Origin: a virus
Taxonomy: Duplodnaviria > Caudoviricetes
Virus record (IMG/VR): IMGVR_UViG_3300017767_000010
Location: 1 to 60,141 of that record
Length of the DNA: 60,141 bases
Direction: 5' to 3' (one strand)
Shown here: piece after piece, positions 1-60,141 of the stretch
Layout: every line of letters starts with the position of its first letter
How positions within the stretch are numbered: position 1 is the stretch's first letter
Notes under the pieces: model-generated
What the model was told of the DNA's origin: nothing
Database searches by the model: none
Seen by the model: only the letters and a program-made list of their open reading frames with translations
Translations under genes and position numbers: made by a program

Positions 1-132
1 AAAACCTGGAGTGAAATGTCACCATCTGAAAAAAAGCGGGCGGTTGCAGAAAAGAAACGGGTTGGTATGGGAAGAAAGACTTCTCAAATAAGAAGAAGAA
101 AAACAAATGCCAAAAAAAAGAAAAGATCCTAA
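1..132 (+). CDS. 3' end of small basic phage protein (partial)
   Basis: Frame 1 open from window start: KTWSEMSPSEKKRAVAEKKRVG...KRS, TAA at 130-132; not in ORF track. Confidence 0.7.
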   Translation, partial: KTWSEMSPSEKKRAVAEKKRVGMGRKTSQIRRRKTNAKKKKRS

Positions 133-406
133 AGTAGGTACAGGTAAGAAACCAAAAGGTTCTGGCCGTAGACTATATACAGATGAAAACCCTAAAGATA
201 CAGTGGGTATCAAATTTAAGACCCCAGCTGATGCTAGGGCCACAGTGGCTAAGGTAAAGAAAGTAAATAAGCCTTATGCTAGAAAGATACAGATATTAAC
301 TGTAGGGGAACAAAGAGCGCGTGTCATGGGTAAAAGACAAGTTGCTTCTATATTTAAAAAAGGTAAAGAACAAATAAGAAAGGCTCATGGACGCAAAAAA
401 ACTTAA
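107..406 (+). CDS. small basic conserved phage protein
   Basis: 99 aa, K/R-rich, GRRLYTDENPKDTV motif familiar from marine phage hypotheticals. Confidence 0.85.
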   Translation: MPKKRKDPKVGTGKKPKGSGRRLYTDENPKDTVGIKFKTPADARATVAKVKKVNKPYARKIQILTVGEQRARVMGKRQVASIFKKGKEQIRKAHGRKKT

Positions 407-503
407 AAAAATTTCGGCTGAATTACGTAAAGCCTCAGCTATGCATAAAAGCCAAGCTGTAAGAATAGAAAAAATGTTAAAATCAGTAAACAAAAATAAA
501 TAA
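387..503 (+). CDS. small basic protein (38 aa)
   Basis: Hand translation MDAKKLKKISAELRKASAMHKSQAVRIEKMLKSVNKNK; fills the gap between neighbours. Confidence 0.7.
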   Translation: MDAKKLKKISAELRKASAMHKSQAVRIEKMLKSVNKNK

Positions 504-504
504 T

Positions 505-639
505 ATGGGAAAACCAGGACCGAAGGCTTATTCAATAATTAATGACCTTCTAAAAAAAGCAAAAGGCAAGTCACCTTTAAAGCAACAAAAGTTACCAATG
601 AATAACTCTGCGGTGCCAGCTTATAAAAAATACATGTAA
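505..639 (+). CDS. small basic protein (44 aa)
   Basis: Hand translation MGKPGPKAYSIINDLLKKAKGKSPLKQQKLPMNNSAVPAYKKYM; 1-2 nt from neighbours. Confidence 0.7.
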   Translation: MGKPGPKAYSIINDLLKKAKGKSPLKQQKLPMNNSAVPAYKKYM

Positions 640-641
640 TC

Positions 642-1037
642 ATGCCAGGAACAAATTACATGAAAAAAGTTAAGGAGCGAATGACGTTTTCTGAAAGTAT
701 GAGGCCTAGCGCCTTACAGAGTAATAAATTTATAGGCGAATTAAAAAAAGCTCAAGAAAATAATCAAGATTCTTTTGTTGTTAACGGAAAAACATATGAA
801 ACAAAAGGAAGCTCACTTACTAGACTTAATAAAAATATGGAATTAGAAACCATGACACCTAAAAACGCAACAGCAATGTCTGCTATGCCGGGTCAAGGTA
901 TGCCAAATCCAAATAATGTTTTGCAAAGAGCAAGCAAAATGTCTAAGGCTAAGTTTCCTTTGATGCCAACAAAATATATGAATCCACCTAAAATGGGAAC
1001 TATATTTTCTAAAGCAAATAAATCAAAGAAAAAATAG
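642..1037 (+). CDS. hypothetical Met/Lys-rich protein
   Basis: 131-aa ORF in a tightly packed operon. Confidence 0.8.
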   Translation: MPGTNYMKKVKERMTFSESMRPSALQSNKFIGELKKAQENNQDSFVVNGKTYETKGSSLTRLNKNMELETMTPKNATAMSAMPGQGMPNPNNVLQRASKMSKAKFPLMPTKYMNPPKMGTIFSKANKSKKK

Positions 1038-1273
1038 TGCCTGATACATTTATAAAGAATAACTTATCTATAGTTATTATGTTTGTAACTGCAGTATTTA
1101 CAGCAGGTGGTATATTTTCTGAATTTACATCAGTTAAGGATGAAATACACTTAGTGCATGAAAGGCTAGATGAAAAGATTATTATTATAGATAAACTTGA
1201 AACACGTATACTTGAAATTGAAAAACAACTAGAGTATGAGCGTGGACTGCTTGATGCAATAAAAAACCAATAG
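1037..1273 (+). CDS. membrane-anchored coiled-coil protein
   Basis: GTG start overlapping the upstream TAG; N-terminal hydrophobic helix then heptad-like region. Confidence 0.75.
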   Translation: MPDTFIKNNLSIVIMFVTAVFTAGGIFSEFTSVKDEIHLVHERLDEKIIIIDKLETRILEIEKQLEYERGLLDAIKNQ

Positions 1274-1275
1274 TT

Positions 1276-1377
1276 ATGCCATATAAAAGTAATGCACAGC
1301 GTAAGGCTGTATGGGCTAGTCGTAACGAACAGGCTGAAAAAAAGAAACGTAAAAGAAAACGTAAGAAAAAAAAGTAA
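1276..1377 (+). CDS. small basic protein, MPYKSxAQ type (33 aa)
   Basis: Hand translation MPYKSNAQRKAVWASRNEQAEKKKRKRKRKKKK; TAATG coupling to next gene. Confidence 0.75.
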   Translation: MPYKSNAQRKAVWASRNEQAEKKKRKRKRKKKK

Positions 1378-1601
1378 TGGCTTATAAACTCAGCAAGAGT
1401 GGTAAAGTAAAGAAAAAGAAAAGAGATCTTAAATTTGCTAAAACCACAAGAAGAACCAGAATGAAGGCTGAGAATCAAAAAAAGCGCAGAGCTGCTAAAA
1501 AGAAAGGTATAAATATAAAAGGTAAGGATTACGACCATACTAAGAAAAAATTTGTATCTATTAAAAAGAATAGAGGCGGTTTTGGTAAAGGAACTAAATA
1601 A
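1377..1601 (+). CDS. small basic protein with degenerate HNH-like motif
   Basis: 74 aa; KGKDYDH...S.KKNRG. Confidence 0.75.
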   Translation: MAYKLSKSGKVKKKKRDLKFAKTTRRTRMKAENQKKRRAAKKKGINIKGKDYDHTKKKFVSIKKNRGGFGKGTK

Positions 1602-1602
1602 T

Positions 1603-1965
1603 ATGAAAGTATTACCAGTAACACATAAGCACTCCATCTGTGGAAGAAACGATATGGAACTTCAGGGTGGTCCGCTTGAAAGAAAAAGAAAAAATGCTCC
1701 TTCTCGCAAAAAGTCTTTAGGCTATTACAATAAAGCTAATAAAACTGGTACCGGTGCTAAAGCAGGTGGTGGTATGAGTCAAAAAGGAGTTTCAAAGTAT
1801 AGAAGAGATAATCCTGGGAGTAAGCTTAAAACAGCAGTAACGACTCCTCCTTCAAAACTGAAGAAAGGTAGTAAAGCTGCAAAAAGAAGAAAGTCATTCT
1901 GTGCCAGATCTAAAAGCTGGAAATCAGAAAGAGGTAGAGCCGCTAGAAGAAGGTGGAACTGCTAA
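1603..1965 (+). CDS. basic conserved phage protein
   Basis: RRKSFCAR...RRWNC motif; ATG at 1603 preferred over the track start at 1552. Confidence 0.8.
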   Translation: MKVLPVTHKHSICGRNDMELQGGPLERKRKNAPSRKKSLGYYNKANKTGTGAKAGGGMSQKGVSKYRRDNPGSKLKTAVTTPPSKLKKGSKAAKRRKSFCARSKSWKSERGRAARRRWNC

Positions 1966-1972
1966 AAAAAAA

Positions 1973-2191
1973 ATGAAAAAAATAATTGCTATCTTATTGT
2001 TAATTGTATGTTATTCTTGTGCTTCTATTAAAGGACAAGCTTATATAGATGTTAATGAAAACATGGATTTTGAACCAAATGAAGATGTTAGATTTAGAAC
2101 TAGGTTTAAAGTTGGCTATAAAATATATATAGGAGAAAAGAAAACATTGTTTGAAAAAAAACAAAAACAAAAAGATAAACTATTCCAATAA
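1973..2191 (+). CDS. putative lipoprotein
   Basis: MKKIIAILLLIVCYSCAS signal peptide with lipobox-like SC; ATG at 1973. Confidence 0.7.
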   Translation: MKKIIAILLLIVCYSCASIKGQAYIDVNENMDFEPNEDVRFRTRFKVGYKIYIGEKKTLFEKKQKQKDKLFQ

Positions 2192-2215
2192 AATAATATA
2201 ATTTAATCAAATCAA

Positions 2216-3811
2216 ATGGGAGTACAATTCGGTGGGCCTAAAATAGTAAAGGCCCTTAGTTTTAAAAAAGAAGCCAAAGATGGCCTTATTAAAGGTATTA
2301 AAAAGCTATCGGATGCAGTGTCAGTAACACTTGGTGCATCTGGTAGAACAGTAGTTTTAGAAGATGACTTTGGTAATCCTCACGTAACAAAAGACGGTGT
2401 TACAGTAGCAAGCTACGTAAACCTAGAAGATCCACTGGAAAATCTAGGTGCTACTATGCTAAAGCAAGCCGCAAAACAAACAGCAACAAAAGCAGGCGAC
2501 GGAACAACAACATCTACAGTACTAGCTGAAAACATAATGAAAAGCTACTTTAATTTAAAAGGAGAAGATTTTTCATTTAGAGATATTAAAAGCGGTATAG
2601 ATAAGTTTGTAAAAAAAGTCGTAGAGTTTTTAAATAAAAAAGCATCACCGGTAGATGAAAAGATGTTAAATCATGTATCTACCATTTCTTGTAACAACGA
2701 CAAAGAACTTGGCAACTTTATAGCAGATGCGTTTAAATTAGCAGGTGAAAACGGTGTAGTAACAATGGAAACATCACCGACAAATGAAACCTATATAGAT
2801 TCAATAAACGGTACACATATAAAGTCAATAAGTAAAAGTATACATTTTTATACTAATAGGGAAAAAGAAGTGTCGGAGCTTGAGAAGCCATTAATATTTT
2901 TATGTGCTTCTGATATAGATAATATCCGACGTATTCAACCAATCTTGGAGTTCGCGATCAAGTCCAACCAATCGTTGTTACTCATTGCCCCTTGCGATCA
3001 GCAAATCATTTCAGCATTAGCGATGAATTTCGTAAAGGGCAATATACGTTGCAATGTTATCGATCCACCTTCTTTCGGACTTAAAAGAAAGGATATATTA
3101 GATGACATTGCCCTTTTAACGGGTGCAACTGTTATAGATGAAAATCTAGGTGACTCACTAGATAACATTACATCAGACGTGCTCGGTAATGCATCAAAAG
3201 CTATAATTGATACAGATGGTACAACTGTAGCTATAGATGAGATTCCAGAAGGAGTCAAAGAAAGAGTCGAGTATCTTCAAAAACAATTAGATGAAGAAGA
3301 TCATCATATAATGAGACCACATTTAGAATATAGGCTATCTATATTGAATGGAGGTGTTTCAATGGTTTATGTTGGTGGAGATACTGAAGTGGAAGTATCA
3401 GAAAAAAAAGACAGGGTTGATGATGCAATTCATGCCGTTAGAGCTGCAAAAAAAGAAGGTATACTACCCGGGGGCGGTGTAGCACTAGTAGCAGCAGCAA
3501 ATATGGATTGGGAGTTAACACTTAATCAAGGTGAACTAAAGGGTATTGATATAATGAAAGAAGCACTTTTATCACCATACAATATGATACTAAGCAATGC
3601 AGGATTAAATCCTGAAGATTTTAAAGGTATATCATTTAAAAAAGGTGTTGACGTAATGGATGCAACCGTAAAAGATATGATAAAAGCCGGTATAGTCGAT
3701 CCACTGCTTGTAACTAAATCAGCACTATTAAATGCTGTATCAGTTGCAACTACTATACTTTCAACCGATTGTGTAATTTCAAACGTTAGAGATTATGAAA
3801 GCGATAGGTAA
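2216..3811 (+). CDS. groEL: chaperonin GroEL
   Basis: 531 aa; VTKDGVTVA, AGDGTTTS, EKKDRVDDA, GILPGGG motifs. Confidence 0.97.
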   Translation: MGVQFGGPKIVKALSFKKEAKDGLIKGIKKLSDAVSVTLGASGRTVVLEDDFGNPHVTKDGVTVASYVNLEDPLENLGATMLKQAAKQTATKAGDGTTTSTVLAENIMKSYFNLKGEDFSFRDIKSGIDKFVKKVVEFLNKKASPVDEKMLNHVSTISCNNDKELGNFIADAFKLAGENGVVTMETSPTNETYIDSINGTHIKSISKSIHFYTNREKEVSELEKPLIFLCASDIDNIRRIQPILEFAIKSNQSLLLIAPCDQQIISALAMNFVKGNIRCNVIDPPSFGLKRKDILDDIALLTGATVIDENLGDSLDNITSDVLGNASKAIIDTDGTTVAIDEIPEGVKERVEYLQKQLDEEDHHIMRPHLEYRLSILNGGVSMVYVGGDTEVEVSEKKDRVDDAIHAVRAAKKEGILPGGGVALVAAANMDWELTLNQGELKGIDIMKEALLSPYNMILSNAGLNPEDFKGISFKKGVDVMDATVKDMIKAGIVDPLLVTKSALLNAVSVATTILSTDCVISNVRDYESDR

Positions 3812-4055
3812 GTATATAGTAATATCTGAAATAAAAGAAGATATAAAGAAAACAGAAGGTGGGTTACTTCTTGCTGAAAACCACAGAGAAGATATAAGAT
3901 ACAGAACTGCTACAGTTGTATCAATTGGTACACATGTAGAAGGAATAAAAAATAGCGACAAAATTTATTACGATAGAGTCGCAGGACACAATATAGAAAT
4001 AGATAACAATATATTTAAAGTAATACAAGAACAAGACGTAATAATAGTATTATAA
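3795..4055 (+). CDS. groES: co-chaperonin GroES
   Basis: 86 aa; KTEGGLLL mobile loop, VVSIG, QDVI; overlaps groEL end. Confidence 0.9.
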   Translation: MKAIGKYIVISEIKEDIKKTEGGLLLAENHREDIRYRTATVVSIGTHVEGIKNSDKIYYDRVAGHNIEIDNNIFKVIQEQDVIIVL

Positions 4056-4504
4056 TGAACCGCTCGGATTTTATAGAAAGAGGAGAAGTTAAGGTTGATT
4101 TTTTAAAATACTATAGATTAGTTTCCAGATGGGCATGCAAACAACATGAGTTAAACATTGCTGATTTGGAATTGCTATTTTATCTCGATCCTATTAAATA
4201 TTTTACAATAGACGATTTTAAAAGCGGAACCTTGTATTACAGTTGGGATAAAACTAGATTTTACAGATTGCAAAAAAATGATTGGATTAAAAAAATTCAT
4301 AAAGGTAACGGTAGACTAGGAGATCATAACAAATACACTGTTTCAGCAAAAGGGAAAAGACTTATAAATAGAATATATAAAATATTAATAGATAAGGAAA
4401 GTTTGCCTGAATCATCGCGAAGAAACAAAATAATGAAAAGAGAAACATATATAGATAAAGTCTATTCGCAAGCAATAAGTAAATTTAACAAAAAAGATTT
4501 ATAA
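4055..4504 (+). CDS. putative winged-helix DNA-binding protein
   Basis: 149 aa; RLQKNDWI...YTVSAKGKRLI resembles a MarR-type wing. Confidence 0.6.
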   Translation: MNRSDFIERGEVKVDFLKYYRLVSRWACKQHELNIADLELLFYLDPIKYFTIDDFKSGTLYYSWDKTRFYRLQKNDWIKKIHKGNGRLGDHNKYTVSAKGKRLINRIYKILIDKESLPESSRRNKIMKRETYIDKVYSQAISKFNKKDL

Positions 4505-4833
4505 TGGCTAAAATATCATCATTTCCACAAGACACAACTGTCGAGGCTGGAGATAAACTATTAGGAACAGATGTTTCAGGTGCTACAAAAAACTTTAGTA
4601 TTACATCAATTGTACAGTCAACACCATTTGCAAGTCACGGGGGAACTACAACACATACACAGGGGTCAGCATCAGCTACATGGACAATAACTCATAATTT
4701 AAATAAATTTCCATCTGTTACAATAGTAGATTCCGAAGAAGAACAAGTATTTGGAGTTGTTGATTATCAAAGTGCTAATACAATAGTATTAACATTTTCA
4801 GCCGCAATATCAGGGAAAGCATATTTAAACTAA
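4504..4833 (+). CDS. virion/tail structural protein
   Basis: WTITHNLNKFPSVTIVD beta-rich domain, similar to the C-terminus of the next gene. Confidence 0.65.
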   Translation: MAKISSFPQDTTVEAGDKLLGTDVSGATKNFSITSIVQSTPFASHGGTTTHTQGSASATWTITHNLNKFPSVTIVDSEEEQVFGVVDYQSANTIVLTFSAAISGKAYLN

Positions 4834-4839
4834 CAAAAA

Positions 4840-5751
4840 ATGGCAATAAAACATTTAGCAAATCTCGATTTAAATAACAACGAAATAAAAAACGTTAAAG
4901 TTGATGTAGTTACTTCAGACCCAAGTGGGATGGGTGCTGCAAATGTAGGTAGAATAATCTACAATTCTGATAACAGTAGTAAGCAAATAAAATACTGGGA
5001 TGGATCAGCTTGGGTTAGTATGAAAAATACTGATACCGATGTTGACGTTAGTATAGCTAATTTAAAAGCGAGATTACCACAAATATCAGATAGTTTTACT
5101 ATAGGTGACGCTACAGATGTAACGGTAACAACATCTGGTGATTTAACTGTAACAGGTGATTTAACTGTAAGCGGTACTACAACAACTGTTAATACAGCTA
5201 CGTTAGATATTGAAGACAATATAATAACACTTAATAAAAATCAAACTGGTACTCCGGCAACTACACTGCGATCAGGTATTGAAGTTGAAAGAGGAGATTC
5301 AGCTAACGCTATATTACAGTTTAATGAAGATACAGATAAATTTGAATTTTCAATTGATGGGGGTTCAAGTTTTACTAATATAGTTGGTGTAGTAGATTCT
5401 TCAGAAACAGTAAAAGGTATAGTTGAATTAGCAACAACTGCAGAAGCAACTACAGGTACTGACACAGCAAGGGCGGTAACACCTGCTGGGCTAGCTGCTC
5501 ATAATGCAGCAAGAAGCTTTGCTGTTAATTTAGAAGCTTCAAACTCTGCTGTAGCAAAATCCACAAATACATATACAGTAACACACGGTTTAGCCACTAG
5601 AGATGTTATGGCACAAGTTTATGAAGCTGCATCTCCATATGAAACTGTACAAGTAGATATTGCTAGAGCATCAACGGGAACTATAACAGTTGCATTTTCA
5701 GATACCGTAACAGATGGAGCCTATAGAGTTCTTATCACTAAAATAGACTAA
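4840..5751 (+). CDS. tail fibre-like protein
   Basis: GDLTVxG repeats, SGIEVERG, KGIVELATTAE tail-fibre repeat, TVTHGL C-terminal domain. Confidence 0.75.
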   Translation: MAIKHLANLDLNNNEIKNVKVDVVTSDPSGMGAANVGRIIYNSDNSSKQIKYWDGSAWVSMKNTDTDVDVSIANLKARLPQISDSFTIGDATDVTVTTSGDLTVTGDLTVSGTTTTVNTATLDIEDNIITLNKNQTGTPATTLRSGIEVERGDSANAILQFNEDTDKFEFSIDGGSSFTNIVGVVDSSETVKGIVELATTAEATTGTDTARAVTPAGLAAHNAARSFAVNLEASNSAVAKSTNTYTVTHGLATRDVMAQVYEAASPYETVQVDIARASTGTITVAFSDTVTDGAYRVLITKID

Positions 5752-5757
5752 TAATAT

Positions 5758-8343
5758 ATGTCGATTAAATTTAAATCAAAATTATCCGAGTTAGATGTAG
5801 ATGGTAAAATCGTACAATCTAAACATCGGACAATAAGACATACCGACGCAGTTCAGACTTTAGAAGTTAAAGTTATAACTAAAACCACTGCACATCCATC
5901 TCATGGATCCGGTAGTAGTTATGGTTATACTATAGACGGAGTTGAAGGTGCTTATCTTGAATTAACTCCCGGTATTACATATAAGTTTGATCAATCAGAT
6001 AGTTCAAACGGTGGAACTGGTACTGGTGGTGGTGCTCATCCATTATTATTTGCAACAGCTGCAGATGCCGCAGGAAGTACTCAATATACTACAGGTGTAA
6101 CTACAAGCGGTTCACCTGGAAGTTCTGGTGCATACACACAAATTATTCCAACAACAACAACTCCCCCTATATTACATTACTATTGTTCATCTCACACTGG
6201 GATGGGTAGCTATGCTAAATTTGGTACTGGCACAGTAGGAGACACATATTCTATAAATGTAGCGACAGATGGAAGTAATGTTGACTTAAACTTAGATGCA
6301 GCAAGTGGTACAGATTCAACTGTGCAATTAACAGCTGGTTCAAATATATCACTTACTAGAAACGATGCTCAGCAAGTTACTATAGCCGCCTCAGGTGGTG
6401 CACTAACTGTACAAGAAGAAGGTTCTTCATTATCGACTGCAGCAACTACATTAAATTTTACAGGTTCAGCCGTAACCGCTTCAGGTACGGGTGCAACAAA
6501 AACAATAAATATACCCGGTGGCAGTGGGGTAACGGTACAAGAAGAAGGTAGCTCACTATCTACAGCGGGTACAACTTTAAACTTTGTTGGTTCAGGTGTA
6601 ACTGCTTCAGGCACAGGAGCTACTAAAACAATTACCGTAAGTGGTGGTGGAAGTAGTGGACAAGTAACAACACAATTAAATGTATCAGGAGATGGTACTA
6701 CACAAGCTACAGATGGATCAAGAACTGCATTTACAATATCATCTGCTCCTGCTTCTGAAAACAATTTACAAATATATTTAGACGGTGTTTACCAGGCAAA
6801 AAGTGATTTTTCTGTAAGTGGAACAACTGTAACACTAGATGCTGCTCCAGCAACAGGAACTGTATTAGAAATAATACACTTTACTGTTATAGATGCTAAT
6901 ATATTTTTACAATCACATACTACAGCAAATAACAGTACAACCTCGTTTTCGGCAGGTGGAGTTATAGCAAATGAAAACGATACACAGGTTTACATAGATG
7001 GAGTTTATCAAAGTAAAAGTAATTATTCTGTTTCTGGAAGTAATGTAGTTTTAAGTACTGCACCCGCAACAGGAGCTGTTGTTGAAATAGTAAATATAAA
7101 AGCTAGTACAACATCATCTGGTTCTATAACTTGGGAAACAGGAATTAAAACATCTAGTTTTACTGCAGCAGCAGGTAAAGGGTATTTTGTAAATACAACA
7201 TCAGGGGCTGTAACGGTTAGTTTACCAGCAGGAAGTGCTGGAGAAGAAATACACTTTACGGACTACGCAAGCACATTTGATACCAATTCACTGATACTAG
7301 ATGCAAATGGTAGTCAAAAAATACAAGGAGGCACAGCTAATAAGCAATGTACTACAGAAAATGCTACTGTAAGATTAATATATCAAGATGATACTAAAGG
7401 TTGGACTGCTGATAATATTCTTATACCTCCAGTTACTGTAAATTATTTAGTTATTGCAGGAGGTGGAGCAGGTGGCGGTTATTATAGAGCTGGAGGCGGT
7501 GGTGCCGGTGGTTTAAGAACATCTTATGGTTCAGCTTCCGGTGGTGGGGGATCAGCAGAAAGTGCTTTAAGCCTAGCGGCTGCAACAAATTTTACTGTTA
7601 CCGTAGGTGCTGGTGGTGCCGGAGCTGCTTTCTCAGCTAGCAATGGTGGTAGTGGATCAGATTCTGTATTTTCTACTATAACATCCACAGGTGGTGGAGG
7701 TGGAGGTAGATATACTGGTAGTACTGGAACAGCTGGAGCTGCGGGTGGATCCGGTGGTGGTGGTGGCGGTGATAGTACCGGTGGCGCTGCTGGTGCTGGA
7801 ACTGCAAACCAAGGTTATGCTGGAGGAGCTGGAGCTGGATCCGGTGTACAATGTGGCGGCGGCGGCGGTGGTGCAGGTGCTGTTGGTCAGGCTGGTGGCG
7901 GTGGTGCAGAATCAGGAGATGGCGGTGATGGTATTCAATCTGCTATTTTAAATTATGCTAACGCAGGAACCGCAAGTGTAGGTGAACAAATAAGCGGATC
8001 ACAAGTATGGTATGCAGGTGGTGGTGGTGGTGGTAGTTATAGTTCTGGAAATGATACAATACCCGGTAAGGGTGGTGGAGGTGAAGGAACTGCTCAATCA
8101 AATTACCCTGGTAATGGTAGTAATGCTGACGCTAATACCGGTGGCGGAGGTGGAGGTGCTTCTGGAGACGCAGGTATTGTTGGTGGAACAGGTGGTTCAG
8201 GTGTAGTTATATTAAGATACCCTTCATCAAACACAGTAACTGTAGGATCGGGCTTAACAGAATCGAGTGGTTCACCTTTTACTGAAGGATCTGATAAAAT
8301 ATCTGTATTTACTGCAGGTACTGGAACAATAACATTTAGTTAA
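5758..8343 (+). CDS. modular glycine-rich tail fibre protein
   Basis: 861 aa; YYCSSHTGMG domain, duplicated TVQEEGSSLSTA and YLDGVYQ modules, C-terminal poly-Gly domain ending GGSGVVILRY. Confidence 0.8.
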   Translation: MSIKFKSKLSELDVDGKIVQSKHRTIRHTDAVQTLEVKVITKTTAHPSHGSGSSYGYTIDGVEGAYLELTPGITYKFDQSDSSNGGTGTGGGAHPLLFATAADAAGSTQYTTGVTTSGSPGSSGAYTQIIPTTTTPPILHYYCSSHTGMGSYAKFGTGTVGDTYSINVATDGSNVDLNLDAASGTDSTVQLTAGSNISLTRNDAQQVTIAASGGALTVQEEGSSLSTAATTLNFTGSAVTASGTGATKTINIPGGSGVTVQEEGSSLSTAGTTLNFVGSGVTASGTGATKTITVSGGGSSGQVTTQLNVSGDGTTQATDGSRTAFTISSAPASENNLQIYLDGVYQAKSDFSVSGTTVTLDAAPATGTVLEIIHFTVIDANIFLQSHTTANNSTTSFSAGGVIANENDTQVYIDGVYQSKSNYSVSGSNVVLSTAPATGAVVEIVNIKASTTSSGSITWETGIKTSSFTAAAGKGYFVNTTSGAVTVSLPAGSAGEEIHFTDYASTFDTNSLILDANGSQKIQGGTANKQCTTENATVRLIYQDDTKGWTADNILIPPVTVNYLVIAGGGAGGGYYRAGGGGAGGLRTSYGSASGGGGSAESALSLAAATNFTVTVGAGGAGAAFSASNGGSGSDSVFSTITSTGGGGGGRYTGSTGTAGAAGGSGGGGGGDSTGGAAGAGTANQGYAGGAGAGSGVQCGGGGGGAGAVGQAGGGGAESGDGGDGIQSAILNYANAGTASVGEQISGSQVWYAGGGGGGSYSSGNDTIPGKGGGGEGTAQSNYPGNGSNADANTGGGGGGASGDAGIVGGTGGSGVVILRYPSSNTVTVGSGLTESSGSPFTEGSDKISVFTAGTGTITFS

Positions 8344-8345
8344 TT

Positions 8346-8714
8346 ATGGCACATTACGCTTTTTTAAATATGCAAAATATCGTTACTGAATTAATAGTAG
8401 GTAAAGAAGAAACAGAAGGGCCAATAAATTGGGAAATGCATTATGGTAATATTCGTGAACAAGTTTGCAAACGAACATCTTATAATACTATAGGGGGAAC
8501 ACATAAAAATGGGGGAACTCCTTTTAGAAAAAACTATGCTGGCATAGGATTTACTTATGACTACACAAAAGATGCATTTATACCTCCTAAACCTTTTAAT
8601 AGTTGGAAATTAAATTCTAACTCATGTATGTGGGAAGCGCCCACAGCGCGTCCTAATGATGATAAGATATATATATGGGACGAAGATAATAAAGAATGGA
8701 TTTTAACAGAATAA
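8346..8714 (+). CDS. conserved partner of Gly-rich tail protein
   Basis: MAHYA...RTSYN...FRKNYAGIG...DAFIPPKP...WEAP, a family usually adjacent to Gly-rich fibre genes. Confidence 0.75.
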   Translation: MAHYAFLNMQNIVTELIVGKEETEGPINWEMHYGNIREQVCKRTSYNTIGGTHKNGGTPFRKNYAGIGFTYDYTKDAFIPPKPFNSWKLNSNSCMWEAPTARPNDDKIYIWDEDNKEWILTE

Positions 8715-8718
8715 TAAA

Positions 8719-9093
8719 ATGGCATTAACAAAAGTAACACATAACGTATTAGAAAATAGATACACAGCAATCAATGCTATTGGTACTACCTCTGGTGGAT
8801 TTAATATTGACTTTTCTTTAGGGGTTGTTCATACTATAACATTAGGAGGTGCTCATACAGGCACGTTTATTAATTTTAAAGTTGGACAAGTAATTGATAT
8901 AATTATAACAGGAGATTATGCATTAACGCTTAGTGCAACTGCATCGGGTACCCCATCTATAAATAAAATTGGTTCTACTGATTATGCTGGAGCATCTACA
9001 AATGTTATACAAGTAGTTTGTACATCAGCTAGTAGCTCAACACCCCAATTTTTATATTCAGTAAATACATACGCAAGCGATACAACACCATAA
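8719..9093 (+). CDS. tail-associated structural protein
   Basis: 124 aa, beta-rich, MALTKV start. Confidence 0.7.
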   Translation: MALTKVTHNVLENRYTAINAIGTTSGGFNIDFSLGVVHTITLGGAHTGTFINFKVGQVIDIIITGDYALTLSATASGTPSINKIGSTDYAGASTNVIQVVCTSASSSTPQFLYSVNTYASDTTP

Positions 9094-9097
9094 TAAT

Positions 9098-9595
9098 ATA
9101 AAAGCACGAATAGAATCAGGCAAAATTATAAAATATCCTACTTTACCAAATTCATTTAAAAGTGGAGGTGTAGTTGTTGAAAATTTTAGCAAAGCAAGTA
9201 ATGATGTTTTAGAATCTTATGGTTTTTATGATATAGTTATTCCAACCTATGATAGCAAAACAGAATATATACATAATTTACGTACTGTTGACGATTATAA
9301 AGATTCGGAAGGTAATACTAAAACGGTTTTTACTTATGATGTAAGTGAAAAAACTTTCACTGAATCTCTTGTTGAATTAAAAAAAATTAAAATACAACAA
9401 TTAAAATCTTTAGCTAATCAAAAATTACAACCAACAGATTGGTATATAATTAGAAAAATAGAAAAAGGATCATCTATCCCAGATAATATACAAACACAAA
9501 GAAATAACATAAAAAGTCAGGTAGATACTCAAGAAGCATCTATTAATTCTAAAACAAATAAATTAGATGTGTTTAACTTTGAAATAAATTTATAA
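9098..9595 (+). CDS. putative tail fibre assembly chaperone, ATA start
   Basis: 165 stop-free codons exactly filling the gap: IKARIESGKIIKYP...LQPTDWYIIRKIEKGSSIP; no in-frame ATG; absent from ORF track. Confidence 0.8.
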   Translation: MKARIESGKIIKYPTLPNSFKSGGVVVENFSKASNDVLESYGFYDIVIPTYDSKTEYIHNLRTVDDYKDSEGNTKTVFTYDVSEKTFTESLVELKKIKIQQLKSLANQKLQPTDWYIIRKIEKGSSIPDNIQTQRNNIKSQVDTQEASINSKTNKLDVFNFEINL

Positions 9596-12397
9596 ATGTC
9601 TTTAGGGAAAAAAATATTTCATCAAAATCCAGCAGCAACAGGCGATGTAGATGCAGCGCAAGGGCTAGTTATACATGTGGATGCTAATGATGAGGATAGC
9701 ATTGAAAGCGGAGGTGCTAATACAGGTGCAGGAAGTGGTACTTGGTTTGATATAGCTAACCACAATTTAAATGTACCTTTAGCGGATAAAGCAGATAATT
9801 TACAATTACATCTTAATGCAAGTGATACAACTTCCTATGGGGGTAGTGGCTCAACTTGGACAGATATAAGTGGAAATTCAAGAAACGGTACAATCAATGG
9901 TGGTGTTGAAAGCACTTATACAACAGATCTAAGAGGAAGTTTTGATTTAGTAAAAAACTCCGGAGATTATTTTGAAATTCCACATCATAATGATATTAGT
10001 CCTAGTTCAAACGGGGTAACTTTTGAATCATGGGTAACACCTGATAATATAAACACTACTAACAATATTTTTTATATTGGTAATGATTCAGGTTATGGAG
10101 AATTTTCAGGAGGTACAAATAATGCTACAGCTTTTATTACTACAATGACTTCAAGTGCTTATGTAAATAATGTAGCTACAGGTAATGTTATAACAGCTGG
10201 AAAATTACATCATATTGTTTTTACAATGAGTAATGTAACAAATCCTGTAGTTAATATATATGTTGATGGTACATTATCAGTAACAAACACAGGTTCAGGT
10301 ACAGTAATTGATACCAATGGAAATTTAAAAATAGGTAGATACACAACAGGAAATGCAAATGATTTTGATGGTAAAATACATGCAATAAGAGTTTATAATA
10401 CAGTACTTACAGCATCAGAAGTAGCACAAAACTTTAGAGCAGGTAATTTTTTAAGCTATAGTTCTTTAGTTACTTCTAAAGACCAAGCAAATCCAGGTTC
10501 ATTATATACAAGTAATTTAGCATTTCATTTAGATGCAAATGGTCATTCAGGTACATATTGGACTGATAGTGCTAGTAGTATTAATGGTACAATTAGTGGA
10601 GCAACCTATGTTAACGATAATAATTCAGATTATTTTACTTTTGATGGAAGTAATGACACTGTAACTTTTCCAGCTTCTGATACTTCACCTGTAAATTTTT
10701 CAAGTGAAACTCATACAATAGAATTTTGGGTAAATTTTAATAATTTAGCTGATGATGATGTAATAGTAGGAAAATTTGGTGGTAGCAATACTTTAAAATC
10801 TTTTCAAATACAAGTATCAAATAGTAATAAAATAACAGTATTAGAAAGAGATGGCAGCTCAAATAATACTTTTGAAACTACCGGCACATTTTCAAATGGG
10901 ACTTGGGCACATTTTACATATGTAAGGTCAGCATCTCAAGTAATATTATATATAAATGGTGCATTAGACGCTACACATTCTGCATCAAATGCTATAAATG
11001 CAGGTTCTACTCAAGACATAACAATAGGTAATCAAGCCGGTGCAAGTGTTTATTTTGATGGTAAATTAGCTCAGGTAAGAATTTATAGTTCTACTTTAAA
11101 TTCTTCACAAGTAAAAACTAATTACAATGCTACTAAAGCATTATATCAAAATCCTACTTTGCAAATGAATCTATTAGGTTCAGCATATACAAGTGGTACA
11201 ACTTGGAGTGATTCAGCTAATAGTAATGATGGCACAATATCAAACGGAAGTGCTTCTTTTGATAAAGAACTAGGTAATTTTTTAGTCTTTGACGGCAGTC
11301 CAAGATTAACTGTTCCAATGTTTTCAGCATTATCGACTGCCACCATTTTTTCTATAGAATTATGGTTTAAATCATCCACAGCAACAAGTGATGGAATGAT
11401 AATGAATGTTTATAATGGGGCTGGTACTACTGAAAGTAAATTTAGTTTAAGTTGGAACGGTAATAAATTTAGATGGGTAGTATACGGTGGTTCAAATAAT
11501 GGTTACGATGCGTCCCAGGATTTATTTACTACAAATACCTTTTCAACAAATACTTGGCTTCATGTAGTTGCAACGTATAGCTATGACTCTGAAATGAAAA
11601 TATATGTAAATGGAGTTTTAGAAGGTGCAGAAGGAGATCCTGATCACGGAGTAAGTACAAATTCAAGTACACAAATTAGATGGAGTGATAGAAGTGATGG
11701 ATATGGTGTAGATACACAAATAGGAGAAACTCGTATTTATACTGGTGTACTTACACAAGCACAAGTAGCACAAAACTATTTAGCTAAAAAGAATGATTAT
11801 CCTAATGGATTTAATTTTTCAATTAATAGCGCTACTTTTTCAACAAATTCAAGTCCAGCATACAACTATTTTCGTTCTGATGCTGCTGCTGAAAAACTTA
11901 CATCTGGTACTGTGGATATTGACATAAGTATGGGTATGACTGTTTCCGTATGGTTAAGAAGACACGCTACAACAGGGACATATCAGCAACAGTTTAGAAT
12001 GACAGGAGATGGCTTTACATCTTATTTATTTATGATTGCTGGAAATGGAGATACAAGGTATTTTTATTCCGATGGTACAGGAAATGTAATTAATACAGCA
12101 GCAGGTTTTGGAGATTGGACAACGGATTGGATAAATATAATTCACGTGAGAGAAGCAAATGGAGCAGGTACAACTAACAACAGGGGAGAAATATATTTAA
12201 ACGGAGTTTCTGGACATACACAAACTGATTTAACAGCAGCAACAAATATCACAAGCATTGGGTTTGGAAATAATTTGACTTCAAGTAGAGTTGACAATGT
12301 TGATTCCGGTATGTTAAAACTATTTCAAAGACCATTTTCTGATGCAGAAGCATTAGCTGAATTTAACGCAACAAAAGCAACGTTTGGTATATCATAA
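9596..12397 (+). CDS. LamG/concanavalin A-like multidomain tail or receptor-binding protein
   Basis: 933 aa; repeated LHLDA...WTD...IYVDG...FDGKI..RVYN.VLT..EV units. Confidence 0.85.
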   Translation: MSLGKKIFHQNPAATGDVDAAQGLVIHVDANDEDSIESGGANTGAGSGTWFDIANHNLNVPLADKADNLQLHLNASDTTSYGGSGSTWTDISGNSRNGTINGGVESTYTTDLRGSFDLVKNSGDYFEIPHHNDISPSSNGVTFESWVTPDNINTTNNIFYIGNDSGYGEFSGGTNNATAFITTMTSSAYVNNVATGNVITAGKLHHIVFTMSNVTNPVVNIYVDGTLSVTNTGSGTVIDTNGNLKIGRYTTGNANDFDGKIHAIRVYNTVLTASEVAQNFRAGNFLSYSSLVTSKDQANPGSLYTSNLAFHLDANGHSGTYWTDSASSINGTISGATYVNDNNSDYFTFDGSNDTVTFPASDTSPVNFSSETHTIEFWVNFNNLADDDVIVGKFGGSNTLKSFQIQVSNSNKITVLERDGSSNNTFETTGTFSNGTWAHFTYVRSASQVILYINGALDATHSASNAINAGSTQDITIGNQAGASVYFDGKLAQVRIYSSTLNSSQVKTNYNATKALYQNPTLQMNLLGSAYTSGTTWSDSANSNDGTISNGSASFDKELGNFLVFDGSPRLTVPMFSALSTATIFSIELWFKSSTATSDGMIMNVYNGAGTTESKFSLSWNGNKFRWVVYGGSNNGYDASQDLFTTNTFSTNTWLHVVATYSYDSEMKIYVNGVLEGAEGDPDHGVSTNSSTQIRWSDRSDGYGVDTQIGETRIYTGVLTQAQVAQNYLAKKNDYPNGFNFSINSATFSTNSSPAYNYFRSDAAAEKLTSGTVDIDISMGMTVSVWLRRHATTGTYQQQFRMTGDGFTSYLFMIAGNGDTRYFYSDGTGNVINTAAGFGDWTTDWINIIHVREANGAGTTNNRGEIYLNGVSGHTQTDLTAATNITSIGFGNNLTSSRVDNVDSGMLKLFQRPFSDAEALAEFNATKATFGIS

Positions 12398-12414
12398 AAT
12401 TTTAATTAAATAAT

Positions 12415-12825
12415 ATGAAAAAAAAATTTAAAGACACTGCAGTTGGAAAGTTTTTATTAAATAAAATTCCAGCTGTAGTAGGGTCAATAGCTAGCGGTAC
12501 ACCAGCTGGCGGTATCATAGAGGCTATAATAGGTAGTAGTGAGATGTCTCAAGGCGATAAAGAAATTGCTTTGGAAAAACTAAAACTTGAAAGAGCTGAA
12601 ATAGATGGGACAACAGAAAGATGGGTTGCAGATGCAAACTCGGGAGCATGGCTTGCGGCTAATGTTCGTCCTTTAGTATTAATATTTTTAACAGTAAGCT
12701 ATGTAATTGGGTGGTACTTAAGTTATCCACTTGATTCAATAACCGGTTTATTAACAATAGTAATCGGAGGCTATTTCGGATCACGAGGTGTGGAGAAAGT
12801 CTTTGGAAACAAAATGCACAAATAA
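12415..12825 (+). CDS. holin (3TM, GTA-holin-like)
   Basis: WLAANVRPL...YFGSRGVEK with hydrophobic helices, upstream of the endolysin. Confidence 0.75.
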   Translation: MKKKFKDTAVGKFLLNKIPAVVGSIASGTPAGGIIEAIIGSSEMSQGDKEIALEKLKLERAEIDGTTERWVADANSGAWLAANVRPLVLIFLTVSYVIGWYLSYPLDSITGLLTIVIGGYFGSRGVEKVFGNKMHK

Positions 12826-12826
12826 A

Positions 12827-12976
12827 ATGCAAGACTTAAGAATTTATGGTATAAGTTTAGGTGGATTCACCTTTTCTATAATGCCAGATATAAATCCGCT
12901 GCTACAAACAGTAGTATTAGTATTAACTATAATATATACCATTATAGGTATAAAAAATAAATTAAATCAAAAATAA
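12827..12976 (+). CDS. small membrane protein in the lysis cassette
   Basis: MQDLRIYG...LLQTVVLVLTIIYTIIGIK; ATG at 12827. Confidence 0.65.
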   Translation: MQDLRIYGISLGGFTFSIMPDINPLLQTVVLVLTIIYTIIGIKNKLNQK

Positions 12977-12977
12977 A

Positions 12978-13328
12978 ATGCCTTTAAAATATTTTAATGA
13001 ATCTGAATTTAATGAATTTAAATTGATGAATAAAAAACTTCTTAGTATGTTAGATAACTTGCGAGAAGTATATGGTTCACCATTAAAAATAACATCAAGT
13101 TATAGAAGCCCTGATCATCCAATAGAAGCAAAGAAAAAAGCGCCAGGCGAACACGCATACGGTAATGCTGTTGATATTGCAAGTGTAGGTGGTGAGGCAA
13201 CATTTAAATTAGTTAAAGCTGCTATGGAAGTTGGCTTTACAAGAATAGGTGTAAGTAGAAAAAATAATTTTGTCCATGTAGGTATTGGTTATCCCGATGC
13301 TCCTAAAATAACTCTTTGGACGTATTAA
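12978..13328 (+). CDS. endolysin, peptidase M15A
   Basis: ITSSYRS...H..G.AVDI...FVH zinc-ligand pattern. Confidence 0.88.
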   Translation: MPLKYFNESEFNEFKLMNKKLLSMLDNLREVYGSPLKITSSYRSPDHPIEAKKKAPGEHAYGNAVDIASVGGEATFKLVKAAMEVGFTRIGVSRKNNFVHVGIGYPDAPKITLWTY

Positions 13329-13340
13329 ATAAAATTTAAA

Positions 13341-13601
13341 GTGGAACAATTCTTAATTGAATTTATTGTAATTATAGCAATATTTTTTGTGTTAAAAATA
13401 TTTTGGAATGCTAGATTAAAATTCTGGCTAGGTAATTTTGTAATAGGAATGAATGTATTTGCATGCATATTGTATTTATACGGTTTCTATAGTAATGTTA
13501 TGCCTTATGGTGATGCATTTAGTAAAGTACTATTACATTCCGTTGTAGCTATAATTATACATACACTTTTTAGTTTAGATGAAAAAAAGAAAATTAAATG
13601 A
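13341..13601 (+). CDS. three-TM membrane protein
   Basis: 86 aa, three hydrophobic segments, GTG start. Confidence 0.65.
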   Translation: MEQFLIEFIVIIAIFFVLKIFWNARLKFWLGNFVIGMNVFACILYLYGFYSNVMPYGDAFSKVLLHSVVAIIIHTLFSLDEKKKIK

Positions 13602-13816
13602 AATTAATAAGAAAAATATCAATTGGCCAAGACTATAAAAACGAAGCTATGCATTATTCTGTAGGGCAAGAGGTTTATGGTGGGCATACAATATGTGATA
13701 TATTTGAAAAAGATAATGGCTATCATATATACATAGAAAAAGATAGTAATCAGATACCATGGAAACATTTTAATACAAATATGGCTGTTTCTGTAGAATA
13801 CAATTTAGATTATTAA
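13598..13816 (+). CDS. conserved hypothetical protein
   Basis: IRKISIG.DYKNEAMHYSVGQEVYGG; coupled to neighbours. Confidence 0.8.
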   Translation: MKLIRKISIGQDYKNEAMHYSVGQEVYGGHTICDIFEKDNGYHIYIEKDSNQIPWKHFNTNMAVSVEYNLDY

Positions 13817-14412
13817 TGAAATCACTTTACAATTATATTATATATACTGATAGCAGATACGACAATAAAAAATACATAGATGGCAAAGAACTAATAATTA
13901 ATTCTGAATTATCTGAAAGAGATTATAAGTTTGTTAATAGAATAGGTACAGTTAAAAGCATACCTATAAATTATAAAACAAGAATAAAACCAGGTGATAA
14001 AGTAATTGTTAATCACAATGTATTTAGAAGATGGATTGATGTTAGGGGTAAAGAAAAAAATTCATCATCATATATTGATGAAAATATTTATTCCGTTAGT
14101 CCAGAACAAGTGTATGCATACAAAAATAATGGTGAATGGAAATGTCCTGACAAATATTGTTTTGTTAAACCATTACCACAAGATTTTAAATGGAGTCTTT
14201 TAAAAGAAAAAGAATTAGTTGGTGAGCTTGTATATAATAATAAGCTTTTAAGTTCGTTAAACGTGTCCGTAGGCGATATAGTGGGCTTTACACCAGATTC
14301 CGAATATGAGTTTAATATTGAGGATCAAAAATTATATAGAATTTTATCACATCATATAACAATCAACTATGGACGTAAAAAAAACAAGAGAGAGACTACT
14401 CAAAGCTGCTGA
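13816..14412 (+). CDS. tandem GroES-like protein
   Basis: Two GroES-like halves: GTVKSIP..IKPGDKVIV and FVKP...GELVY...VGDIVGF...EF.IEDQKLYRI. Confidence 0.6.
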   Translation: MKSLYNYIIYTDSRYDNKKYIDGKELIINSELSERDYKFVNRIGTVKSIPINYKTRIKPGDKVIVNHNVFRRWIDVRGKEKNSSSYIDENIYSVSPEQVYAYKNNGEWKCPDKYCFVKPLPQDFKWSLLKEKELVGELVYNNKLLSSLNVSVGDIVGFTPDSEYEFNIEDQKLYRILSHHITINYGRKKNKRETTQSC

Positions 14413-14626
14413 AAACTCTATAGAAGAGTTAATAAAAGTTATGAATAAAAAAATGGATCCAGAAGAATTAGATCCTGAAAAAGTAAAAATATCAGCATCA
14501 GCCTATAGATTAGCTATGGAAGACGCTATAGCTATGATGGCTAAAGTAGAAGAACTTAACAGTGTAGGAAAAGAAGACAACCCTAAAAAACAAGAATTCT
14601 TCGGTGTAGAAGATCGTATTAAATAA
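14369..14626 (+). CDS. putative terminase small subunit
   Basis: 85-aa helical protein directly upstream of and coupled to terL. Confidence 0.5.
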   Translation: MDVKKTRERLLKAAENSIEELIKVMNKKMDPEELDPEKVKISASAYRLAMEDAIAMMAKVEELNSVGKEDNPKKQEFFGVEDRIK

Positions 14627-16866
14627 TGTATAATCAAACCTTATATAAGATACACACCGAACATTTATCATCTAAATTAGTTAAAAATAATAATAGATAT
14701 AAAAAATTCGAGTACGGTTATAATAAAGATTTAGATTGTGTTGTTATAAGTAAAGACGGTACAATAGGTGAAATATATGAAATACAAGGATTAAAAATTG
14801 CACTTCCTTTAATACCTAAAGAAATTAATGGTAAAGAATTAAAAAAAGAAGATCAAGTATTTATTCAAACACCTAAACCAGCTACACTTAAAAAAATAAA
14901 AAGTATATATAATTTTAAGTCGTATAATGAGGATATAAAAGAAAAGTATTATGAATATATTAACAAGGAGTTTGATTTTCGTTCTGATGGTTACTGGTTC
15001 ATGTGCAACGGTGAGCCATGTTACCTCACCGGCTCCCATTATATATACCTCAATTGGACAAAGATCGATGTGGGTTCACCCGATTTTAGACACGCAAACA
15101 GATTATTTTTTTATTTCTGGGAGGCGTGCAAGGCGGATTATAGGTGTTATGGAATGTGCTACCTCAAGAACAGACGGTCTGGTTTCTCCTTTATGGCGAG
15201 TTCGGAAGTTGTCAACGTGGCAACTGTTACCAGAGATGCAAGATTTGGGATACTTTCAAAGACTGGAGGAGACGCGAAGAAGATGTTCACGGATAAGGTT
15301 GTCCCAATTTCCACGAACTACCCATTCTTTTTTAAACCAATACAGGATGGCATGGAGAGGCCAAAGACAGAATTATCGTATAAGGTACCATCGAGAAGGC
15401 TCACAAGAAAGACGATACAAGCAACCACCTCAACCACCGAAGAGAGTGATCAAATGGGACTTGACACCACCATCGACTGGAAGAATACAGGTGACAATTC
15501 CTACGACGGGGAGAAACTACAGATCCTCGTCCATGATGAATCGGGCAAGTGGGAGAAGCCGGACAACATTCTCAATAACTGGAGGGTCACAAAGACGTGT
15601 CTCCGTCTCGGTTCGAAGATAGTTGGTAAATGTATGATGGGATCTACATCTAATGCGTTAGACAAAGGTGGTAGTAATTTTAAAAAAATTTATAATGACT
15701 CAGATCTCACAAAGAAAAAAAGAAATCGCAATGGGCAGACTGCTAGTGGATTATATGCTTTGTTCATTCCTATGGAATGGAACTTCGAAGGATTCATTAA
15801 CAAATTTGGTTTTCCTGTCTTCGACACTCCGGAAACTCCGGCTGAAGGAATTGACAGGGAGCTTATCTACAACGGAGTTATCGATCATTGGGAGAATGAA
15901 GCAGATGGGCTCAAAGATAATGCCGATGCTTTAAACGAATATTATAGACAGTTTCCTAGAACTGAAAAACATGCATTTAGAGATGAAACAAAAGAATCAA
16001 TATTTAATTTATCAAGGATATATGAACAGATAGATTTTAATGAAGAAATGGTTGCATCAGGATATGTAACAAGAGGTTCTTTTCAATGGAAGAATGGTGT
16101 TAAAAATACTAAAGTACAATTTTATCCTAATCCTGAAGGAAAATTTAGAATATCTTGGATTCTTCCAACGGATATGCAGAATAATATAGAAATTAAAAAT
16201 GGAATTAAATATCCAGGTAATAAAGCTTATGGTGCTTTTGGTTGTGATAGCTACGATATAAGTGGAACAACAGATGGTGGCGGTTCAAATGGATCGCTAC
16301 ACGGATTAACAAGTTTTTCGTTATCACCAGATGTTCCTAAGTCACAATTTTTTTTAGAATATATTGCAAGACCACAAACAGCTGAAATGTTTTTTGAAGA
16401 TGTATTAATGGCTATTATATTTTATGGTATGCCAATACTTGCAGAAAATAATAAGCCTAGATTATTATATCATTTAAAAAGAAGAGGTTATAGAGGATTC
16501 TCTATGAATCGACCAGATAAAGCTAGAAATAAATTATCTGTAACAGAAAAAGAATTAGGTGGAATTCCTAATACATCAGAAGATATAAAACAAGCACATG
16601 CGTCTGCTATAGAATCCTATATAGAAAACAATGTAGGCATAACAGATGAAGAACATGGTAGAATGTATTTTCAAAGAACACTTGAAGATTGGTCTAAGTT
16701 TAATATTAACAATAGAACAAAGTTTGATGCTTCAATAAGTAGTGGTTTAGCTATAATGGCTTGCCAAAGACATTTATATGCTCCAAGAGCAGAAAGACAA
16801 ACAAGAAAGATAGATTTTGGATTTTCTAAATATAATAATTCAGGATTAAAAAGTAAAATATTATAA
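14626..16866 (+). CDS. terL: terminase large subunit
   Basis: Walker A-like KNRRSGFS, Walker B LVHDESGK, nuclease GCDSYD, ENNK and FDASI motifs. Confidence 0.93.
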   Translation: MYNQTLYKIHTEHLSSKLVKNNNRYKKFEYGYNKDLDCVVISKDGTIGEIYEIQGLKIALPLIPKEINGKELKKEDQVFIQTPKPATLKKIKSIYNFKSYNEDIKEKYYEYINKEFDFRSDGYWFMCNGEPCYLTGSHYIYLNWTKIDVGSPDFRHANRLFFYFWEACKADYRCYGMCYLKNRRSGFSFMASSEVVNVATVTRDARFGILSKTGGDAKKMFTDKVVPISTNYPFFFKPIQDGMERPKTELSYKVPSRRLTRKTIQATTSTTEESDQMGLDTTIDWKNTGDNSYDGEKLQILVHDESGKWEKPDNILNNWRVTKTCLRLGSKIVGKCMMGSTSNALDKGGSNFKKIYNDSDLTKKKRNRNGQTASGLYALFIPMEWNFEGFINKFGFPVFDTPETPAEGIDRELIYNGVIDHWENEADGLKDNADALNEYYRQFPRTEKHAFRDETKESIFNLSRIYEQIDFNEEMVASGYVTRGSFQWKNGVKNTKVQFYPNPEGKFRISWILPTDMQNNIEIKNGIKYPGNKAYGAFGCDSYDISGTTDGGGSNGSLHGLTSFSLSPDVPKSQFFLEYIARPQTAEMFFEDVLMAIIFYGMPILAENNKPRLLYHLKRRGYRGFSMNRPDKARNKLSVTEKELGGIPNTSEDIKQAHASAIESYIENNVGITDEEHGRMYFQRTLEDWSKFNINNRTKFDASISSGLAIMACQRHLYAPRAERQTRKIDFGFSKYNNSGLKSKIL
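14951..15622 (+). CDS. candidate nested lipoprotein-like ORF in the +1 frame of terL
   Basis: 223 stop-free codons; MNILTRSLIFVLMVTGSC N-terminus; matches a GC-rich patch. Confidence 0.45.
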   Translation: MNILTRSLIFVLMVTGSCATVSHVTSPAPIIYTSIGQRSMWVHPILDTQTDYFFISGRRARRIIGVMECATSRTDGLVSPLWRVRKLSTWQLLPEMQDLGYFQRLEETRRRCSRIRLSQFPRTTHSFLNQYRMAWRGQRQNYRIRYHREGSQERRYKQPPQPPKRVIKWDLTPPSTGRIQVTIPTTGRNYRSSSMMNRASGRSRTTFSITGGSQRRVSVSVRR

Positions 16867-16868
16867 TA

Positions 16869-19229
16869 ATGGCAGAAGCTACAGGATATACAACTCAATT
16901 TCCCAGCCAATCGGTTGATGACGCTACAAAAAATAGCGAAAAATACGGAATGGAAGTGGCAAGAGGTATAAAAAATGAGTGGTTTAGAAAGAGTGCCGGT
17001 ACAGGTAGATTCCTTCAAAACCAACGAGAATTCCATAGACTAAAATTATATGCTAGAGGTGAACAATCAACACAAAAATATAAAGATGAATTTTCTATAA
17101 ATGGTGATTTATCTTATTTAAATCTTGATTGGAAACCCGTACCTATAATTCCAAAATTTGTTGATATAGTTGTAAATGGTATGCAAGATAGATTGTTTAC
17201 AATTAAAACATTTGCACAAGATCCTTCGTCTACAAAGAAAAGAACTGATTTTGTAGAAATGATGCAGGAGGACATGAATACAAAAGATTTTATAGAGAAT
17301 ATAGATCAACAACTAGGTATTAATGTACAAAATTTTAAAAATAAAGAAATACCTGATTCAGATGAAGAATTAGAGCTTCATATGCAGCTTAATTATAAAC
17401 AAACTATTGAGCTTGCTCATGAACAAGCTATTGATAATGTATTTAAAAGAAATAATTATTATGAACTTAAAAAACGTTTAGATTATGACCAAACTGTCTT
17501 GGGTATATCTTGCGCTAAGCATACTTTTAATAATACTGATGGTATTAAACTCGAATACGTAGATCCAGCTAATTTAGTATATTCATATACAGAAGATCCA
17601 AATTTTCAAGATGTATATTACTTTGGAGAAATAAAACAAATAAAATCTAACGAACTTAAAAAACAATTTCCTGGATTATCAGATGAAGAATTTGAAGATT
17701 GTATAAAAAAATCTGGTAAAACTAATCAATACGATTATACTAATAATGATTCTGAAGATTCATATGATTCTAATACATTAACAGTATTATATTTTAATTG
17801 GAAATCTTGGGAAAAAAGTGTTTTTAAAATAAAAGAAACATCTTCTGGCGCTAAAAAAGCAATTAAAAAAGACGATAATTTTAATCCGCCTAAAGATCAA
17901 AGAACAAGATTTGAAAGAGTAGCACAAGCAAGAGAAGTTATATATGAGGGTGTTATGGTTTTAGGTGCTAATAAACTTTTAAAATAGGAAAAAGCACAAA
18001 ATATGGTTCGTCCTGATTCTAACGTGAATACTGTTATGATGAATTATATTGTTAGCTCACCTAGATTTTACAAAGGTAAAATTGAAAGCTTAGTTAGCAG
18101 GATGGTTACTTATGCTGATCTTATTCAACTAACACATTTAAAATTACAACAAGTAATACAAAGAATGACACCTTCCGGTGTATTTGTAGATGCAGACGGG
18201 TTATCTGAAATAGATTTAGGTAATGGTACAAATTATAATCCACAAGAAGCATTAAATTTATATTTTCAAACAGGATCTATTATTGGGCGTTCTATGACTG
18301 TGGATGGTGATATGAATCCTGGTAAAGTACCTATTCAAGAATTACCAGGTGGTGGTGGTCAACAATCTACACTTTTAATTCAATCATATAATTATTATTT
18401 AAATATGATAAGAGATGTGACCGGGTTAAATGAAGCTAGAGATGGTTCTGATCCAGATCCTCATGCTTTAGTTGGTGTACAAAAACTAGCAGCTGCTAAT
18501 TCAAACACAGCTACAAGGCATATATTAAATAGTTCTATGTATATAACAAGTGAACTTGCGGAGGCTATTTCTATAAGAATAAAAGATGTACTTACGTATC
18601 ATCCTCAAAGAGATGTGTTTATTAAAAGTTTAGGTAGATTTACTGTGGGAGCATTGAAAGAATTAGAAAATGTACATATGCATGATTTTGGTGTATTTAT
18701 TGAATTAGATCCTGATGAAGATGAAAAACAATTAGTTGAAAATAATATACAAGCTGCTTTATCAAGAGACCAAATACAACTAGAAGATGTAATAGATATT
18801 AGAGCAATTAAAAATATTAAATTAGCTAATCAACTATTAAAATTTAGAAGAGTAAAAAAAGCTACATTTGATCAAATAAAAGCAGAAAGAAATATTGCTG
18901 CTCAATCAGAAGCTAATGCAAAAGCGGCTCAGGCCGCTGAGATGGCAAAGGCACAATCTGAAAATATGAAAGTGCAAGCTAAAGTAAAACTTAGTGAAGC
19001 ACAGAAAAATTTTGATATTCAAAAACTTCAAAGTGAAGCTAGTGCTAAAAAAGAACTTATGCAATTTGAGTTTGATTTGAATATGAAATTAAAAAGAATG
19101 GAATTAGATTCAAAAGAAAAAGTAGAACTTAGTAAACCTATTAGAAGTGCAAAGCCTAATAAAGCATTTGAGTCTAAAGGTAATGACGTTCTAGGGGGGT
19201 TAGATCTTTCAAGATTTGAACCTAAATAA
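16869..19229 (+). CDS. portal protein, interrupted by one in-frame TAG at 17985-17987
   Basis: ORFs 16869-17987 and 18003-19229 share a frame, joined by TAG GAA AAA GCA CAA AAT; position after terL; LDWKPVPIIPKFVDIVVNG and RDVTGLNEARDG motifs. Confidence 0.88.
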
Positions 19230-19257
19230 ATTTTAAATTATTATATATTATTAAATT

Positions 19258-20541
19258 ATGGAAAAGTGGAAAGTAAAAGGAATCGTCACAGACGAGCCAA
19301 AATCTAAACAACAAACAGAACAAGCTGTTTTAGATAAAGCTGTAGAAAAAGGTGAAATTGAACCAGAAGCTGCAGGCAAAAAAGATAACGAAGTTATAAA
19401 AGTTGATTTAGATAAACTAAAAAATAAAGAAAAAGATGCCGTTCAAAAGCAAAGCACAAATGAGGTATCTGTACGCGACGGATCCGAAACTAGCAAAGAA
19501 GTTCAAAAAGAAAACAAAGAGGAAACTAAAGAACCTGCCGGAGAAAATAAACAAGAAGAAAACAATAAAGGTAACAAAGAAGAACAAAGGGAAGAAGTAG
19601 ATTCTCCTATTGAACTTATAAAAGAAGAAGAAAATAAACAGCCTAAAAAAGTTGAAGATAATCAACCTAAAGTTGATCAACAGGCGGCTGAAGTAAATAA
19701 AAAGCCTGAACCAAAAGAACCTGAAATAAACTTACCAGAAAATGTTGATAAGCTAGTAAAGTTTATGGATGAAACAGGAGGTTCAATTGAAGATTATGTA
19801 GCTCTTAATAAAGACGTGTCTGCTTTAAAAGATGGGGAATTATTAAGGGAATTTTATACAAAATCTAAACCATGGGAACAATCTGAAATATCAGAATATA
19901 TGGAAGATAATTTTTCATTTACTGAAGAAGATGATCCTAAAGAAATACGTGCTAAAAAGCGCGCATATAAAGAAGAAATACATAAAGCTAAACAGTTTTT
20001 TACTGTTAACAGGGATAAATATTATGCTGACATCAAGTTGAATAAGCAAAACGAAATACCTGAACAATATGAAAATGCTTTAAAGTTTTATGAAAATTCA
20101 CAAAAGAACGAAGAAATAAACAAAGAAATAACAAATAAATTTTTGAAAAGAACAGAAAATGTTTTTAGTAATGATTTTAAAGGATTTGATTTCCAAGTTG
20201 GAAATAATAAATATAGATATAAAGTCAATAATATTACAGAAACAAAAAATGCTCAATCTAATCTTGAAAATTTTATAAATCAATTTGTAAATAGCAAAGG
20301 AGATTTAGAAAATGTAAGTGGTTACCATAAAGCTTTATTTACTGCAAGAAATGCAGATAAAATAGCTCAACATTTTTATGAGCAAGGCCGTGCCGATGCT
20401 TTACAACAAAATGCAAAAGAAGCTAAAAATATAAATATGGATCCACGAAAAGAAGGAATTTTAGAAACAAAAACAGGACAAAAATTTAGAGTTGTTTCAG
20501 GTAATTCTAGTTCAAAACTTAGAGTTAAACTTAAACAATAA
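19258..20541 (+). CDS. scaffold-like acidic protein
   Basis: 427 aa between portal and capsid; E/K-rich N-half, FMDETGGSIEDY and HFYEQGRADA motifs. Confidence 0.7.
   Translation: MEKWKVKGIVTDEPKSKQQTEQAVLDKAVEKGEIEPEAAGKKDNEVIKVDLDKLKNKEKDAVQKQSTNEVSVRDGSETSKEVQKENKEETKEPAGENKQEENNKGNKEEQREEVDSPIELIKEEENKQPKKVEDNQPKVDQQAAEVNKKPEPKEPEINLPENVDKLVKFMDETGGSIEDYVALNKDVSALKDGELLREFYTKSKPWEQSEISEYMEDNFSFTEEDDPKEIRAKKRAYKEEIHKAKQFFTVNRDKYYADIKLNKQNEIPEQYENALKFYENSQKNEEINKEITNKFLKRTENVFSNDFKGFDFQVGNNKYRYKVNNITETKNAQSNLENFINQFVNSKGDLENVSGYHKALFTARNADKIAQHFYEQGRADALQQNAKEAKNINMDPRKEGILETKTGQKFRVVSGNSSSKLRVKLKQ
19436..19600 (+). CDS. nested small basic protein, MPFKSKAQ type (+1 frame)
   Basis: MPFKSKAQMRYLYATDPKLAKKFKKKTKRKLKNLPEKINKKKTIKVTKKNKGKK; A-rich leader; N-terminus like ORF 1276-1377. 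Confidence 0.75.
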   Translation: MPFKSKAQMRYLYATDPKLAKKFKKKTKRKLKNLPEKINKKKTIKVTKKNKGKK

Positions 20542-20554
20542 AAATTTATAAAAA

Positions 20555-22003
20555 ATGAGTCTTACAACTGGAATAGAACATTTGACACCTTCGCCTAGCA
20601 AAGGCCAATTGTTCCAAGGTAATTATATTACCAATTTTGATTTTACAAACCAGTTCTTACCTGACGTTTATGAAAAGCAAGCTGAAATTTATGGAAACAG
20701 ATCTATTGGTGGTTTCTTAAAATTAGTATCTGCAGAGATGCCTTCAGCTTCCGATGAAATAAGATGGGTAGAACAAGGAAGATTACATATAGCTTACAAA
20801 AACGTAGCTATTTCAACTGTTACGTTTACAGTAACTTTTGATACATTACCTGACGGCACATCAGCCGGTACCGCACAAGTACCTGCTGTTAGAGTAGGCC
20901 AAACCATTATGGTTCAAGGTCTTACATCAGGTGGAGCTCATACGGGCCCTGTACAAAAAGGTGTTGTAACTGTAGCTGGTGCAAATGCAAACAGTACAAC
21001 AGGTACATTCCAAGCTAAATGTTTAGAAGCTGCTAACTGGAATGCTGTTACAGGCGCAGCTAGTTTTAGTAAAGCTACTGTATTAGTATATGGTTCTGAA
21101 TTTGCAAAAGGTTCTGCTGGAATGACAGGAGAAGTTGATGCAGTATATCAGTCTTATACTAATAAGCCTATGATATTAAAAGACAACTATGCTATTAATG
21201 GTTCTGATACTGCACAAATAGGATGGATTGAAGTTACTTCTGAAAACGGAGCTTCAGGATATTTATGGTATTTACAATCTGAACACGAAACTCGTCAAAG
21301 ATTTGAAGATTACTTAGAAATGTCTATGATTGAATCTGTTAAGAAAGATAGTAATTCAGCATTATCCGCTTCAGAATCACCAGGGGGTACAGAAGGTTTA
21401 TTTGCTGCATTAAGCGGTAGAGGAAATGTTTACACAGATCTTGCTGCTGATTTATCTGCATCTGGTCTTCCAATGACCGGCTTTGATACTATATTAAAGC
21501 AATTAGATAAAAACGGAGCTATTGAAGAAAACATGCTTTATATCAATAAGACATTATCTTTAGCTATTGACGACGCACTTGCTGCCAAAAACTCTTACGG
21601 TACTGGCGGTACTTCTTATGGTGTATTTAACAATAGTGAAGATATGGCATTAAACTTAGGTTTTTCAGGATTTAGAAGAGGTGGATATGACTTCTATAAA
21701 ACTGACTGGAAATATTTAAATGACTTTGGAACAAGAGGTCAATTTGGAGATATTGAAGGTGTATTAATTCCTGCTGGAACTTCTACAGTTTACGATCAAG
21801 AATTAGGTCAAAATATTAAAAGACCATTCTTGCACGTAAGATATAGAGCTTCAGAAGCTGATGATAGAAAAATGAAAACTTGGATTACAGGTTCTGTAGG
21901 TGGTGCTTATACTACTACTACAGATGAAATGCGAGTTTCATTCTTATCTGAAAGATGTTTAATAACGCAAGGAGCTAATAACTTCTTCTTATTGAAAAAC
22001 TAA
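20555..22003 (+). CDS. major capsid protein
   Basis: 482 aa after the scaffold, followed by a hairpin terminator; WVEQGRLH, GFSGFRRGGYDF, LSERCL motifs. Confidence 0.88.
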   Translation: MSLTTGIEHLTPSPSKGQLFQGNYITNFDFTNQFLPDVYEKQAEIYGNRSIGGFLKLVSAEMPSASDEIRWVEQGRLHIAYKNVAISTVTFTVTFDTLPDGTSAGTAQVPAVRVGQTIMVQGLTSGGAHTGPVQKGVVTVAGANANSTTGTFQAKCLEAANWNAVTGAASFSKATVLVYGSEFAKGSAGMTGEVDAVYQSYTNKPMILKDNYAINGSDTAQIGWIEVTSENGASGYLWYLQSEHETRQRFEDYLEMSMIESVKKDSNSALSASESPGGTEGLFAALSGRGNVYTDLAADLSASGLPMTGFDTILKQLDKNGAIEENMLYINKTLSLAIDDALAAKNSYGTGGTSYGVFNNSEDMALNLGFSGFRRGGYDFYKTDWKYLNDFGTRGQFGDIEGVLIPAGTSTVYDQELGQNIKRPFLHVRYRASEADDRKMKTWITGSVGGAYTTTTDEMRVSFLSERCLITQGANNFFLLKN

Positions 22004-22019
22004 TTTTTAATTTAGAGAT

Positions 22020-22058
22020 GGGGTGTCCTAACGGGCACCTCAATCTTTATTTATTTTA
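22020..22058 (+). terminator. intrinsic terminator after the capsid gene
   Basis: GGGGTGTCC-TAAC-GGGCACCTC stem-loop followed by a T-rich tract. Confidence 0.75.
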
Positions 22059-22072
22059 TTAAATTATATATT

Positions 22073-22792
22073 ATGAAAAACTGGGAAGTAAAAGAAAGAA
22101 CATATCAATTAAAAGATAGTTCTCCTTTAACATACAAAATAAGAAGCTCTAGAATGCTTTGGTTTGATGAAGACAAAGGCATTAATAGAGAAATACGATA
22201 TGCAAATAATCAAAAAAGTTTATTTGTAGAAGAACAAGACAAATATGCACAACTGCAACACATAGTATTTGAAAACGGAATGCTTACTGTTCCAAGAGAA
22301 AATCCTTTATTACAACAACTATTATCTTTATATCATCCTGATAAATGGTTATGGGAAGAATTAGATGCAGTTAAAGAAGCTAAAGATGATATTGATATGA
22401 TTGAACAAGAAATCGAAGCACAACGATTAGTTCAAGAATTAGAAATAGAACATCTTGAAGCTATACTTAGAACAGAAGTTGGTTCAGATGTGACTAAAAT
22501 GTCTACAAAAGAAATAAAAAGAGATTGTTATTTATTTGCAAAAAATAATCCTGAGTTTTTTATTGAAGTTGCTAACGATGAAGATATAAAACTTAGAAAC
22601 CTTGCAAATAGAGCTGTAGAATCACATTTAGTAAATCTAACTGATGACAATACAGTATTTAAATGGGCTAAAAATGGTAAAACAATAATGAAAGTACCAT
22701 TTGATGAACATCCTTACACAGCGTTTGCTCGTTTTCTTAAAACAGATAATGGAGTAGACGTTATGAAAGCTATACAAAAAAAGCTTACATAA
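22073..22792 (+). CDS. conserved post-capsid protein
   Basis: 239 aa; REIRYANNQKSLF..EQ, IVFENG.L.VP; synteny. Confidence 0.75.
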   Translation: MKNWEVKERTYQLKDSSPLTYKIRSSRMLWFDEDKGINREIRYANNQKSLFVEEQDKYAQLQHIVFENGMLTVPRENPLLQQLLSLYHPDKWLWEELDAVKEAKDDIDMIEQEIEAQRLVQELEIEHLEAILRTEVGSDVTKMSTKEIKRDCYLFAKNNPEFFIEVANDEDIKLRNLANRAVESHLVNLTDDNTVFKWAKNGKTIMKVPFDEHPYTAFARFLKTDNGVDVMKAIQKKLT

Positions 22793-22799
22793 AACACCA

Positions 22800-22827
22800 G
22801 GCTATGGCTATTCGCTTAGCCATAGTC
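22800..22827 (+). other. intergenic stem-loop
   Basis: GGCTATGGCTA-TTCGCT-TAGCCATAGTC; no U-tract. Confidence 0.6.
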
Positions 22828-22847
22828 AACTAATTAATAAATAAATA

Positions 22848-23564
22848 ATGGTACTTACAGATAGTGTTTATAAAACAGTATTAAATATACTAAATAAAGA
22901 AAACAGAGGTTATGTAACGCCGGCTGAGTTTAACACTTTAGCTAAGCAAGCACAGAATGAAATATTCGAAGGTTACTTTTCTTCAAGAAACTATGCTATA
23001 ACAAATTCTTCCGATTATTCTGATATAAGAAAAAATATAGAAGAAAAAATAGCTTTATTTGAAAATGAAGAAACAATAGATTCAGCAACCTTTAATAATG
23101 CTGCAGGTAACACAACCGCTAACTATTATGCTTATCCAAGTAATTTTTATAGGCTTAGTAGTGTATTTCATATATTAAGTTCTGTAAATATACCTATACA
23201 AGAAACAACAAATAAATTATTAAATGTCTTAAATAGGTCACCATTGGCAAAACCAACAACTACATCACCGGTATATGTGTTACATGAAAGTGGTTTAGTT
23301 GTAAATCCTACATCAGGTATATCAAGTATAAGAATTAATTACATAAGGAAACCAAATGATCCTAATTGGATTGGGGGTACAACAGCAGGACAAATTGTTG
23401 CAAATACTTCAGCTAGTGGATATAAGAATTTTGAGTTACATCCATCGGAGTTTCATGAATTAGTTATTAAAATACTTGCTTATGCAGGAGTTATTATAAG
23501 AGCTGCTGATATAACACAAGTAGCTTCCGCAAAAGAACAACAAATAATTCAAGCTGAAAGATAA
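22848..23564 (+). CDS. head-tail ring/adaptor protein
   Basis: ILNKENRGYVTPAEFN...YIRKP.DP.W...FELHPSE; synteny. Confidence 0.7.
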   Translation: MVLTDSVYKTVLNILNKENRGYVTPAEFNTLAKQAQNEIFEGYFSSRNYAITNSSDYSDIRKNIEEKIALFENEETIDSATFNNAAGNTTANYYAYPSNFYRLSSVFHILSSVNIPIQETTNKLLNVLNRSPLAKPTTTSPVYVLHESGLVVNPTSGISSIRINYIRKPNDPNWIGGTTAGQIVANTSASGYKNFELHPSEFHELVIKILAYAGVIIRAADITQVASAKEQQIIQAER

Positions 23565-24514
23565 TGGCAGAAACTAGAAAACAATATACTGAACAACAGT
23601 ATTATGCACAACATCAAGGTGATAGCGGTAATATACCATCTGATTTTAAAGGATTAGGATATTATAGTAGAACTAGCTTAGAAGATATAATTAATAACTT
23701 TATAGTTGCTTATATAGGAGAAGATAAAGCTTTGCCTAAAGTACCAAAATATGAATTAGATTTTTGGGCACAAAGAGCAATGCAGGAATTTAGTTATGAT
23801 GTATTACATTCTGAAAAAAGTATGGAATTAGATTTAGGTGATTCTTTACAATTTCCATTACCACAAGATTATATAAACTATATTAAAATATCTTGTGTTG
23901 GAACAGATGGTGTAAAAAAAGTATTATTACCACAAAGAAGATCAGGAGATCCTACAATACCAGTACAAGATAATAATAGTAATATTACATTTGATGGCAC
24001 AGGCAAGATAATTACAGCGGCTAAATCAACTTTAGCAACACGTTTTCAAGATGCTAGTAATAGTGCAAACACATTACAATCTGCACAAGATTATTATTAT
24101 TCAAATTATAATAACGATAACTTTTCATATTTTAATAAAAGATATGGTGGTGTGCCAGAAGATATGAATGCAGCTGGAACTTACTTTATAGATCATAAAG
24201 CAGGATTAATATTTTTTGATGGATCATTTGCAAATAGAAACGAAGACTTAATTGTATTAGATTATATAAGTGATGGTTTAGATAATAATGCAGATTTAAG
24301 TAAAGTATATATGCCTAAGCTTGCAGAAGATGCAACGTATGCATACATGCTATATAATCTATCTAAAGTGCGACCTGCTAGTGCTGGCTTAACACCTTTA
24401 TATAAAAAAGAAGCAACTGCAAAATTAAGAAATACTAAAATAAGATTAAGCAATTATAAATTAGAAGAACTTGCTCAAATATTAAGAGGCAAAAGCAAGT
24501 GGATTAAACACTAA
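23564..24514 (+). CDS. tail tubular/ring protein
   Basis: AQRAMQEFSYD, LPQDYINY, LDYISDGL, RGKSKWIKH; synteny. Confidence 0.7.
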   Translation: MAETRKQYTEQQYYAQHQGDSGNIPSDFKGLGYYSRTSLEDIINNFIVAYIGEDKALPKVPKYELDFWAQRAMQEFSYDVLHSEKSMELDLGDSLQFPLPQDYINYIKISCVGTDGVKKVLLPQRRSGDPTIPVQDNNSNITFDGTGKIITAAKSTLATRFQDASNSANTLQSAQDYYYSNYNNDNFSYFNKRYGGVPEDMNAAGTYFIDHKAGLIFFDGSFANRNEDLIVLDYISDGLDNNADLSKVYMPKLAEDATYAYMLYNLSKVRPASAGLTPLYKKEATAKLRNTKIRLSNYKLEELAQILRGKSKWIKH

Positions 24515-24520
24515 AATTAA

Positions 24521-26344
24521 ATGGCACAAAGTAAAAGAACTTTTAATAAAGCTAAACTTGAAAGAGATTTAGATGATAGAATAGTTCCTCAAGGTACCTA
24601 TAGAGATGCTTTAAATATAAGTATAGATACTTCAGAAGATGCAAATGTTGGAGTAATAGAAAATATGAAAGGTAATGAGCTTATTTCTAATCAAAGTATA
24701 TTAGGGTTAAGTTCATCAACAAATCCAAATGCAAAAGTAATTGGTAGTTATTCTCATCCAGAAGAAAATAAAATTTATTATTTTGTTACAGGAGACAACA
24801 CAGATGGTATTTTTGAATATGATATTACAAATAATGCAATTAATACGTTATTATTAGATTCAACAAAACCTATTGTTTCTCAAAAAGTAACATTTACATT
24901 TACAATGGCCGGTGTAACTGGTAGTATATCTCAAAATGGTGTAATTAATCTTTTAGCCGGCAAAGGGTCCGCTGTTGCAGTAACACCAAGATTTCCCGCA
25001 AATACTTCAGGATCTACAAAATCAGTAAAAATACCAGTAAAAGTAAGAGTACCAAGAGGTTATGCAAACTATAAATCTTCTGGTGCATATGTAACAGGAT
25101 CTATAACGGCATCTCAAGTTTCATTAACAGCCCCAACACCAACAACAGCATCCGCTACTAATGTTTCACTAACTACAGCTACCCTAAATGGAGAACTAGA
25201 CAACGACGATGTTAACGTAACTAGTCAAGGTTTCTTTTTTGGATATAAGTCAGCAAGTAATACAGCTTTAACTGTTTCTGAATTAACAAGTGGAGGAAGC
25301 GGGATAGTTAGAAGTACAGTAACATCAACAGGTGTTAATAATGATTTTAATAAAGATGTAACTGGAATACCTAATAGTAAATTAGTTAGTTTTGTAGCAA
25401 TTGCAACTAATAGTGTTGGACAAGGTGTTGCAACAAATGTTCTTACATTTACAACATCGGCAGCCCCTGTAGCCCCTGCGGCAAATAGACCATATGCAAA
25501 CAGATTATATATTCATCCTGTTGTAGGGCCCGATTTAGGTACTGGTATTACTACTAATGACTCTAAGCAAATAGGATATGGTAATATTATAAAATCAGAT
25601 AATAGAATTTATTTTACAGTCTTTGGTTTTAATGCTTCAACAGGGCTATATACAGATCAAGCTGTTATAATGGATAATACACCAGCTACTGGTGGTGTTG
25701 ACGATAGAATTCAAGTAACAGCAAACGCTTCTGGTCCTGCTACATTAACATTATCAAATAGTAATTCTTTTGCAATTAGTAGTGGAGATATTAGATTTAG
25801 CGGCTTTAATTCTGCTGCTTTAGGTTCTCAAACAGCTGGTATGTATACAATTACAGCAACAGGGCTAGCGGGTGGTACTGTAGCAAACTTTACACCTGCT
25901 ACATTACAAGTTAAAATTGGTTCCCCTAGTGCTACAACTTTTACATCAACAATACAACCCGCTTTTGCTAAAACAGGCACAGGCACAACACCATTTTTAT
26001 CACAATCTGGATCTGGAGATTATGCTTATAATGAAGGAGGGTCAAGAACATCCTTTTCAAATATAGGAATAGGGCCTATGGAATCTGGTAATAAAGGCAT
26101 AGCTATTATACCTTTTTCAAATACAACAGGTACCTTTGATACTTTTTCTGGTTTTGATGCTACAAAAGTTGCAGTTTCTATATCAGGTAAAACAGCAGGA
26201 ACTGATTATGATTATTATATTTTTGATACATGTCCTGTTATATATGGTACTACTCCTGGTATAATGATCGAAGCAGATCCTAACGTTTTAAATGATGGAA
26301 CAACTTCAGTTACACATACAGTAACTATAACTTATAATTATTAA
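24521..26344 (+). CDS. tail muzzle/stabilization protein, N-terminal piece with FN3/Ig-like extension
   Basis: RDLDDRIVPQGTYRDALNI...VGVIENMKGN start, then T/S/G-rich beta domains. Confidence 0.75.
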   Translation: MAQSKRTFNKAKLERDLDDRIVPQGTYRDALNISIDTSEDANVGVIENMKGNELISNQSILGLSSSTNPNAKVIGSYSHPEENKIYYFVTGDNTDGIFEYDITNNAINTLLLDSTKPIVSQKVTFTFTMAGVTGSISQNGVINLLAGKGSAVAVTPRFPANTSGSTKSVKIPVKVRVPRGYANYKSSGAYVTGSITASQVSLTAPTPTTASATNVSLTTATLNGELDNDDVNVTSQGFFFGYKSASNTALTVSELTSGGSGIVRSTVTSTGVNNDFNKDVTGIPNSKLVSFVAIATNSVGQGVATNVLTFTTSAAPVAPAANRPYANRLYIHPVVGPDLGTGITTNDSKQIGYGNIIKSDNRIYFTVFGFNASTGLYTDQAVIMDNTPATGGVDDRIQVTANASGPATLTLSNSNSFAISSGDIRFSGFNSAALGSQTAGMYTITATGLAGGTVANFTPATLQVKIGSPSATTFTSTIQPAFAKTGTGTTPFLSQSGSGDYAYNEGGSRTSFSNIGIGPMESGNKGIAIIPFSNTTGTFDTFSGFDATKVAVSISGKTAGTDYDYYIFDTCPVIYGTTPGIMIEADPNVLNDGTTSVTHTVTITYNY

Positions 26345-26345
26345 T

Positions 26346-26600
26346 ATGACAACAAAAATATTAAGGCATGAGTCTGTCTTTTTTAACGAAGAATCTTTTA
26401 CACCTTCTGTAGATATTAAAATAAATAAAATAAGAAATGCTTATAAACTTCCTATAAATTTTGAAAAAGGTAATACTATAAATGCTGGTACAGAATTAAT
26501 AATTAAAGAAATGAATCTTAATTTTTTAGAAGATCTTGAATTAGTAAACGGTGTTAGAGATACTGATCCTAAAGTTATAATAGAATATACAGAAATATAA
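26346..26600 (+). CDS. hypothetical protein within the tail cluster
   Basis: 84 aa, 1-nt gaps on both sides. Confidence 0.7.
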   Translation: MTTKILRHESVFFNEESFTPSVDIKINKIRNAYKLPINFEKGNTINAGTELIIKEMNLNFLEDLELVNGVRDTDPKVIIEYTEI

Positions 26601-26601
26601 T

Positions 26602-29600
26602 ATGGCAGGTAATATATTAAATTTTAGTACTAATCGTTTAATTACAGGCATAAACGTTATAGACGGTATGCTATTTTGGACAGATGACGAAACTGAGCCA
26701 CACAAAATTAACATTGAAAAATTTAAAGGTAACTTTACCGGTGTTGATGTTGACCACACTTCTGGTACAACTCAAATATACAATAGACCTTTTGAGTTAA
26801 GAGATGTTACAGTTCTTAAAGATCATCCTACAGAAAGTTTACAAACGGATTTTACTACAGTCCCTATGTCTGACCCTATTGATACTCTTGTTGACCCTGA
26901 CCCGGATGATGGAAATGGTGGTAGTGGTAATACTGTAAAAAGCATTAGCACTAAAAAATTACAAGTAAGAACATTCCCGACTAGATCTGCATCTGTTGTA
27001 GAAACTAAACTAACAGGAATGGTTTCTAATACTAAAAAGTTAATAGAAGCTGGATTTTATTGGTCAAATACTAATTCAACGTATAAAACTATATTAGCAG
27101 GAATAAACGCATCTCCAGCAACTTCTTTTAAAGTTGTTACAGACACAAATGTTATTACACAAGATGTTAATATTACTGTTAATTTAGATACTATTATTCA
27201 ATCTACAGATAGCACTGCATCAAATCAAAGCTATAATACAAGCTTATCTACTGGAGCATTAAGTTGGTTCGCTTTTGGTAAAGAAGAAGGATTTCCAAAA
27301 GAAGACTATGGGGAAATACAAAATACTCAAGTAAAAGCGCAACCTTCTGCACAAGGAAGTGGAAGTACAACAGATTTTTTAGCTACTGGTAGTTATAGCC
27401 CATACTTAACTGGAGCAATAACATTAAATGCAACTTATAAAACTGATATTACTGTTTCTAGTCAAGGGTTTTATATTAGTAAACCTTATGTTAATAGTGA
27501 TTATGGCTCTCCTACTGTGGCTGAAGTTATAGCACAAGCAGATAAAAATACAGATCCTACTAAACAATTTCCAGGTAAATATGAAGTTAGAGATGATTTT
27601 GGTAATTCAAGTGGTTCACCATTACCTAGCTTTTCAAAAATTCTTAGAGATGTTCAAGGGGGGTATACTTATTTTTTCGTAGGATATTTAATTGATAGAA
27701 ATGGAACACAATATTCAGATAGTCACACAACTGCAGCTACTGTTAAAACAAAAGTTATTACAGCTGGGGCTAAAAATAAACCTGGTTTATATAATTTAAA
27801 AGGAGTTTCCTTATCTGGTGGTGCAGTATTAAAAGCTGAAATATATAATACTGGATTTACTGGAGCAAATATTTCTGATTATGGTTTTTATTTTTCTACA
27901 ACTATTTCAGATCCTTATGATTTAGCCGATGAATTTTCTTCAGGCATAAATTCAAACGGTACACCAACTAAAACAGGCGCGGCTGCAAATACTTTTAAAT
28001 TATCTTGTGCTTCTACTCATCCTCTTCAAAGTAATGGGGTTGGAAATTTTGCTTTAGATACTACTATAGCTGTACAAAATTTAGCGGCCGGAACTACAAT
28101 ATATTATGTAGCATATGCAACAAATTCAGCAGGTGAAGCTTTAGCTACAAATCATGGTTCTTATCAATATAGTATGCAGTCTAAAGCTGCTGAAATAGCA
28201 GAAGTGCAAACAGCTAAAGATTTAGATGCGCCTATAATACAAATAAGTGATATTGCTGTTAAAAGTCTTGAAACTAGAACTTTTAAAACAGTTAACGGTA
28301 GTGAAGACCTTACAATATTAGATAATGCTACAGCTACTACTAGCACAACCAATGCTTATGATGTAAAAATACATTTTTCACATTCACCTGCAGCTTTAGG
28401 TAATCCTGAATCAATTGTATTACATCAATGCAGACCTTCTAATAACGATGTTGATATAAATCATTATAATGGTTTTGATGATATAGATGATTTAATTAAA
28501 GCTATAGAAGAATATGGAGATAATACTGGTACAGGGCTATTATTAGATTTATCAGGTGTAAGTGGTAGTGGATTAGCTTTATATCCTGTTGCTGGTACAA
28601 GATTATTCTCTAATGGTGGTTCTCATACATTTTCTTTAAATCCATCAGATAGAGCAGGTACTCAATTGTTTTCTTTTAATCCAGATAAAAGTACTGATAC
28701 AACTCCTACACAAAGTAATTTTATAGGAGAATATACTACAGATTTTAAATTAGCAGTTAGAGAGCCATCGTTTGAAGATATGGTTGGTGGAAGAGGTGAT
28801 AAAAAATATAAGACTGACAATAAAGGATGGGATTATTTATATACTTATCATGGGAATAGTGGTACTAATTATAAAAGTGCTATATATAAAGCACACACTT
28901 TTATAGCTCAAGTCGTATATGCTAATGGGAAAGAATTTTTTAGCAAATTACAATACGGAGGTCCTCCAACTTCCTTTTCTGTAGCAGCAAACACACAAGG
29001 AACCTGTGGGTTAGTAGCGGGAGCTCCTACTGTTAAAACTCATGACAGCACTGGAGACGGGTTTTTAAAATCTTCTGTTACTCAAAATGCTGTAAAACTT
29101 TTAGGAATGATTGGTGCTAATGGAGGGGCAGGTGTTGGACAGCAAGTTGCACAAACTTGTGGTTTTAAATATAGTACAACAAAACCTTCTACGACAAATG
29201 TTTCTTATTTTGGTACAGGAGCAAATGATGATTTAGATACTTGGGCAAGTTCAGCTTCATCTGCATTATTAAGCTCATCAACTTCACCAACTACTTTAGC
29301 ACAAGCACGTACACATGCTATTTCTGATGACCCTGATACGTCTGATGCTAATGTAAATGGTTGTTATAGAGAATATGCAGTAGATGTAACTGGCTTAGCT
29401 GCTAACACAACATATTATTTTGTAGCATTTTGTTCTCCTAGTCAAGTTACACCAAGAGGAGGATATGCCTCTGTATTAAATCTAGCTAGAGATGATTATA
29501 ATGCTACAAAATATGGTCACGTTAAAGAATTCACTACCGAAGGCACTGGGAGTATTGTAGATCACCCTCCTACAATAACAGTATTAGACTCTGCAGTTGA

Positions 29601-30765
29601 CTCAAAATTAAGTAAAGTATTTTTAACTGGTGAAGCTATTGCTGAAGGCAAAAATTATAAAGTTAATTCTGTGGGATTTTATTTAAAACCCACTAGTAGC
29701 TTTTCATCTAGTGCTACTGAAGCACAAATATTAACTGAACTTGCAAATGCAAATTCAAGAACAACAATAACTGGTACTGTAGGAGTTTCAAGTGTTGACA
29801 ATTTATTTGAATCATCTAGTATAATATCTAGAGTAGATTACCATGCTTGCGCTTTCGCAACATTTAAAATAAATGGTGGTAATATAACAAATCCAGTATT
29901 AAGTAGTAATTCTATAAAAATTTTAAACAATGCAACTACTGCACCTCAATCTGCTTTACCTAGTGTATCAAGTATTAGATGGACTAAAAGTGGTAAAGGC
30001 GGGTCATTAACAGGTGAGGTAAGTTTAAATACTGCTAGTATAACTGCGGCTGGGTTTTATATAATTGGCAAACAAGGATTCCATGCAGCAAAAGCTGCTG
30101 CTATAGGCTCTTATAATGTAACAACTAGTTTTGCACAACCAGTAGATGGTGCAGCCTTAAAAGCTATTTTTGATTCTCCTCCTTCTGGAGTAGTCGCACA
30201 TAATGTAGCGGTTAGTTCTTCAAATATAACAGATCCTTTTAGGTCTTTTTCTGTACCTTTTACTGAATTTAAATTTGATCACACATATTATGCAGCAGCT
30301 TATGCAACAAATAGTGATGGCACAGCTCTTGCTCCTAGTTGTTTAGCTTTTTATGAAAGTCCTCCTATAACAGGTAGTTTAATTTTGACTACTTCTCAAT
30401 TAATTTATGATAGAAATGGGGCTTTTAAAACAGGAGATGGAAAAACTGGTGCATTTGGGGCTAATACTGTTTTTATAACCTCATCACCTACTGCCGGAGA
30501 GTTTAGAATTAAACAAAAGCCAACAAGATGGAATGTTTCTGGAGATGGAAGACTACCTATTACTACTATACAAAAATTATATGGTACACCATATGCAATA
30601 CATTTTAATATGGTAGGTGCTGTTAATAAAGGTGCAAAAAGACATTGTGAATATATTATAGAACATATAAAAACAAAAGAAACTGCTACAATTAAAATTA
30701 TACAAGAAGGAACAGGTACAGCTATGCCAAAATCTCCATTGTATGATCCGCAAGATGCACCATAA
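26602..30765 (+). CDS. tail muzzle middle piece plus about six FN3-like repeats
   Basis: LNFS..RLITGINVIDGMLFWTD...EP.KINI start; repeated L.G...GFY...YY.AYATNS.G units. Confidence 0.75.
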   Translation: MAGNILNFSTNRLITGINVIDGMLFWTDDETEPHKINIEKFKGNFTGVDVDHTSGTTQIYNRPFELRDVTVLKDHPTESLQTDFTTVPMSDPIDTLVDPDPDDGNGGSGNTVKSISTKKLQVRTFPTRSASVVETKLTGMVSNTKKLIEAGFYWSNTNSTYKTILAGINASPATSFKVVTDTNVITQDVNITVNLDTIIQSTDSTASNQSYNTSLSTGALSWFAFGKEEGFPKEDYGEIQNTQVKAQPSAQGSGSTTDFLATGSYSPYLTGAITLNATYKTDITVSSQGFYISKPYVNSDYGSPTVAEVIAQADKNTDPTKQFPGKYEVRDDFGNSSGSPLPSFSKILRDVQGGYTYFFVGYLIDRNGTQYSDSHTTAATVKTKVITAGAKNKPGLYNLKGVSLSGGAVLKAEIYNTGFTGANISDYGFYFSTTISDPYDLADEFSSGINSNGTPTKTGAAANTFKLSCASTHPLQSNGVGNFALDTTIAVQNLAAGTTIYYVAYATNSAGEALATNHGSYQYSMQSKAAEIAEVQTAKDLDAPIIQISDIAVKSLETRTFKTVNGSEDLTILDNATATTSTTNAYDVKIHFSHSPAALGNPESIVLHQCRPSNNDVDINHYNGFDDIDDLIKAIEEYGDNTGTGLLLDLSGVSGSGLALYPVAGTRLFSNGGSHTFSLNPSDRAGTQLFSFNPDKSTDTTPTQSNFIGEYTTDFKLAVREPSFEDMVGGRGDKKYKTDNKGWDYLYTYHGNSGTNYKSAIYKAHTFIAQVVYANGKEFFSKLQYGGPPTSFSVAANTQGTCGLVAGAPTVKTHDSTGDGFLKSSVTQNAVKLLGMIGANGGAGVGQQVAQTCGFKYSTTKPSTTNVSYFGTGANDDLDTWASSASSALLSSSTSPTTLAQARTHAISDDPDTSDANVNGCYREYAVDVTGLAANTTYYFVAFCSPSQVTPRGGYASVLNLARDDYNATKYGHVKEFTTEGTGSIVDHPPTITVLDSAVDSKLSKVFLTGEAIAEGKNYKVNSVGFYLKPTSSFSSSATEAQILTELANANSRTTITGTVGVSSVDNLFESSSIISRVDYHACAFATFKINGGNITNPVLSSNSIKILNNATTAPQSALPSVSSIRWTKSGKGGSLTGEVSLNTASITAAGFYIIGKQGFHAAKAAAIGSYNVTTSFAQPVDGAALKAIFDSPPSGVVAHNVAVSSSNITDPFRSFSVPFTEFKFDHTYYAAAYATNSDGTALAPSCLAFYESPPITGSLILTTSQLIYDRNGAFKTGDGKTGAFGANTVFITSSPTAGEFRIKQKPTRWNVSGDGRLPITTIQKLYGTPYAIHFNMVGAVNKGAKRHCEYIIEHIKTKETATIKIIQEGTGTAMPKSPLYDPQDAP

Positions 30766-30794
30766 GATACAACTTATAATTTATAAATTTATAA

Positions 30795-33700
30795 ATGTCA
30801 AATAAAAAACCTTTTGAAAAAACATTTCCGTATTTAAGCTATAGATGGAAATACGACGACGGAGAATATTCTCCATTTGCTCCTTTTACGGAAGTGCAAT
30901 TTGCAGCTATTGAAAACCCTAGTGATTCTGAAAGATTAAAAAATGGTTTTAATATATTTATGACTAATAATCTTGAAAGTATTATAATTACTAATATACC
31001 TATTGGTAGAGAAGATGTAGTAGCTGTAGATATATTATATACAGAATCAATAAGTTCAACTATATATGTTTTAAAAACTATTGAAATTGATGTAGAAGAT
31101 AGAGGTAAAACTGCTCTTAGTGATATAATTATAAATAGAAGATCATTTGGTGCGGCTTTACCTGCTAACCAATTAACAAGACATTTTGATAATGTACCTA
31201 GAAAAGCTAAAGCGCAGGAGTTTACGGCAAATAGAATAATATATGGTAATTATTTACAAAAATTTGATCAGGGTAAAAATGATTTAGGTGGTAATGGTTT
31301 AATTATAGAACCTGAAATAGGTTATAAATCAACACCTGTATCAGGCCCTTCTGTAAAAACAAATAGATCTTATGAAATTGCAGTAATGTATATTGATCCT
31401 TTTGGTAGGCAAGGTGGATTATTAACACAAAAAATACCTAATTCTGATTATGGGGGTAGTTCTTTAATAAAAACAGATTATACATATGACTCAAGAATAT
31501 GTTTAAAAGCATGTATTAAATCCGAAGCGCCCTCTTGGGCCAAGTATTATAGATATTTTGTAAAAGATATTTCTAATACCGCATTTAATTTAACAGCATT
31601 TCATTCATATTCTGATGGTGAAGGTGATGAAAATGTAAATTGTTATGTACAATTTGATTCTAAAGATAGAAGTAAAATTACAGAAGATTCTTTTCTTTTA
31701 TTAAAAAGAGAAACACATAGAAAAAATAGTACAGGCGGTATAGTTATGAATAAGGTATCAAGATTGCCTGTGTTAGCTATAGAAAACGAAGCACCTGATA
31801 TTGTTAAAGCACAAATAGTAGAAAGATTTAGTTCATCATTTTTTAGAATAACGGATGGAGTGGCCAATATTGTTTCAGGTTTTGGATCATCTACTGCAAA
31901 CGGCATCTCAAGTACTACACAAGATATTTTTATTAGAACTGCTGATAATACTGATTTTGCAACAATAGGAGGTTTATCTGCATTAAATACTTATTTTACC
32001 GCGCAAGGTATTGCATCTAGTGCTCTTTTTGAATTAGATGATTCAGGAACTGGTACGGCAGAAATTTCTATTGATTGTACAAGTTTTGCAGAAAGATTAG
32101 CTGTAAAATTAGAATCAAAACAAATATCAACAAATAGCGTTATTGGAGAATCTAAAAAAGTATTAGTAGACACTATAATTTTTGGTAAAGGAACTAGTGA
32201 TAAACAAAGAACAACAATAAAAATAGTTACATCAAATCAAATAAATGACGACGATCAAGTTGTTTCTACATTAGGTCTTGGAAGTACTTTAGCTTCTGGT
32301 ATAGCCGGGGGATCTTTTGATTTAGACCCTAACGATACTAATGTTAAGCAATCTGTAATTTTTTATAAAAGAGGTTTAACTGAAGAGGGTGCTAAAAAAT
32401 TAAAAGGATCTTTCTTTGTTAAAATACCAAAAAAATTACCAGATATGGATCCTTTAGATCCAAATAATAGGATATTTAATATTCCTATTGGGCAAACAAC
32501 ATTTGATGACGAAGGTAATATTAAAAATTTACAATTAATAGATTTTGAAACAGAACCCGCGGATGAATCTAATTTAGATATATACTGGGAAGGCTCAGAT
32601 ACATTTTTAATATCTGAGGATGATAATTCTAATGAACATGGAAAAGTAAATCAAATACCATGGAGCAATTGTATTGCAACAGTAGGTGGTTCTACAAATG
32701 AAATATATAGAGAATCTGTAACTATATTAGATAAATTTAACGCAACTACATTAGTTAAAGGAATAAGAGTAAATACACCTGAACCTTTTTATGCAGAAGA
32801 AAGAAGAAAGGCTGGTTTAATATTTTCTGGTTTATATAATTCAAGAACGGGTATAAACTTATTAAATAATTTTTCTGATATAGATGGGATTACTAAAGAA
32901 TTAGAACCTAATTATGGTGGAATACAAAAACTTTATGCGTTAGATACAAATTTATTAACACTTACTGAAGATAAAGTATTTAAAGTGTTAGCGGATAAAG
33001 ATGCATTGTTTAATGCCGACGAGGGTGTAAACGTTACTGCTACTAAACTAGTTTTAGGTCAAGCAATAGCATACCAAGGTAATTATGGTATAAGTACACA
33101 TCCTGAATCGTTTATATATTTTAGAAATAATGTTTATTTTTCAGATGCAAAAAGAGGTAGTATTGTACAATTAACACCTATTAATGGACAAATGTTTCCT
33201 ATTAGTTCTAAGGGCATGTCAAACTTTTTTAGGGATAGGTTAAGAACAGCTACTAATATCATAGGTGCTTACGATGGGCAGAAAAAAATATATGTAGTAT
33301 CATTACAAGGGTATGACCAAACGGACGCTTCTATTGGCTCCGAAAGTATACCAAATGAAACGTCTAACATCACTTTAGCATATAGTTTAAATTCACAAGG
33401 GTGGACAAGTAGATATTCGTTTATTCCTGAAACAGGAGTAAGTATAAATAATAGATTTTATACATTTAAAAACGGCAAAGTTTATTTACATCATTCTAAT
33501 ACTGCTAATAGAAATAATTTTTATGGTGTAGCTGGAAATTCAGAAGTACAAATAATATTTAATGATAATCCTTCTTTTGTTTCAGATTGGCTTGCATTAA
33601 ATTATGAAGGTACAACAGGATGGACGGTATCAGAAATAATAGGTGAACAAGATTCAACTTATAGTATAACCAATGTTAGACTGCTAGATTCGGAAGAATC

Positions 33701-33953
33701 TAATTTTGACGGTTGGTTTTTAAAAGAAGGAAAGTATCACGGGTCAATAGTAGGTACACAACCTGTATATATTGTACAACCAGGTAGTTCTATTGGAGCA
33801 GATGGATTTTTTCCACTAATTCAAGACGGATCAAATACACAAGACATATCCGGTACAAAAGGCTTTTTCTTAAAAGCAAGATTTAAAAATACATCAACTT
33901 CTGTTTGTGAACTTGCAGCAGTTGGAAGTGAATATTATATTAGTCAAACTTAA
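30795..33953 (+). CDS. tail muzzle/stabilization protein, C-terminal piece
   Basis: FPYLSYRWKYDDGEYSPFAPF, NRIIYGNY, YGISTHPESF, GWTSRYSF, LNYEG, KEGKY motifs. Confidence 0.8.
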   Translation: MSNKKPFEKTFPYLSYRWKYDDGEYSPFAPFTEVQFAAIENPSDSERLKNGFNIFMTNNLESIIITNIPIGREDVVAVDILYTESISSTIYVLKTIEIDVEDRGKTALSDIIINRRSFGAALPANQLTRHFDNVPRKAKAQEFTANRIIYGNYLQKFDQGKNDLGGNGLIIEPEIGYKSTPVSGPSVKTNRSYEIAVMYIDPFGRQGGLLTQKIPNSDYGGSSLIKTDYTYDSRICLKACIKSEAPSWAKYYRYFVKDISNTAFNLTAFHSYSDGEGDENVNCYVQFDSKDRSKITEDSFLLLKRETHRKNSTGGIVMNKVSRLPVLAIENEAPDIVKAQIVERFSSSFFRITDGVANIVSGFGSSTANGISSTTQDIFIRTADNTDFATIGGLSALNTYFTAQGIASSALFELDDSGTGTAEISIDCTSFAERLAVKLESKQISTNSVIGESKKVLVDTIIFGKGTSDKQRTTIKIVTSNQINDDDQVVSTLGLGSTLASGIAGGSFDLDPNDTNVKQSVIFYKRGLTEEGAKKLKGSFFVKIPKKLPDMDPLDPNNRIFNIPIGQTTFDDEGNIKNLQLIDFETEPADESNLDIYWEGSDTFLISEDDNSNEHGKVNQIPWSNCIATVGGSTNEIYRESVTILDKFNATTLVKGIRVNTPEPFYAEERRKAGLIFSGLYNSRTGINLLNNFSDIDGITKELEPNYGGIQKLYALDTNLLTLTEDKVFKVLADKDALFNADEGVNVTATKLVLGQAIAYQGNYGISTHPESFIYFRNNVYFSDAKRGSIVQLTPINGQMFPISSKGMSNFFRDRLRTATNIIGAYDGQKKIYVVSLQGYDQTDASIGSESIPNETSNITLAYSLNSQGWTSRYSFIPETGVSINNRFYTFKNGKVYLHHSNTANRNNFYGVAGNSEVQIIFNDNPSFVSDWLALNYEGTTGWTVSEIIGEQDSTYSITNVRLLDSEESNFDGWFLKEGKYHGSIVGTQPVYIVQPGSSIGADGFFPLIQDGSNTQDISGTKGFFLKARFKNTSTSVCELAAVGSEYYISQT

Positions 33954-33964
33954 AAATAATAATA

Positions 33965-34588
33965 ATGGCAATAGGTTTAGGGGCTTTAGTTGGCCCAGCA
34001 ATGCAAATTTTTGGGGCATCACGAGCTAGGGGGGAAATAATGGATAACTTTAGAGGAGCTCAAGCTCAAGTAAGGCAAGATAATCAAAATCTTAGAGGTT
34101 TTGAATTTACAAATCAATTTAGAGATAATCAAAATTTACTTGAAGATGTTACTATTGATAGAACATCATATGATGCTCAAATGCAAGGTATAGATAGAAG
34201 CAGTGCACAAGCTTTAGATGCTTTAGTACAATCAGGTGTTGGAGGAGGAGGTGCAGCCCAAGCTATTTTAGATAGTGTTACAAAAAACCAAGGGTTAGTA
34301 CAAGGAGAAGCTGCTAAAAGACAACAAGCTATAGATTTAGCCGCTGCACAAGCGGGTATGCAGTTACAGTATCAAGATTCTACCGCTGCTGATGATATGC
34401 AACTAAGACAGTTTAGTAAATTACAACAAGATGCAAATAGAAGCAGATACCAACTAGCTGGAGCTGAAGCAGCTGCTCGACAAAATACAGCTGCTTTAAC
34501 TGGTGGAATAGGCAGCGCGTATGAAGCTGTTGGAGGATTAGGTGGTATTGCTAGCGGTATAAAAGGTTTATTTGGGGGCTCTAAATAA
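33965..34588 (+). CDS. putative ejection/internal virion protein
   Basis: 207 aa, A/G/Q-rich with hydrophobic Gly-rich termini; position after tail genes. Confidence 0.65.
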   Translation: MAIGLGALVGPAMQIFGASRARGEIMDNFRGAQAQVRQDNQNLRGFEFTNQFRDNQNLLEDVTIDRTSYDAQMQGIDRSSAQALDALVQSGVGGGGAAQAILDSVTKNQGLVQGEAAKRQQAIDLAAAQAGMQLQYQDSTAADDMQLRQFSKLQQDANRSRYQLAGAEAAARQNTAALTGGIGSAYEAVGGLGGIASGIKGLFGGSK

Positions 34589-34603
34589 TAATATAATATA
34601 AAT

Positions 34604-36904
34604 ATGAAGAATAAAAACACAAGTCCGCTTTTTGCTTTAGGGCAAGGTATAACTAATTATGAAGATTATAAAGCTTTAGCTTTTGTAGGTGCTCCTGTGG
34701 ATTTTACAGGACAAGCTATTGTTCAATTAGGTGCTCTTATATCACAAGAAGACGCAAATAAATTTGCTGAAATTAATGCCGATGATGAAAAAAAAGAACC
34801 TATAAAAGAAGAGGAGGTAAAATTTCCTGATTTTAAACCTGCAGAAATAAAAGTTAACCCCAATATTCCTGGTTCTGCAAAAACATTTGATGGGCTAGGT
34901 GTAGGTTTGCCTTTAAATAATGAAGATAAAAATAAAGTAGGCGGTGGTGTTTTGCCAGATTATAAAACAGCATATAACAATATGTCATCTACAGCTCAGG
35001 CAACATATACAAAACTTGGTAAAGCACAAGGCATATCTGGAATGCAGTTTTATACAAACCAGCAAGAAGGAATGTCTAAAGAACAAAAAGCAGCTAGAGA
35101 AAAAGTAAGGTTATGGGCAAGTAAAAATCTTAATAAAGGAGAAGAGTTTAATGTTAATAATCCTGTACATGTTGCAGCTTGGAAAAAAGATCCTAACTTT
35201 GACCCATTATCACTTATGGGTAAAGGTGAAGAAAATAATCCAGATTTAAATACAGATACAGATCCAGATCCAAATAAAAATAAAGGAAGTAAAAAATTTG
35301 GCACTCTAGACTATTTAGGTTTGAGAGGGATGGTTGATAATGTTGGAAACTTTTTTAATACCCAAAATGATAATAATAACACTTTTACATTAGAAGATGC
35401 ACCTCAAACTACATATACTATAGACTCTTCTAGTAAACGACTTAAGCCAGAAATATTAAAAATAATAAAAAATTCTGTTTATGATAAAAAAGGAGAAAAA
35501 GACACAAGGTTTCAAAGAATAGCACATGTGTTAACAAGCCCTTTTCATAAAACAGACAATGTGTCTTATAAATATTTAAGAAGAGCTGTTATGCCTAAAT
35601 ATGCACAACAAGGTTTAGGATCAGCTGCGGCTGAAGGCTATAATTTAAGAGTTGATGCTATGAATTACAATAGAGCTGTTAAGGCTTCATTTGATTCTGA
35701 TTTAGAAAAAGAAATAGGCAGTTTAGATGTTCCAGCGCCAAGTGATTATTCAACTTCTAATCAAAGAAATGATTTATTACAAATAGGATTAGATTCTAAA
35801 AAACAATTAGCTGACGCGTTCAATTCTTACGCTATTAAAGGAGATATGAGTAAGCTAGAATATGAACAGTTAAAAGATAGATTACAAGCAAGAGTTGGAA
35901 ATATTTCAGCTAGCATTAAGGTATTTAATGGGGCTAGTAAAACCTACATAGAAAATAAAGATAAGATTGATCCCGATGCTAGTGACACTAAAATGATGGA
36001 TTTTTATGAAACATTAGAAAAAGCACCTGAAAGTATAGGTATAAAACAAATAGATGGTGCGGATTATTTTGTAGGTAAAACAATAGGTGGACAAGACTTT
36101 AAGGTTTCTGTTTCACAAGTTGCAAATGGTAATGCTAAATTTCAATTAACTGAAAAAGCAGATGCAGGGAAAATTGCTACTGATGTTTTAAAAGATATGC
36201 TTACTCAAAAATCAGAAGTTAGAACAGCTCAAGGGTTTGGGTTAGCTCAATATACTGATGATTCTACCGAGGATAAAACAAGCTTTATTAGAAATCTTGC
36301 AGAAAATAAACTTGTACAAATGTTTAATACTAATCCAGACACGGCTAGATCTTTAGCAACGCAAGTTTCAAATATGGATTTTAATGCATATCAAAATGCT
36401 ATAGGAAGAGATATAAATGGTGATGGTATTGTGGATAATAGTGAAATAAAAGAAAACGAAAAATTATTATACAAAGATTTAGCATCTGAATTTTACAATC
36501 TTTTTATTAAAGATGTTTATAATCCACAAACATTTACTACTGCAAGAACTACAGGAAGTAAATCAAGCGGTAGGTCTTCGCAAAAAGAAAGAGAAAGAGC
36601 TCAATTTATAGCTAGCTGGAATCAATTCCCTATGCCTAATACAAATAATATTCTTTCTTATAATAAATATTTAAGTAACAATAATCTTAATATAGTAAAA
36701 GATGATAAAGGCAATTATGGTGTTATAAATATAAAAACAGGTAAGTCTGTTCCAGGCAGTAAATTTGATTTTGAAAATAGATCACCTGCACAAATTAAGG
36801 AACAAATACTAGGTTATACAGGTTTTTTAACATTTGATAATAATGTTGCTAGTAACAGATCTAGAGAAGATGTTTTTAATCAATATATAGTATCAAAAAA
36901 ATAA
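34604..36904 (+). CDS. putative ejection/internal virion protein
   Basis: 766 aa; position; DINGDGIVD calcium-loop-like motif. Confidence 0.6.
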   Translation: MKNKNTSPLFALGQGITNYEDYKALAFVGAPVDFTGQAIVQLGALISQEDANKFAEINADDEKKEPIKEEEVKFPDFKPAEIKVNPNIPGSAKTFDGLGVGLPLNNEDKNKVGGGVLPDYKTAYNNMSSTAQATYTKLGKAQGISGMQFYTNQQEGMSKEQKAAREKVRLWASKNLNKGEEFNVNNPVHVAAWKKDPNFDPLSLMGKGEENNPDLNTDTDPDPNKNKGSKKFGTLDYLGLRGMVDNVGNFFNTQNDNNNTFTLEDAPQTTYTIDSSSKRLKPEILKIIKNSVYDKKGEKDTRFQRIAHVLTSPFHKTDNVSYKYLRRAVMPKYAQQGLGSAAAEGYNLRVDAMNYNRAVKASFDSDLEKEIGSLDVPAPSDYSTSNQRNDLLQIGLDSKKQLADAFNSYAIKGDMSKLEYEQLKDRLQARVGNISASIKVFNGASKTYIENKDKIDPDASDTKMMDFYETLEKAPESIGIKQIDGADYFVGKTIGGQDFKVSVSQVANGNAKFQLTEKADAGKIATDVLKDMLTQKSEVRTAQGFGLAQYTDDSTEDKTSFIRNLAENKLVQMFNTNPDTARSLATQVSNMDFNAYQNAIGRDINGDGIVDNSEIKENEKLLYKDLASEFYNLFIKDVYNPQTFTTARTTGSKSSGRSSQKERERAQFIASWNQFPMPNTNNILSYNKYLSNNNLNIVKDDKGNYGVINIKTGKSVPGSKFDFENRSPAQIKEQILGYTGFLTFDNNVASNRSREDVFNQYIVSKK

Positions 36905-36916
36905 TTAAATTAATAC

Positions 36917-39900
36917 ATGGAAGAATTAAATAGTATTATTGATAATATGCTTGCTAATGGCGAATCGCAAGAAACTATGAATATGGTAATTGCAGAATGG
37001 GAAAGAAGAAATCCCGGTAAATTATCATTAAATACAAATGATAAACCTTATACTCATCCAGATGAAGAAAGAGGATTTTTTCAAGCATTAATTTTTGATC
37101 CTTTGGAAAAGGGCTTAGCGCAGGGTGGCTCTACCGATGAAGCATTCGATGTTTTTTATGGTAACAACCTTGCTGGTGATTTTTCTCCTGAAACAATACA
37201 GGCATTTAGAGAGGCTGATAAAGTTGCACAGGAATCTGGTATGACAGAAGAAGGAATAGCATATGAAAAAGCCGTTGACCAAAGAATTAAAAAAGGGGAA
37301 AATCCTATAGCAGCTTATTTTAGAGAATTAACTAGCAATAAAATGGGTGCTGCTCAATATATGTTACAGTCAATGGTTGCAGCTGGAAAAGCTGGCACAG
37401 AAGCCCCTATGGTAGTTGCAGGTACAACTGCAGTAGGTGCAGGAATAGGTTCTGCCGGTGGTCCCATTGGTACTGCTTTTGGAGGAGTTAGAGGCCTTAT
37501 GTCTGGTTCTATGCTTGCTTTAGAAAGTGCTTCAAGAATGACAGAATTAGCTAGGGAGTATTTTGAAGAAAACGGTCTTGATTGGAACAACGACGCTGAC
37601 TGGCAAAAACTTAAAAATGATCCAGAAGCTATACGTGAAATACAATTAAAAGGTACTGGTGCAGGTGTAACTATTGCCGGTGCTGAATATTTTGGCGGTA
37701 AACTAGGAGGTAAAGCTGTTTCAAAAGCTGTAGGATTAGTAGGTAATAAAATTGGTAAAGCAGCTGTTAAAACAGTTGGTTCTATAGGATCTGAAGCTTT
37801 AGTTGGAGGGCTTGGAGAAGCTGGGGCATTATCTGTTATGGGTAGAGATATTACAACTACAGAAAGTTTAAAAGAAATTGGTATGGAATCCGTTATTGGA
37901 ACAATAGGTGCTCCAATTACTGCAGCGGAAGCTACTTTTGAACAAATTAAAAATAAAAATCAATATATTGTTAATGGAGATAAAACCACAAAAGCAAAAG
38001 TAAATAATATAATTGAGAACTCTAAAGATAAAGATTTTGTAGGAGTAAAAGCAAATACTGATGACTCTGCAATAAATGAAAAAATACAGAAAAGAAGAAA
38101 AAAAATAATTAAAGAAAATAAAGAAGCATTAAAAGGTAAAGTTAAGCCTGAAGTAGTTAAAGATGTAGAAAATAGATTAGATAAAGAAATTTCAAAATTA
38201 CAAATAGAGCTACAAAAAGTTAAAGAAACAGATGGTCCTATTGCAGCTAAAGCTTTTGAATTAAAATTAGAAGAATTAAAAGAAAAGAAAAAACAACTTA
38301 ATGAACAATTAAATTTTCAAATAGATCAATTAAGTGAAGAAGAAACTCTTAATTTAATGAATATAAATGATAAAGTATCATTATATCAATCTATTTTAAA
38401 TGATCCTAGTTCTTCAGATTTAGCAAAACAATCTGCACAAGAACAAATAGCTTTAGCTAAAGTAGAACAATTAAACCAAGTAAACAATCCGGATTCTATT
38501 GATATGGCTAAAGAAGATGGTCCTGTTAAACAAAAAAATATTGATTTATCAGAAAAAACTCAAAAAGCTTATGAAAAAAATGGAGTTAATGCATGGGCTG
38601 AAGTTTCTGAATATCAAGCAGGTATTATAAATACTATAGCTAATTCTATGTGGTCTAAAATACCAAAAGAAAAAAGAATAGGCACTATAGATGATTTTAT
38701 ATCTGGTCTTAAAAGTGATAAAGAAGGAATAAGAGGATTACTTAAAACTTATGATTCTACAACAGGTGTTCCTTTAGCTGCTTATATTCAAAACCCTAGA
38801 TCTGGAATAAGAGTAAGAGCTAATAGAATAGTAAAAAACTATGTAAAGCAAGAAATAGAAGCAAACGTGGATAGTGAGCAATTTAAAAATTATTATGCCA
38901 CAGAGGATGCTATAAATTTAGATAGAAGATATTTACATGATAAGCTTGGGCTAAATCCTATATTAGCAGATTTAGAAAGTACAACAGAAATAGCATACCA
39001 AAAAGCTAGAAATGTATTAGAAACAATAGGTAATGTTACGCAGAAAAAACAAAGAAAAGCTTTAACAGACGCATTTAATAAAATACTAAAAGGTAAATAC
39101 GATAAAAAAATAAAAGAATTTACGGGTAAAAATACTAAAACTCAAAAAAAGTTTACTGAATTTTTAAAAAATAATTTACCTGCATTAAAGTTAGCGGTAG
39201 TATCAAATATTAATACTCAAAAGTCTAATGATAAAATTTTAAGTACATGGTCAAAAATACCGCCTTCTGACCAAGATTTTTTAGATTATTATGAGGGTAA
39301 AGATATTATGCCTACTCAACCTGCGAGTACTAAAGGTGATCGTAAAATAGCATTAGTTAATGCTATTATAAAACAGTTGGGTATAGACGCTCGCGCTTCG
39401 TTTAGAGAACAATTTGCTGAAGATTTACCTCAATTCCAACAAATTAATCCAACAAAAGATTTTAATAGTAATTCTTTTATTGAAACACTTTATAAAGTTT
39501 CTATTGCGCTTGCTGAACCTAGTGAAATTATTGGAAAAGAAGCTACAGAAGTACAAGATGCTGAAGTAGAAAAAAATATTAATAAGCTTATTAGAAATAC
39601 AGTTGTTAAAAATTTACAAGAAAATTTTGGAAATGAAAATACAAAAGAATTAGACCCTAATAATGAAAACGATTTATTAGAAATATATGAAGAATGGGTA
39701 AAAAATATTACTAATGGCTTTGTATCTCCTGCCGTATTACAAAAAATGGGACAGTTTGGAGCAAAAGTTGTTTATAAAGGTGCAAATGGTAAATTTTATC
39801 CTAATAAAAAAGCTGCTAAATTAGGTAATGATAAAGCTAAACCTAAAAAGTATTATGAAATGAAAGATGCTGTTGAGGGGTCTGAAGAGTCTAATGGAAA

Positions 39901-42900
39901 ACAATATTTATCGTTTGATGTTGATACTAAAAACCCTGAGCTTGAAGGAAAATTTAAACCTGCAAGAGGCAGCTTATATTATGGTACTGTAGATCCTTTA
40001 TATAAAAGTCATTTAAAGTTAGCTAAAGAAAATTATACTAAAGATCAAATTTCTAAAAAAGGAAAATTAAATTTATTTGGTAAATTAAATAATGTAATAT
40101 CAAATAATATTATAAACTATCCTATATTAAAAAAATTGGTAAATAACTATGCCCCAAATGTAAAAGCAAATCAAGATATTGTTATACAAATGGTTAAAGA
40201 TATGGCTGACGCTACACAACAAGGCGCAAACCCATGGGTAATGTCATTAGGAATAAAAACAGCATATAAAGGTACTGATGGGCTATTAAAAACATCATAT
40301 GAATTTAAAGGTTACGAAAAAGGTATATTAGAATTTGGGGAAGGTAAGTTTGCTGAAGATTATAAAGGTAATTCTAAACGTAGAACAAGAGAAGAACACT
40401 CTCCTCCTGTTAGTTCATTTGCTGCTAAACTTTTGCAAGCTACATCTATGCTGGAATCTAAAAATATAGATTCTCTTTTAGGTCGAATGTATAAGGATGC
40501 AGGGCAATATTTAATTTCATTTAAACATGACCAGGATCTAGATACAGCTAAATTAGGAGCTAGTATTGTAGAGGGTGATGTTATTGGAAAAAATTCTGGA
40601 TTACATAGACTTTTACAAGTTATTCCTGCAAATAAATTAGTTTTAATTAAAGATAATATTACTGTAGAAGCATTAAATGATAAAATTAAAGATGCAATTC
40701 TAACGGAAAAGCCTATAGAAAGAATATTACAAGGCGTAACACAGCAATTTCAACAAGATAACAAAGAAGATATTCCTTTATCAAATAATGAAGCAGTAGA
40801 AGCTCTCACTGACATACTTAGTTTAGCTTATCCTGATAAAATTATAATGACCAACAAGGAGGATGTTATTAAATATTTAGCAGCTAATTTTCCTAATAGA
40901 TTTCCTAGTGAAAAAGCAGCAAGGGAAGCAATTGAAAAAACAAAAGGATTTAGAGATCCTGATGTTATATATATTAGTAGTGAAAAAGCTACATTGGATA
41001 CTGTTATGCATGAATTTACTCATGAATGGGCTGATTTAGTTAATAGTAAAGACCCTGAATTATTTAATGCAATATATGAAAAAATAAAAACTCATCCTAG
41101 ATATGAAGAGGCTGTTGCAAGAATGAAAGAACCAGGTCCTGGTAAATATAATGAGATGGGACCTGACTCGTTTAATTATAAAAATGAGGTAATAGCTTTT
41201 ATATTAGGAGAAGAAGGTGCATCCCTTTATCAATTATTTAAAAATGACACAGAAGCTATATCTTTAATAGATAAATTTTTTAATTATGTTAGAGAATTTT
41301 TAGGTTTTGATCCTACTATTAAAAACTTTTCAGATTTAACAATTGAAGAAGTTATCAAATTAACTGTTAAAGATATTGTAGAAGGTAATCCTGCTGCAAA
41401 TTTTGATAGATTAAAAAATAAATCTGAAGGAAAAAGTTGGTTTGCTAAAACAGAAGCAAATCAAAGTCAGATGATTAAAGATAAAAAGAATCCTATATTA
41501 AGAGCTTTTAATAAAATTAAGTTATCTTATAGAGACAATAAAGATTTGTCAAAAGCCATTGTTGATGCTTATTCCGAGGTTGAAAGTATAATGGAATTTG
41601 GAGATTTTGTTAAATTAATAATAAAAAATACTAAAGAAACTGAAATTGGTAAATCTAAAACTCTTATTATAGCAAAACAAGACGTATTAAAAGCAGATAA
41701 AATAGCTGAAGAAAGTGTAAAAAAATTAGAAGAAGATAAAATTAAAGAAGAAAATAAATCAGATCTTCAAAATAAATTTAGAAGAATGATTTATAAAGCT
41801 GCTGGTGAAGGTGCAAAAACATCTAGATGGTTTATACCACCAAACGCTGAAGACTTTAAAGGTTTGCTATACACATTTTTACCAAAAGGCAAAGATGGTA
41901 TTGAAGCTCGTAAATTTTTAGAAGAAACTTTATTAAAACCTTATTCTGATGGAATTGCTGCGCTTGATACTGAAATATTAAACAAAAGTAAAGCTTGGGA
42001 AAAAATGTCTAAGGGTTATAAATTTAATGAAAAAGTTGAAGGTACACCATATACATTAGGTGATGCTATAAAAATTTATAATGCTATCCAGCGTGGTGAT
42101 AATGTTACTATTGCAAAACAAAAGCATATGGACGCTTTAATTCATACTGTTGAAAGTGATCAAAACCTTTTAGATTTAGCCGAGGCTATTGAAGAAAGTT
42201 TCCCTATAGATATAAAAGATGGATGGCAAAATAAAACTTTAGCTAAAGAAATATTTGATGCTATAAATAGTGGAGCAAGAGATAGAGCTTTAACAACCTT
42301 TTCTGAAAATGTAGATTCAATATTTAATGATACCACTATGGATCTTATTGGTGATCAGTTTGGAAACAACTTTAAACAAGCGTTAAAAAACACTCTTAGA
42401 AGGATGAAATCTGGTCGTAATAGGGTAAGTACAGACGCACAGTCCAATGTGTGGCTAAACTGGATTAATAGAGCCGTGGGGACGACTATGTTCTTTAACA
42501 GTAGATCAGCTTTGCTACAAACCATATCATCACTAAATTTTATAGGATTAAAAGATAATAATATATTTAAAGCAGCTGCTGCGTATGCAAATACAAAGCA
42601 GTTTAATGAAGATTATAAAAAATTATGGAATAGTGATTATTTAAGAAACAGAAGAGATGGTGCTAAGTTTGATGTATTAGCAGATGAAATTGCAGAAGGA
42701 GATCCAAAGGGATTAAATAAATTATTAAAGAATGGATTTTTACCAACTAGATATGCAGATAGTTTTGCTATTGCTTTAGGAGGTGCTGCGTTTTATAGAA
42801 ATAGAGTTAATTCTTTAGTTAAAAATGGGATGGAGGTAAAACAAGCAGAAGAACAAGCAATGAATGATTGGCGAAGAGAAGCTGAAAATTCACAACAATC

Positions 42901-44017
42901 TGCGGATCCTTCTAAAATATCTGAAATACAAGCATCGTCACTTGGTAGAATTGTATATGCTTTTGCTAATACACCTTTTCAGTATGCTAGAATTGTTAAA
43001 AGAAGATTACAAGATATAACATCTGGTAGATCAGCGGCTGAGGGTAGAGTACAAAGTGATCTTGGCACTATATTATATTATGGTGCTGTACAAGCTGTAA
43101 TGTTTAATGCATTACAATCAGGATTAGCTGCACTTGCTTTTGGTGATGATGAAGATGAAGAAATTAAAGAATTAAAAAGTAAAAAATATTTAATGTCTAT
43201 AGAAAGAGGTTTAACTTCTTTTGCTAAATCTTTAGGTAACCCGGGTGCTGTTTCTGCTACACTTTATTCTTTATTAAAAGAAGGTTATTTGCAACAGACC
43301 GGTAAAAAAAGACCCGATGCAAATGTGTTTGCAATAACAGCTACAAGTATATCTCCACCTATAAACTCTAAGCTTAGGGATTTATCATCGGCTTATAGAG
43401 CATTTAATAAAATAGAAGAAGATGATTTAGTAACACCATCTTTGGATAGTGAAGCATTAACTATGTCTGGAGAGGTTGCATCTTTTGCAGGTGTTCCTTT
43501 AGATAGGGTTATTCGTAAAGCTAGACATTTAGCTGCTATTAAAAACGAAGAGCTTGAAACTTGGCAAAAAATATGGTTAGTTTTAGGATGGAATGAATGG
43601 GACTTAGGTGTTGATACAAAAGCAAGTAAAGATTTATTTAATTTTGATGTTAACTTTGATGATATTAACTTTGATGATGTTGACTTTGATACTATAGATT
43701 CTTCGTTTAAAAAATTAAAACCTGGTGTTGCGGGTGTTGCAAATAACGATGGTACTATTGAGTTAGCATCTGACTTGTCACCTGAAGAAAAAAAGAAAAC
43801 TATTCAACACGAGAAGCAACATTTGCTTGATATGAAAAATAAAAAATACAAGTTAAACTATGATGATAACTTTGTTTATTATAAAGATAAAAAATATAAA
43901 AGAGTAAATGGTAATATAGTATATAACGGGAAATCCTATATAGAGGGTCACCCAGATTTGCCTTGGGAAAAGAGGGCGTACAAAGCAGAGAAAACTAGAA
44001 AGTTTTTATATGCATAA
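36917..44017 (+). CDS. giant polyvalent ejection-type protein with two HExxH zincin-like motifs
   Basis: 2366 aa; Gly/Ala hydrophobic N-region, coiled coil, VMHEFTH, C-terminal IQHEKQH domain. Confidence 0.75.
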   Translation: MEELNSIIDNMLANGESQETMNMVIAEWERRNPGKLSLNTNDKPYTHPDEERGFFQALIFDPLEKGLAQGGSTDEAFDVFYGNNLAGDFSPETIQAFREADKVAQESGMTEEGIAYEKAVDQRIKKGENPIAAYFRELTSNKMGAAQYMLQSMVAAGKAGTEAPMVVAGTTAVGAGIGSAGGPIGTAFGGVRGLMSGSMLALESASRMTELAREYFEENGLDWNNDADWQKLKNDPEAIREIQLKGTGAGVTIAGAEYFGGKLGGKAVSKAVGLVGNKIGKAAVKTVGSIGSEALVGGLGEAGALSVMGRDITTTESLKEIGMESVIGTIGAPITAAEATFEQIKNKNQYIVNGDKTTKAKVNNIIENSKDKDFVGVKANTDDSAINEKIQKRRKKIIKENKEALKGKVKPEVVKDVENRLDKEISKLQIELQKVKETDGPIAAKAFELKLEELKEKKKQLNEQLNFQIDQLSEEETLNLMNINDKVSLYQSILNDPSSSDLAKQSAQEQIALAKVEQLNQVNNPDSIDMAKEDGPVKQKNIDLSEKTQKAYEKNGVNAWAEVSEYQAGIINTIANSMWSKIPKEKRIGTIDDFISGLKSDKEGIRGLLKTYDSTTGVPLAAYIQNPRSGIRVRANRIVKNYVKQEIEANVDSEQFKNYYATEDAINLDRRYLHDKLGLNPILADLESTTEIAYQKARNVLETIGNVTQKKQRKALTDAFNKILKGKYDKKIKEFTGKNTKTQKKFTEFLKNNLPALKLAVVSNINTQKSNDKILSTWSKIPPSDQDFLDYYEGKDIMPTQPASTKGDRKIALVNAIIKQLGIDARASFREQFAEDLPQFQQINPTKDFNSNSFIETLYKVSIALAEPSEIIGKEATEVQDAEVEKNINKLIRNTVVKNLQENFGNENTKELDPNNENDLLEIYEEWVKNITNGFVSPAVLQKMGQFGAKVVYKGANGKFYPNKKAAKLGNDKAKPKKYYEMKDAVEGSEESNGKQYLSFDVDTKNPELEGKFKPARGSLYYGTVDPLYKSHLKLAKENYTKDQISKKGKLNLFGKLNNVISNNIINYPILKKLVNNYAPNVKANQDIVIQMVKDMADATQQGANPWVMSLGIKTAYKGTDGLLKTSYEFKGYEKGILEFGEGKFAEDYKGNSKRRTREEHSPPVSSFAAKLLQATSMLESKNIDSLLGRMYKDAGQYLISFKHDQDLDTAKLGASIVEGDVIGKNSGLHRLLQVIPANKLVLIKDNITVEALNDKIKDAILTEKPIERILQGVTQQFQQDNKEDIPLSNNEAVEALTDILSLAYPDKIIMTNKEDVIKYLAANFPNRFPSEKAAREAIEKTKGFRDPDVIYISSEKATLDTVMHEFTHEWADLVNSKDPELFNAIYEKIKTHPRYEEAVARMKEPGPGKYNEMGPDSFNYKNEVIAFILGEEGASLYQLFKNDTEAISLIDKFFNYVREFLGFDPTIKNFSDLTIEEVIKLTVKDIVEGNPAANFDRLKNKSEGKSWFAKTEANQSQMIKDKKNPILRAFNKIKLSYRDNKDLSKAIVDAYSEVESIMEFGDFVKLIIKNTKETEIGKSKTLIIAKQDVLKADKIAEESVKKLEEDKIKEENKSDLQNKFRRMIYKAAGEGAKTSRWFIPPNAEDFKGLLYTFLPKGKDGIEARKFLEETLLKPYSDGIAALDTEILNKSKAWEKMSKGYKFNEKVEGTPYTLGDAIKIYNAIQRGDNVTIAKQKHMDALIHTVESDQNLLDLAEAIEESFPIDIKDGWQNKTLAKEIFDAINSGARDRALTTFSENVDSIFNDTTMDLIGDQFGNNFKQALKNTLRRMKSGRNRVSTDAQSNVWLNWINRAVGTTMFFNSRSALLQTISSLNFIGLKDNNIFKAAAAYANTKQFNEDYKKLWNSDYLRNRRDGAKFDVLADEIAEGDPKGLNKLLKNGFLPTRYADSFAIALGGAAFYRNRVNSLVKNGMEVKQAEEQAMNDWRREAENSQQSADPSKISEIQASSLGRIVYAFANTPFQYARIVKRRLQDITSGRSAAEGRVQSDLGTILYYGAVQAVMFNALQSGLAALAFGDDEDEEIKELKSKKYLMSIERGLTSFAKSLGNPGAVSATLYSLLKEGYLQQTGKKRPDANVFAITATSISPPINSKLRDLSSAYRAFNKIEEDDLVTPSLDSEALTMSGEVASFAGVPLDRVIRKARHLAAIKNEELETWQKIWLVLGWNEWDLGVDTKASKDLFNFDVNFDDINFDDVDFDTIDSSFKKLKPGVAGVANNDGTIELASDLSPEEKKKTIQHEKQHLLDMKNKKYKLNYDDNFVYYKDKKYKRVNGNIVYNGKSYIEGHPDLPWEKRAYKAEKTRKFLYA

Positions 44018-44060
44018 AAAAAAGGGATGTTACAATTAAGTAGCATCCCTTTATTATTTT
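44016..44060. terminator. bidirectional terminator between the convergent arms
   Basis: AAAGGGATGTTAC-AATTAA-GTAGCATCCCTTT flanked by A and T tracts. Confidence 0.85.
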
Positions 44061-44250
44061 AGAAGAACAATAGTCCAACTATTATACCAAAGACCGGACC
44101 AAGTATAGCCCAAACTTTATATAGTTTTATAATGTTATTCTCTTTAGAAGAATAAATATTATCTTCTGTATTTAAATTTAAAGACTCTAGTTTATTTTCT
44201 AAGTCTTTTATTTTTGCTTTTGCATCAGCAAAGGTAAATCTTTTCGCCAT
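44059..44250 (-). CDS. small coiled-coil protein with C-terminal TM helix
   Basis: 63 aa; WAILGPVFGIIVGLLFF tail. Confidence 0.7.
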   Translation of the reverse strand: MAKRFTFADAKAKIKDLENKLESLNLNTEDNIYSSKENNIIKLYKVWAILGPVFGIIVGLLFF

Positions 44251-44264
44251 ATTATTATTTTATA

Positions 44265-46007
44265 TTAACCATCGCAGCTTAAACAATTAGGATCCATAGC
44301 TGCTGCTGCTATATCTCCTCTCAATACAGACTCTGTCCTCATATAATATAAGGTCTTTATTCCATGTTTCCATGCGTCCATATGTACCGTATTAATCCAT
44401 CTAGGTGTAGCCTCAGAAGGAAAAGCTAAATTAAGTGATACTGATTGATCAATATAATCTTGTCTTATACCTGCTTGTCTAACTAATTCTAGTTGGTTTA
44501 TTTCTTTAAATGTTTTAAATACGTTTTTGACTGGCTCTCCGTCTTCTTTATTAAGTCTTCCTCTTTCGTCATAATACCATCCGTTGAGTGCATCGAGTGT
44601 TTGAATGGATCCACCATCGGCAAGTATCTTATCCCATGTATCTTTGTTATCAATCCCAAGTTTTTTAAGTATTTTTTTAAGTTCGTTATTTTTTCTAATA
44701 AATGTTCCTTTAGCAGATTGCTCTGTAAATATATTAGCAGCCCATGGTTCAATACCGGCTGAAACATTTCCTGATAGTTTTGAATTACTAACAGTTGGTG
44801 CAATAGATCTTAAGTGTGTATTTCTAAATCCTGTACCAACACACCATAAGGGTTCACCATATATTTCAGCAAGTTCTCTTGAAGCTCTTTCAGTTTCTAT
44901 TTTTATTTTTGAAAATATTTCTCGCGTTTTGAATTGTGCTAATAAACTTTCGAAAGCTATTCCTCTTTTTTGTAGCAGGCTGTGCCATCCAAGGACACCA
45001 AGTCCAAGTGCCCTGCCTTTTTCCGCACTGCGTACAGAGTTCTCGAATCCCTTCATATTCTTTGCTCTCTGAATAAATTCTTCTAGCACACCGTCCAGGA
45101 ACCATGTCGCGTCGTAAATTAAATTTGTATTCTTCCATTCATCGTATTTATCTAAATTAAGTGAAGATAAACAACAAACAAAACTATGTGATTCATCCGT
45201 ATGCAGTACAATCTCACTACATATATTAGTCATATGTACTTTTAAACTGTTTTTCTTATATGCTGCTGGATTAGCTTTGTTTGTATTTCCTTTAAACAAG
45301 ATATATGGTTCTCCAGTTGCTTTACGTTTTTGGATAAGTTTGGACCATCTAATTCTTGCTTCTTCGTCTCCAAGCTCAAGCTTTCGCATAAACTTATCGC
45401 CAACGACAGCACACTGCTGCAGGTTAAGAGATTGTCTATTGACATCTCCTTTAGGTTCTCTAATTTCCAACCATTCGAGGAAATCATCGTGTTCAATATT
45501 GATATTAACGCTTGCAGCTCCTCTTCTAACGGAACCTTGGTTGGTCGCCAATATAGTTGAGTCGTATATTTTGCAAAAAGGGACAACGCCATCTGAAGTT
45601 CCATTACCTGTAATTTTAGCACCAGCGGGACGAATCATATTAACTCCGATACCTACACCCCCGCCGTGTTTTGCAAGCAACATCATTTCTAAATTTTTAT
45701 TACCTATGTCTTGTATACTATCTGAAACATCAATTCCAAAACAACTTATAGGTAAACCTCTATCTGAACCTGTGTTAGACAATACAGGTGATGCTAAACA
45801 CAACCACCCTTTCCATATATAATCAAAAAACTTATCAGCTAGTTCTGGCTTATATAAACGCTTTGCTACTGTTTTAGCAACACGCATATATGCATCACGT
45901 GGTGATTCACCATTAATTAAATATCCACCTGATATTGTTTTCTTATATATATCTGTATCACCCCACACAGGGTAATCTTTATTTTTTTTCCAATTACTAT
46001 TCCACAT
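44265..46007 (-). CDS. nrdA: ribonucleotide reductase class I alpha subunit (short form)
   Basis: PISCF, TNICSEI, CCLSS, APTVSNS, KTLYY, C-terminal CLSCDG. Confidence 0.95.
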   Translation of the reverse strand: MWNSNWKKNKDYPVWGDTDIYKKTISGGYLINGESPRDAYMRVAKTVAKRLYKPELADKFFDYIWKGWLCLASPVLSNTGSDRGLPISCFGIDVSDSIQDIGNKNLEMMLLAKHGGGVGIGVNMIRPAGAKITGNGTSDGVVPFCKIYDSTILATNQGSVRRGAASVNINIEHDDFLEWLEIREPKGDVNRQSLNLQQCAVVGDKFMRKLELGDEEARIRWSKLIQKRKATGEPYILFKGNTNKANPAAYKKNSLKVHMTNICSEIVLHTDESHSFVCCLSSLNLDKYDEWKNTNLIYDATWFLDGVLEEFIQRAKNMKGFENSVRSAEKGRALGLGVLGWHSLLQKRGIAFESLLAQFKTREIFSKIKIETERASRELAEIYGEPLWCVGTGFRNTHLRSIAPTVSNSKLSGNVSAGIEPWAANIFTEQSAKGTFIRKNNELKKILKKLGIDNKDTWDKILADGGSIQTLDALNGWYYDERGRLNKEDGEPVKNVFKTFKEINQLELVRQAGIRQDYIDQSVSLNLAFPSEATPRWINTVHMDAWKHGIKTLYYMRTESVLRGDIAAAAMDPNCLSCDG

Positions 46008-46356
46008 TTAAATAATATATTAAATATCCTATTGACACGTTTAAATTTACTAATACTAAGTTCCATTGTTTTGCAACCCACACTTGTGGTATAGATAGCA
46101 TACCCCCTATAATATAGGTTGTAATACCTATATTACCTTGTGCTAATAAATAGGGTGACATCATAATAAACGCTGTGCCCATATATCCTAATCTATTTGC
46201 AATTCTTTCTTTTGCTGTAAGTCTTCTATCTTGAACCAATAATCTCACGAAAGAACGCTTCCATCTAAACTCACAGCTTATACATGTTTTCTTGCCTAGA
46301 TGTTTAAACTTATGGTCTTTTTTCTTTTTCTTACAGACATTACAAACTCTCACCAA
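45997..46356 (-). CDS. CxxC-CxxC zinc-finger membrane protein
   Basis: CNVC...CISC then about three hydrophobic helices. Confidence 0.7.
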   Translation of the reverse strand: MVRVCNVCKKKKKDHKFKHLGKKTCISCEFRWKRSFVRLLVQDRRLTAKERIANRLGYMGTAFIMMSPYLLAQGNIGITTYIIGGMLSIPQVWVAKQWNLVLVNLNVSIGYLIYYLNVE

Positions 46357-46595
46357 TTACATCTATTAGTACGTCTATATATTATAGTTGTACTATTATT
46401 TGGATAAGTATATAATAAATTATAATCATAATTATATATAGGATTTGTAGATATAATATATAATTGGTCTTGCATAGTGTTCATATAATGAATATTATTA
46501 TTATAATCTTGGTTATAATTATAAAATAATTGATCGTTAAGTTGTGCATTGCTATAAAATCCTATAGCTAAAAATAATATTAAAATTTTTTTCAT
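46350..46595 (-). CDS. secreted Asn/Tyr-rich small protein
   Basis: MKKILILFLAIGFYSNA|Q signal peptide. Confidence 0.65.
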   Translation of the reverse strand: MKKILILFLAIGFYSNAQLNDQLFYNYNQDYNNNIHYMNTMQDQLYIISTNPIYNYDYNLLYTYPNNSTTIIYRRTNRCNW

Positions 46596-46620
46596 AATTA
46601 ATTATTGTTTAAAAGTTTAT

Positions 46621-47589
46621 TTACCAAATATCTTCAAAGTCTTCCCCTTCATTAGCTTTCGAATAATCAGTCGGCCTAATAGAAAAGAAATCAGTATGAG
46701 TGTGCCCGCCGGTAAGATGGTAGAACCAGTCCAAACTGCTCGCTCCAACTTCGTCATATTCAAAGTACTTCCCGCTGTTTGAGTAACCGAGTTCAACAAT
46801 TTTTTCGTTAAGACGTTTCCTGATAAATTGTTTAAGGTCATATGCTTTGAGGTTTTCAATATCCCCTTGTTCAAACATTTTGTCAATATATCTTTCTTCT
46901 GCTTTAAGCATTGTTTTTGCTGCTTTAATAACGTGTTCATAACAGTCATCTTGTAATCCTTTAATTTCTTTACACATATGTCTAAATAACTGACATCCCA
47001 TTTTAGAATGCAGCGATTCATCTCTTACACTCCATTTCATTTGTTGACCAATTCCTTTTAGCAAATTACGCAACTGAAAACTATATAACACAGCGAAAGC
47101 GGAATAAAGACTAACACCCTCTGCAAATGCAGAAAACACAGCAAGAGACTTACCTATACCAACTGGATTTTTACCTGTATAACTTACAAGATTTTCAAAT
47201 CTTTCAGCAGTTGCTGGCTCGTGTAAAAATGCTTCAAAGTTTTCAAGCCCTAGCGTTTCATTTAAATAAGAATAAGCAACAGCATGAATTGTTTCTTGTG
47301 AACCAAACATCATTGCCATTTGTTGTATTTCATGTTTAGGAAACCAACCTACAACCTTCTGTGTCCAATAATCTGATACCGCACATTCTGTTTGTGCAAA
47401 TCCTAAAAGTATGTTGCCAACTAAATTTTTTTCTGATTTAGTTAATTTTTCATTCCAGTCTTTAACATCGCTTGACATTGGTATTTCAGTATGTAACCAA
47501 AAAGCTTGTGCTTGTTTTAGCCAACCTTCTGTATAATATTCAGGATATTCAAAAGGTTTATAAGGTATTCTTTCGTCAAATAATCCCAT
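46621..47589 (-). CDS. nrdB: ribonucleotide reductase beta subunit
   Basis: FW...E, ETIH..AY, EGV.LYS.F, RDESLH diiron motifs, TDFF. Confidence 0.95.
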   Translation of the reverse strand: MGLFDERIPYKPFEYPEYYTEGWLKQAQAFWLHTEIPMSSDVKDWNEKLTKSEKNLVGNILLGFAQTECAVSDYWTQKVVGWFPKHEIQQMAMMFGSQETIHAVAYSYLNETLGLENFEAFLHEPATAERFENLVSYTGKNPVGIGKSLAVFSAFAEGVSLYSAFAVLYSFQLRNLLKGIGQQMKWSVRDESLHSKMGCQLFRHMCKEIKGLQDDCYEHVIKAAKTMLKAEERYIDKMFEQGDIENLKAYDLKQFIRKRLNEKIVELGYSNSGKYFEYDEVGASSLDWFYHLTGGHTHTDFFSIRPTDYSKANEGEDFEDIW

Positions 47590-47795
47590 TACTTTTTTTC
47601 TTCTTTTTCAGGTTCTTTTGTATTTTCTTTCTTAAGTTCTTCAAGAGCTTCAGCATAACCAGGTAATTTTTTTGTAAGCATCATTGTACCTACAGATAAA
47701 TCTTTTAAGTTATGTAACTCTTGTACTATCCTATTCATAGAGTTGCCTAGCACTTCTATTTTATTACGCATTTCTATTAGCTTAGCTTCCTTCAT
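47589..47795 (-). CDS. hypothetical protein
   Basis: 68 aa, coupled to nrdB. Confidence 0.7.
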   Translation of the reverse strand: MKEAKLIEMRNKIEVLGNSMNRIVQELHNLKDLSVGTMMLTKKLPGYAEALEELKKENTKEPEKEEKK

Positions 47796-48003
47796 TTTTT
47801 AAAAAATAATTTGTTAAAGTATTTATTCTATCATCTGCATCAACTAACATTTGTAATGCTTGCTCTGCGTTTTTATAATAATCATCAGTTGAATGATCAC
47901 CTATACCTGCAGCTTTATTGCTTAACAAATCTAAACTAAGCATTGCTTTTGCTTTATCTGCTTCAGCAGATTTTAATAACATTTCATATAATTGTTTGTA
48001 CAT
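47782..48003 (-). CDS. conserved hypothetical protein
   Basis: 73 aa; GIGDHS motif. Confidence 0.75.
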   Translation of the reverse strand: MYKQLYEMLLKSAEADKAKAMLSLDLLSNKAAGIGDHSTDDYYKNAEQALQMLVDADDRINTLTNYFLKNEGS

Positions 48004-48199
48004 CTTTACTAAGTATTATAGGGCTTGCGTCCTTATTGTTTTTAACTTCAATATGTGTTTCTTTAATAGTAATAATTGGATCAATAGTTTCAATTACTCT
48101 TCTAGTTATATTACCGTGTTGATCTCTTATTACTTTCTTTTTAGAAAAAGTTTTTTTGTATTTTTTTAAAACGTATTCTTTTAGCTTTTCTTTATTCAT
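47984..48199 (-). CDS. hypothetical protein
   Basis: 71 aa overlapping neighbours. Confidence 0.65.
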   Translation of the reverse strand: MNKEKLKEYVLKKYKKTFSKKKVIRDQHGNITRRVIETIDPIITIKETHIEVKNNKDASPIILSKDVQTII

Positions 48200-48335
48200 A
48201 ATGTATTGTTAAACATATTTCTACAAAAGGTACATATAATACATGTTCTATAAATGTTTCCTCAGGATAACTTCGTATACCTACTAAGACGCCTGGATAT
48301 AATCCTAAACTAATTTCCCAACCTGCTATTTTCAT
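48192..48335 (-). CDS. small hypothetical protein (47 aa)
   Basis: Hand translation MKIAGWEISLGLYPGVLVGIRSYPEETFIEHVLYVPFVEICLTIHYE. Confidence 0.65.
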   Translation of the reverse strand: MKIAGWEISLGLYPGVLVGIRSYPEETFIEHVLYVPFVEICLTIHYE

Positions 48336-48519
48336 TAAAATAATAATTTAACATTTTCATATGAAACTTTATTCTTTCGATATAATGATGTCGAAGTGAA
48401 GGTATTTCTGTGTCTTTAAATTCCGTGTTGTTCATGTATCTTTAATATATCTTTATACTTTATAGGATTTCTTTTTATTAATTTTTTAATTTCCTTATCT
48501 ATCTTTCTTCGTCTATACA

Positions 48520-48981
48520 TTATCTCTGCCTCTTTCTTCTTCTTGATTCTTTGATCAAATTTATCGTCAGATCTACTTCTTTCTGATTTTGAGGCTTGTA
48601 AAGTATCTTTCCAATATTGTTTTTCGTGAGCCATAATTTAAAAAGTTTCCATCTTAATGGGAAAGATTCATTTGGTCTGCCTTTGCATTCTATAATATAA
48701 TCTTTACCAATAAAATCTGGTGTATATTTTATACCTAATATTTTTTTAATTCCTCTATTTATATATTCGCCTTTACCATTAGCTTGTTTTTCATAACTTG
48801 TATTAGGAAATTCAAATGTATTTATTAATTGAAAAGTTTCATTTTCATATCCTTCAAACAATTTATTTTTTTTTAAAGCTATATAAGTGTATCTTTCAAG
48901 ACCCGAAGCAAAATTAATACCATCATATGATATTTTTTTAGCCTGTACAGGGCCTCGCTTTTTACTTTTACGTCTTCTCAT
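48520..48981 (-). CDS. T7 endonuclease I-like Holliday junction resolvase
   Basis: FASGLE...YE...YTPDF...IECKG PD-(D/E)xK pattern. Confidence 0.8.
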   Translation of the reverse strand: MRRRKSKKRGPVQAKKISYDGINFASGLERYTYIALKKNKLFEGYENETFQLINTFEFPNTSYEKQANGKGEYINRGIKKILGIKYTPDFIGKDYIIECKGRPNESFPLRWKLFKLWLTKNNIGKILYKPQNQKEVDLTINLIKESRRRKRQR

Positions 48982-48982
48982 G

Positions 48983-49258
48983 CTAATATGTAATATCCCA
49001 ATCTTTACCTGTGTTATCTGATGTCCAACTAGATTCAGGATATTTAGTTAGCTTTTTGTTTTCTTCAAATAATACAGCTCTAGCTTTTTCAATATAATTA
49101 GCAGCATCCATAAGCTCTTCTTGTAAATGATTAAGCCAAGCGTCTAATGGTTGATCATCTTTATCTAAACCTACACCATATTTTTTGTAACCTGCTTCAG
49201 CACGTTTTTGAATCTTTTCAATTACGCGATTAATTATTTTGTCGTTTATCTTACTCAT
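48983..49258 (-). CDS. MazG-like all-alpha NTP pyrophosphatase
   Basis: G.KKYG...WL.HLQEELMDA..Y. Confidence 0.6.
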   Translation of the reverse strand: MSKINDKIINRVIEKIQKRAEAGYKKYGVGLDKDDQPLDAWLNHLQEELMDAANYIEKARAVLFEENKKLTKYPESSWTSDNTGKDWDITY

Positions 49259-50009
49259 CTTTTACAAATGTTCCGTTAACCATTTTACCTGTTCGTTTTG
49301 AAATAACATTAAATGAAGAATCAATACAATCTTCAATTTTAAATCCTTCAAGCTCTGAAAGATTTGCAAGCACTATTACCATATCACCAATAGCATCTTG
49401 TATTTCATCTTTATCTTGTTTTAATAATGCTTGAGCAAGCTCACCTGCTTCTTCCATTAATTTAACATACTGTGTTTTACTATCACCTTTTTGATAAAGG
49501 TTACGTTGTTTAGCCCAGCTTCTTATTTTATTAAAAGATGAATCATTATTAGAAAATGCTTCTATAAAAGCTTTATTATATATGTAGCATGTACCTGGCC
49601 CAAATTGGCTAGCATGTACATTAGCTAATATCCAATCTATATATTCTTGTTTGTTTAATTCAAATGTATCTTCAGCAAATTTTAATACTATATTTCTTAA
49701 AAATTCAGCATTAATATCACTAGGCGATATTTTAAATGTTGTTGTTGCTTGTGATGAGCTATGTTTATTCATTTTTTTAGTAAATAAATCTTTATATAAT
49801 TTAATATCTTTTTTATATTTAAGTTCTTCTTGCAAAGTTCTTTCAGCTTCTGAAGCCTCTACTATATCATCTGTTTCATATAGTATATCGTATTCACCAG
49901 GTTTATAACCTTGTTCTTTTTCTACACGTTTTTTAATATTAGTTGTACAACCAATCTTAACTCCAGGTATATGGTATATTTTGTACTTACCGCTTTTTAG
50001 TTCTATCAT
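49251..50009 (-). CDS. GIY-YIG-like domain fused to MazG pyrophosphatase
   Basis: N-terminal YKIYH...KIGCT.N...R; C-terminal KLMEEAGELA...DAIGD...GTFVK. Confidence 0.8.
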   Translation of the reverse strand: MIELKSGKYKIYHIPGVKIGCTTNIKKRVEKEQGYKPGEYDILYETDDIVEASEAERTLQEELKYKKDIKLYKDLFTKKMNKHSSSQATTTFKISPSDINAEFLRNIVLKFAEDTFELNKQEYIDWILANVHASQFGPGTCYIYNKAFIEAFSNNDSSFNKIRSWAKQRNLYQKGDSKTQYVKLMEEAGELAQALLKQDKDEIQDAIGDMVIVLANLSELEGFKIEDCIDSSFNVISKRTGKMVNGTFVKDE

Positions 50010-50830
50010 GTATTTAATTTTGCTTTAATTGGTGGGTGTGGATTATAATTTTTTATTTTAATCATATCTGATGTAGGTATCACTATAAACTCACGTGGTC
50101 CTTGTTCAACAGTAAGTCCGAGAGAAATATCAACATTAGGTAGTTTCCTAAAATCATTATTAAGTTGTTGTTTAGCTTGCTCGATATGGTTGCTATACAA
50201 ATGACAATCACCAAGGGAAGCAATAAGCTGACCTTCTTTATAGCCATTCCCTTTAGCAAGTAACTTAAGTAATAAACCATACATTGCAATATCATAAGGC
50301 AACCCAAGGAAAACATCAACTGATCGTTGTTGCCACATAAGATTAATTTTTCCATCATTTATATATATTTGAAAACCATAGTGGCAAGGAGGTAACACCA
50401 TATCATCCATATCATTGGGATTCCATAAGCTTGCCATAATGCGCCGCGAGCTTGGCTCTTCTTTAATTTGGATGAGTATTCGTTTAAGCTGATCAATACC
50501 ATTAAAGTCCCTAAGCTGCTTGCCGTAAATAGGACCAAGCGTGCCGTCAGTTCTACCTGATCTATTATAATCAGCATCCCAGTAACTAACACCATTAGAC
50601 TGAAGGTAATGAATATCAGTACGACCTTGTAATATCCATAATAGTTCCGTAACTGCATGTTTAAAATATATTTTTTTAGTTGTTAATAATGGAAAGCCAA
50701 GTGACATATCGTGCTTTATTGTTCTACCAAATACAGATTTAGTACCTGTACCTGTTCGATCTTCTTTTGCTTTGCCACTATATAATACACCAGCTAATAA
50801 GCCTCTATATTCATCTTGTATGTTTATCAT
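50006..50830 (-). CDS. thyA: thymidylate synthase
   Basis: DRTGTGT, FPLLTTKK, LPPCH, QRSVDVFLGLPYD, GDCHLY; start 50830 preferred. Confidence 0.96.
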   Translation of the reverse strand: MINIQDEYRGLLAGVLYSGKAKEDRTGTGTKSVFGRTIKHDMSLGFPLLTTKKIYFKHAVTELLWILQGRTDIHYLQSNGVSYWDADYNRSGRTDGTLGPIYGKQLRDFNGIDQLKRILIQIKEEPSSRRIMASLWNPNDMDDMVLPPCHYGFQIYINDGKINLMWQQRSVDVFLGLPYDIAMYGLLLKLLAKGNGYKEGQLIASLGDCHLYSNHIEQAKQQLNNDFRKLPNVDISLGLTVEQGPREFIVIPTSDMIKIKNYNPHPPIKAKLNT

Positions 50831-51098
50831 AATAGTATTTACACATTTTATAATATTCAGGCCATATAGTATGTTTATCATAAACACTTGGTGAAAAACT
50901 TATAGTCTCGCCTTTCTTATATAAACCAAAAGCAATTGCTATTTTCCATTTACCAGGTTCTTGATGTATACCATAAGGTGATATTCTTATATTATTATCA
51001 ACACAATGTTTTTGCCATGTTTCTTCTTCTATACTAGTTGAGTAGGACGGCATTTTATATGCATTCTTTTTTCCTCTGCCTACTAATCCACTTCCCAT
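50811..51098 (-). CDS. hypothetical protein
   Basis: 95 aa overlapping both neighbours. Confidence 0.7.
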   Translation of the reverse strand: MGSGLVGRGKKNAYKMPSYSTSIEEETWQKHCVDNNIRISPYGIHQEPGKWKIAIAFGLYKKGETISFSPSVYDKHTIWPEYYKMCKYYYDKHTR

Positions 51099-52792
51099 GG
51101 CATATCATTTTTTATTTGTTGTGTTATTGGTATATAGTTACCGCTTACTTTATCCCATGTAAAATGTGCTTCAGCTTGATTCTCACCTAAGTTTTGAAAC
51201 TTTACTTTAAGAACTTTAACTTTTACAGTTTGCTTTTCATAATCTCTATGCACGAGCAATCCGTGATAAGATGCATCATACCATTCACCACCACCTTTAA
51301 TATTATACATATTAGGTTCGTCAATAGTACCATCATCTTTCTTATACATTTTAGTGGGATGAGCTACAACAATAACAAGTACATCATGCTTCTTAGCAAA
51401 AGCTTCAACTCTAGTTAAGTATTCCATAGTAGCATCTGTAATACTCATATTACTAGCACCATTCATCTTAACTTTATTATAAGGGTCTATAACTAAACAC
51501 TTTATACCTTTACGTTTTACAAGCTCTGCACCTTTCTCTAAAACAGAATCTAAATCATATCTTTCATTTTCTATAAAGAAAAAGTTATTGTTAACTACAT
51601 CAGTTACTTCATTCCATTTATCAGAACCTATATCTGTTTCTCTTGGCATCCAACCACCTATTTTACGAATAAGCTTATGACCATGTAGAAACGTAGGTTT
51701 ATTTTCTGGTGAAGCAAAAGCTGTTTTCCAACCATATTTTAAATAATAACCTATAATCATTCTATCTACAAAATCTGATTTACCTGAACTAGGTACACCT
51801 GTTACTGTAATAAACTGACCGGTATATGTTGAAAATATATTATCAAAAGGCTCTAACCCGATTTGATAACCGGGTTTGAAACCTTCTTTAATAAACTCTT
51901 TTAATTCATTACTTACATCTGATAATGTTAAAACATTTTCAAGAGGGACGGGGCTAGCATTATTAATGATGCCAGCAAGCATGTCGCTCCCATTGTGAAT
52001 AAGAAATTCATTAGCGTCTTTGTGATTACCGAAGTCGATCGTATAGCACGCTTCTGCTCCGAGTCTTCGAATAAGTTCTTGCTTAAGATTTTCTCCTGCC
52101 TCATCCTGATCAACTGCGAGAATGATTTTTTCTTTTGATTCAAAATAATCAATGCAGTTGTCCAAGTAATCAAGGTTAGTGTTATTAATTGTAGCTCCGT
52201 TTGGGACGCTAACCACTGAATCAATCCCAGCTTCAATAAAAGATAAAGCGTCAATCTCTCCTTCCACAATAACCACATATCTATGACTAAGAGTAGAATC
52301 AATATTATAAAATATTTTTTCTGCCCCTTTAACAAGTTTAAAATTTTTTCTTCCATCTCTATACTTTATGTTTGTTAATTCGTTATTAATAAAGTAATTA
52401 AATTGGATTGTGTTTTCTTTTTGTCCTGTCTGTGGCATATATTCTAATCCTTCAGATACTTTCATTTTATCTAAAGTACTTTCTGATATACCACGCTGTT
52501 TAAACCATTGAATAACTTTATTACTTAGTTTAGTATTTGTAATAGGTTCCGGCTTAACATATTCTTTATCAGGGTTTTTCCTTTTAAAGGTATGTAGCTG
52601 GAATGTATTATTACAATTATGACAAGTTCCAAGACCACGTTTCCAGTCGTAAGATGCACATTTCTTTTTCTGGTTAGCAGGTTTCCTGTCAGCAGAGCAA
52701 AGAGGACAAACGCCCTCTTGCTCACCAACTTTAAGATTATATTGATTAAATATATCTATATCGAAACCATTAATCTCGATGTCATTTATCAT
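51083..52792 (-). CDS. primase-helicase (T7 gp4/Twinkle-like)
   Basis: CPLC...CHNC zinc finger, TOPRIM EGEIDALS and D.DEAG, Walker A GVPSSGKS, VIDP, VAHP. Confidence 0.93.
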   Translation of the reverse strand: MINDIEINGFDIDIFNQYNLKVGEQEGVCPLCSADRKPANQKKKCASYDWKRGLGTCHNCNNTFQLHTFKRKNPDKEYVKPEPITNTKLSNKVIQWFKQRGISESTLDKMKVSEGLEYMPQTGQKENTIQFNYFINNELTNIKYRDGRKNFKLVKGAEKIFYNIDSTLSHRYVVIVEGEIDALSFIEAGIDSVVSVPNGATINNTNLDYLDNCIDYFESKEKIILAVDQDEAGENLKQELIRRLGAEACYTIDFGNHKDANEFLIHNGSDMLAGIINNASPVPLENVLTLSDVSNELKEFIKEGFKPGYQIGLEPFDNIFSTYTGQFITVTGVPSSGKSDFVDRMIIGYYLKYGWKTAFASPENKPTFLHGHKLIRKIGGWMPRETDIGSDKWNEVTDVVNNNFFFIENERYDLDSVLEKGAELVKRKGIKCLVIDPYNKVKMNGASNMSITDATMEYLTRVEAFAKKHDVLVIVVAHPTKMYKKDDGTIDEPNMYNIKGGGEWYDASYHGLLVHRDYEKQTVKVKVLKVKFQNLGENQAEAHFTWDKVSGNYIPITQQIKNDMPWEVD

Positions 52793-52793
52793 A

Positions 52794-53105
52794 CTAAAAT
52801 GGTAAATCTGGTTCTTGTTCCTTAGGAGTATTCATTTGCATCGCCGGTTGACCATCTCTTGGTGGTGGATCTGGAAATGAACCATTACTCCATACTACTT
52901 GCACATTACCTAAATAAACTTTATCAACTTTTGATTCTCTTTCTTCTTTAGATTGAGAAACAATCATTGGCCCTTGATTATTAAATTGATCAACCTCATC
53001 GTTAACCGTTATAGTGATAGGTAAATACTTACCTTTCTTACCATCAATAATCTTATCTTTAGGTATTGCAGATAAATTAATACTTCCTTTTACAATACCT
53101 GCCAT
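52794..53105 (-). CDS. putative single-stranded DNA-binding protein
   Basis: 103 aa; GKKGKYL.I.I...D.F...YLGN; acidic DLPF C-terminus. Confidence 0.7.
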   Translation of the reverse strand: MAGIVKGSINLSAIPKDKIIDGKKGKYLPITITVNDEVDQFNNQGPMIVSQSKEERESKVDKVYLGNVQVVWSNGSFPDPPPRDGQPAMQMNTPKEQEPDLPF

Positions 53106-53272
53106 TAATAACTATTTATTTGAGTGAATAATCTTCTAAGCTGATCTTTGTTCGCGCCTGTAGTTCTTCTTAAGTTGTCTACAGCTTTAACATGCGATTG
53201 ATTAGAATAAAAGTTTTTTGTATTTGTAGTTATACCTGTAACATCACAGGTCATTTTTTTAGTTCTTGCCAT
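53105..53272 (-). CDS. small hypothetical protein (55 aa)
   Basis: Hand translation MARTKKMTCDVTG...QLRRLFTQINSY; TAATG coupling. Confidence 0.7.
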   Translation of the reverse strand: MARTKKMTCDVTGITTNTKNFYSNQSHVKAVDNLRRTTGANKDQLRRLFTQINSY

Positions 53273-53288
53273 ATTAAATTAATTTAAA

Positions 53289-54020
53289 TTAAAGTGTTTT
53301 TGAAATATAAAATTGTGTTAAATCAAATTGCTCATCACCGAAAAATTCATTATAAGCTTGGGCTGCTCTTGCAACTTTATTTTGTCCTGATTGCAGGAAA
53401 TCACTGCTGCAGTCATATAAACCTAATTGATGTGTTTTTTTATCTACTACTATAAACACTAGCTCATAGCCAAACAGTTTAGAATATATATAAGCTTGGC
53501 TGTCATAATTAAATTTATATGCACTAGAACGAAATGAATCGATCGATGATGTAGTTTTTAAATCTACTATTAGTTGTTGTGTATGGTTAATAATATCTGC
53601 TTTACCTTTCCATGTCACACCTTCTAATTCGGTGACACCCGGAACCTCATAATCAACTTTACCTTCTTGTATTAAGTCTTTAAATAATTCAACTTCAAGG
53701 ACTCTCTCACGCATGTTCTGAATAGAATCCGCTTCATGCTCTAACAAACATATCTCGCCGCCGGAGAGTTCTTTGTAGACTTTTGTGTTCCTTGTTGTTG
53801 CGTTAATTATTTTATACTTATCTAGTTTATGAGGTTCGAGTATACACGTATGAAAATAACCACCTATTGCAAAAGCAGTAGAAGGTTCACTAGGCTTCTT
53901 AAAATCAAGAGGATTATTTAATAGTGCTCTTATGTCACTATTAGAAAGAAACTGTTTACCATAATCACCATAATAGTGTTCATCAGATTTTAGTTTCTTT
54001 AATATTTCCTCTTTATTCAT
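53289..54020 (-). CDS. PD-(D/E)xK exonuclease (RecE/ExoVIII-like)
   Basis: LSNSDI, G.YFH..ILEP, KGKADI...DLKTT, YDSQAYIY. Confidence 0.85.
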   Translation of the reverse strand: MNKEEILKKLKSDEHYYGDYGKQFLSNSDIRALLNNPLDFKKPSEPSTAFAIGGYFHTCILEPHKLDKYKIINATTRNTKVYKELSGGEICLLEHEADSIQNMRERVLEVELFKDLIQEGKVDYEVPGVTELEGVTWKGKADIINHTQQLIVDLKTTSSIDSFRSSAYKFNYDSQAYIYSKLFGYELVFIVVDKKTHQLGLYDCSSDFLQSGQNKVARAAQAYNEFFGDEQFDLTQFYISKTL

Positions 54021-54594
54021 TTACAAGCTCAGTCCTAGCTTCACTGGTTATTGTATATTTATCTTCAAGTGTCTTCATTAATCCACCATTAGATAAAAAT
54101 TTCTTTGCCTGTTCTATATTAGCTTTATTAATTAATGGTTTTTTAGTTGCTGCTATCTTAGTTTCTAAATTTTGAACTTTAGATTTAAACGATGTGTCTT
54201 GTCCGTGTACATTTGTAGCATCCGCATCTGCAGTATCATCAATTAATAATAAATTACCCAGCGCATATTTTTTACCATATGAGGACGCACTACCAAATCT
54301 CTGTGGCATTTGCTGTCCTTTAGCATTTAAATCAATACCAACTATCGCTGTAGCTTCTATTGTATCGCCTGATTCAGCATCAACAATGTTAGCTGTTGAA
54401 TGTATTATAGGAAAATCTCCCATAGTTAAGTTTTCTTTAACTATAAAATAAACGCCATACTTTTCATTTAATGGCTTTAATGATTCAAGTATATCTTCAG
54501 CCGATCTAAAGTTATACTTACCAAAAGCATTATAACGAGACTTTCTGGATTTAAATTCATATTGTATTCTACTTAATTTTTCTCGTATATTCAT
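54013..54594 (-). CDS. ERF family ssDNA-annealing protein
   Basis: Y.FRSAEDIL, Q.FGSASSYGKKYAL...DD..DAD. Confidence 0.88.
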   Translation of the reverse strand: MNIREKLSRIQYEFKSRKSRYNAFGKYNFRSAEDILESLKPLNEKYGVYFIVKENLTMGDFPIIHSTANIVDAESGDTIEATAIVGIDLNAKGQQMPQRFGSASSYGKKYALGNLLLIDDTADADATNVHGQDTSFKSKVQNLETKIAATKKPLINKANIEQAKKFLSNGGLMKTLEDKYTITSEARTELVNE

Positions 54595-54832
54595 AATTAG
54601 TTGTTTTGTGCCACTTTTTATTTTTCATTTTTAATTGTCTAATTGCATACTTTTTATCTTTATAATACAAATTATGATAAAGGGCATCGCCATGCAATTG
54701 TGTATCAGTATCTTTTTTATCATCTGTCGATGTATCGATGTTAAAATAACTTAGTGCTTCAGATAGATTTGAAGTATCACCTCTATCTATTGCATCATCT
54801 TCAATGTCGTAAAGTATATGTTTATGTTCCAT
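54569..54832 (-). CDS. hypothetical protein
   Basis: 87-aa ORF with AT-rich leader. Confidence 0.6.
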   Translation of the reverse strand: MEHKHILYDIEDDAIDRGDTSNLSEALSYFNIDTSTDDKKDTDTQLHGDALYHNLYYKDKKYAIRQLKMKNKKWHKTTNYEYTRKIK

Positions 54833-54871
54833 TGTCTTATTATATATTACATAAAAAACTAGTAATGTATA

Positions 54872-55603
54872 CTATTTTTCTAAAAATTTTTCAATTATTT
54901 CTTTTACTTCAATTTGTTTTAATTTTTGCAAAGCTTTAGCTTTTGTTTTCTTAATCCATACAATTGATTTGTTATATTTTTCAGCTATTCTAGCTAAACT
55001 TACTTTTCTATCGAATGGTTCATCTATACCATAAAACATGCATATAATATCTTTTTCAAAAGGTGTTAAAAATATATTCATAACATCATTTAAATGTTCA
55101 TTTAATCTATCATTATTATAATTTGATATTTGATCAACTACATCCATATAATGCGCATTGAAAAATGATGCAAATGTTCTAGTTAAGAATATATCCATTT
55201 GATAGTTTAAATCATATTTACCTTCATATGCAGCTCCGTGAGGCTTTAACTTATAATATGCCTCAGGAATCCTAATAGTATCTCTATCGTGAGCTATGGC
55301 TCGTTTAATGCCGTTTTTAATATTAATTTTAATATAATTAATTATAATACCAGTTTGTTCTTCTTCTGGTGCTGCATTAATCATATTCCAATCAAGTTTT
55401 AACCAAGCTCTATAAAAACAATAATAGCCTTCCTGTAATAAATCATTTAAATCTAATATACCTATCCTGTTCCATGACCTTTCAAATGAATTAGCCAAAC
55501 TTCTTGGCCATTGTATATAAGGCATATGGTCGGGGTCTATTAGCTTACCGCTGTCTATTTCTTTTAAATGAAATTTATATGTTGGGTGGCTATACCACTT
55601 CAT
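54872..55603 (-). CDS. sigma-70-like RNA polymerase sigma factor
   Basis: DLLQEG (region 2), TIRIP, LTPFEKDII...SL..IA...KAL.KLK (region 4). Confidence 0.85.
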   Translation of the reverse strand: MKWYSHPTYKFHLKEIDSGKLIDPDHMPYIQWPRSLANSFERSWNRIGILDLNDLLQEGYYCFYRAWLKLDWNMINAAPEEEQTGIIINYIKINIKNGIKRAIAHDRDTIRIPEAYYKLKPHGAAYEGKYDLNYQMDIFLTRTFASFFNAHYMDVVDQISNYNNDRLNEHLNDVMNIFLTPFEKDIICMFYGIDEPFDRKVSLARIAEKYNKSIVWIKKTKAKALQKLKQIEVKEIIEKFLEK

Positions 55604-55702
55604 CTTCTATTTCTTTTTTTAGGTTTTCTAAATTCTTTAATTTTTGTTGCTATTTCGAATTTGTTCGTGTATAGCAAATGTTTATATATTTTTTTACTCA
55701 TA

Positions 55703-55861
55703 TTAATCCATTTTATGAATCCAAGTTAATCCTTTACTATTATACCACAACCATTTATTTTTGTCGTGCTTATCAAAACTTGGTGGTATGTCACCAATTA
55801 AATAAGGTTTAAATTCAAACCTTATGCCTATTCTAGTTGATTTTAATTTTTTGTTTTTCAT
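55703..55861 (-). CDS. small hypothetical protein (52 aa)
   Basis: Hand translation MKNKKLK...FKPYLIGDIPPSF...W.WYNSKGLTWI. Confidence 0.6.
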   Translation of the reverse strand: MKNKKLKSTRIGIRFEFKPYLIGDIPPSFDKHDKNKWLWYNSKGLTWIHKMD

Positions 55862-56016
55862 ATTACATCTTTAATTGTTATTTCATCAAACCATTCCCAT
55901 TCAGCACCAGCATAACTATTAAGTATTGAATTAATAGTTTGTTCTTGTACTTTATGAGACACATCGGTATTAATTATATAAACTTTATTATTTACTATTA
56001 GTTTTCCTAAACTCAT
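55858..56016 (-). CDS. small hypothetical protein (52 aa)
   Basis: Hand translation MSLGKLIVNN...EWFDEITIKDVI; ATGA overlap. Confidence 0.55.
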   Translation of the reverse strand: MSLGKLIVNNKVYIINTDVSHKVQEQTINSILNSYAGAEWEWFDEITIKDVI

Positions 56017-56092
56017 TTATTAATTATTAACCCAATTATACATATTAGAATCCACATTAATCCTAGACCTAATATAATTATATCTTCATTCA

Positions 56093-56335
56093 TTATTTAT
56101 ATTTTTGATACATTACAAATACAATAACCTTAAGCATAGTACCTGCCATAACACCAACAGCTATTGTTAATTTTATTTGAACAATTGACGCAATCATAAA
56201 AATTGTTACAGCATCAAATGCAAACATTATAGGCATAAGCATTACTAATCCTTGTTTAAGTTTAAGTGTATCGCCTAGCAAAGCTACTACATATGCCGAT
56301 AATGCAAATAGAAAAGCAATAGAAAAACTACTCAT
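56093..56335 (-). CDS. small multi-TM membrane protein
   Basis: MSSFSIAFLFAL...; start 56335 preferred. Confidence 0.65.
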   Translation of the reverse strand: MSSFSIAFLFALSAYVVALLGDTLKLKQGLVMLMPIMFAFDAVTIFMIASIVQIKLTIAVGVMAGTMLKVIVFVMYQKYK

Positions 56336-57164
56336 AGTTTCTAATTGTTTTAGCTCTTGGAAATCTGTAAGCTCCGGCTGGAGTTCTTTCAAAGAATTCA
56401 AATGTTAATAGCTTACCGATATATTCTTTTCTTGCTTGCCACATTTGTTTTCTGTTTTCAATAGTTAGTGTAGGCCAAGGTATTTCAACTTCTCTACCGT
56501 CTTTATCAAGAGCTAGCCACTTACCAAGACCTTTAGCAAACTTGCCTTTACCTTCAACATAACCTGTAATAGTTGCTTCAGTATCCGACCAGTCTTTTAC
56601 TTTTTGTAGTGTGTAACTTCGTTTTTGTTCATATAAGCTATTTGTTCTAAGCATTGAGCCTTCGTAGCCGTTTGCTTTGTTTTGTTTGTGGTATTTGTTT
56701 AGTTTATCATCATTACAAACTACTTTAGTATCAACTTCATGAGTGAACTTAAGTTTATATTTGCTTTTAAGATTTGTAATAGCAAGTGTACGATCAATAA
56801 ATTTTAGATAACTAGAAAATAAGTCGTAGCAATGGAACTGTAAATAACTTGCTGACTCAAATTTATCAGCTTGTGTTGGCTTTTGCTTTTTAACAAGTGA
56901 TATAATTTTATTAAAATTATTTTTAAACTTATGATTGTAAAGCTCACCATCGAGGATAAGAAAAGGATTATCAGCAAAAAGTGGTTTAAGCTCAGTTAGT
57001 ATATGTTTACAATTGTGGAATTGCTTACCGTTTCTACTATGAGCTCCGTAGCGTGTAATAATGCATCGTACACCGTCGAGCTTTGGCTGAATAAAATGTG
57101 TTTCATCTTGCCAGTTGATTGTTTTAGATACTGGATGAGCCAGCATTGGTTTAAAGTTTGTCAT
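56328..57164 (-). CDS. ATP-dependent DNA ligase
   Basis: PMLA, QPKLDGVR, LDGELY, EGSMLR, KVK, RFP motifs; start 57164 preferred. Confidence 0.93.
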   Translation of the reverse strand: MTNFKPMLAHPVSKTINWQDETHFIQPKLDGVRCIITRYGAHSRNGKQFHNCKHILTELKPLFADNPFLILDGELYNHKFKNNFNKIISLVKKQKPTQADKFESASYLQFHCYDLFSSYLKFIDRTLAITNLKSKYKLKFTHEVDTKVVCNDDKLNKYHKQNKANGYEGSMLRTNSLYEQKRSYTLQKVKDWSDTEATITGYVEGKGKFAKGLGKWLALDKDGREVEIPWPTLTIENRKQMWQARKEYIGKLLTFEFFERTPAGAYRFPRAKTIRNYE

Positions 57165-57444
57165 ATTCTTTTTTAATTCTGTCATATATTTCATTTAATT
57201 CTATTACTAATTCGTATTTTTCATCAGCTAATAACTTAGCTCTTTTAATATCTAAATCTATTAATTGAGCTTTTAGCATATCTTTTTTAGTAGGATGTTT
57301 AATATTACCAAACCCATCTGTTTCAGCCTCAAAGAATTCTTTAGGTGTCATAGGTTTAAAGTCTTGTTGTATTCTAGCATCAAAAGCTAATAATATTTTA
57401 TCAGCTACTAATTGTGATAGTTTTTCTAAATCTTCAGGAGTCAT
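57151..57444 (-). CDS. hypothetical protein, UVR-like C-terminus
   Basis: 97 aa; EKYELVIEL. Confidence 0.65.
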   Translation of the reverse strand: MTPEDLEKLSQLVADKILLAFDARIQQDFKPMTPKEFFEAETDGFGNIKHPTKKDMLKAQLIDLDIKRAKLLADEKYELVIELNEIYDRIKKEYDKL

Positions 57445-57670
57445 TGTTTACTATTATATTGTACATATATTTTAACAACTGTTGTTTTCTAGTTAAGCAT
57501 TCAATTTGCTTAGCTATTTCTTCTTTAGTAGGCCCAAAGAATGAATCAGGAGTCATATTTTTCCAGTCTTTTATTTTTTCATCTAAAGGACCTTGTCTAC
57601 TCATAATGTATATAAGTGCTTGACCTTTCAAATCGTCGTGGTCAAGCTTTAAGTGTTTGTCTTTCAGCAT
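57434..57670 (-). CDS. hypothetical protein
   Basis: 78-aa ORF. Confidence 0.65.
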   Translation of the reverse strand: MLKDKHLKLDHDDLKGQALIYIMSRQGPLDEKIKDWKNMTPDSFFGPTKEEIAKQIECLTRKQQLLKYMYNIIVNNDS

Positions 57671-57680
57671 TTTAATTTAT

Positions 57681-58025
57681 TTAATAAATTGGTTCATCTT
57701 CTCTTACATTCAACCAGTTAAGAACTTCTTCTTCAGGTAAGAAAGCTTCAGTGTCAATATATATTTTAACTTCTTCACCATAACCTAAATCGTGGCATGT
57801 TTCTTCTATTCTATCCATAATAGTATCGAATTGAGGTTCATAATAATACACATCATTTTCCCAATCAATGTTTCTAGCATCATTTGTCATAACATATAAT
57901 GTATAATCATCAGCAGTATACCACTCAGATAATTCTAAGTCGGGGTTTCTCAACTCATCTTTAATTACAACTATACTATCATACTTATTGCCTAAGTATT
58001 TTTCTAATTTTTCTATATAATCCAT
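57681..58025 (-). CDS. acidic hypothetical protein
   Basis: MDYIEK... start at 58025, downstream of tRNA-Gly. Confidence 0.7.
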   Translation of the reverse strand: MDYIEKLEKYLGNKYDSIVVIKDELRNPDLELSEWYTADDYTLYVMTNDARNIDWENDVYYYEPQFDTIMDRIEETCHDLGYGEEVKIYIDTEAFLPEEEVLNWLNVREDEPIY

Positions 58026-58045
58026 TTTATTTAATTTAAAGTTAG

Positions 58046-58118
58046 AGCGAAAAGTGGGCCTCGAACCCACAACCTTTAGATTGGAAATCTAATGCTCTGC
58101 CAATTGAGCTATTTTCGC
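58046..58118 (-). tRNA. tRNA-Gly(TCC)
   Basis: GCGAAAA/TTTTCGC acceptor, GCTC/GAGC D stem, TTAGA-TTTCCAA-TCTAA anticodon arm, GTGGG-TTCGAGG-CCCAC T arm, U73; CCA not encoded. Confidence 0.93.
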
Positions 58119-58122
58119 ATAA

Positions 58123-58185
58123 GGAGACGACGGTTTGATTGCATTGATATTTTAAATTGTATCGCGCTCAGGTATATTCGTCTCC
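58123..58185 (-). ncRNA. candidate structured small RNA between the tRNAs
   Basis: GGAGACGA/TCGTCTCC terminal stem with internal TGA/TCA, GCG/TGC and GATA/TATC pairings. Confidence 0.35.
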
Positions 58186-58191
58186 AATTTA

Positions 58192-58265
58192 GTGCGCGGG
58201 GTGGACTCGAACCACCGACCTCGAGCTTATGAGGCTCGCGAGCTGACCATCTGCTCTACCGCGCA
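58192..58265 (-). tRNA. tRNA with CAT anticodon (Met; partly initiator-like)
   Basis: TGCGCGG/CCGCGCA acceptor, GAGC/GCTC D stem, CGAGC-CTCATAA-GCTCG, GGTGG-TTCGAGT-CCACC. Confidence 0.9.
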
Positions 58266-58358
58266 ATATTATATCGTTTCCAATATTCTATTTCAAACAA
58301 ATCAATTTCTTGTTTTGTCATTTTTAATAGAACATTTTTTTTATTTTTTCTTTTCTTT

Positions 58359-58592
58359 TTAGTCAATGTAATCATCATCTATATCTTTTAACCATTCTTT
58401 TTTAGCATCTAATTCCATAATTTTAATTGTCATATAGTCAATTACATTTTGAATTGAAAACTTTTTAGATTTCATAAGTTCAGGATAAATTTTATTAATT
58501 GCATATTCAACTGAAAATGTATCAATATGATTTTCAACATTTTGTTTTAAATCTAGTATATCTGTATAGTTTTTTAAATCTATTTTATTCAT
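58359..58592 (-). CDS. hypothetical early protein
   Basis: 77-aa ORF. Confidence 0.65.
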   Translation of the reverse strand: MNKIDLKNYTDILDLKQNVENHIDTFSVEYAINKIYPELMKSKKFSIQNVIDYMTIKIMELDAKKEWLKDIDDDYID

Positions 58593-58617
58593 ATTTATTT
58601 ATTTAGTGTATAGCATT

Positions 58618-58812
58618 TTATCTAGCTAATTTTTGTTTATTTAATTCTTTTAATAATAAATTGTATATTTTAATTTCAAATTGGGCTAACTCTTTATCGT
58701 CTAAATTTTTTACATCTGGACTGTCGTGAATTTGCCAGTGAATAGTATCCCAAATTTGTTCATATACTACAGGCTCAATACAATCTACTATATTTTTTAT
58801 TTTCTTCTCCAT
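58618..58812 (-). CDS. hypothetical early protein
   Basis: 64-aa ORF. Confidence 0.65.
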   Translation of the reverse strand: MEKKIKNIVDCIEPVVYEQIWDTIHWQIHDSPDVKNLDDKELAQFEIKIYNLLLKELNKQKLAR

Positions 58813-58991
58813 GATTTATGTACTAAGTTACTTAATTCTTGTGACACGATTTGTATACTATTTCCAGTTTTATGTTCTATTATAGGTACATAGCTAACTT
58901 GTTGTATTTCAGAACATTGTACACATTTATTATAACCTAATTCTATTCTAACTGGGTGTAGTACTGAACCACATCTACAAAATTTATTCAT
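58797..58991 (-). CDS. small zinc-finger protein
   Basis: CRCG...R..LGY..CVQC. Confidence 0.7.
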   Translation of the reverse strand: MNKFCRCGSVLHPVRIELGYNKCVQCSEIQQVSYVPIIEHKTGNSIQIVSQELSNLVHKSWRRK

Positions 58992-59199
58992 ATTTTAATT
59001 TATTTATTTCATTGATATCTTCAACTTCTAACTCGCTGAACATACTTATTATTTCTTTACTAATATTATCACTTTCAATATTAGTTTGTAACGTATTTTT
59101 CATAATTATTTTATTTTTTTTACAACACCGCAAACCATACATAAATAATGGTTTTCAGATGTTTTTATAAATGTATATTTATTGTTGCATTTATCACAA

Positions 59200-59430
59200 C
59201 TATCCACAAATTTCTCTTGTGCCATCATTATTTATATCATATCTATGCTGATTATCTAAATCAAACGTTATAATTTTACCATTTGTTTCCATCCATTGAC
59301 AATTTGTCATATTATGACCTTTATCATCTAAAAATTGTTCAGCATCTTCACTATTTTTAAACCATTCTATTAATTCATATTGCCAAACATTTCTATTTTC
59401 AAGAACTGTTATATATTTTTTATCTTTCAT
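59200..59430 (-). CDS. hypothetical early protein
   Basis: 76-aa ORF. Confidence 0.65.
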   Translation of the reverse strand: MKDKKYITVLENRNVWQYELIEWFKNSEDAEQFLDDKGHNMTNCQWMETNGKIITFDLDNQHRYDINNDGTREICG

Positions 59431-59846
59431 TATTTAAAATTTTTATTAAATTTATTTTTATTATATGCATCTATAAACAAATCTGAATCAAATTTTAATT
59501 TAGGTACTTGCTTTAGATGTCTTTTATTATATATTAATTTACCTTCATAATTATCAATTAATATTGCAATGCAATCTTGTTGTAATATATCGCATAAATC
59601 TTCAACTTTTTCTTTTATTTCTTTTATAGAAGCAATAATTGAAGTCAAACCTACAAAAGTTGGTTCTTCATCACCAAGATATTCACCTTTATCTACAAAG
59701 TAAGAATCATCATATATTTTAAAACCAGCTTGTCGTAATAATACCGCAACACCGTTTTCAGTATACATATGGCCATTTAAACCTATGTTAAATTCAACTT
59801 GAGTTATTTTAACTCCACTTCCAATACAATTTTCTATATTATTCAT
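59430..59846 (-). CDS. hypothetical early protein, possibly SAM-lyase-like
   Basis: 138 aa; FNIGLN...EPT.V...L.QDCIA pattern recalls T3-type SAMase; unverified. Confidence 0.5.
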   Translation of the reverse strand: MNNIENCIGSGVKITQVEFNIGLNGHMYTENGVAVLLRQAGFKIYDDSYFVDKGEYLGDEEPTFVGLTSIIASIKEIKEKVEDLCDILQQDCIAILIDNYEGKLIYNKRHLKQVPKLKFDSDLFIDAYNKNKFNKNFK

Positions 59847-60141
59847 CTAATTTTTTTCTTATTTTTAATAATTTATCTCTTAATTCAAGAGGTGTTAATC
59901 CAGTTGGTTTATTCATATTTAACATAAGTTGATTCATTACTGAATTTTTATGTTGTTTAATAAGTTTTGGATCTATTCTTGTAAATTTCATATTTCAATT
60001 TTATTTATTTCTTTGTATATTTTATCTAATTCTGATTCAAAATACGGTTGAATATTTTTAGGTTGAAACATAGAATAGTTTTTCTTGAAAGATTCAATTC
60101 TATGCTTTGCTAAATCAATCGCACATATATTTATATAGTGT

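What the first reader, a model, noticed from the sequence alone, without database searches (positions are those of the whole stretch)
14951..15622. 223-codon lipoprotein-like ORF overprinted in the terminase ATPase region
Seen: the +1 frame is stop-free for 672 nt in a very AT-rich genome. It starts with A at -3 and MNILTRSLIFVLMVTGSC (basic residue, hydrophobic core, Cys18). terL third positions visibly shift to G/C from just after this ATG until about this stop. Inference: dual-coding constraint, possibly an embedded Rz1-like lipoprotein in an unusual host gene.
Basis: partly seen in the sequence, partly recalled or inferred. Interest (0 to 1): 0.72.

Follow-up and report, generated by a model that had tools for sequence, protein, structure and literature searches.

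The report
Second gene hidden inside phage terminase
A 223-codon reading frame overlapping the large terminase gene of a marine phage has been kept open by selection in many diverged relatives, so it is very probably a real second gene that arose inside one of the most conserved phage genes.

Summary
ORF 14951..15622 lies in the +1 frame of terL (14626..16866). terL GC3 jumps from about 0.1 to 0.5-0.67 exactly over it.

Comparative evidence supports a real overlapping gene:
- 55 of 79 relatives keep a long +1 ORF at the same place, and 20 keep 219-223 codons.
- The frame is stop-free beyond what local codon usage predicts: 0 stops against 4.2-8.2 expected, P<=0.0005, in 11 of 11 full-length lineages. 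ORF-less lineages match the null.
- Where a lineage has a premature stop, GC3 collapses downstream of it. Directional third-position changes there run 125:19, against 273:159 in the retained part.
- ORF-specific synonymous constraint peaks over the start and N-terminal hydrophobic segment.

The product is an orphan. It has an N-terminal hydrophobic anchor and an Arg-rich tail with no confident fold (pI 11.7, pLDDT 36). It has no homologue outside this locus.

The Rz1-like lipoprotein reading is not supported. Cys18 is forced by a terL Met-Cys pair, and the lipobox is not conserved.

Two further conserved +1 ORFs turned up, one in terL and one in the primase/helicase gene. Function is unknown and translation is unproven.

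The parts
14626..16866 (+). terL, the host (ancestral) gene, 746 aa
   Evidence: ORF. Matches phrog_6681 terminase large subunit at E 1.2e-157. 594 relatives in IMG/VR, the best 80 fetched.
14951..15622 (+). ORF-A, the +1-frame overlapping ORF of 223 codons plus TAG (the finding)
   Evidence: Conserved as open in 55 of 79 relatives. Shuffle tests. 147 representative database clusters, all at this locus as far as checked.
14926..14950 (+). A/T-rich initiation context of ORF-A with no Shine-Dalgarno sequence and A at -3
   Evidence: A position weight matrix built from 39 gene starts of the window gives score 5.09. True starts score 6.39 +/- 3.30. Only 2.7% of all ATGs score as high.
14969..15004 (+). 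N-terminal hydrophobic segment (residues 7-17, SLIFVLMVTGS) and Cys18 codon (15002-15004)
   Evidence: The peak of synonymous-codon conservation at 14896-15075 is seen only in ORF-bearing lineages. Cys is forced by the terL Met-Cys pair.
14985..15630 (+). GC3-rich patch of terL, which is the second codon position of ORF-A
   Evidence: GC3 collapses beyond premature ORF stops in relatives.
15005..15619 (+). Basic tail of ORF-A (residues 19-223) with no confident predicted fold; whole-protein net charge +28, R 35 of 223
   Evidence: AF2 with a 30-sequence alignment gives mean pLDDT 36.1. The tail has variable length in relatives: 116 to 223 codons.
15635..15637 (+). Unavoidable +1-frame TGA made by invariant terL Met337-Met338; a hard 3' limit for ORF-A
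   Evidence: Sequence. M337 and M338 are invariant in 20 of 20 aligned terL sequences.
15695..15934 (+). ORF-B, a candidate second +1-frame ORF (79 codons from ATG; 88 from GTG at 15668)
   Evidence: Open in 26 of 26 'bottom clade' lineages against 0 of 15 ORF-less lineages for 15706-15885. Highest synonymous conservation in terL (kappa up to 0.46). Per-sequence shuffle test only marginal. No RNA structure.

Best explanation
ORF-A (14951..15622) is a genuine protein-coding gene overprinted on the +1 frame of terL in a clade of uncultured, AT-rich marine podophages. These are related to phages of Flavobacteriia.

Shown: natural selection keeps this frame open and shapes terL's synonymous sites over exactly the ORF's extent.

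Inferred:
- The ORF is translated from the late terL mRNA by independent initiation at an internal ATG in an A/T-rich, Shine-Dalgarno-less context typical of this genome's genes.
- terL third positions are ORF-A second positions. A protein that needs Arg, Ser, Thr, Gly and Pro, and must avoid TAA, TAG and TGA, therefore forces G/C into terL wobble sites. This produces the GC3 island.
- The product has an N-terminal hydrophobic helix (signal-anchor, or in some lineages possibly a lipoprotein signal). This is followed by a strongly basic tail of variable length with no confident predicted fold.
- I therefore think it most likely acts at the cell envelope late in infection. Candidate roles are lysis timing or envelope disruption, or exclusion of superinfecting phage. 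This would be analogous in architecture to other small embedded phage membrane proteins.

Sub-probabilities: selected, translated ORF about 0.8. Membrane-targeted product about 0.5. True lipoprotein in the window's clade about 0.2. Lysis-related role about 0.2.
For: 1. Conservation. Of 79 relatives analysed, 55 have a +1 ORF of at least 116 codons at the same place, and 20 have 219-223 codons open. The 79 are 78 IMG/VR loci plus GenBank MW202828; L033 and L035 were dropped for a stop or frameshift in terL. The +2 frame always has 14-40 stops.

2. Stop avoidance beyond composition. In 11 of 11 full-length lineages tested there are 0 stops against 4.2-8.2 expected under within-patch synonymous shuffling (P<=0.0005). 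In 9 of 9 truncated lineages the longest open run has P<=0.005. Three of 3 ORF-less lineages fit the null (P 0.34-0.49). Control windows elsewhere in terL fit the null (P 0.14-0.81).

3. Specificity. In 26 'bottom clade' lineages the fraction with an open +1 frame is 1.00 for 14986-15255, 0.92 to 15435, and 0.58 at the 3' end. It is 0-0.31 elsewhere except for ORF-B. In 15 ORF-less lineages it is 0-0.20.

4. GC3 follows the ORF. In 7 full-versus-truncated comparisons, third-position differences downstream of the premature stop are 125 (GC in full, AT in truncated) to 19 the other way. The ratios are 273:159 in the shared part, 84:77 in the 5' flank and 243:237 in the 3' flank.

5. Synonymous constraint. 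Excess same-codon identity (kappa) is 0.23 in the ORF against 0.08-0.09 in flanks. A peak of 0.22-0.34 at 14896-15075 occurs only in ORF-bearing lineages. In 22 of 218 columns a G/C wobble base is held in at least 85% of 15 full-length lineages, while ORF-less lineages mostly use A/T or a mix.

6. N-terminal hydrophobic segment. It is present in 56 of 56 ORF-bearing sequences (maximum 15-residue hydropathy at least 1.84). It sits at different positions in the two clades. In several lineages it is favoured by codon choice (P 0.000-0.017 in L044, L070, L007, L081, L055). For example, ACT Thr codons occur in 9 of 9 top-clade ORF carriers where most ORF-less lineages (10 of 15) have ATA-ACA, which reads TAA in the +1 frame.

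7. Start-codon turnover. The window's clade lost the usual upstream ATG (terL Asp to Asn) and gained a stop, but has a new ATG 17 codons downstream, just before the hydrophobic segment. Its start context resembles real starts.

8. Composition. R+L+S make up 33% of ORF-A against 18% of terL. This matches the bias reported for proven viral overlapping genes (abstract of PMC6195259).

9. No homologue outside this locus. The 15 word-index hits and 147 profile hits are all ORF-A-like. The 12 longest or oddest I checked were mostly chimeras with the terL frame, or matched ORF-A alone. This fits de novo birth.
Against: - There is no direct evidence of translation. The four metatranscriptome runs gave only contig pieces, which cannot show a start, a strand or a separate transcript.
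- An OLGenie-like estimate of dN/dS for the alternate frame was inconclusive. dNN/dNS was 0.29-0.89 in the ORF against 0.15-0.80 in control regions. Within clades, terL-synonymous but ORF-nonsynonymous change (dSN) is not clearly slower in the ORF than in flanks. Most of the tail is therefore constrained in openness and composition rather than in sequence.
- AF2 predicts no fold (pLDDT 36.1), and nothing is recognised by Pfam, PHROGs, NCBIfam or the Atlas.
- The ORF has been truncated or lost repeatedly. It is absent in 24 of 79 relatives, so it is dispensable.
- In the window's own clade the N-terminal hydrophobicity is what terL's amino acids would give anyway (P=0.29).
- No promoter-like site lies upstream.
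- Lineages are related, so per-sequence P values are not independent. The tree was read without support values.
Confidence: 0.75

Rival explanations
1. The open frame is a passive by-product of a GC-rich tract in terL. The tract would come from recombination with a higher-GC relative, or from local compositional or translational selection. Nothing is encoded in +1.
For: Higher GC3 lowers off-frame stop density. With patch codon usage only about 4.8 stops are expected in 223 codons, so a single-genome open frame is not extremely rare after multiple testing. Other small GC3 bumps in the window also coincide with open +1 frames.
Against: The frame is open in lineage after lineage although synonymous sites are saturated between them (dSN about 2.15). 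Lineages with only modest GC3 (0.32-0.36) still keep 188-206 codons open. GC3 falls specifically downstream of lineage-specific stops (125:19). A transferred tract would have decayed under the AT bias seen in the flanks.
Confidence: 0.06
2. The constraint is on nucleic acid rather than protein. A structured RNA or DNA element inside terL, such as a packaging or regulatory site, would demand G/C at wobble sites.
For: Synonymous sites are constrained. The neighbouring 15661-15885 stretch has even stronger nucleotide conservation.
Against: There is no Rfam match in the window apart from two tRNAs. RNAalifold on 13 full-length lineages gives a weak consensus: -46.6 kcal/mol over 711 columns, covariation term -3.1, and 6 of 99 pairs with compensatory change. 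The result is similar for 15640-15939. A structure would not single out +1 stop codons or explain the GC3 collapse after ORF truncation.
Confidence: 0.04
3. The +1 frame is read not from its own ATG but by programmed +1 ribosomal frameshifting from terL. This would give a trans-frame protein made of the terL N-terminal domain plus the ORF-A sequence.
For: In most lineages the +1 frame is open 17-25 codons upstream of the window's ATG. The terL N-terminal part (about residues 10-170) was modelled with higher confidence than the rest. Some database proteins join the two frames.
Against: Every ORF-bearing lineage has an ATG near the 5' end of the open frame. The window's clade has a +1 stop four codons before its ATG and gained a replacement ATG. 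I saw no recognisable slippery site. At least one joined database protein switches frame several times, as expected from indel-ridden contigs.
Confidence: 0.05
4. ORF-A is translated, but the peptide has no function. Internal initiation and passage of ribosomes in +1 would modulate terL translation or mRNA stability, so only openness and composition matter.
For: The tail sequence is weakly constrained and is not predicted to fold. Its length varies from 116 to 223 codons.
Against: ORF-specific conservation is concentrated on the N-terminal hydrophobic segment, and codon choice favours hydrophobic residues there in two clades. Arg rather than Lys is held at 7 sites in 13-15 of 15 full-length lineages.
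Confidence: 0.08
5. One reading: ORF-A is an Rz1-like outer-membrane lipoprotein (o-spanin) embedded in an unusual host gene.
For: It is an embedded +1 ORF and lies in a late gene about 1.3 kb downstream of the endolysin and holin-like genes. No spanin is recognised in the lysis cassette. A permissive lipobox rule is met in 7 of 7 sequences of the window's clade. The best Atlas feature hit is an unnamed 'Lipoprotein' cluster at 0.79, which is below the useful threshold.
Against: The Cys is forced by terL. The permissive rule is met in only 28 of 56 ORF carriers and 0 of 14 in the top clade. The classical lipobox is met in 0 of 56. The product is 223 aa, net charge +28, and not Pro-rich apart from one QPPQPP stretch. 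There is no embedded or adjacent i-spanin partner. There is no PHROG or Pfam spanin match.
Confidence: 0.1

Closest known systems
Lambda Rz1 inside Rz (o-spanin embedded in the +1 frame of the i-spanin gene). Recalled knowledge, not from a call.
   Same: It is a complete gene nested in the +1 frame of a longer same-strand phage gene. It is a late gene, and its product starts with a hydrophobic signal followed by Cys.
   Different: The host gene here is terL, not a lysis gene. The product is about four times longer, strongly basic and not predicted to fold. The lipobox is not conserved. No partner protein is evident.
PhiX174 gene E inside gene D (single-gene lysis protein). Recalled knowledge, not from a call.
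   Same: It is embedded in a +1 frame. It has an N-terminal transmembrane helix as the conserved part, followed by a basic, poorly constrained C-terminal tail whose length can vary.
   Different: This is a 60-kb dsDNA phage that already carries an endolysin and holin-like genes. There is no sequence similarity, and no evidence for a lysis function.
Experimentally proven overprinted viral genes as a class (Pavesi et al. 2018, PMC6195259; abstract read)
   Same: It is taxonomically restricted and has no homologue elsewhere. It is enriched in high-degeneracy residues: R+L+S make up 33% against 18% in terL. The ancestral frame is the widely conserved one.
   Different: That dataset is of eukaryotic viruses. 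Here the evidence is comparative only, and the host is the ATPase core of a hallmark gene of tailed phages.
Long embedded overlapping genes reported in bacteria, for example the 957-nt and 1536-nt antisense ORFs in Pseudomonas aeruginosa (PMC8850804; search-listing abstract only)
   Same: It is a long ORF (more than 600 nt) wholly inside an annotated gene, argued from conservation.
   Different: Those are antisense and supported by ribosome profiling. ORF-A is same-strand +1 and lacks expression data.

Membership tests
Overlapping (overprinted) protein-coding gene | The alternative-frame ORF is conserved as open in diverged relatives, beyond what codon usage predicts | tested here: met
   55 of 79 relatives carry it. 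11 of 11 full-length lineages have 0 stops against 4.2-8.2 expected.
Overlapping (overprinted) protein-coding gene | Reduced or biased synonymous variation of the host gene, confined to the overlap | tested here: met
   Kappa is 0.23 against 0.08-0.09 in flanks. There is an N-terminal peak only in ORF carriers. GC3 collapses after truncation.
Overlapping (overprinted) protein-coding gene | Purifying selection on the alternate-frame amino-acid sequence (dN/dS below 1) | tested here: inconclusive
   OLGenie-like dNN/dNS is 0.29-0.89 in the ORF against 0.15-0.80 in controls.
Overlapping (overprinted) protein-coding gene | Usable start codon and initiation context | tested here: met
   An ATG lies near the 5' end of the open frame in all 56 carriers. 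The context score is within the range of true starts. The start codon has turned over in the window's clade.
Overlapping (overprinted) protein-coding gene | The product is detected (ribosome footprints or peptides) | not testable with these tools
   Only metatranscriptome contigs were available. They are uninformative.
Bacterial lipoprotein (signal peptidase II substrate) | Positively charged n-region, hydrophobic h-region and a lipobox ending in Cys. The rule is recalled: the classical box [LVI][ASTVI][GAS]C, and a permissive PROSITE-like form. | tested here: not met
   The classical box is met in 0 of 56. The permissive form is met in 28 of 56: 7 of 7 in the window clade, 12 of 14, 9 of 21, and 0 of 14 in the top clade.
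Bacterial lipoprotein (signal peptidase II substrate) | The Cys is conserved because of the lipoprotein function | tested here: not met
   The TGT codon is fixed by the terL Met-Cys pair, so its conservation is uninformative.
Rz1-type o-spanin | Nested in or next to an i-spanin gene within the lysis cassette (recalled definition) | tested here: not met
   The host gene is terL. The lysis genes lie at 12415-13601, and no Rz-like gene was seen.
Rz1-type o-spanin | Short, Pro-rich mature lipoprotein (recalled definition) | tested here: not met
   The product is 223 aa, with P 6% and R 16%.
PhiX174 E-like single-gene lysis protein | N-terminal transmembrane helix that inhibits a cell-wall synthesis step, as the sole lysis gene of the phage (recalled definition) | tested here: inconclusive
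   The hydrophobic N-terminus is present in 56 of 56. The phage, however, has an endolysin (phrog_894). The activity is not testable here.
Terminase large subunit (host gene) | Profile match to a terL family | tested here: met
   phrog_6681 at E 1.2e-157 over residues 26-743. Pfam and NCBIfam gave nothing.
Terminase large subunit (host gene) | ATPase fold with Walker A and B motifs under the ORF | tested here: inconclusive
   The invariant KNRRSGFS and LVHDESG motifs were read by eye. There are no PDB hits. The AF2 model has pLDDT below 30 for most 10-residue blocks of residues 175-389 (all below 50).

The most novel reading that the evidence does not exclude
ORF-A is a de novo-born, envelope-acting late protein. 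It would be a lysis or outer-membrane-disrupting factor, or a superinfection-exclusion factor, written over the ATPase core of terL. It is one of at least three overprinted genes in this marine phage lineage, together with ORF-B in terL and a multi-helix membrane ORF in the primase/helicase gene. If so, even the most conserved hallmark gene of tailed phages can carry a long second gene for tens of percent of protein divergence. GC3 islands in AT-rich phage genomes would then be a practical beacon for finding such hidden genes.
Probability: 0.3. Interest if true: 0.8.

Novelty: new member of a known kind. Interest (0 to 1): 0.7.

Why it matters
- terL is the standard marker for phage phylogeny and for selection analyses. 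A 670-nt second gene across its ATPase core distorts synonymous rates, GC3 and codon-usage signals in a whole clade of abundant marine phages, and annotation pipelines miss it.
- It gives a well-sampled natural series for studying birth, growth, truncation and loss of an overprinted gene in a dsDNA phage. The series includes full-length forms, forms of 206, 188, 167, 150 and 116 codons, and lineages without the ORF.
- The GC3 collapse after truncation is an unusually clean read-out of when constraint was lifted.
- The same genome has at least one more conserved embedded ORF, so overprinting may be more common in large AT-rich phage genomes than assumed.
- The practical gain is a simple discovery rule: a GC3 island together with a conserved open off-frame.

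Tried and rejected
- Pfam, PHROGs, NCBIfam and the ESM Atlas on ORF-A gave nothing usable. The only results were DUF4402 at E 0.025, below its cut-off, and an Atlas score of 0.79.
- tblastn of ORF-A against 50,697 phage records found no match. The nearest cultured terL is 46% identical (Flavobacterium elemo phages) and 38% identical (Cellulophaga phi46:3 group), so no isolate carrying the ORF is on hand.
- The AF2 model of ORF-A has pLDDT 36.1. The AF2 model of terL with a shallow 20-sequence alignment has pLDDT 42.2, so no fold search was run.
- PDB sequence and profile searches with terL gave 0 hits.
- The sigma-70-type promoter and terminator scan found no more sites than shuffled sequence, and none in front of the ORF.
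- The Bacteroidetes-type -7 motif TANNTTTG (recalled) has 93 matches against 104 expected, and none lies just upstream of the ORF.
- Metatranscriptome contigs from 4 RNA runs in 2 studies lie mainly on about 15100-16050. Contigs cannot show starts, strand or level, and the runs were chosen with this stretch, so I draw nothing from the result.
- A comparison of upstream gene order between ORF carriers and non-carriers found no gene whose presence or absence tracks the ORF within 3 kb.
- The OLGenie-like dN/dS estimate was inconclusive.
- The single-sequence shuffle test for ORF-B was marginal (P 0.008-0.12 in stop-free lineages).
- The other embedded +1 ORFs in the two RNR genes gave P 0.004-0.014. 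They were picked because they are open, so this is not significant, and they were not followed up.
Paper supplements were not consulted.
- Three literature searches listed no paper describing a gene embedded in terL. This covers only the held library, and I read listings and abstracts only, apart from the outline and abstract of PMC6195259.
Full report
**What is there.**
- The window is an AT-rich (31.8% GC) phage genome of about 60 kb. Its large terminase gene is 14626..16866 (746 aa; phrog_6681, E 1.2e-157).
- The nearest cultured relatives by terL are Flavobacterium 'elemo' podophages (46% aa identity) and Cellulophaga phages (35-38%).
- It overlies terL residues 109-332. These include the invariant Walker-A-like KNRRSGFS and Walker-B-like LVHDESG motifs (the motif names are my reading from recall).
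- It ends 13 nt before a +1 TGA that the invariant terL Met337-Met338 pair makes unavoidable.

**The GC3 shift is real and sharp.**
- terL GC3 is 0.08-0.16 upstream, 0.48-0.67 across the ORF and 0.26 just after. It shows a second bump of 0.38 at 15740-15935 and is 0.11-0.12 to the end.
- Wobble bases in the patch are nearly equiprobable: A .21, C .28, G .28, T .23. In the flank they are A .47, C .04, G .08, T .42.
- In this frame arrangement terL position 3 is ORF position 2. This is the composition expected of the second codon position of an ordinary protein.
- No other gene of the window has a patch of similar size.

**Relatives.**
- The search for related loci found 594 terL relatives in IMG/VR, and the best 80 were fetched. 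I added GenBank MW202828.
- After dropping L033 (internal stop) and L035 (frameshift), 79 relatives with 61-100% terL identity were codon-aligned.
- The +1 frame over the window's ORF interval is open for 219-223 codons in 20 relatives, down to 74% terL identity.
- It is open for 185-206 codons in 17 relatives, for 116 codons in 4, and for 121-182 codons in 14 members of a second, deeper clade.
- The remaining 24 relatives have 9-16 stops there and no GC3 elevation. The +2 frame has 14-40 stops in every sequence.
- On a FastTree phylogeny rooted on MW202828, the long form looks ancestral to one major clade, with several independent truncations. Shorter forms are patchy in the sister clade (support values were not inspected).

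**Is openness merely a consequence of GC3?** No.
- I permuted synonymous codons within the patch, which preserves its local codon usage. This predicts 4.2-8.2 stops where 11 of 11 full-length lineages have none (P<=0.0005 each).
- The 9 truncated lineages tested have longest open runs with P<=0.005. Three ORF-less lineages match the null.
- Control 88-codon windows elsewhere in the window's terL match the null.
- Lineages with only modestly raised GC3 (0.32-0.36) still keep 188-206 codons open.
- Synonymous divergence among the full-length lineages is saturated (dSN about 2.15), so the repeated result is not simple inheritance.
- A sliding scan makes the specificity plain. Among 26 lineages of the ORF-bearing clade, the +1 frame is open in 100% for 14986-15255 and in 92% to 15435. 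It falls to 58% at the 3' end and is 0-31% elsewhere apart from one further stretch (see the section on in-passing findings). In 15 ORF-less lineages it is 0-20% everywhere.

**Does GC3 follow the ORF?** Yes.
- Wherever a lineage has a premature +1 stop, GC3 is high up to that stop and low beyond it.
- I made seven comparisons of a full-length lineage with a truncated relative. In the part lost from the ORF, wobble differences are overwhelmingly G/C in the full form and A/T in the truncated one (125:19).
- The ratio is 273:159 in the retained part, 84:77 in the 5' flank and 243:237 in the 3' flank.
- This is what relaxation of an ORF-imposed constraint under AT mutation pressure predicts. It is hard to reconcile with a recombinant tract or an RNA element.

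**Where is the constraint?**
- Excess same-codon identity over the composition-based expectation (kappa) is 0.23 in the ORF against 0.08-0.09 in the flanks.
- In sliding windows it peaks at 0.22-0.34 over 14896-15075, which covers the start region and the N-terminal hydrophobic segment. It does so only in ORF-bearing lineages; ORF-less lineages give about 0.
- Over the tail it is modest (0.03-0.20).
- In 22 of 218 columns a G or C wobble base is held in at least 85% of 15 full-length lineages while ORF-less lineages mostly use A/T or a mix. These include seven Arg codons.
- An OLGenie-like dN/dS estimate for the alternate frame was inconclusive.
- I conclude that the N-terminus is sequence-constrained. 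The tail is constrained mainly to stay open, hydrophilic and basic.

**The product.**
- It has 223 aa, 35 Arg, net charge +28 and pI 11.7. R+L+S make up 33% (terL 18%). This is the composition bias reported for proven viral overlapping genes (abstract of PMC6195259).
- AF2 with a 30-sequence alignment predicts no fold: mean pLDDT 36.1, with only short helices including residues 2-15.
- There is no Pfam, PHROG or NCBIfam family and no useful Atlas hit.
- A word-index search found 15 unnamed proteins. A full HMM search of 1.84 billion representatives found 147 clusters. All are ORF-A-like, and no stand-alone homologue was seen.
- The 12 longest or oddest hits I checked were mostly chimeras of the ORF-A and terL frames, or matched ORF-A alone; one had only a terL-frame match. 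At least one switches frame several times, as in indel-ridden contigs.
- This fits de novo origin by overprinting.
- All 56 ORF-bearing sequences have an N-terminal hydrophobic stretch, but it sits about 10 residues further downstream in the deeper clade.
- There it is produced by specific synonymous choices. ACT Thr codons occur in 9 of 9 carriers where most ORF-less relatives (10 of 15) have ATA-ACA, which reads TAA in +1.
- Codon-resampling tests give P 0.000-0.017 in five lineages. In the window's own clade P is 0.29, because there terL's amino acids already enforce the hydrophobicity.

**Start codon.**
- Most lineages start at an ATG made by a terL Tyr-Asp pair.
- The window's clade lost that ATG (Asp to Asn) and acquired a +1 stop. 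It has a new ATG 17 codons downstream, immediately before the hydrophobic segment.
- Its A/T-rich, Shine-Dalgarno-less context scores 5.09 on a matrix built from 39 gene starts of this genome. True starts score 6.39 +/- 3.30, and only 2.7% of all ATGs do as well.

**Lipoprotein or Rz1?**
- Cys18 is dictated by the terL Met-Cys pair, so its conservation is uninformative.
- A permissive lipobox rule is met in 28 of 56 carriers: 7 of 7 in the window's clade and 0 of 14 in the deeper clade. The classical box is met in 0 of 56 (rules recalled).
- The lysis cassette lies 1.3-2.2 kb upstream: holin-like proteins, the endolysin phrog_894, and further small membrane proteins. No spanin is recognised. 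A late envelope-acting role is therefore conceivable but not shown.
- Architecturally the ORF resembles phiX174 E (embedded +1 frame, N-terminal membrane helix, basic dispensable tail) at least as much as Rz1. Both comparisons rest on recall.

**Rivals.**
- RNA structure: there is no Rfam family. RNAalifold consensus structures are weak, with almost no covariation.
- Promoter or other motif: nothing exceeds chance.
- Frameshift fusion: this is disfavoured by the ATGs and by the upstream stop in the window's clade.
- Expression: metatranscriptome contigs exist for parts of the region but cannot show a start, strand or translation.

**In passing: more of the same in this genome.**
- A second +1 stretch in terL (ATG 15695 to 15934) is open in 26 of 26 lineages of the ORF-bearing clade and in 0 of 15 ORF-less ones. 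It coincides with the strongest synonymous conservation in the gene, with kappa up to 0.46.
- The primase/helicase gene (51083..52792, minus strand; phrog_239) holds a +1 ORF, 51928..52356, of 142 aa with several hydrophobic segments. It is open for 138-141 codons in 26 of 26 relatives at 71% identity or more (2.3-9.1 stops expected). It is closed, with 5-20 stops, in relatives at 68% or less.
- Overprinting therefore seems to be a recurrent feature of this phage lineage. This raises my confidence in ORF-A.

**Verdict.**
The dual-coding interpretation is well supported by independent comparative tests.
- The lipoprotein/Rz1 label is not supported. Function and translation remain to be shown.
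- This is a new, orphan example of a known phenomenon. It is notable for its length, its host gene and its clean evolutionary series.

Noticed in passing
window 15668/15695..15934 (+): There is a second +1-frame open stretch in terL (ORF-B; 88 codons from GTG, 79 from ATG). For 15706-15885 it is open in 26 of 26 lineages of the ORF-A-bearing clade against 0 of 15 ORF-less lineages. It coincides with the strongest synonymous conservation in terL (kappa 0.23-0.46). Per-sequence shuffle tests are only marginal, and no RNA structure was found.
   Followed up: partly
window 51928..52356 (-), inside 51083..52792 (-): A 142-aa +1-frame ORF with several hydrophobic segments lies inside the primase/helicase gene (phrog_239). 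It is open for 138-141 codons in 26 of 26 relatives with at least 71% identity, against 2.3-9.1 stops expected. Relatives at 68% identity or less have 5-20 stops. It is a second strong candidate for an overprinted gene.
   Followed up: partly
window 45242..45622 (-), 44498..44803 (-), 46617..47021 (-): Further same-strand +1 ORFs of 101-134 aa lie inside the ribonucleotide reductase large (44265..46007) and small (46621..47589) subunit genes. Two antisense ORFs (44605..45072 and 45277..45822) also lie there. The single-genome shuffle P of 0.004-0.014 is not meaningful after selection. No relatives were examined.
   Followed up: no
proteins P0046, P0067, P0087 (database hits to the ORF-A profile): Some predicted metagenome proteins join the ORF-A frame to the terL frame. 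One of them, P0087, switches frame several times and ends in the ORF-B frame. They are most likely products of indel errors in contigs, but natural frameshifted variants were not excluded.
   Followed up: partly
window 12415..13601 (+): A lysis cassette lies just upstream of the packaging genes. It holds a 136-aa protein with C-terminal membrane segments, a small membrane protein (12788..12976), the endolysin 12978..13328 (phrog_894), and an 86-aa membrane protein (13341..13601). The last has homologues only in some relatives. No spanin is recognised.
   Followed up: partly
window 13816..14412 (+): A 198-aa protein matching the PHROG family 'co-chaperonin GroES' (phrog_13932, E 1.1e-24) is conserved directly upstream of an 85-aa protein and terL in nearly all relatives examined. 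No GroES-like match was listed for L038 and L040.
   Followed up: no
window 14626..15135 (terL residues about 10-170): In the AF2 model of terL only the N-terminal part (about residues 10-170) is confident: 10-residue block means are 65-94 apart from one dip to 49. The highly conserved ATPase part has pLDDT about 20-30. This is probably an effect of the shallow, closely related alignment.
   Followed up: no
window 58046..58118 and 58192..58265 (-): Two tRNA genes are the only Rfam matches in the window.
   Followed up: no
window 5758..8343 (+): This region has the highest overall GC in the window (0.40-0.45 at 6-8 kb). The cause is GC-rich first and second codon positions of an 861-aa ORF (GC1/2/3 = 0.52/0.60/0.13), not GC3, so it is a different phenomenon from the terL patch.
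   Followed up: no

Follow-up and report, generated by a model that had tools for sequence, protein, structure and literature searches.

Probable overprinted protein genes in the +1 frame of terminase, primase-helicase, thymidylate synthase, and ribonucleotide reductase genes of a low-GC phage

Results

Embedded ORFs and test design

The window, i.e., the whole stretch of 60,141 nucleotides analyzed, is a low-GC phage genome of about 60 kb, whose terL relatives are Flavobacterium/Cellulophaga phages. A sequence-only reading had proposed a hidden second layer of genes in shifted frames of six host genes, and all the ORFs that it named were found on the host strand, at the positions given below. 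The openness of these frames in the window itself was assessed in 52 gene-frame tests with two nulls, a gene-wide synonymous shuffle and a local shuffle within 40-codon blocks. The gene-wide shuffle gave P = 0.001-0.002 for terL, nrdA (+1 and +2), nrdB, and primase, 0.014 for thyA, and 0.45 for scaffold; the block shuffle gave 0.002 for terL, 0.011 for primase, 0.040 for thyA, 0.057 and 0.155 for nrdA +1 and +2, 0.234 for nrdB, and 0.68 for scaffold. The +1 frame is inherently more open, with about 4-8 stops expected per 140-220 codons vs 16-25 in +2.

Stops were then counted in diverged relatives, leaving the window out, and compared with synonymous shuffles within each ORF region that held the host protein and the local codon use; since the lineages share ancestry, per-lineage P values are not independent. 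The control regions behaved as expected from these shuffles: the observed/expected ratio of +1 stops was 0.92-0.95 in the remainder of each host gene, 0.99 in portal (3093/3136.3), and 0.89-1.10 across 12 bins of MCP, while +2 stops in the terL and primase ORF regions were at or above expectation. In far clades, the +1 ratios were 0.89 for primase, 0.94 for thyA-a, and 0.77 for terL. When 11 early genes were scanned without bias, using separately anchored loci, only primase, one nrdB bin, and one true overlap of adjacent genes were flagged.

ORFs within terL

The terL gene (14626-16866, + strand) encodes a terminase large subunit of 746 aa that matches phrog_6681 (E = 1e-157), and because this match spans residues 26-743 in one unbroken stretch, the annotated frame is coding throughout. 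Within it, on a GC3 island, lies terL-alt1 (14951-15622, + strand), a +1 ORF of 223 aa that is stop-free from 14939. Its predicted product has a K-rich and then hydrophobic N-terminus, followed by a basic, R/S/T-rich remainder (pI 11.7). Relatives with as little as 73% terL identity keep this region open for 223-240 codons. Between codons 110 and 223, no +1 stop was observed against 37.7 expected, all 18 close lineages being stop-free; for codons 110-330, the count was 32 against 121.0, and the ratio in the remainder of terL was 0.95. The choice of third base was also informative: at Leu/Ile/Val codons between positions 112 and 296, A-ending codons made up 9/233 before a purine vs 119/188 before a pyrimidine. 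Several lineages have a shortened C-terminus (end at host codon 224, 297, or 315), and the first ATG, at 14951 in the window, lies about 14 codons further upstream in most relatives. Overall synonymous codon identity was no higher in the terL patch (0.44-0.57) than in the flanks (0.55-0.77), which indicates that terL-alt1 is fast-evolving; third-base identity was 0.418 in the ORF vs 0.456 outside. Part of the apparent conservation is forced, as the G-S-C of terL-alt1 is imposed by the host motif DGYWFMCNG, and AlphaFold2 gave no predicted fold for this product (pLDDT 35.9). Contigs from RNA libraries cover terL; such contigs are uninformative on frame, strand, and transcript ends.

A second +1 ORF, terL-alt2 (15668-15934, + strand), has 88 aa from a GTG, with a conserved ATG at 15695. 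In 39 of the 41 lineage representatives it stayed open over 58-110 codons, bounded upstream at host codon 345 or 337. In codons 347-405, 0 stops against 7.0 expected were found in close lineages and 3 against 13.3 in far ones, a test of low power because few stops are expected. It is thus kept as a weaker candidate for another overprinted ORF in terL.

ORFs within the primase-helicase and thyA genes

The primase-helicase gene (51083-52792, - strand) encodes a 569-aa protein with Toprim and DnaB-like parts (Pfam Toprim_2, E = 3e-14; AAA_25 and DnaB_C matched slightly under their Pfam cutoffs). The +1 ORF primase-alt (51928-52356, - strand) has 142 aa, and its predicted product is hydrophobic, with three to four membrane-span-like segments and a charged loop. 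All 19 lineages at 71-81% host identity were free of +1 stops, where 83.9 were expected, vs 435 against 489.2 in the far clade; the remainder of the gene had a ratio of 0.92. The ORF is 141-147 codons long, in 17 of the 20 sequences its ATG lies three codons past the stop upstream, and a 15-nt motif in the leader is kept in all 20. Among its Leu/Ile/Val codons, 17/568 ended in A before a purine vs 97/172 before a pyrimidine, and the risky Leu/Ile/Val columns of both terL and primase keep alternating between T and C. The primase-alt bins were also flagged with an independent set of loci, and public gene calls contained 24 proteins of 128-142 aa fitting the primase-alt profile. The structure model consisted of just two long helices (pLDDT 70, pTM 0.32).

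Two tandem +1 ORFs lie within thyA (50006-50887, - strand), which encodes a thymidylate synthase of 293 aa (Pfam Thymidylat_synt, E = 3e-86). The upstream one, thyA-a (50359-50658, - strand; 99 aa, three hydrophobic segments), had, in all 10 sequences compared (64-100% host identity), a 107-codon open run with the ATG at +8 and an identical end, and about 39 nt surrounding the ATG are almost invariant. Its +1 stops were 0 against 31.0 expected in 9/9 relatives vs 56 against 59.6 in the far clade. The other, thyA-b (50083-50358, - strand; 91 aa, hydrophobic), starts at or adjoining the thyA-a stop, and in all but one of the 10 sequences it spans 87-92 codons and has its ATG at +0 or +1; eight of nine relatives were stop-free, and the 13 stops observed against 34.9 expected were all in one lineage (L262). 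Hydrophobic segments are frequent in +1 frames of AT-rich genes, occurring in 0-14% of background windows.

ORFs within nrdA, nrdB, and scaffold

The nrdA gene (44265-46007, - strand) encodes the 580-aa large subunit of ribonucleotide reductase (Pfam Ribonuc_red_lgC, E = 1.5e-89) and contains nrdA-alt, a +1 ORF of 120 aa from a conserved ATG (45242-45604, - strand) or 126 aa from a GTG (45242-45622). The predicted product is not hydrophobic. Of 54 sequences, 47 have this ATG at host codon 134; the ORF ends at codon 254 in 39 sequences and at 258 in 9. Of 53 relatives, 47 were stop-free, with 42 stops against 183.7 expected and a ratio of 0.92 in the remainder of the gene. This ORF showed the strongest synonymous constraint, with a third-base identity of 0.620 vs 0.435 (P = 4e-6). 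The +2 ORF nrdA-alt82 (44890-45138, - strand; 82 aa) is a lineage-restricted candidate: 0-1 stops (4-4.6 expected at a GC3 of about 0.4-0.46) were found only in a sub-clade with a local GC3 of 0.40-0.63, while the other lineages had a GC3 of 0.12-0.29 and 7-14 stops.

The +1 ORF of nrdB (46617-47021, - strand; 134 aa) was stop-free in 2 of 52 relatives, with 189 stops against 285.2 expected (0.66; per-bin ratios 0.88 and 0.67), and given this ambiguous conservation it was kept out of the gene count. Two named ORFs were not supported as hidden genes. The +1 ORF nrdA-101 (44498-44803, - strand; 101 aa) had 1-9 stops in relatives, mostly close to expectation, so it is not conserved and fits chance. 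The 54-aa +1 ORF of scaffold (19436-19600, + strand; shuffle P 0.45-0.73) also fits chance; the host stretch is poor in Leu/Ile/Val codons, so that its amino-acid sequence gives an expectation of only 0.59 stops.

Base composition of the ORF regions

The sequence-only reading had placed the shifted ORFs on GC- and CpG-rich patches, and a local rise was indeed found in most of them. Inside vs outside the ORFs of the window, GC3 was 0.54/0.16 for terL, 0.29/0.20 for primase, 0.29/0.22 for the 126-aa ORF of nrdA, 0.35/0.21 for its 82-aa ORF, 0.33/0.18 for nrdB, 0.32/0.18 for thyA-a, and 0.26/0.13 for scaffold, but there was no rise in thyA-b (0.21/0.24) or nrdA-101 (0.19/0.24). CpG was 30-45 per kb in the named ORFs vs 14.4 window-wide, the exceptions being thyA-b (14.5) and nrdA-101 (26.1). 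Seven of 14 GC3 patches overlapped the named ORFs, and those in GroEL, the exonuclease, and the 2366-aa gene had no long ORF. The link did not extend to GC patches in general: of 11 with a total GC of at least 0.40, nine were in structural genes, where the enrichment came from codon positions 1 and 2 (GC3 0.12-0.19), and GC3 was raised only in terL (0.48), nrdA (0.31), and a short patch at 58001-58300 (0.30). Within the terL relatives, GC3 followed each lineage's own terL-alt1 length, dropping to background past that lineage's stop.

Selection on residue type in the second frame

A test independent of stops used the four-fold boxes of Ser, Pro, Thr, Ala, Gly, and Arg. Purine/pyrimidine identity inside vs outside the ORFs was 0.637/0.593 for terL (P = 0.015), 0.713/0.619 for primase (P = 0.028), 0.762/0.651 for thyA (P = 0.047), 0.741/0.585 for nrdA (P = 2e-5), and 0.706/0.601 when pooled (P = 3e-8), with no difference between inside and outside in far clades. 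The comparison of relatives thus showed that the second codon position of the putative hidden frame is constrained in its purine/pyrimidine class. The same relatives showed frames kept open with conserved starts and ends, and the ATGs and A/T-rich leaders of the ORFs were conserved as well. None of the nine alternative-frame products scanned had a family in Pfam or PHROG, and the two searched against GenBank phages, terL-alt1 and primase-alt, had no match.

Discussion

We give a probability of roughly 0.7 to the reading that at least five +1 ORFs (terL-alt1, primase-alt, thyA-a, thyA-b, and nrdA-alt) are real overprinted protein-coding genes under purifying selection. Of the six host genes, four would then fit the proposed hidden layer on comparative evidence (terL, primase-helicase, thyA with two ORFs, and nrdA with its 126/120-aa ORF); support is lacking for the scaffold ORF and nrdA-101 and weak for nrdB-134.

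The sequence-only reading had itself cautioned that a higher GC3 alone removes +1 stops. That the ORFs are untranslated accidents of this kind, GC3 having been raised by codon optimisation in conserved segments or by mutation bias, is very unlikely, and for the five main ORFs it is already contradicted by the codon-shuffle null: many stops are expected under fixed regional codon usage, and none were seen in primase-alt, thyA-a, or terL codons 110-223, with 42 of 183.7 in nrdA. Stop avoidance thus remains at fixed GC3; stops were purged from primase-alt and thyA-b with little or no GC3 rise, third-base choice follows the base that opens the next codon in just the way expected from stop avoidance, and the GC3 patches in the exonuclease, GroEL, and 2366-aa genes gave no long ORF. 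Composition does fit scaffold-54 and nrdA-101, and perhaps nrdB-134; most ORF regions do have a raised GC3, +1 is intrinsically more open than +2, and the block shuffle weakened the single-genome values for nrdA (0.057) and nrdB (0.234). We rather suggest that the local GC3/CpG rise would be a compositional footprint of the second frame, and not the cause of its openness, because host position 3 is position 2 of the hidden frame. Genes such as terL, nrdA, nrdB, thyA, and primase are classic targets of homing endonucleases, and patches imported from GC-richer relatives, e.g., by co-conversion at such targets, could carry the ORFs incidentally. Signs of mosaicism are present: one lineage (L001) has a 100% identical TerL protein, yet its portal differs at 233/2361 nt; the window thyA is 91% identical to that of a lineage with 75% terL identity and only 80-82% to those of lineages with 96%; MCP relatives are much more diverged than terL relatives; and, among lineages at 87-93% host identity, some have nrdA-alt82 with its GC3 patch and others lack them. 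Import is nonetheless an improbable explanation, as the patches are not unusually alike between lineages (terL patch codon identity 0.44-0.57) and it leaves the frame-specific stop avoidance, the conserved ATGs, and the purine/pyrimidine constraint unexplained.

It is also quite unlikely that ribosomes traverse these frames while the peptides are functionless, with selection acting on translation, mRNA protection, or against early termination; ribosomes might enter by frameshifting or because out-of-frame starts at A-rich sites are unavoidable. The purine/pyrimidine constraint at sites where stops are impossible points to selection on residue type, the end points of primase-alt, thyA-a, and nrdA-alt are exactly conserved, and the control genes do not favor open off-frames, for which we know of no mechanism. 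What would agree with functionless peptides is the poor sequence conservation of terL-alt1 and its lack of a predicted fold, the varying C-terminal length among lineages, and the failure to find homologues in Pfam, PHROG, or, for terL-alt1 and primase-alt, GenBank phages. A programmed +1/-2 frameshift could instead join the N-terminal host part to an alternative-frame tail without internal initiation, and the differing position of the first terL-alt1 ATG would be consistent with this; since a +1 stop lies just 0-8 codons 5' of the conserved ATG in every ORF, there is almost no room for a shift site, and such fusion is extremely unlikely.

If the five ORFs are genes, each would be translated from its own ATG by internal initiation on the mRNA of the host gene, probably in the A/T-rich, Shine-Dalgarno-independent mode typical of Bacteroidota. 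The suggestion that an A-rich leader enables this agrees only in part with the starts seen here: the leaders are A/T-rich and conserved, but A at -3, described as a positive determinant of initiation (PMC6847099), was present at only some starts. The products of primase-alt, thyA-a, and thyA-b may be small membrane proteins, that of nrdA-alt a soluble helical protein, and that of terL-alt1 a basic and mostly disordered protein that begins with a signal-anchor-like segment.

The Rz1-type o-spanin within Rz (lambda Rz/Rz1; T7 18.7 inside 18.5) is a well-established example of a whole gene lying out of frame inside another phage gene, and the o-spanin is a short Pro-rich lipoprotein. Like it, terL-alt1 has a charged and then hydrophobic start ending at a Cys; unlike it, terL-alt1 is basic and 223-240 aa long, its Cys is forced by the conserved terL motif, and its host gene is not an i-spanin. 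The window also has a separate holin and endolysin cassette at 12415-13328. In phage T7 (NC_001604), gene 4 for the primase-helicase contains ORFs 4.1 and 4.2, and gene 19 for the terminase large subunit contains 19.2 and 19.3. As here, they lie wholly within these two types of host gene, on the same strand and, by the NC_001604 coordinates, in the +1 frame, and they are annotated only as hypothetical proteins. They are shorter, however (123-339 nt, about 40-112 codons, vs 142 and 223-240 codons here), and no homology with the present ORFs was found or is expected.

Overprinting is familiar from small viruses: B, K, and E of phiX174 are overprinted genes. Many accessory proteins of RNA viruses have been described in these terms, and ORFs of this type detected by codon permutation (PMC8227390, PMC6195259, PMC6188560); the features described there, i.e., new ORFs inside older genes, biased or disordered products, and a narrow taxonomic range, are shared by the ORFs reported here. 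The difference is that several long ORFs lie here in highly conserved enzymes of a dsDNA phage of about 60 kb, in which pressure to compress the genome is a less evident cause. In bacteria, e.g., Pseudomonas aeruginosa and E. coli O157:H7, long overlapping genes have likewise been argued to be under purifying selection (PMC8850804, PMC9927249); as described, those are antisense and backed by ribosome profiling, whereas the ORFs reported here are same-strand, +1, and supported by comparative sequence analysis only.

The clade that carries the five putative overprinted ORFs is probably one of widespread, uncultured marine phages related to Flavobacteriia phages, and in such phages several essential genes most likely hold extra, so far unannotated protein genes.

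Genome Organization and Relatives

The window, with 60,141 bases and a GC content of 31.8%, appears to be a phage genome that is complete or nearly so. A late block on the plus strand carries genes for GroEL/GroES-like proteins, tail fibre, a holin (12415-12825, phrog_3427), an endolysin (12978-13328, phrog_894), terL, portal, scaffold, a major capsid-like protein and large virion proteins, and an early block on the minus strand carries nrdA, nrdB, resolvase, a MazG fusion, thyA, primase-helicase, exonuclease, Erf, a sigma-like factor and ligase. At the DNA level, all GenBank phage matches to terL were distant, and most were to Flavobacterium 'elemo' or Cellulophaga phages (65-68% identity). 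Hundreds of relatives of the window were present in IMG/VR, and no cultured member of the clade was found among GenBank phages, where tblastn searches with two alternative-frame products, terL-alt1 and primase-alt, matched nothing.

The window showed strong mosaicism when compared with the IMG/VR loci L001, L241-L245 and L285-L364. Its terL protein is 100% identical to that of L001, and the portal genes of the two differ at 233 of 2361 bases, all past base 356; its thyA is 91% identical to that of a lineage with 75% terL identity and 80-82% identical to those of lineages with 96% terL identity. The portal gene (16869-19229) is broken by one in-frame TAG (17985-17987) into ORFs of 372 and 408 aa, which both match phrog_6547 (profile positions 5-391 and 404-780), and L001 has TGG (Trp) at this position within one 787-codon ORF (786 aa). 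This TAG may have arisen by nonsense mutation, reflect an error of assembly or mark a site of read-through; wholesale TAG reassignment is unlikely, because TAG terminates 10 of the 61 called genes. A GroEL-like chaperonin (phrog_5725, E=4e-131) and two GroES-like co-chaperonins are encoded at 2216-3811, 3795-4055 and 13816-14412. Codons 205-305 of the GroEL gene form a GC3 patch (maximum 0.48) that contains no long alternative ORF. Between thyA and the resolvase-like gene, the minus-strand gene at 49251-50009 fuses an N-terminal T5orf172/MUG113-type domain to a C-terminal MazG-like pyrophosphatase.

Alternative-Frame ORFs in the Window

The sequence-only reading had proposed that local GC and CpG enrichment in terL, scaffold, nrdA, nrdB, thyA and primase coincides with same-strand shifted ORFs, mostly in the +1 frame, as a pattern of the whole window. 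All of the named ORFs were present on the strand of their host gene, i.e., the annotated gene that encloses them: terL-alt1 (14951-15622) and a 54-aa scaffold ORF (19436-19600) on the plus strand, and primase-alt (51928-52356), thyA-a (50359-50658), thyA-b (50083-50358), nrdB-134 (46617-47021), nrdA-alt (45242-45604), nrdA-82 (44890-45138) and nrdA-101 (44498-44803) on the minus strand. Every one lies in the +1 frame save nrdA-82, which is in +2. Enrichment was seen in most of them, with a GC3 of 0.54 inside vs. 0.16 outside the ORF in terL, 0.29-0.35 vs. 0.18-0.22 in primase, nrdA, nrdB and thyA-a, and 30-45 CpG per kb in most named ORFs vs. 14.4 window-wide; thyA-b was enriched in neither GC3 nor CpG, and nrdA-101 was not enriched in GC3. 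As a rule for the window, the equation of GC-rich patch and alternative ORF did not hold: 9 of 11 patches with a total GC of at least 0.40 were in structural genes, where they are driven by codon positions 1 and 2, i.e., by amino acid composition, and 7 of 14 GC3 patches overlapped named ORFs, while the remainder did not.

Synonymous codons were then shuffled within the window alone, 1000 times for each of 26 genes in two frames. Under gene-wide shuffling, the ORFs in terL, nrdA, nrdB, primase and thyA were too long for the null (P 0.001-0.014), and the scaffold ORF fitted it, being unremarkable in all window-only shuffles (P 0.45-0.68). With local 40-codon blocks, excess length was found for terL (P=0.002), primase (P=0.011) and thyA (P=0.040), the value for nrdA was 0.057, above 0.05, and the nrdB (P=0.23) and scaffold (P=0.68) ORFs were not longer than expected. 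A tail-fibre-like gene absent from the earlier list (4840-5751) contained a 51-codon stop-free +1 run near 5279-5383, with P=0.008-0.016 in the window only. The sequence-only reading had cautioned that higher GC3 alone removes +1 stops; a single genome is insufficient to decide this point, and it is the relatives that settle it.

Stop Codons across Relatives

Homologous loci were gathered from IMG/VR for terL (80), primase (80), nrdA with nrdB (80) and thyA (44), codon-aligned, and thinned to representatives with less than 88-92% nucleotide identity. Each representative was subjected to synonymous shuffling confined to the ORF-homologous region, keeping the host protein and the regional codon usage, and so GC3; the window itself was left out of the counts. 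In codons 146-282 of primase, the 19 lineages of the close clade (71-81% protein identity) contained no +1 stop where 83.9 were expected. Similarly, no stop was observed in thyA-a (codons 77-174; 31.0 expected, nine of nine lineages stop-free) or in codons 110-223 of terL (37.7 expected, 18 of 18 stop-free), and over the longer terL stretch, codons 110-330, 32 stops were found against 121.0 expected, with 11 of the 18 lineages stop-free. In thyA-b (codons 177-262), the 13 stops observed against 34.9 expected all belonged to a single lineage (L262), the other eight of nine being stop-free, and codons 134-253 of nrdA had 42 stops against 183.7, with 47 of 53 lineages stop-free. In the ORF regions of terL, primase, thyA and nrdA, +1 stops are thus rarer than local codon usage predicts.

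The remaining parts of the same host genes served as control and gave observed/expected ratios of 0.92-0.95; the portal gene gave 0.99 (3093/3136.3; 43 lineages, true homologues), and twelve bins of the major capsid protein (MCP) gene gave 0.89-1.10. In the +2 frame of the ORF regions, stops were at or above expectation, and in far clades, more distant relatives whose ORFs are broken, the ratios were 0.89 for primase, 0.94 for thyA-a and 0.77 for terL. Within the structural module, relatives were used for portal, scaffold and MCP, and the other structural genes were shuffled in the window alone; the best MCP relatives of the window are 77-81% identical and most are 53-61%, MCP and scaffold relatives being mostly at 35-60%; as these are much more diverged, they serve as no more than a general control. 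The within-region shuffle ignores codon-pair context, a bias that the controls bound at roughly 5-10%, and the lineages share ancestry, so that individual P values are not independent. When a second, ligase-anchored locus set was scanned blind over 11 early genes, nothing was flagged except the bins in primase, a single bin in nrdB and the resolvase-like gene (48520-48981, minus strand) at its 3' end. This end is overlapped over about 115 nt by a 72-aa ORF (48416-48634, minus strand) in the +2 frame, which is kept open in relatives (4 stops vs. 13.7 expected, 12 of 14 stop-free); it is an ordinary overlap of adjacent genes and hence a built-in positive control.

The remaining ORFs behaved differently from one another. 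The scaffold ORF, with just 0.59 stops expected, fits chance, as does nrdA-101, which has 1-9 stops in relatives. The status of nrdB-134 as a conserved gene is ambiguous (2 of 52 lineages stop-free, observed/expected 0.66), and nrdA-82 is a candidate lineage-restricted gene, its frame being poor in stops only in one sub-clade, in which a GC3 patch of 0.40-0.63 is present as well. A second terL +1 ORF (15668-15934) was open in 39 of 41 lineages, with few stops expected (0/7.0 and 3/13.3 observed/expected). Apart from nrdB-134, codons 120-160 of nrdB (46621-47589) were depleted in +1 stops in relatives (21/43.0, 11/32.9 and 2/9.4) and contain two +1 stops in the window. Codons 290-371 of nrdA were +1-open in another clade (L205-L237), with no stops vs. 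about 2-4.7 expected in many lineages, and +2-open instead in the sub-clade of the window; this pattern of open frames suggests that different clades may carry different overprints here.

Synonymous Turnover and Constraint

In the terL region, only Leu, Ile and Val codons placed before a purine-initial codon can yield a +1 TAA or TAG. Of such codons, 9 of 233 ended in A, compared with 119 of 188 codons for these amino acids before a pyrimidine, and in primase the counts were 17 of 568 vs. 97 of 172. From one lineage to another, these risky columns switch between codons ending in T and codons ending in C (e.g., 13 CTC and 6 CTT; 9 ATC and 9 ATT), and the mean third-base identity in four-fold boxes within the ORFs was just 0.42-0.62. 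Synonymous turnover has therefore been extensive, with stops still excluded, and the substitution pattern indicates that selection, not frozen ancestry, accounts for their absence.

Constraint on synonymous sites was found in part. Third-base identity was higher inside than outside the ORF in nrdA (0.620 vs. 0.435, P=4e-6) and primase (0.561 vs. 0.475, P=0.017), and was not raised in thyA (P=0.3) or terL (0.418 vs. 0.456). The terL patch showed no excess of codon identity across relatives. The four-fold boxes of Ser, Pro, Thr, Ala, Gly and Arg cannot give a +1 stop, and their third position is the second position of the hidden frame. At these boxes, purine/pyrimidine identity inside and outside the ORF was 0.637 and 0.593 in terL, 0.713 and 0.619 in primase, 0.762 and 0.651 in thyA, and 0.741 and 0.585 in nrdA, a constraint on base class with P=3e-8 when the four host genes were pooled. 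Far clades without the ORFs showed no such difference between inside and outside.

Starts, Ends and Leaders

The boundaries of the ORFs were also conserved. Primase-alt spans 141-147 codons, and in 17 of 20 sequences its ATG follows the upstream stop by three codons; thyA-a is a 107-codon open run with ATG at +8 and the same end in 10 of 10, and thyA-b begins at or adjoining the thyA-a stop in 9 of 10. For nrdA-alt, 47 of 54 sequences share an ATG at host codon 134, and 48 share an end at codon 254 or 258. The 15-40 nt upstream of the primase-alt, thyA and nrdA-alt ATGs are A/T-rich and nearly invariant, host third positions included, and A at -3 was found at only some ORF starts. The products would be made by internal initiation at the conserved ATGs on the host mRNA, which is plausible because Bacteroidetes are reported to start translation independently of Shine-Dalgarno pairing, with mRNA structure and upstream nucleotides such as A at -3 modulating the process (PMC6847099). 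Of 24 RNA runs, all available as contigs, four were compared with the window; the RNA-labelled marine libraries X1, X4 and X5 contained contigs of at least 92% identity on parts of terL (15088-16011), GC3 island included, which attest presence only, since these are assembled contigs, blind to frame, strand, transcript ends and expression, and their patchy cover is uninterpretable; the 7 variants inside the ORF were too few to test.

Predicted Products

The terL-alt1 product has 223 aa in the window and 223-240 in relatives retaining the long ORF. Its N-terminus is Lys-rich and then hydrophobic up to a G-S-C triplet, which is dictated by residues W-F-M-C of the terL motif DGYWFMCNG, and its tail is basic (pI 11.7); Arg makes up 16% of the residues, Ser, Thr, Pro and Gly are abundant, and AlphaFold2 predicted no fold (pLDDT 35.9). 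For primase-alt, two long helices were predicted (pLDDT 70.4, pTM 0.32), and neither model is a guide to function. By hydropathy analysis, primase-alt, thyA-a and thyA-b are hydrophobic and contain at least three segments each that resemble membrane spans, which is only suggestive of membrane proteins; hydrophobicity was discounted as evidence because it is frequent in the +1 frames of AT-rich genes. The nrdA-alt product lacks this hydrophobicity and is better conserved than the others. None of nine alternative-frame products matched Pfam or PHROG above noise. A profile search of public metagenome gene calls found 24 proteins matching primase-alt and 135 cluster representatives matching terL-alt1; the ORFs are thus called as genes at times, which by itself does not show that any copy stands alone.

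A lysis role for the hydrophobic ORFs in thyA and primase was considered and rejected. Primase-alt, thyA-a and thyA-b lie in early-region genes, outside the late lysis cassette, and have no holin-family match; a missing holin need not be sought among them, nor is a lysis role needed, because the phage already encodes a canonical holin (12415-12825) and an endolysin (12978-13328). For terL-alt1, the Cys of G-S-C would be the candidate lipobox residue of an embedded o-spanin of the Rz1 type, a class that fits poorly in that the host gene is terL and not an i-spanin and that 223-240 aa are not short.

Discussion

Comparison across relatives demonstrates purifying selection that keeps five +1 frames open, with starts and ends conserved and residue class constrained. 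The stop patterns, with clean controls, argue strongly for selection on long ORFs in terL, primase-helicase, thyA and nrdA over dozens of diverged lineages. We consider it probable (roughly 0.6) that five or more de novo +1 genes, in terL, primase-helicase, thyA (two) and nrdA, are conserved as a shadow proteome in a cosmopolitan marine Flavobacteriia-type phage clade, and that the one of about 230 codons in terL creates, by its coding needs, the GC3/CpG island.

In 67 terL sequences, the GC3 island begins at about codon 110-120 and ends at each lineage's own +1 ORF end: lineages with the ORF stop at codon 224 have a GC3 of 0.32-0.44 before it and 0.16-0.30 after, and the columns past 224 have a mean of 0.57 in full-ORF lineages. 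By itself, this co-variation could go with either causal direction. Stop avoidance, however, persists with GC3 fixed and is complete where GC3 is barely up (primase 0.29, thyA-b 0.21), so GC3 alone does not account for it. Most simply, the island is read as a consequence of the second frame, whose second codon positions call for G or C; as to origin, a GC-rich tract may have opened the frame first. A transframe product of programmed frameshifting would likewise use the open +1 frame, and is unlikely because +1 stops stand 0-8 codons ahead of the conserved ATGs, closing the frame upstream. Selection for separately initiated +1 genes is the reading that we prefer.

Overprinting is well known in phage Rz/Rz1. 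It is also reported to be well known in small viruses (PMC8227390, PMC6195259, PMC6188560), and no report of the present ORFs appeared among the titles and abstract openings searched. The T7 reference record has hypothetical +1-frame genes in the same two host genes, 4.1 and 4.2 in the primase-helicase gene and 19.2 and 19.3 in terL, a striking positional parallel, although the T7 ORFs are shorter. Embedded same-strand products are invisible in phage and metagenome annotation because gene callers forbid fully embedded genes; if our reading is true, standard annotation systematically misses a hidden gene layer. The within-region synonymous shuffle over relatives is directly transferable to other phage groups. 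If translated, the ORFs would provide an abundant marine phage group with new accessory proteins, several of them membrane-like, and would account for GC3/CpG islands that are otherwise puzzling where the genome is AT-rich. The ORFs would also offer a tractable system for gene birth by overprinting without a Shine-Dalgarno requirement, and, on our reading, Shine-Dalgarno-independent initiation in Bacteroidota hosts would render overprinting an unusually easy way to gain new phage genes.

Follow-up and report, generated by a model that had tools for sequence, protein, structure and literature searches.

The window, that is the whole stretch of 60,141 nucleotides that was analysed (IMGVR_UViG_3300017767_000010), comes from a source record for a 60-kb marine virus with a CheckV completeness estimate of 93%. 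It features a portal gene, a gene for an acidic head protein, and a major capsid-type gene in a row, and within the second of these lies a complete short ORF on the same strand and in another frame. The features of this region are as follows:

18003..19229, plus strand: C-terminal part of the portal gene, directly upstream of the host gene (phrog_6547, E 1.8e-61)
19258..20541, plus strand: host gene, in scaffold position, for an acidic head protein of 427 aa
19411..19435, plus strand: A-rich leader of the nested gene, free of a Shine-Dalgarno sequence, within the host coding sequence
19436..19600, plus strand: nested gene, ATG start, 54 codons, TAG stop, frame +1 of the host gene
19436..19519, plus strand: conserved N-terminal module of the nested product, residues 1–28, marked out by alignment, AF2 model, and selection signature
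19520..19597, plus strand: Lys/Arg-rich tail of the nested product, residues 29–54, with an LPEK motif common to stand-alone relatives
20555..22003, plus strand: major capsid-type virion protein gene, directly downstream of the host gene (phrog_13704, head and packaging, E 3.6e-94)

The order of portal gene, host gene, and major capsid gene is the same in relatives. Library searches gave no Pfam or PHROG match for the host protein, and a Foldseek search with its AF2 model gave no match at E ≤ 0.001 (best E 1.7). Helices make up most of this model, with long ones arranged in pairs. The N-terminal part of the protein is short and is followed by an acidic linker that is disordered, at approximately aa 37–160, and by a helical C-domain of aa 160–400; the pLDDT stays below 50 over aa 37–115 and 123–160, and the model is helical beyond. 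The nearest cultured relatives belong to phages of Flavobacterium and Maribacter, and the homologue in the elemo phages is annotated as a “structural protein.” Distant cultured relatives align to aa 159–426 only—the first 158 residues have no counterpart there. As judged by position and predicted shape, the host gene is probably a scaffold gene, and it is referred to as such below. The nested gene covers aa 60–114 of the host protein and, hence, sits inside the predicted disordered acidic linker.

The nested ORF lies wholly within the host ORF, and its offset of 178 nt places it in frame +1. It had been singled out from the sequence alone, and it is present at 19436–19600 exactly as quoted there. 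Its DNA is 74% purine. The nested product has a pI of 10.8 and a net charge of +21, and the overlapped segment of the host protein has a pI of 4.64 and a net charge of −6—in agreement with the earlier claim that the same purine-rich DNA gives rise to an acidic scaffold and a basic peptide. Lys codons read one base earlier are Glu codons; hence, one stretch of DNA would yield a polycation and a polyanionic linker. The length of the ORF is at chance level: When the host gene was shuffled 5,000 times among synonymous codons, with both the host protein and the codon usage kept, the longest ATG-started +1 ORF reached at least 54 aa in 69% of the shuffles (P = 0.69). The case is, therefore, decided by comparison with relatives. 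Such a chance expectation is what would be seen if the ORF were an untranslated by-product of a linker that is naturally stop-free in frame +1, with selection acting on the frame-0 peptide (D/N)AVQ.Q... instead—for example, as a cleavage or targeting site in head-interior proteins. The recurrence of this frame-0 motif in the scaffold and in giant structural proteins also favors this view, which is nevertheless barely credible in light of the comparisons described below.

Three IMG/VR scans were pooled for this comparison: one with the host protein, which gave 79 loci with scaffold identities from 100% to approximately 40%, a second that started from a more distant scaffold, and a third based on an alignment of the small protein. 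Among the 202 loci with a complete scaffold 5′ end, the same ORF (family profile, E ≤ 1e-3) occurs in 167, and in all 167 it is in frame +1. It persists in scaffolds of as low as approximately 40% identity. In two sets of loci picked by scaffold similarity alone, the ORF is found in 65 of 77 and 57 of 77, and a search with the N-terminal pattern detects it in 69 of 82 sources (81 loci and the window), inside the scaffold gene every time.

The overlap carries a clear selection signature. Twenty-eight gap-free core codons of 50 unique sequences were compared, with 282 changes counted on a minimum spanning tree; the edges of such a tree are not fully independent events, a weakness shared by the control blocks. 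Changes that replace a residue in frame 0 and are silent in frame +1 are 2.47-fold enriched (131 observed, 53.0 expected), changes of the reverse class stand at 0.80-fold (56 observed, 70.3 expected), and changes that replace in both frames are depleted to 0.60-fold (95 observed, 158.5 expected). The ratio of the first class to its reverse is 3.10 in the overlap, compared with 0.26–0.64 in five control blocks of the host gene that were read in an imaginary +1 frame—the opposite pattern. A repeat of the spanning-tree count gave near-identical figures. The nucleotide diversity at the three frame-0 codon positions points in the same direction: The C-domain shows the normal pattern with values of 0.289/0.189/0.437, whereas the overlap has 0.344/0.207/0.279, so that the wobble position of the host frame is damped and the most variable position is the wobble position of the +1 frame. 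Substitution classes and codon-position diversity thus mark the nested frame as the more constrained one, and the +1 frame shows the signature of stronger purifying selection than the host frame across the overlap.

When 140 unique scaffold C-domains were arranged in a tree, genes with the nested ORF extended throughout all three large ingroup clades, and the scaffold genes of both cultured outgroups—Maribacter phage Panino and a Flavobacterium elemo phage—are devoid of the nested ORF. The 32 rows lacking the ORF form small terminal groups. The tree forces at least 12 label changes, or 19 by parsimony, and its pattern reads as one early gain followed by many losses. Some of the apparent losses are broken contigs (L055, L098, and L126), and the pair L061/L062 carries a divergent Cys-type ORF that is missed by the family profile. 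The loss clade L044–L050 features a decayed start, a deletion of approximately 50 nt, and a +1 frame full of stops; the scaffold frame is intact, but the frame-0 motif DAVQ... is gone. The scaffold, hence, has no need of this peptide. It had been proposed that the frame-0 motif is kept because of the +1 frame; this is supported for DAVQKQST.EV.V, the absence of which where the ORF is lost also argues against the by-product view. A genome of 92% completeness that lacks the nested copy has no copy elsewhere either, which, together with the repeated losses, indicates that the gene is dispensable in some lineages.

The nested product features a module of approximately 28 residues: M-P-F-K/R-S-x-x-Q at the start, P17, A20-K21, an aromatic residue at position 23, and Y/T at position 27. 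M1, P2, F3, Q8, and P17 are invariant in one alignment (A1), and P2, F3, and Q8 remain invariant in a second one of 137 rows (A2). The window ORF carries M-P-(F/Y)-(K/R)-S-x-x-Q at its very start, P17, and A20-K21, and its Lys/Arg-rich tail contains K.LPEK, which is a subfamily feature; against the family profile, it scores E 9.9e-21. The AF2 model built on 137 sequences is confident over residues 1–24 and features a short N-terminal stretch and two helices of residues 6–15 and 17–24 arranged around the invariant P17. The pLDDT is 86–93 over residues 1–20 and 54–64 in the tail. A Foldseek search with the 54-aa model gave no fold match (best E 6), and a PDB profile search with the family returned spurious matches to repeat proteins only.

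The family profile matches 1,734 short proteins at E ≤ 1e-3 in a set of 5.8 billion proteins, none of which has a Pfam domain, and 184 longer proteins among 8,000 candidates scored. An exhaustive profile search yielded 3,544 clusters (50% identity) at E ≤ 1e-3, 955 of them at E ≤ 1e-10. Of the best 150 of these 3,544 clusters, 144 open with the module at residue 1, the protein lengths ranging from 45 to 732 aa. On the grounds of these profile matches, the nested product belongs to a family of small basic phage proteins that is very large and still without a name. Pfam searches with the window ORF and with family members returned nothing meaningful at the thresholds used. The only library family matched is phrog_1375, which carries no functional label and to which the window ORF aligns weakly (E 6.9e-5) with residues 3–51 on profile positions 17–69 of 70. 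At E ≤ 0.01, 13 of 23 nested ORFs match this family weakly and the clear members P0121, P0122, and P0049 do not; stand-alone members match positions 17–41. DUF3008 (PF11450), which we take to have a similar N-terminal start, is the nearest Pfam-labelled cluster by language-model features, with a score of 0.86 that serves as a lead only. Membership in DUF3008 was rejected, since the window gives no match to the model of this family at E ≤ 10 (the Pfam cut-off being 24 bits).

The sequence-only reading had pointed to stand-alone phage proteins of the form MPFKS.AQ, and these do exist: The IMG/VR loci with a separate copy all carry K.LPE, further examples are genes of complete phages, and protein and profile searches found stand-alone relatives in unrelated phages. 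A scan of IMG/VR with the small protein yielded 76 loci, of which 53 have a nested copy, 20 a stand-alone copy, and 3 a long fusion. A tblastn search with the 54-mer gave no match among cultured phages, with the query probably masked by the low-complexity filter; with a stand-alone relative as the query, matches were obtained. Thus, homologues outside the scaffold gene exist and the +1 frame is open in most related scaffold genes—the reverse of the two findings that had been named in advance as speaking against a nested gene.

The contexts of the stand-alone copies are mixed. In phage 023Pt_psg01, the copy is an annotated CDS of 39 aa, a few small genes after the portal gene. In Streptomyces phage FlowerPower, it is gp48, located between a “peptidase” and the holin; this phage is GC-rich and retains the same amino-acid pattern. 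Prochlorococcus phage P-RSP2 carries an unannotated copy among small unnamed genes far from the head genes, phage C75C1 likewise carries an unannotated copy, and in locus L227 the copy follows a tail fibre gene. In loci L236 and L201, the small gene follows an ORF of approximately 630 aa and precedes one of approximately 270 aa, after which comes the major head protein (phrog_9953, E 3e-46 and 5e-49). The two flanking ORFs gave no matches, including in a phmmer search against the PDB, and they are labelled as portal and scaffold by size and order only. Among 23 unique stand-alone genes, 3 are free of stops in the frame corresponding to the host frame, and 2 are so in the remaining frame. The small protein is thus conserved where no second frame exists, and the frame-0 peptide is not the selected object.

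Nesting is also found outside the scaffold gene. Flavobacterium phage elemoE (MT497078.1), which grows on Flavobacterium sp. BAL314, contains a profile match at 3583–3708, an unannotated ORF of 42 aa in frame +1 of a CDS of 3,668 aa (3..11006, “structural protein”), far from the elemoE scaffold gene. In three IMG/VR loci, the small gene is nested in frame +1 of ORFs of 1,726–2,241 aa, and in another one, it is nested in an ORF of 678 aa, likewise in frame +1. These giant host proteins make up at least two families, with L202 resembling the elemoE protein and L242 resembling L243; compared with the large proteins of the window, they show no resemblance. At the nested start, (D/N/Y)AVQ... is invariably found in the host frame, since this is what the conserved +1 codons encode when read one base earlier. 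This recurrence of the motif in every other host gene that harbors the small gene supports conservation driven by the +1 frame. The motif, which occurs twice in the elemoE giant protein, could also be read in favor of the untranslated by-product introduced above, but that explanation is already contradicted—by the substitution pattern, which favors frame +1 over frame 0 and is reversed in the five control blocks, and by the stand-alone genes, 20 of 23 of which have the host-like frame closed and the small protein kept. The retention of the amino-acid pattern in the GC-rich Streptomyces phage also counts against it. That 19436..19600 is a real, hidden protein-coding gene is strongly supported.

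The start site of the nested gene resembles the other gene starts of this genome. The claim of an A-rich leader was borne out: Positions −20 to −1 are 75% A, compared with a mean of 53% for the 39 gene starts of the window. A start-context matrix was built from these 39 starts, and the 25 nt before the nested ATG score 4.12 bits, compared with a leave-one-out median of 3.10 for real starts. Of 846 internal ATGs, just 2.4% attain this value. Every unique core retains the ATG of the nested gene, and relatives show hardly any variation at leader positions −14 to −12. Gene leaders across the genome are A/T-rich and free of a Shine-Dalgarno motif, which, together with the nearest cultured relatives infecting Flavobacterium and Maribacter, fits a phage host of the Bacteroidota type. 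The nested gene would be translated independently from its invariant internal ATG behind an A-rich leader that lacks a Shine-Dalgarno sequence, as do those of the other genes of the genome. With its own ATG inside the scaffold gene, the small protein would be made from the late head-module mRNA alongside the scaffold protein. Three RNA-library contigs (X15, X16, and X10) are 100% identical at the locus, over 19268–19621, and are uninformative on transcription, ends, strand, and translation.

A frameshift or slippage in an A-rich run would offer another route to the basic peptide: It would join scaffold residues 1–59 to the peptide and leave the ATG unused. A-rich runs do lie just upstream, and two database proteins are in-frame chimeras, P0123 (scaffold N-terminus and module) and P0137 (module and scaffold C-domain). 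The reading of P0137 as a genuine fusion of the module to the scaffold C-domain was rejected, however, since none of 80 related loci shows a fusion. In the relative nearest to P0137 (91% identity), the two frames are separate, and neighbouring contigs show broken scaffolds. These chimeras, hence, look like homopolymer indel errors, and P0123 is probably an artefact of the same kind. The invariant ATG and the relatives, which begin exactly at M-P-F in 144 of the best 150 clusters, make a frameshift fusion product unlikely, as does the start context that scores above the median real start; overall, this explanation is given very little weight. Longer proteins with the module at their own N-terminus are a different matter: The fused long forms have weak C-terminal matches to PHROGs of the tape-measure type, and P0184 (E 1.6e-17) and P0242 (E 5.7e-21) combine the module, starting at residue 1, with a DUF6321 domain.

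The best explanation for the locus as a whole, and in our judgment a probable one, is a genuine gene that lies in frame +1, on the same strand, within a gene at the head-scaffold position. The sequence-only reading had presented it as a case of overprinting. The part of this claim that stands is a real, selected +1 gene; the part that does not is the birth of a new gene within the scaffold gene, as stand-alone homologues exist. De novo overprinting is not supported, because stand-alone and fused homologues occur in unrelated phages and the alternative frames are closed there. The small-protein family is far wider than the scaffold family and includes stand-alone members, which makes the small gene the older partner. 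The first 158 scaffold residues without a counterpart in cultured relatives agree with this order of events, with the host frame reading across an older small gene. We infer that a pre-existing small gene came to lie in the host linker, either via insertion or via read-through of the host frame. The host-frame reading of such a purine-rich gene would be an acidic, low-complexity peptide that is tolerable in a linker. The gene order of L236 and L201 would be in keeping with read-through if the small gene was originally located directly upstream of the scaffold gene. More speculatively, the module could be a portable “head-interior” module that was captured repeatedly in the disordered acidic linkers of head-interior proteins, namely the scaffold and giant virion proteins of two or more families; this broader version is improbable on present grounds. 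If it were true, an old gene would have become nested via insertion or read-through, which is the reverse of classical overprinting, one transcript would supply a charge-matched pair of assembly partners, and the polycation may pair with the polyanionic linker.

Which role the small protein plays is a matter of guesswork. That it acts inside the head or in head assembly is tentatively put forward, at somewhat less than an even chance. In this scenario, a head component would serve as the docking site for the modelled N-terminal helical hairpin, with the basic tail attaching to DNA or to acidic linkers. A core or DNA-condensing role is plausible from the charge and the gene position. A head role is favored by the location of the gene in or next to head genes, by its repeated nesting in genes for virion proteins, by very large proteins that start with the module and have weak tape-measure-type matches at the C-terminus, and by the extreme positive charge, whereas the mixed stand-alone contexts (FlowerPower, P-RSP2, and L227) and the repeated loss count against it. 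A complex prediction of scaffold and small protein returned a score of 0.00 and, hence, no answer; it speaks neither for nor against.

The nested gene may also be real and its product not a head component at all, but a small protein that acts in regulation or on the host cell, for instance by binding nucleic acid or a host machine, or one that assists lysis—the location within the scaffold gene would then only reflect where a stop-free acidic reading is tolerable. This is a serious possibility, though a doubtful one. It is suggested by the neighbours of the separate copies (peptidase and holin next to FlowerPower gp48, small genes around that of P-RSP2) and by the dispensability of the gene in several lineages. 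Nesting that recurs in virion-protein genes, both the scaffold-position gene and the giant structural proteins, is less readily accounted for in this way. The same holds for the stand-alone copies that stand in a row of head genes, followed by the ORF of approximately 270 aa and the major head protein, and for the very large proteins that begin with the module and resemble tape-measure proteins at their C-termini.

Out-of-frame nested genes on the same strand are known from other phages: Rz1 lies inside Rz in phage lambda, and gene E inside the scaffold gene D in phiX174. Both encode lysis proteins—a lipoprotein spanin and a membrane protein, respectively—and are taken to have been born within their host genes. 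The gene described here is similar in being a complete small gene, out of frame in a larger phage gene and with its own start, and, as for E in D, its host gene is in scaffolding position. It differs in that its product is, as predicted from its sequence, soluble and very basic, in that it belongs to a family of thousands with stand-alone and fused members, and in that the nested frame is the more constrained one. Small basic proteins associated with DNA in the virion are exemplified by phiX174 J and the adenovirus core proteins. The nested product may be likened to these in its size, its extreme positive charge, and its coding beside or within head-assembly genes; it shares neither sequence nor fold relation with them.

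Out-of-frame nested genes are textbook knowledge for tiny phages, and standard gene callers forbid them; to our knowledge, they are rarely documented in tailed phages. A search of open-access text found nothing on this nested gene or its family. The nested copy of elemoE and the stand-alone copies of P-RSP2 and C75C1 were all missed by annotation. The nesting in the scaffold gene is a clean and deeply conserved case, and its many independent losses provide a built-in natural experiment. It illustrates a less discussed route to overlapping genes, namely an old gene swallowed by a tolerant linker as opposed to a new gene arising in an old one. Furthermore, it draws attention to a family of small basic phage proteins that numbers thousands, is widespread in marine viromes, and has no Pfam entry, and whose N-terminal module also heads very large proteins of the virion type.

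Near the start of the window, two further features touch on this family:

1276..1377, plus strand: free-standing basic ORF of 33 aa with a similar N-terminus
1552..1965, plus strand: ORF with a DUF6321 match (PF19846, E 3e-10), 175 nt downstream of the ORF at 1276

DUF6321 is named in no paper found in open-access text. The proteins P0184 and P0242 unite module and DUF6321 in one chain, whereas in the window the corresponding parts are separate genes and the gene at 19436 has no DUF6321 part. The sequence-only reading had likened the nested N-terminus to the gene at 1276. This ORF exists, but its kinship is weak (family profile E 0.006, 13.8 bits); it was, hence, not accepted as a close paralogue and is possibly a distant one. 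In the one relative checked, which is close and near-identical, the ORF at 1276 is 100% conserved.

A member of the small-protein family is also carried by the cultured Flavobacterium phage elemoE, where it is nested in the gene of a giant structural protein:

MT497078.1 3583-3711 (positions 1501..1629 of locus L082): 42-aa member of the family, lacking annotation and lying in frame +1 within the gene for a 3,668-aa structural protein.

The 3,668-aa protein features, in addition, a second, partial copy of the frame-0 motif (QEDAVQKQ), the host-frame reading of the conserved nested start, approximately 120 codons upstream of the nested member. The elemoE copy belongs to a subfamily that has two conserved cysteines (K-A-C ... 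P-K-W-D/H/N-C) and is found at loci L060, L066, L067, L061/L062, L082, and L155; the conserved pair may form a disulfide or bind a metal. The L061/L062 version is highly divergent and escapes the family profile. At the C-terminal end, many sister-clade nested copies (L105-L117, L180-L182, and others) have the plain Lys run replaced by repeats of the type S-P-F-K-M-K-S-P-F, which resemble the P-F-K-S of the small protein's own N-terminus.

In the database proteins P0137 and P0123, small protein and scaffold appear chimera-like in one frame. Related loci keep the two in separate frames, and for this reason both entries probably reflect homopolymer indel errors in the assemblies. The long fused forms P0243, P0244, P0256, and P0335 bear a second, partial copy of the second half of the N-terminal module near their C-terminal third, and two profile stretches are therefore reported in each.

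A module-like N-terminus also occurs near the beginning of the window:

Window 1276..1965: row of three small basic genes.

The first is a 33-aa ORF with an N-terminus resembling the module; the other two are a 74-aa ORF corresponding to phrog_6437 and an ORF that carries DUF6321 (E 3e-10). P0184 and P0242, from other phages, join the N-terminal module and DUF6321 in a single protein, of which the row may be a split form.

Directly upstream of the scaffold-position gene, the portal gene is interrupted:

Window 16869..19229: portal gene, split by an in-frame TAG at 17985..17987.

The ORF 16869..17987 shares 90% identity with residues 1-372 of the portal of a relative, which is a single 785-aa protein with Trp (TGG) at this site. 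The only tRNAs of the window are tRNA-Gly and tRNA-Met; hence, it lacks a suppressor tRNA. The TAG itself represents a nonsense variant or, alternatively, an error of sequencing or a site of read-through. A further long nested ORF (223 aa) lies at 14951..15622, on the same strand as its enclosing ORF 14626..16866.
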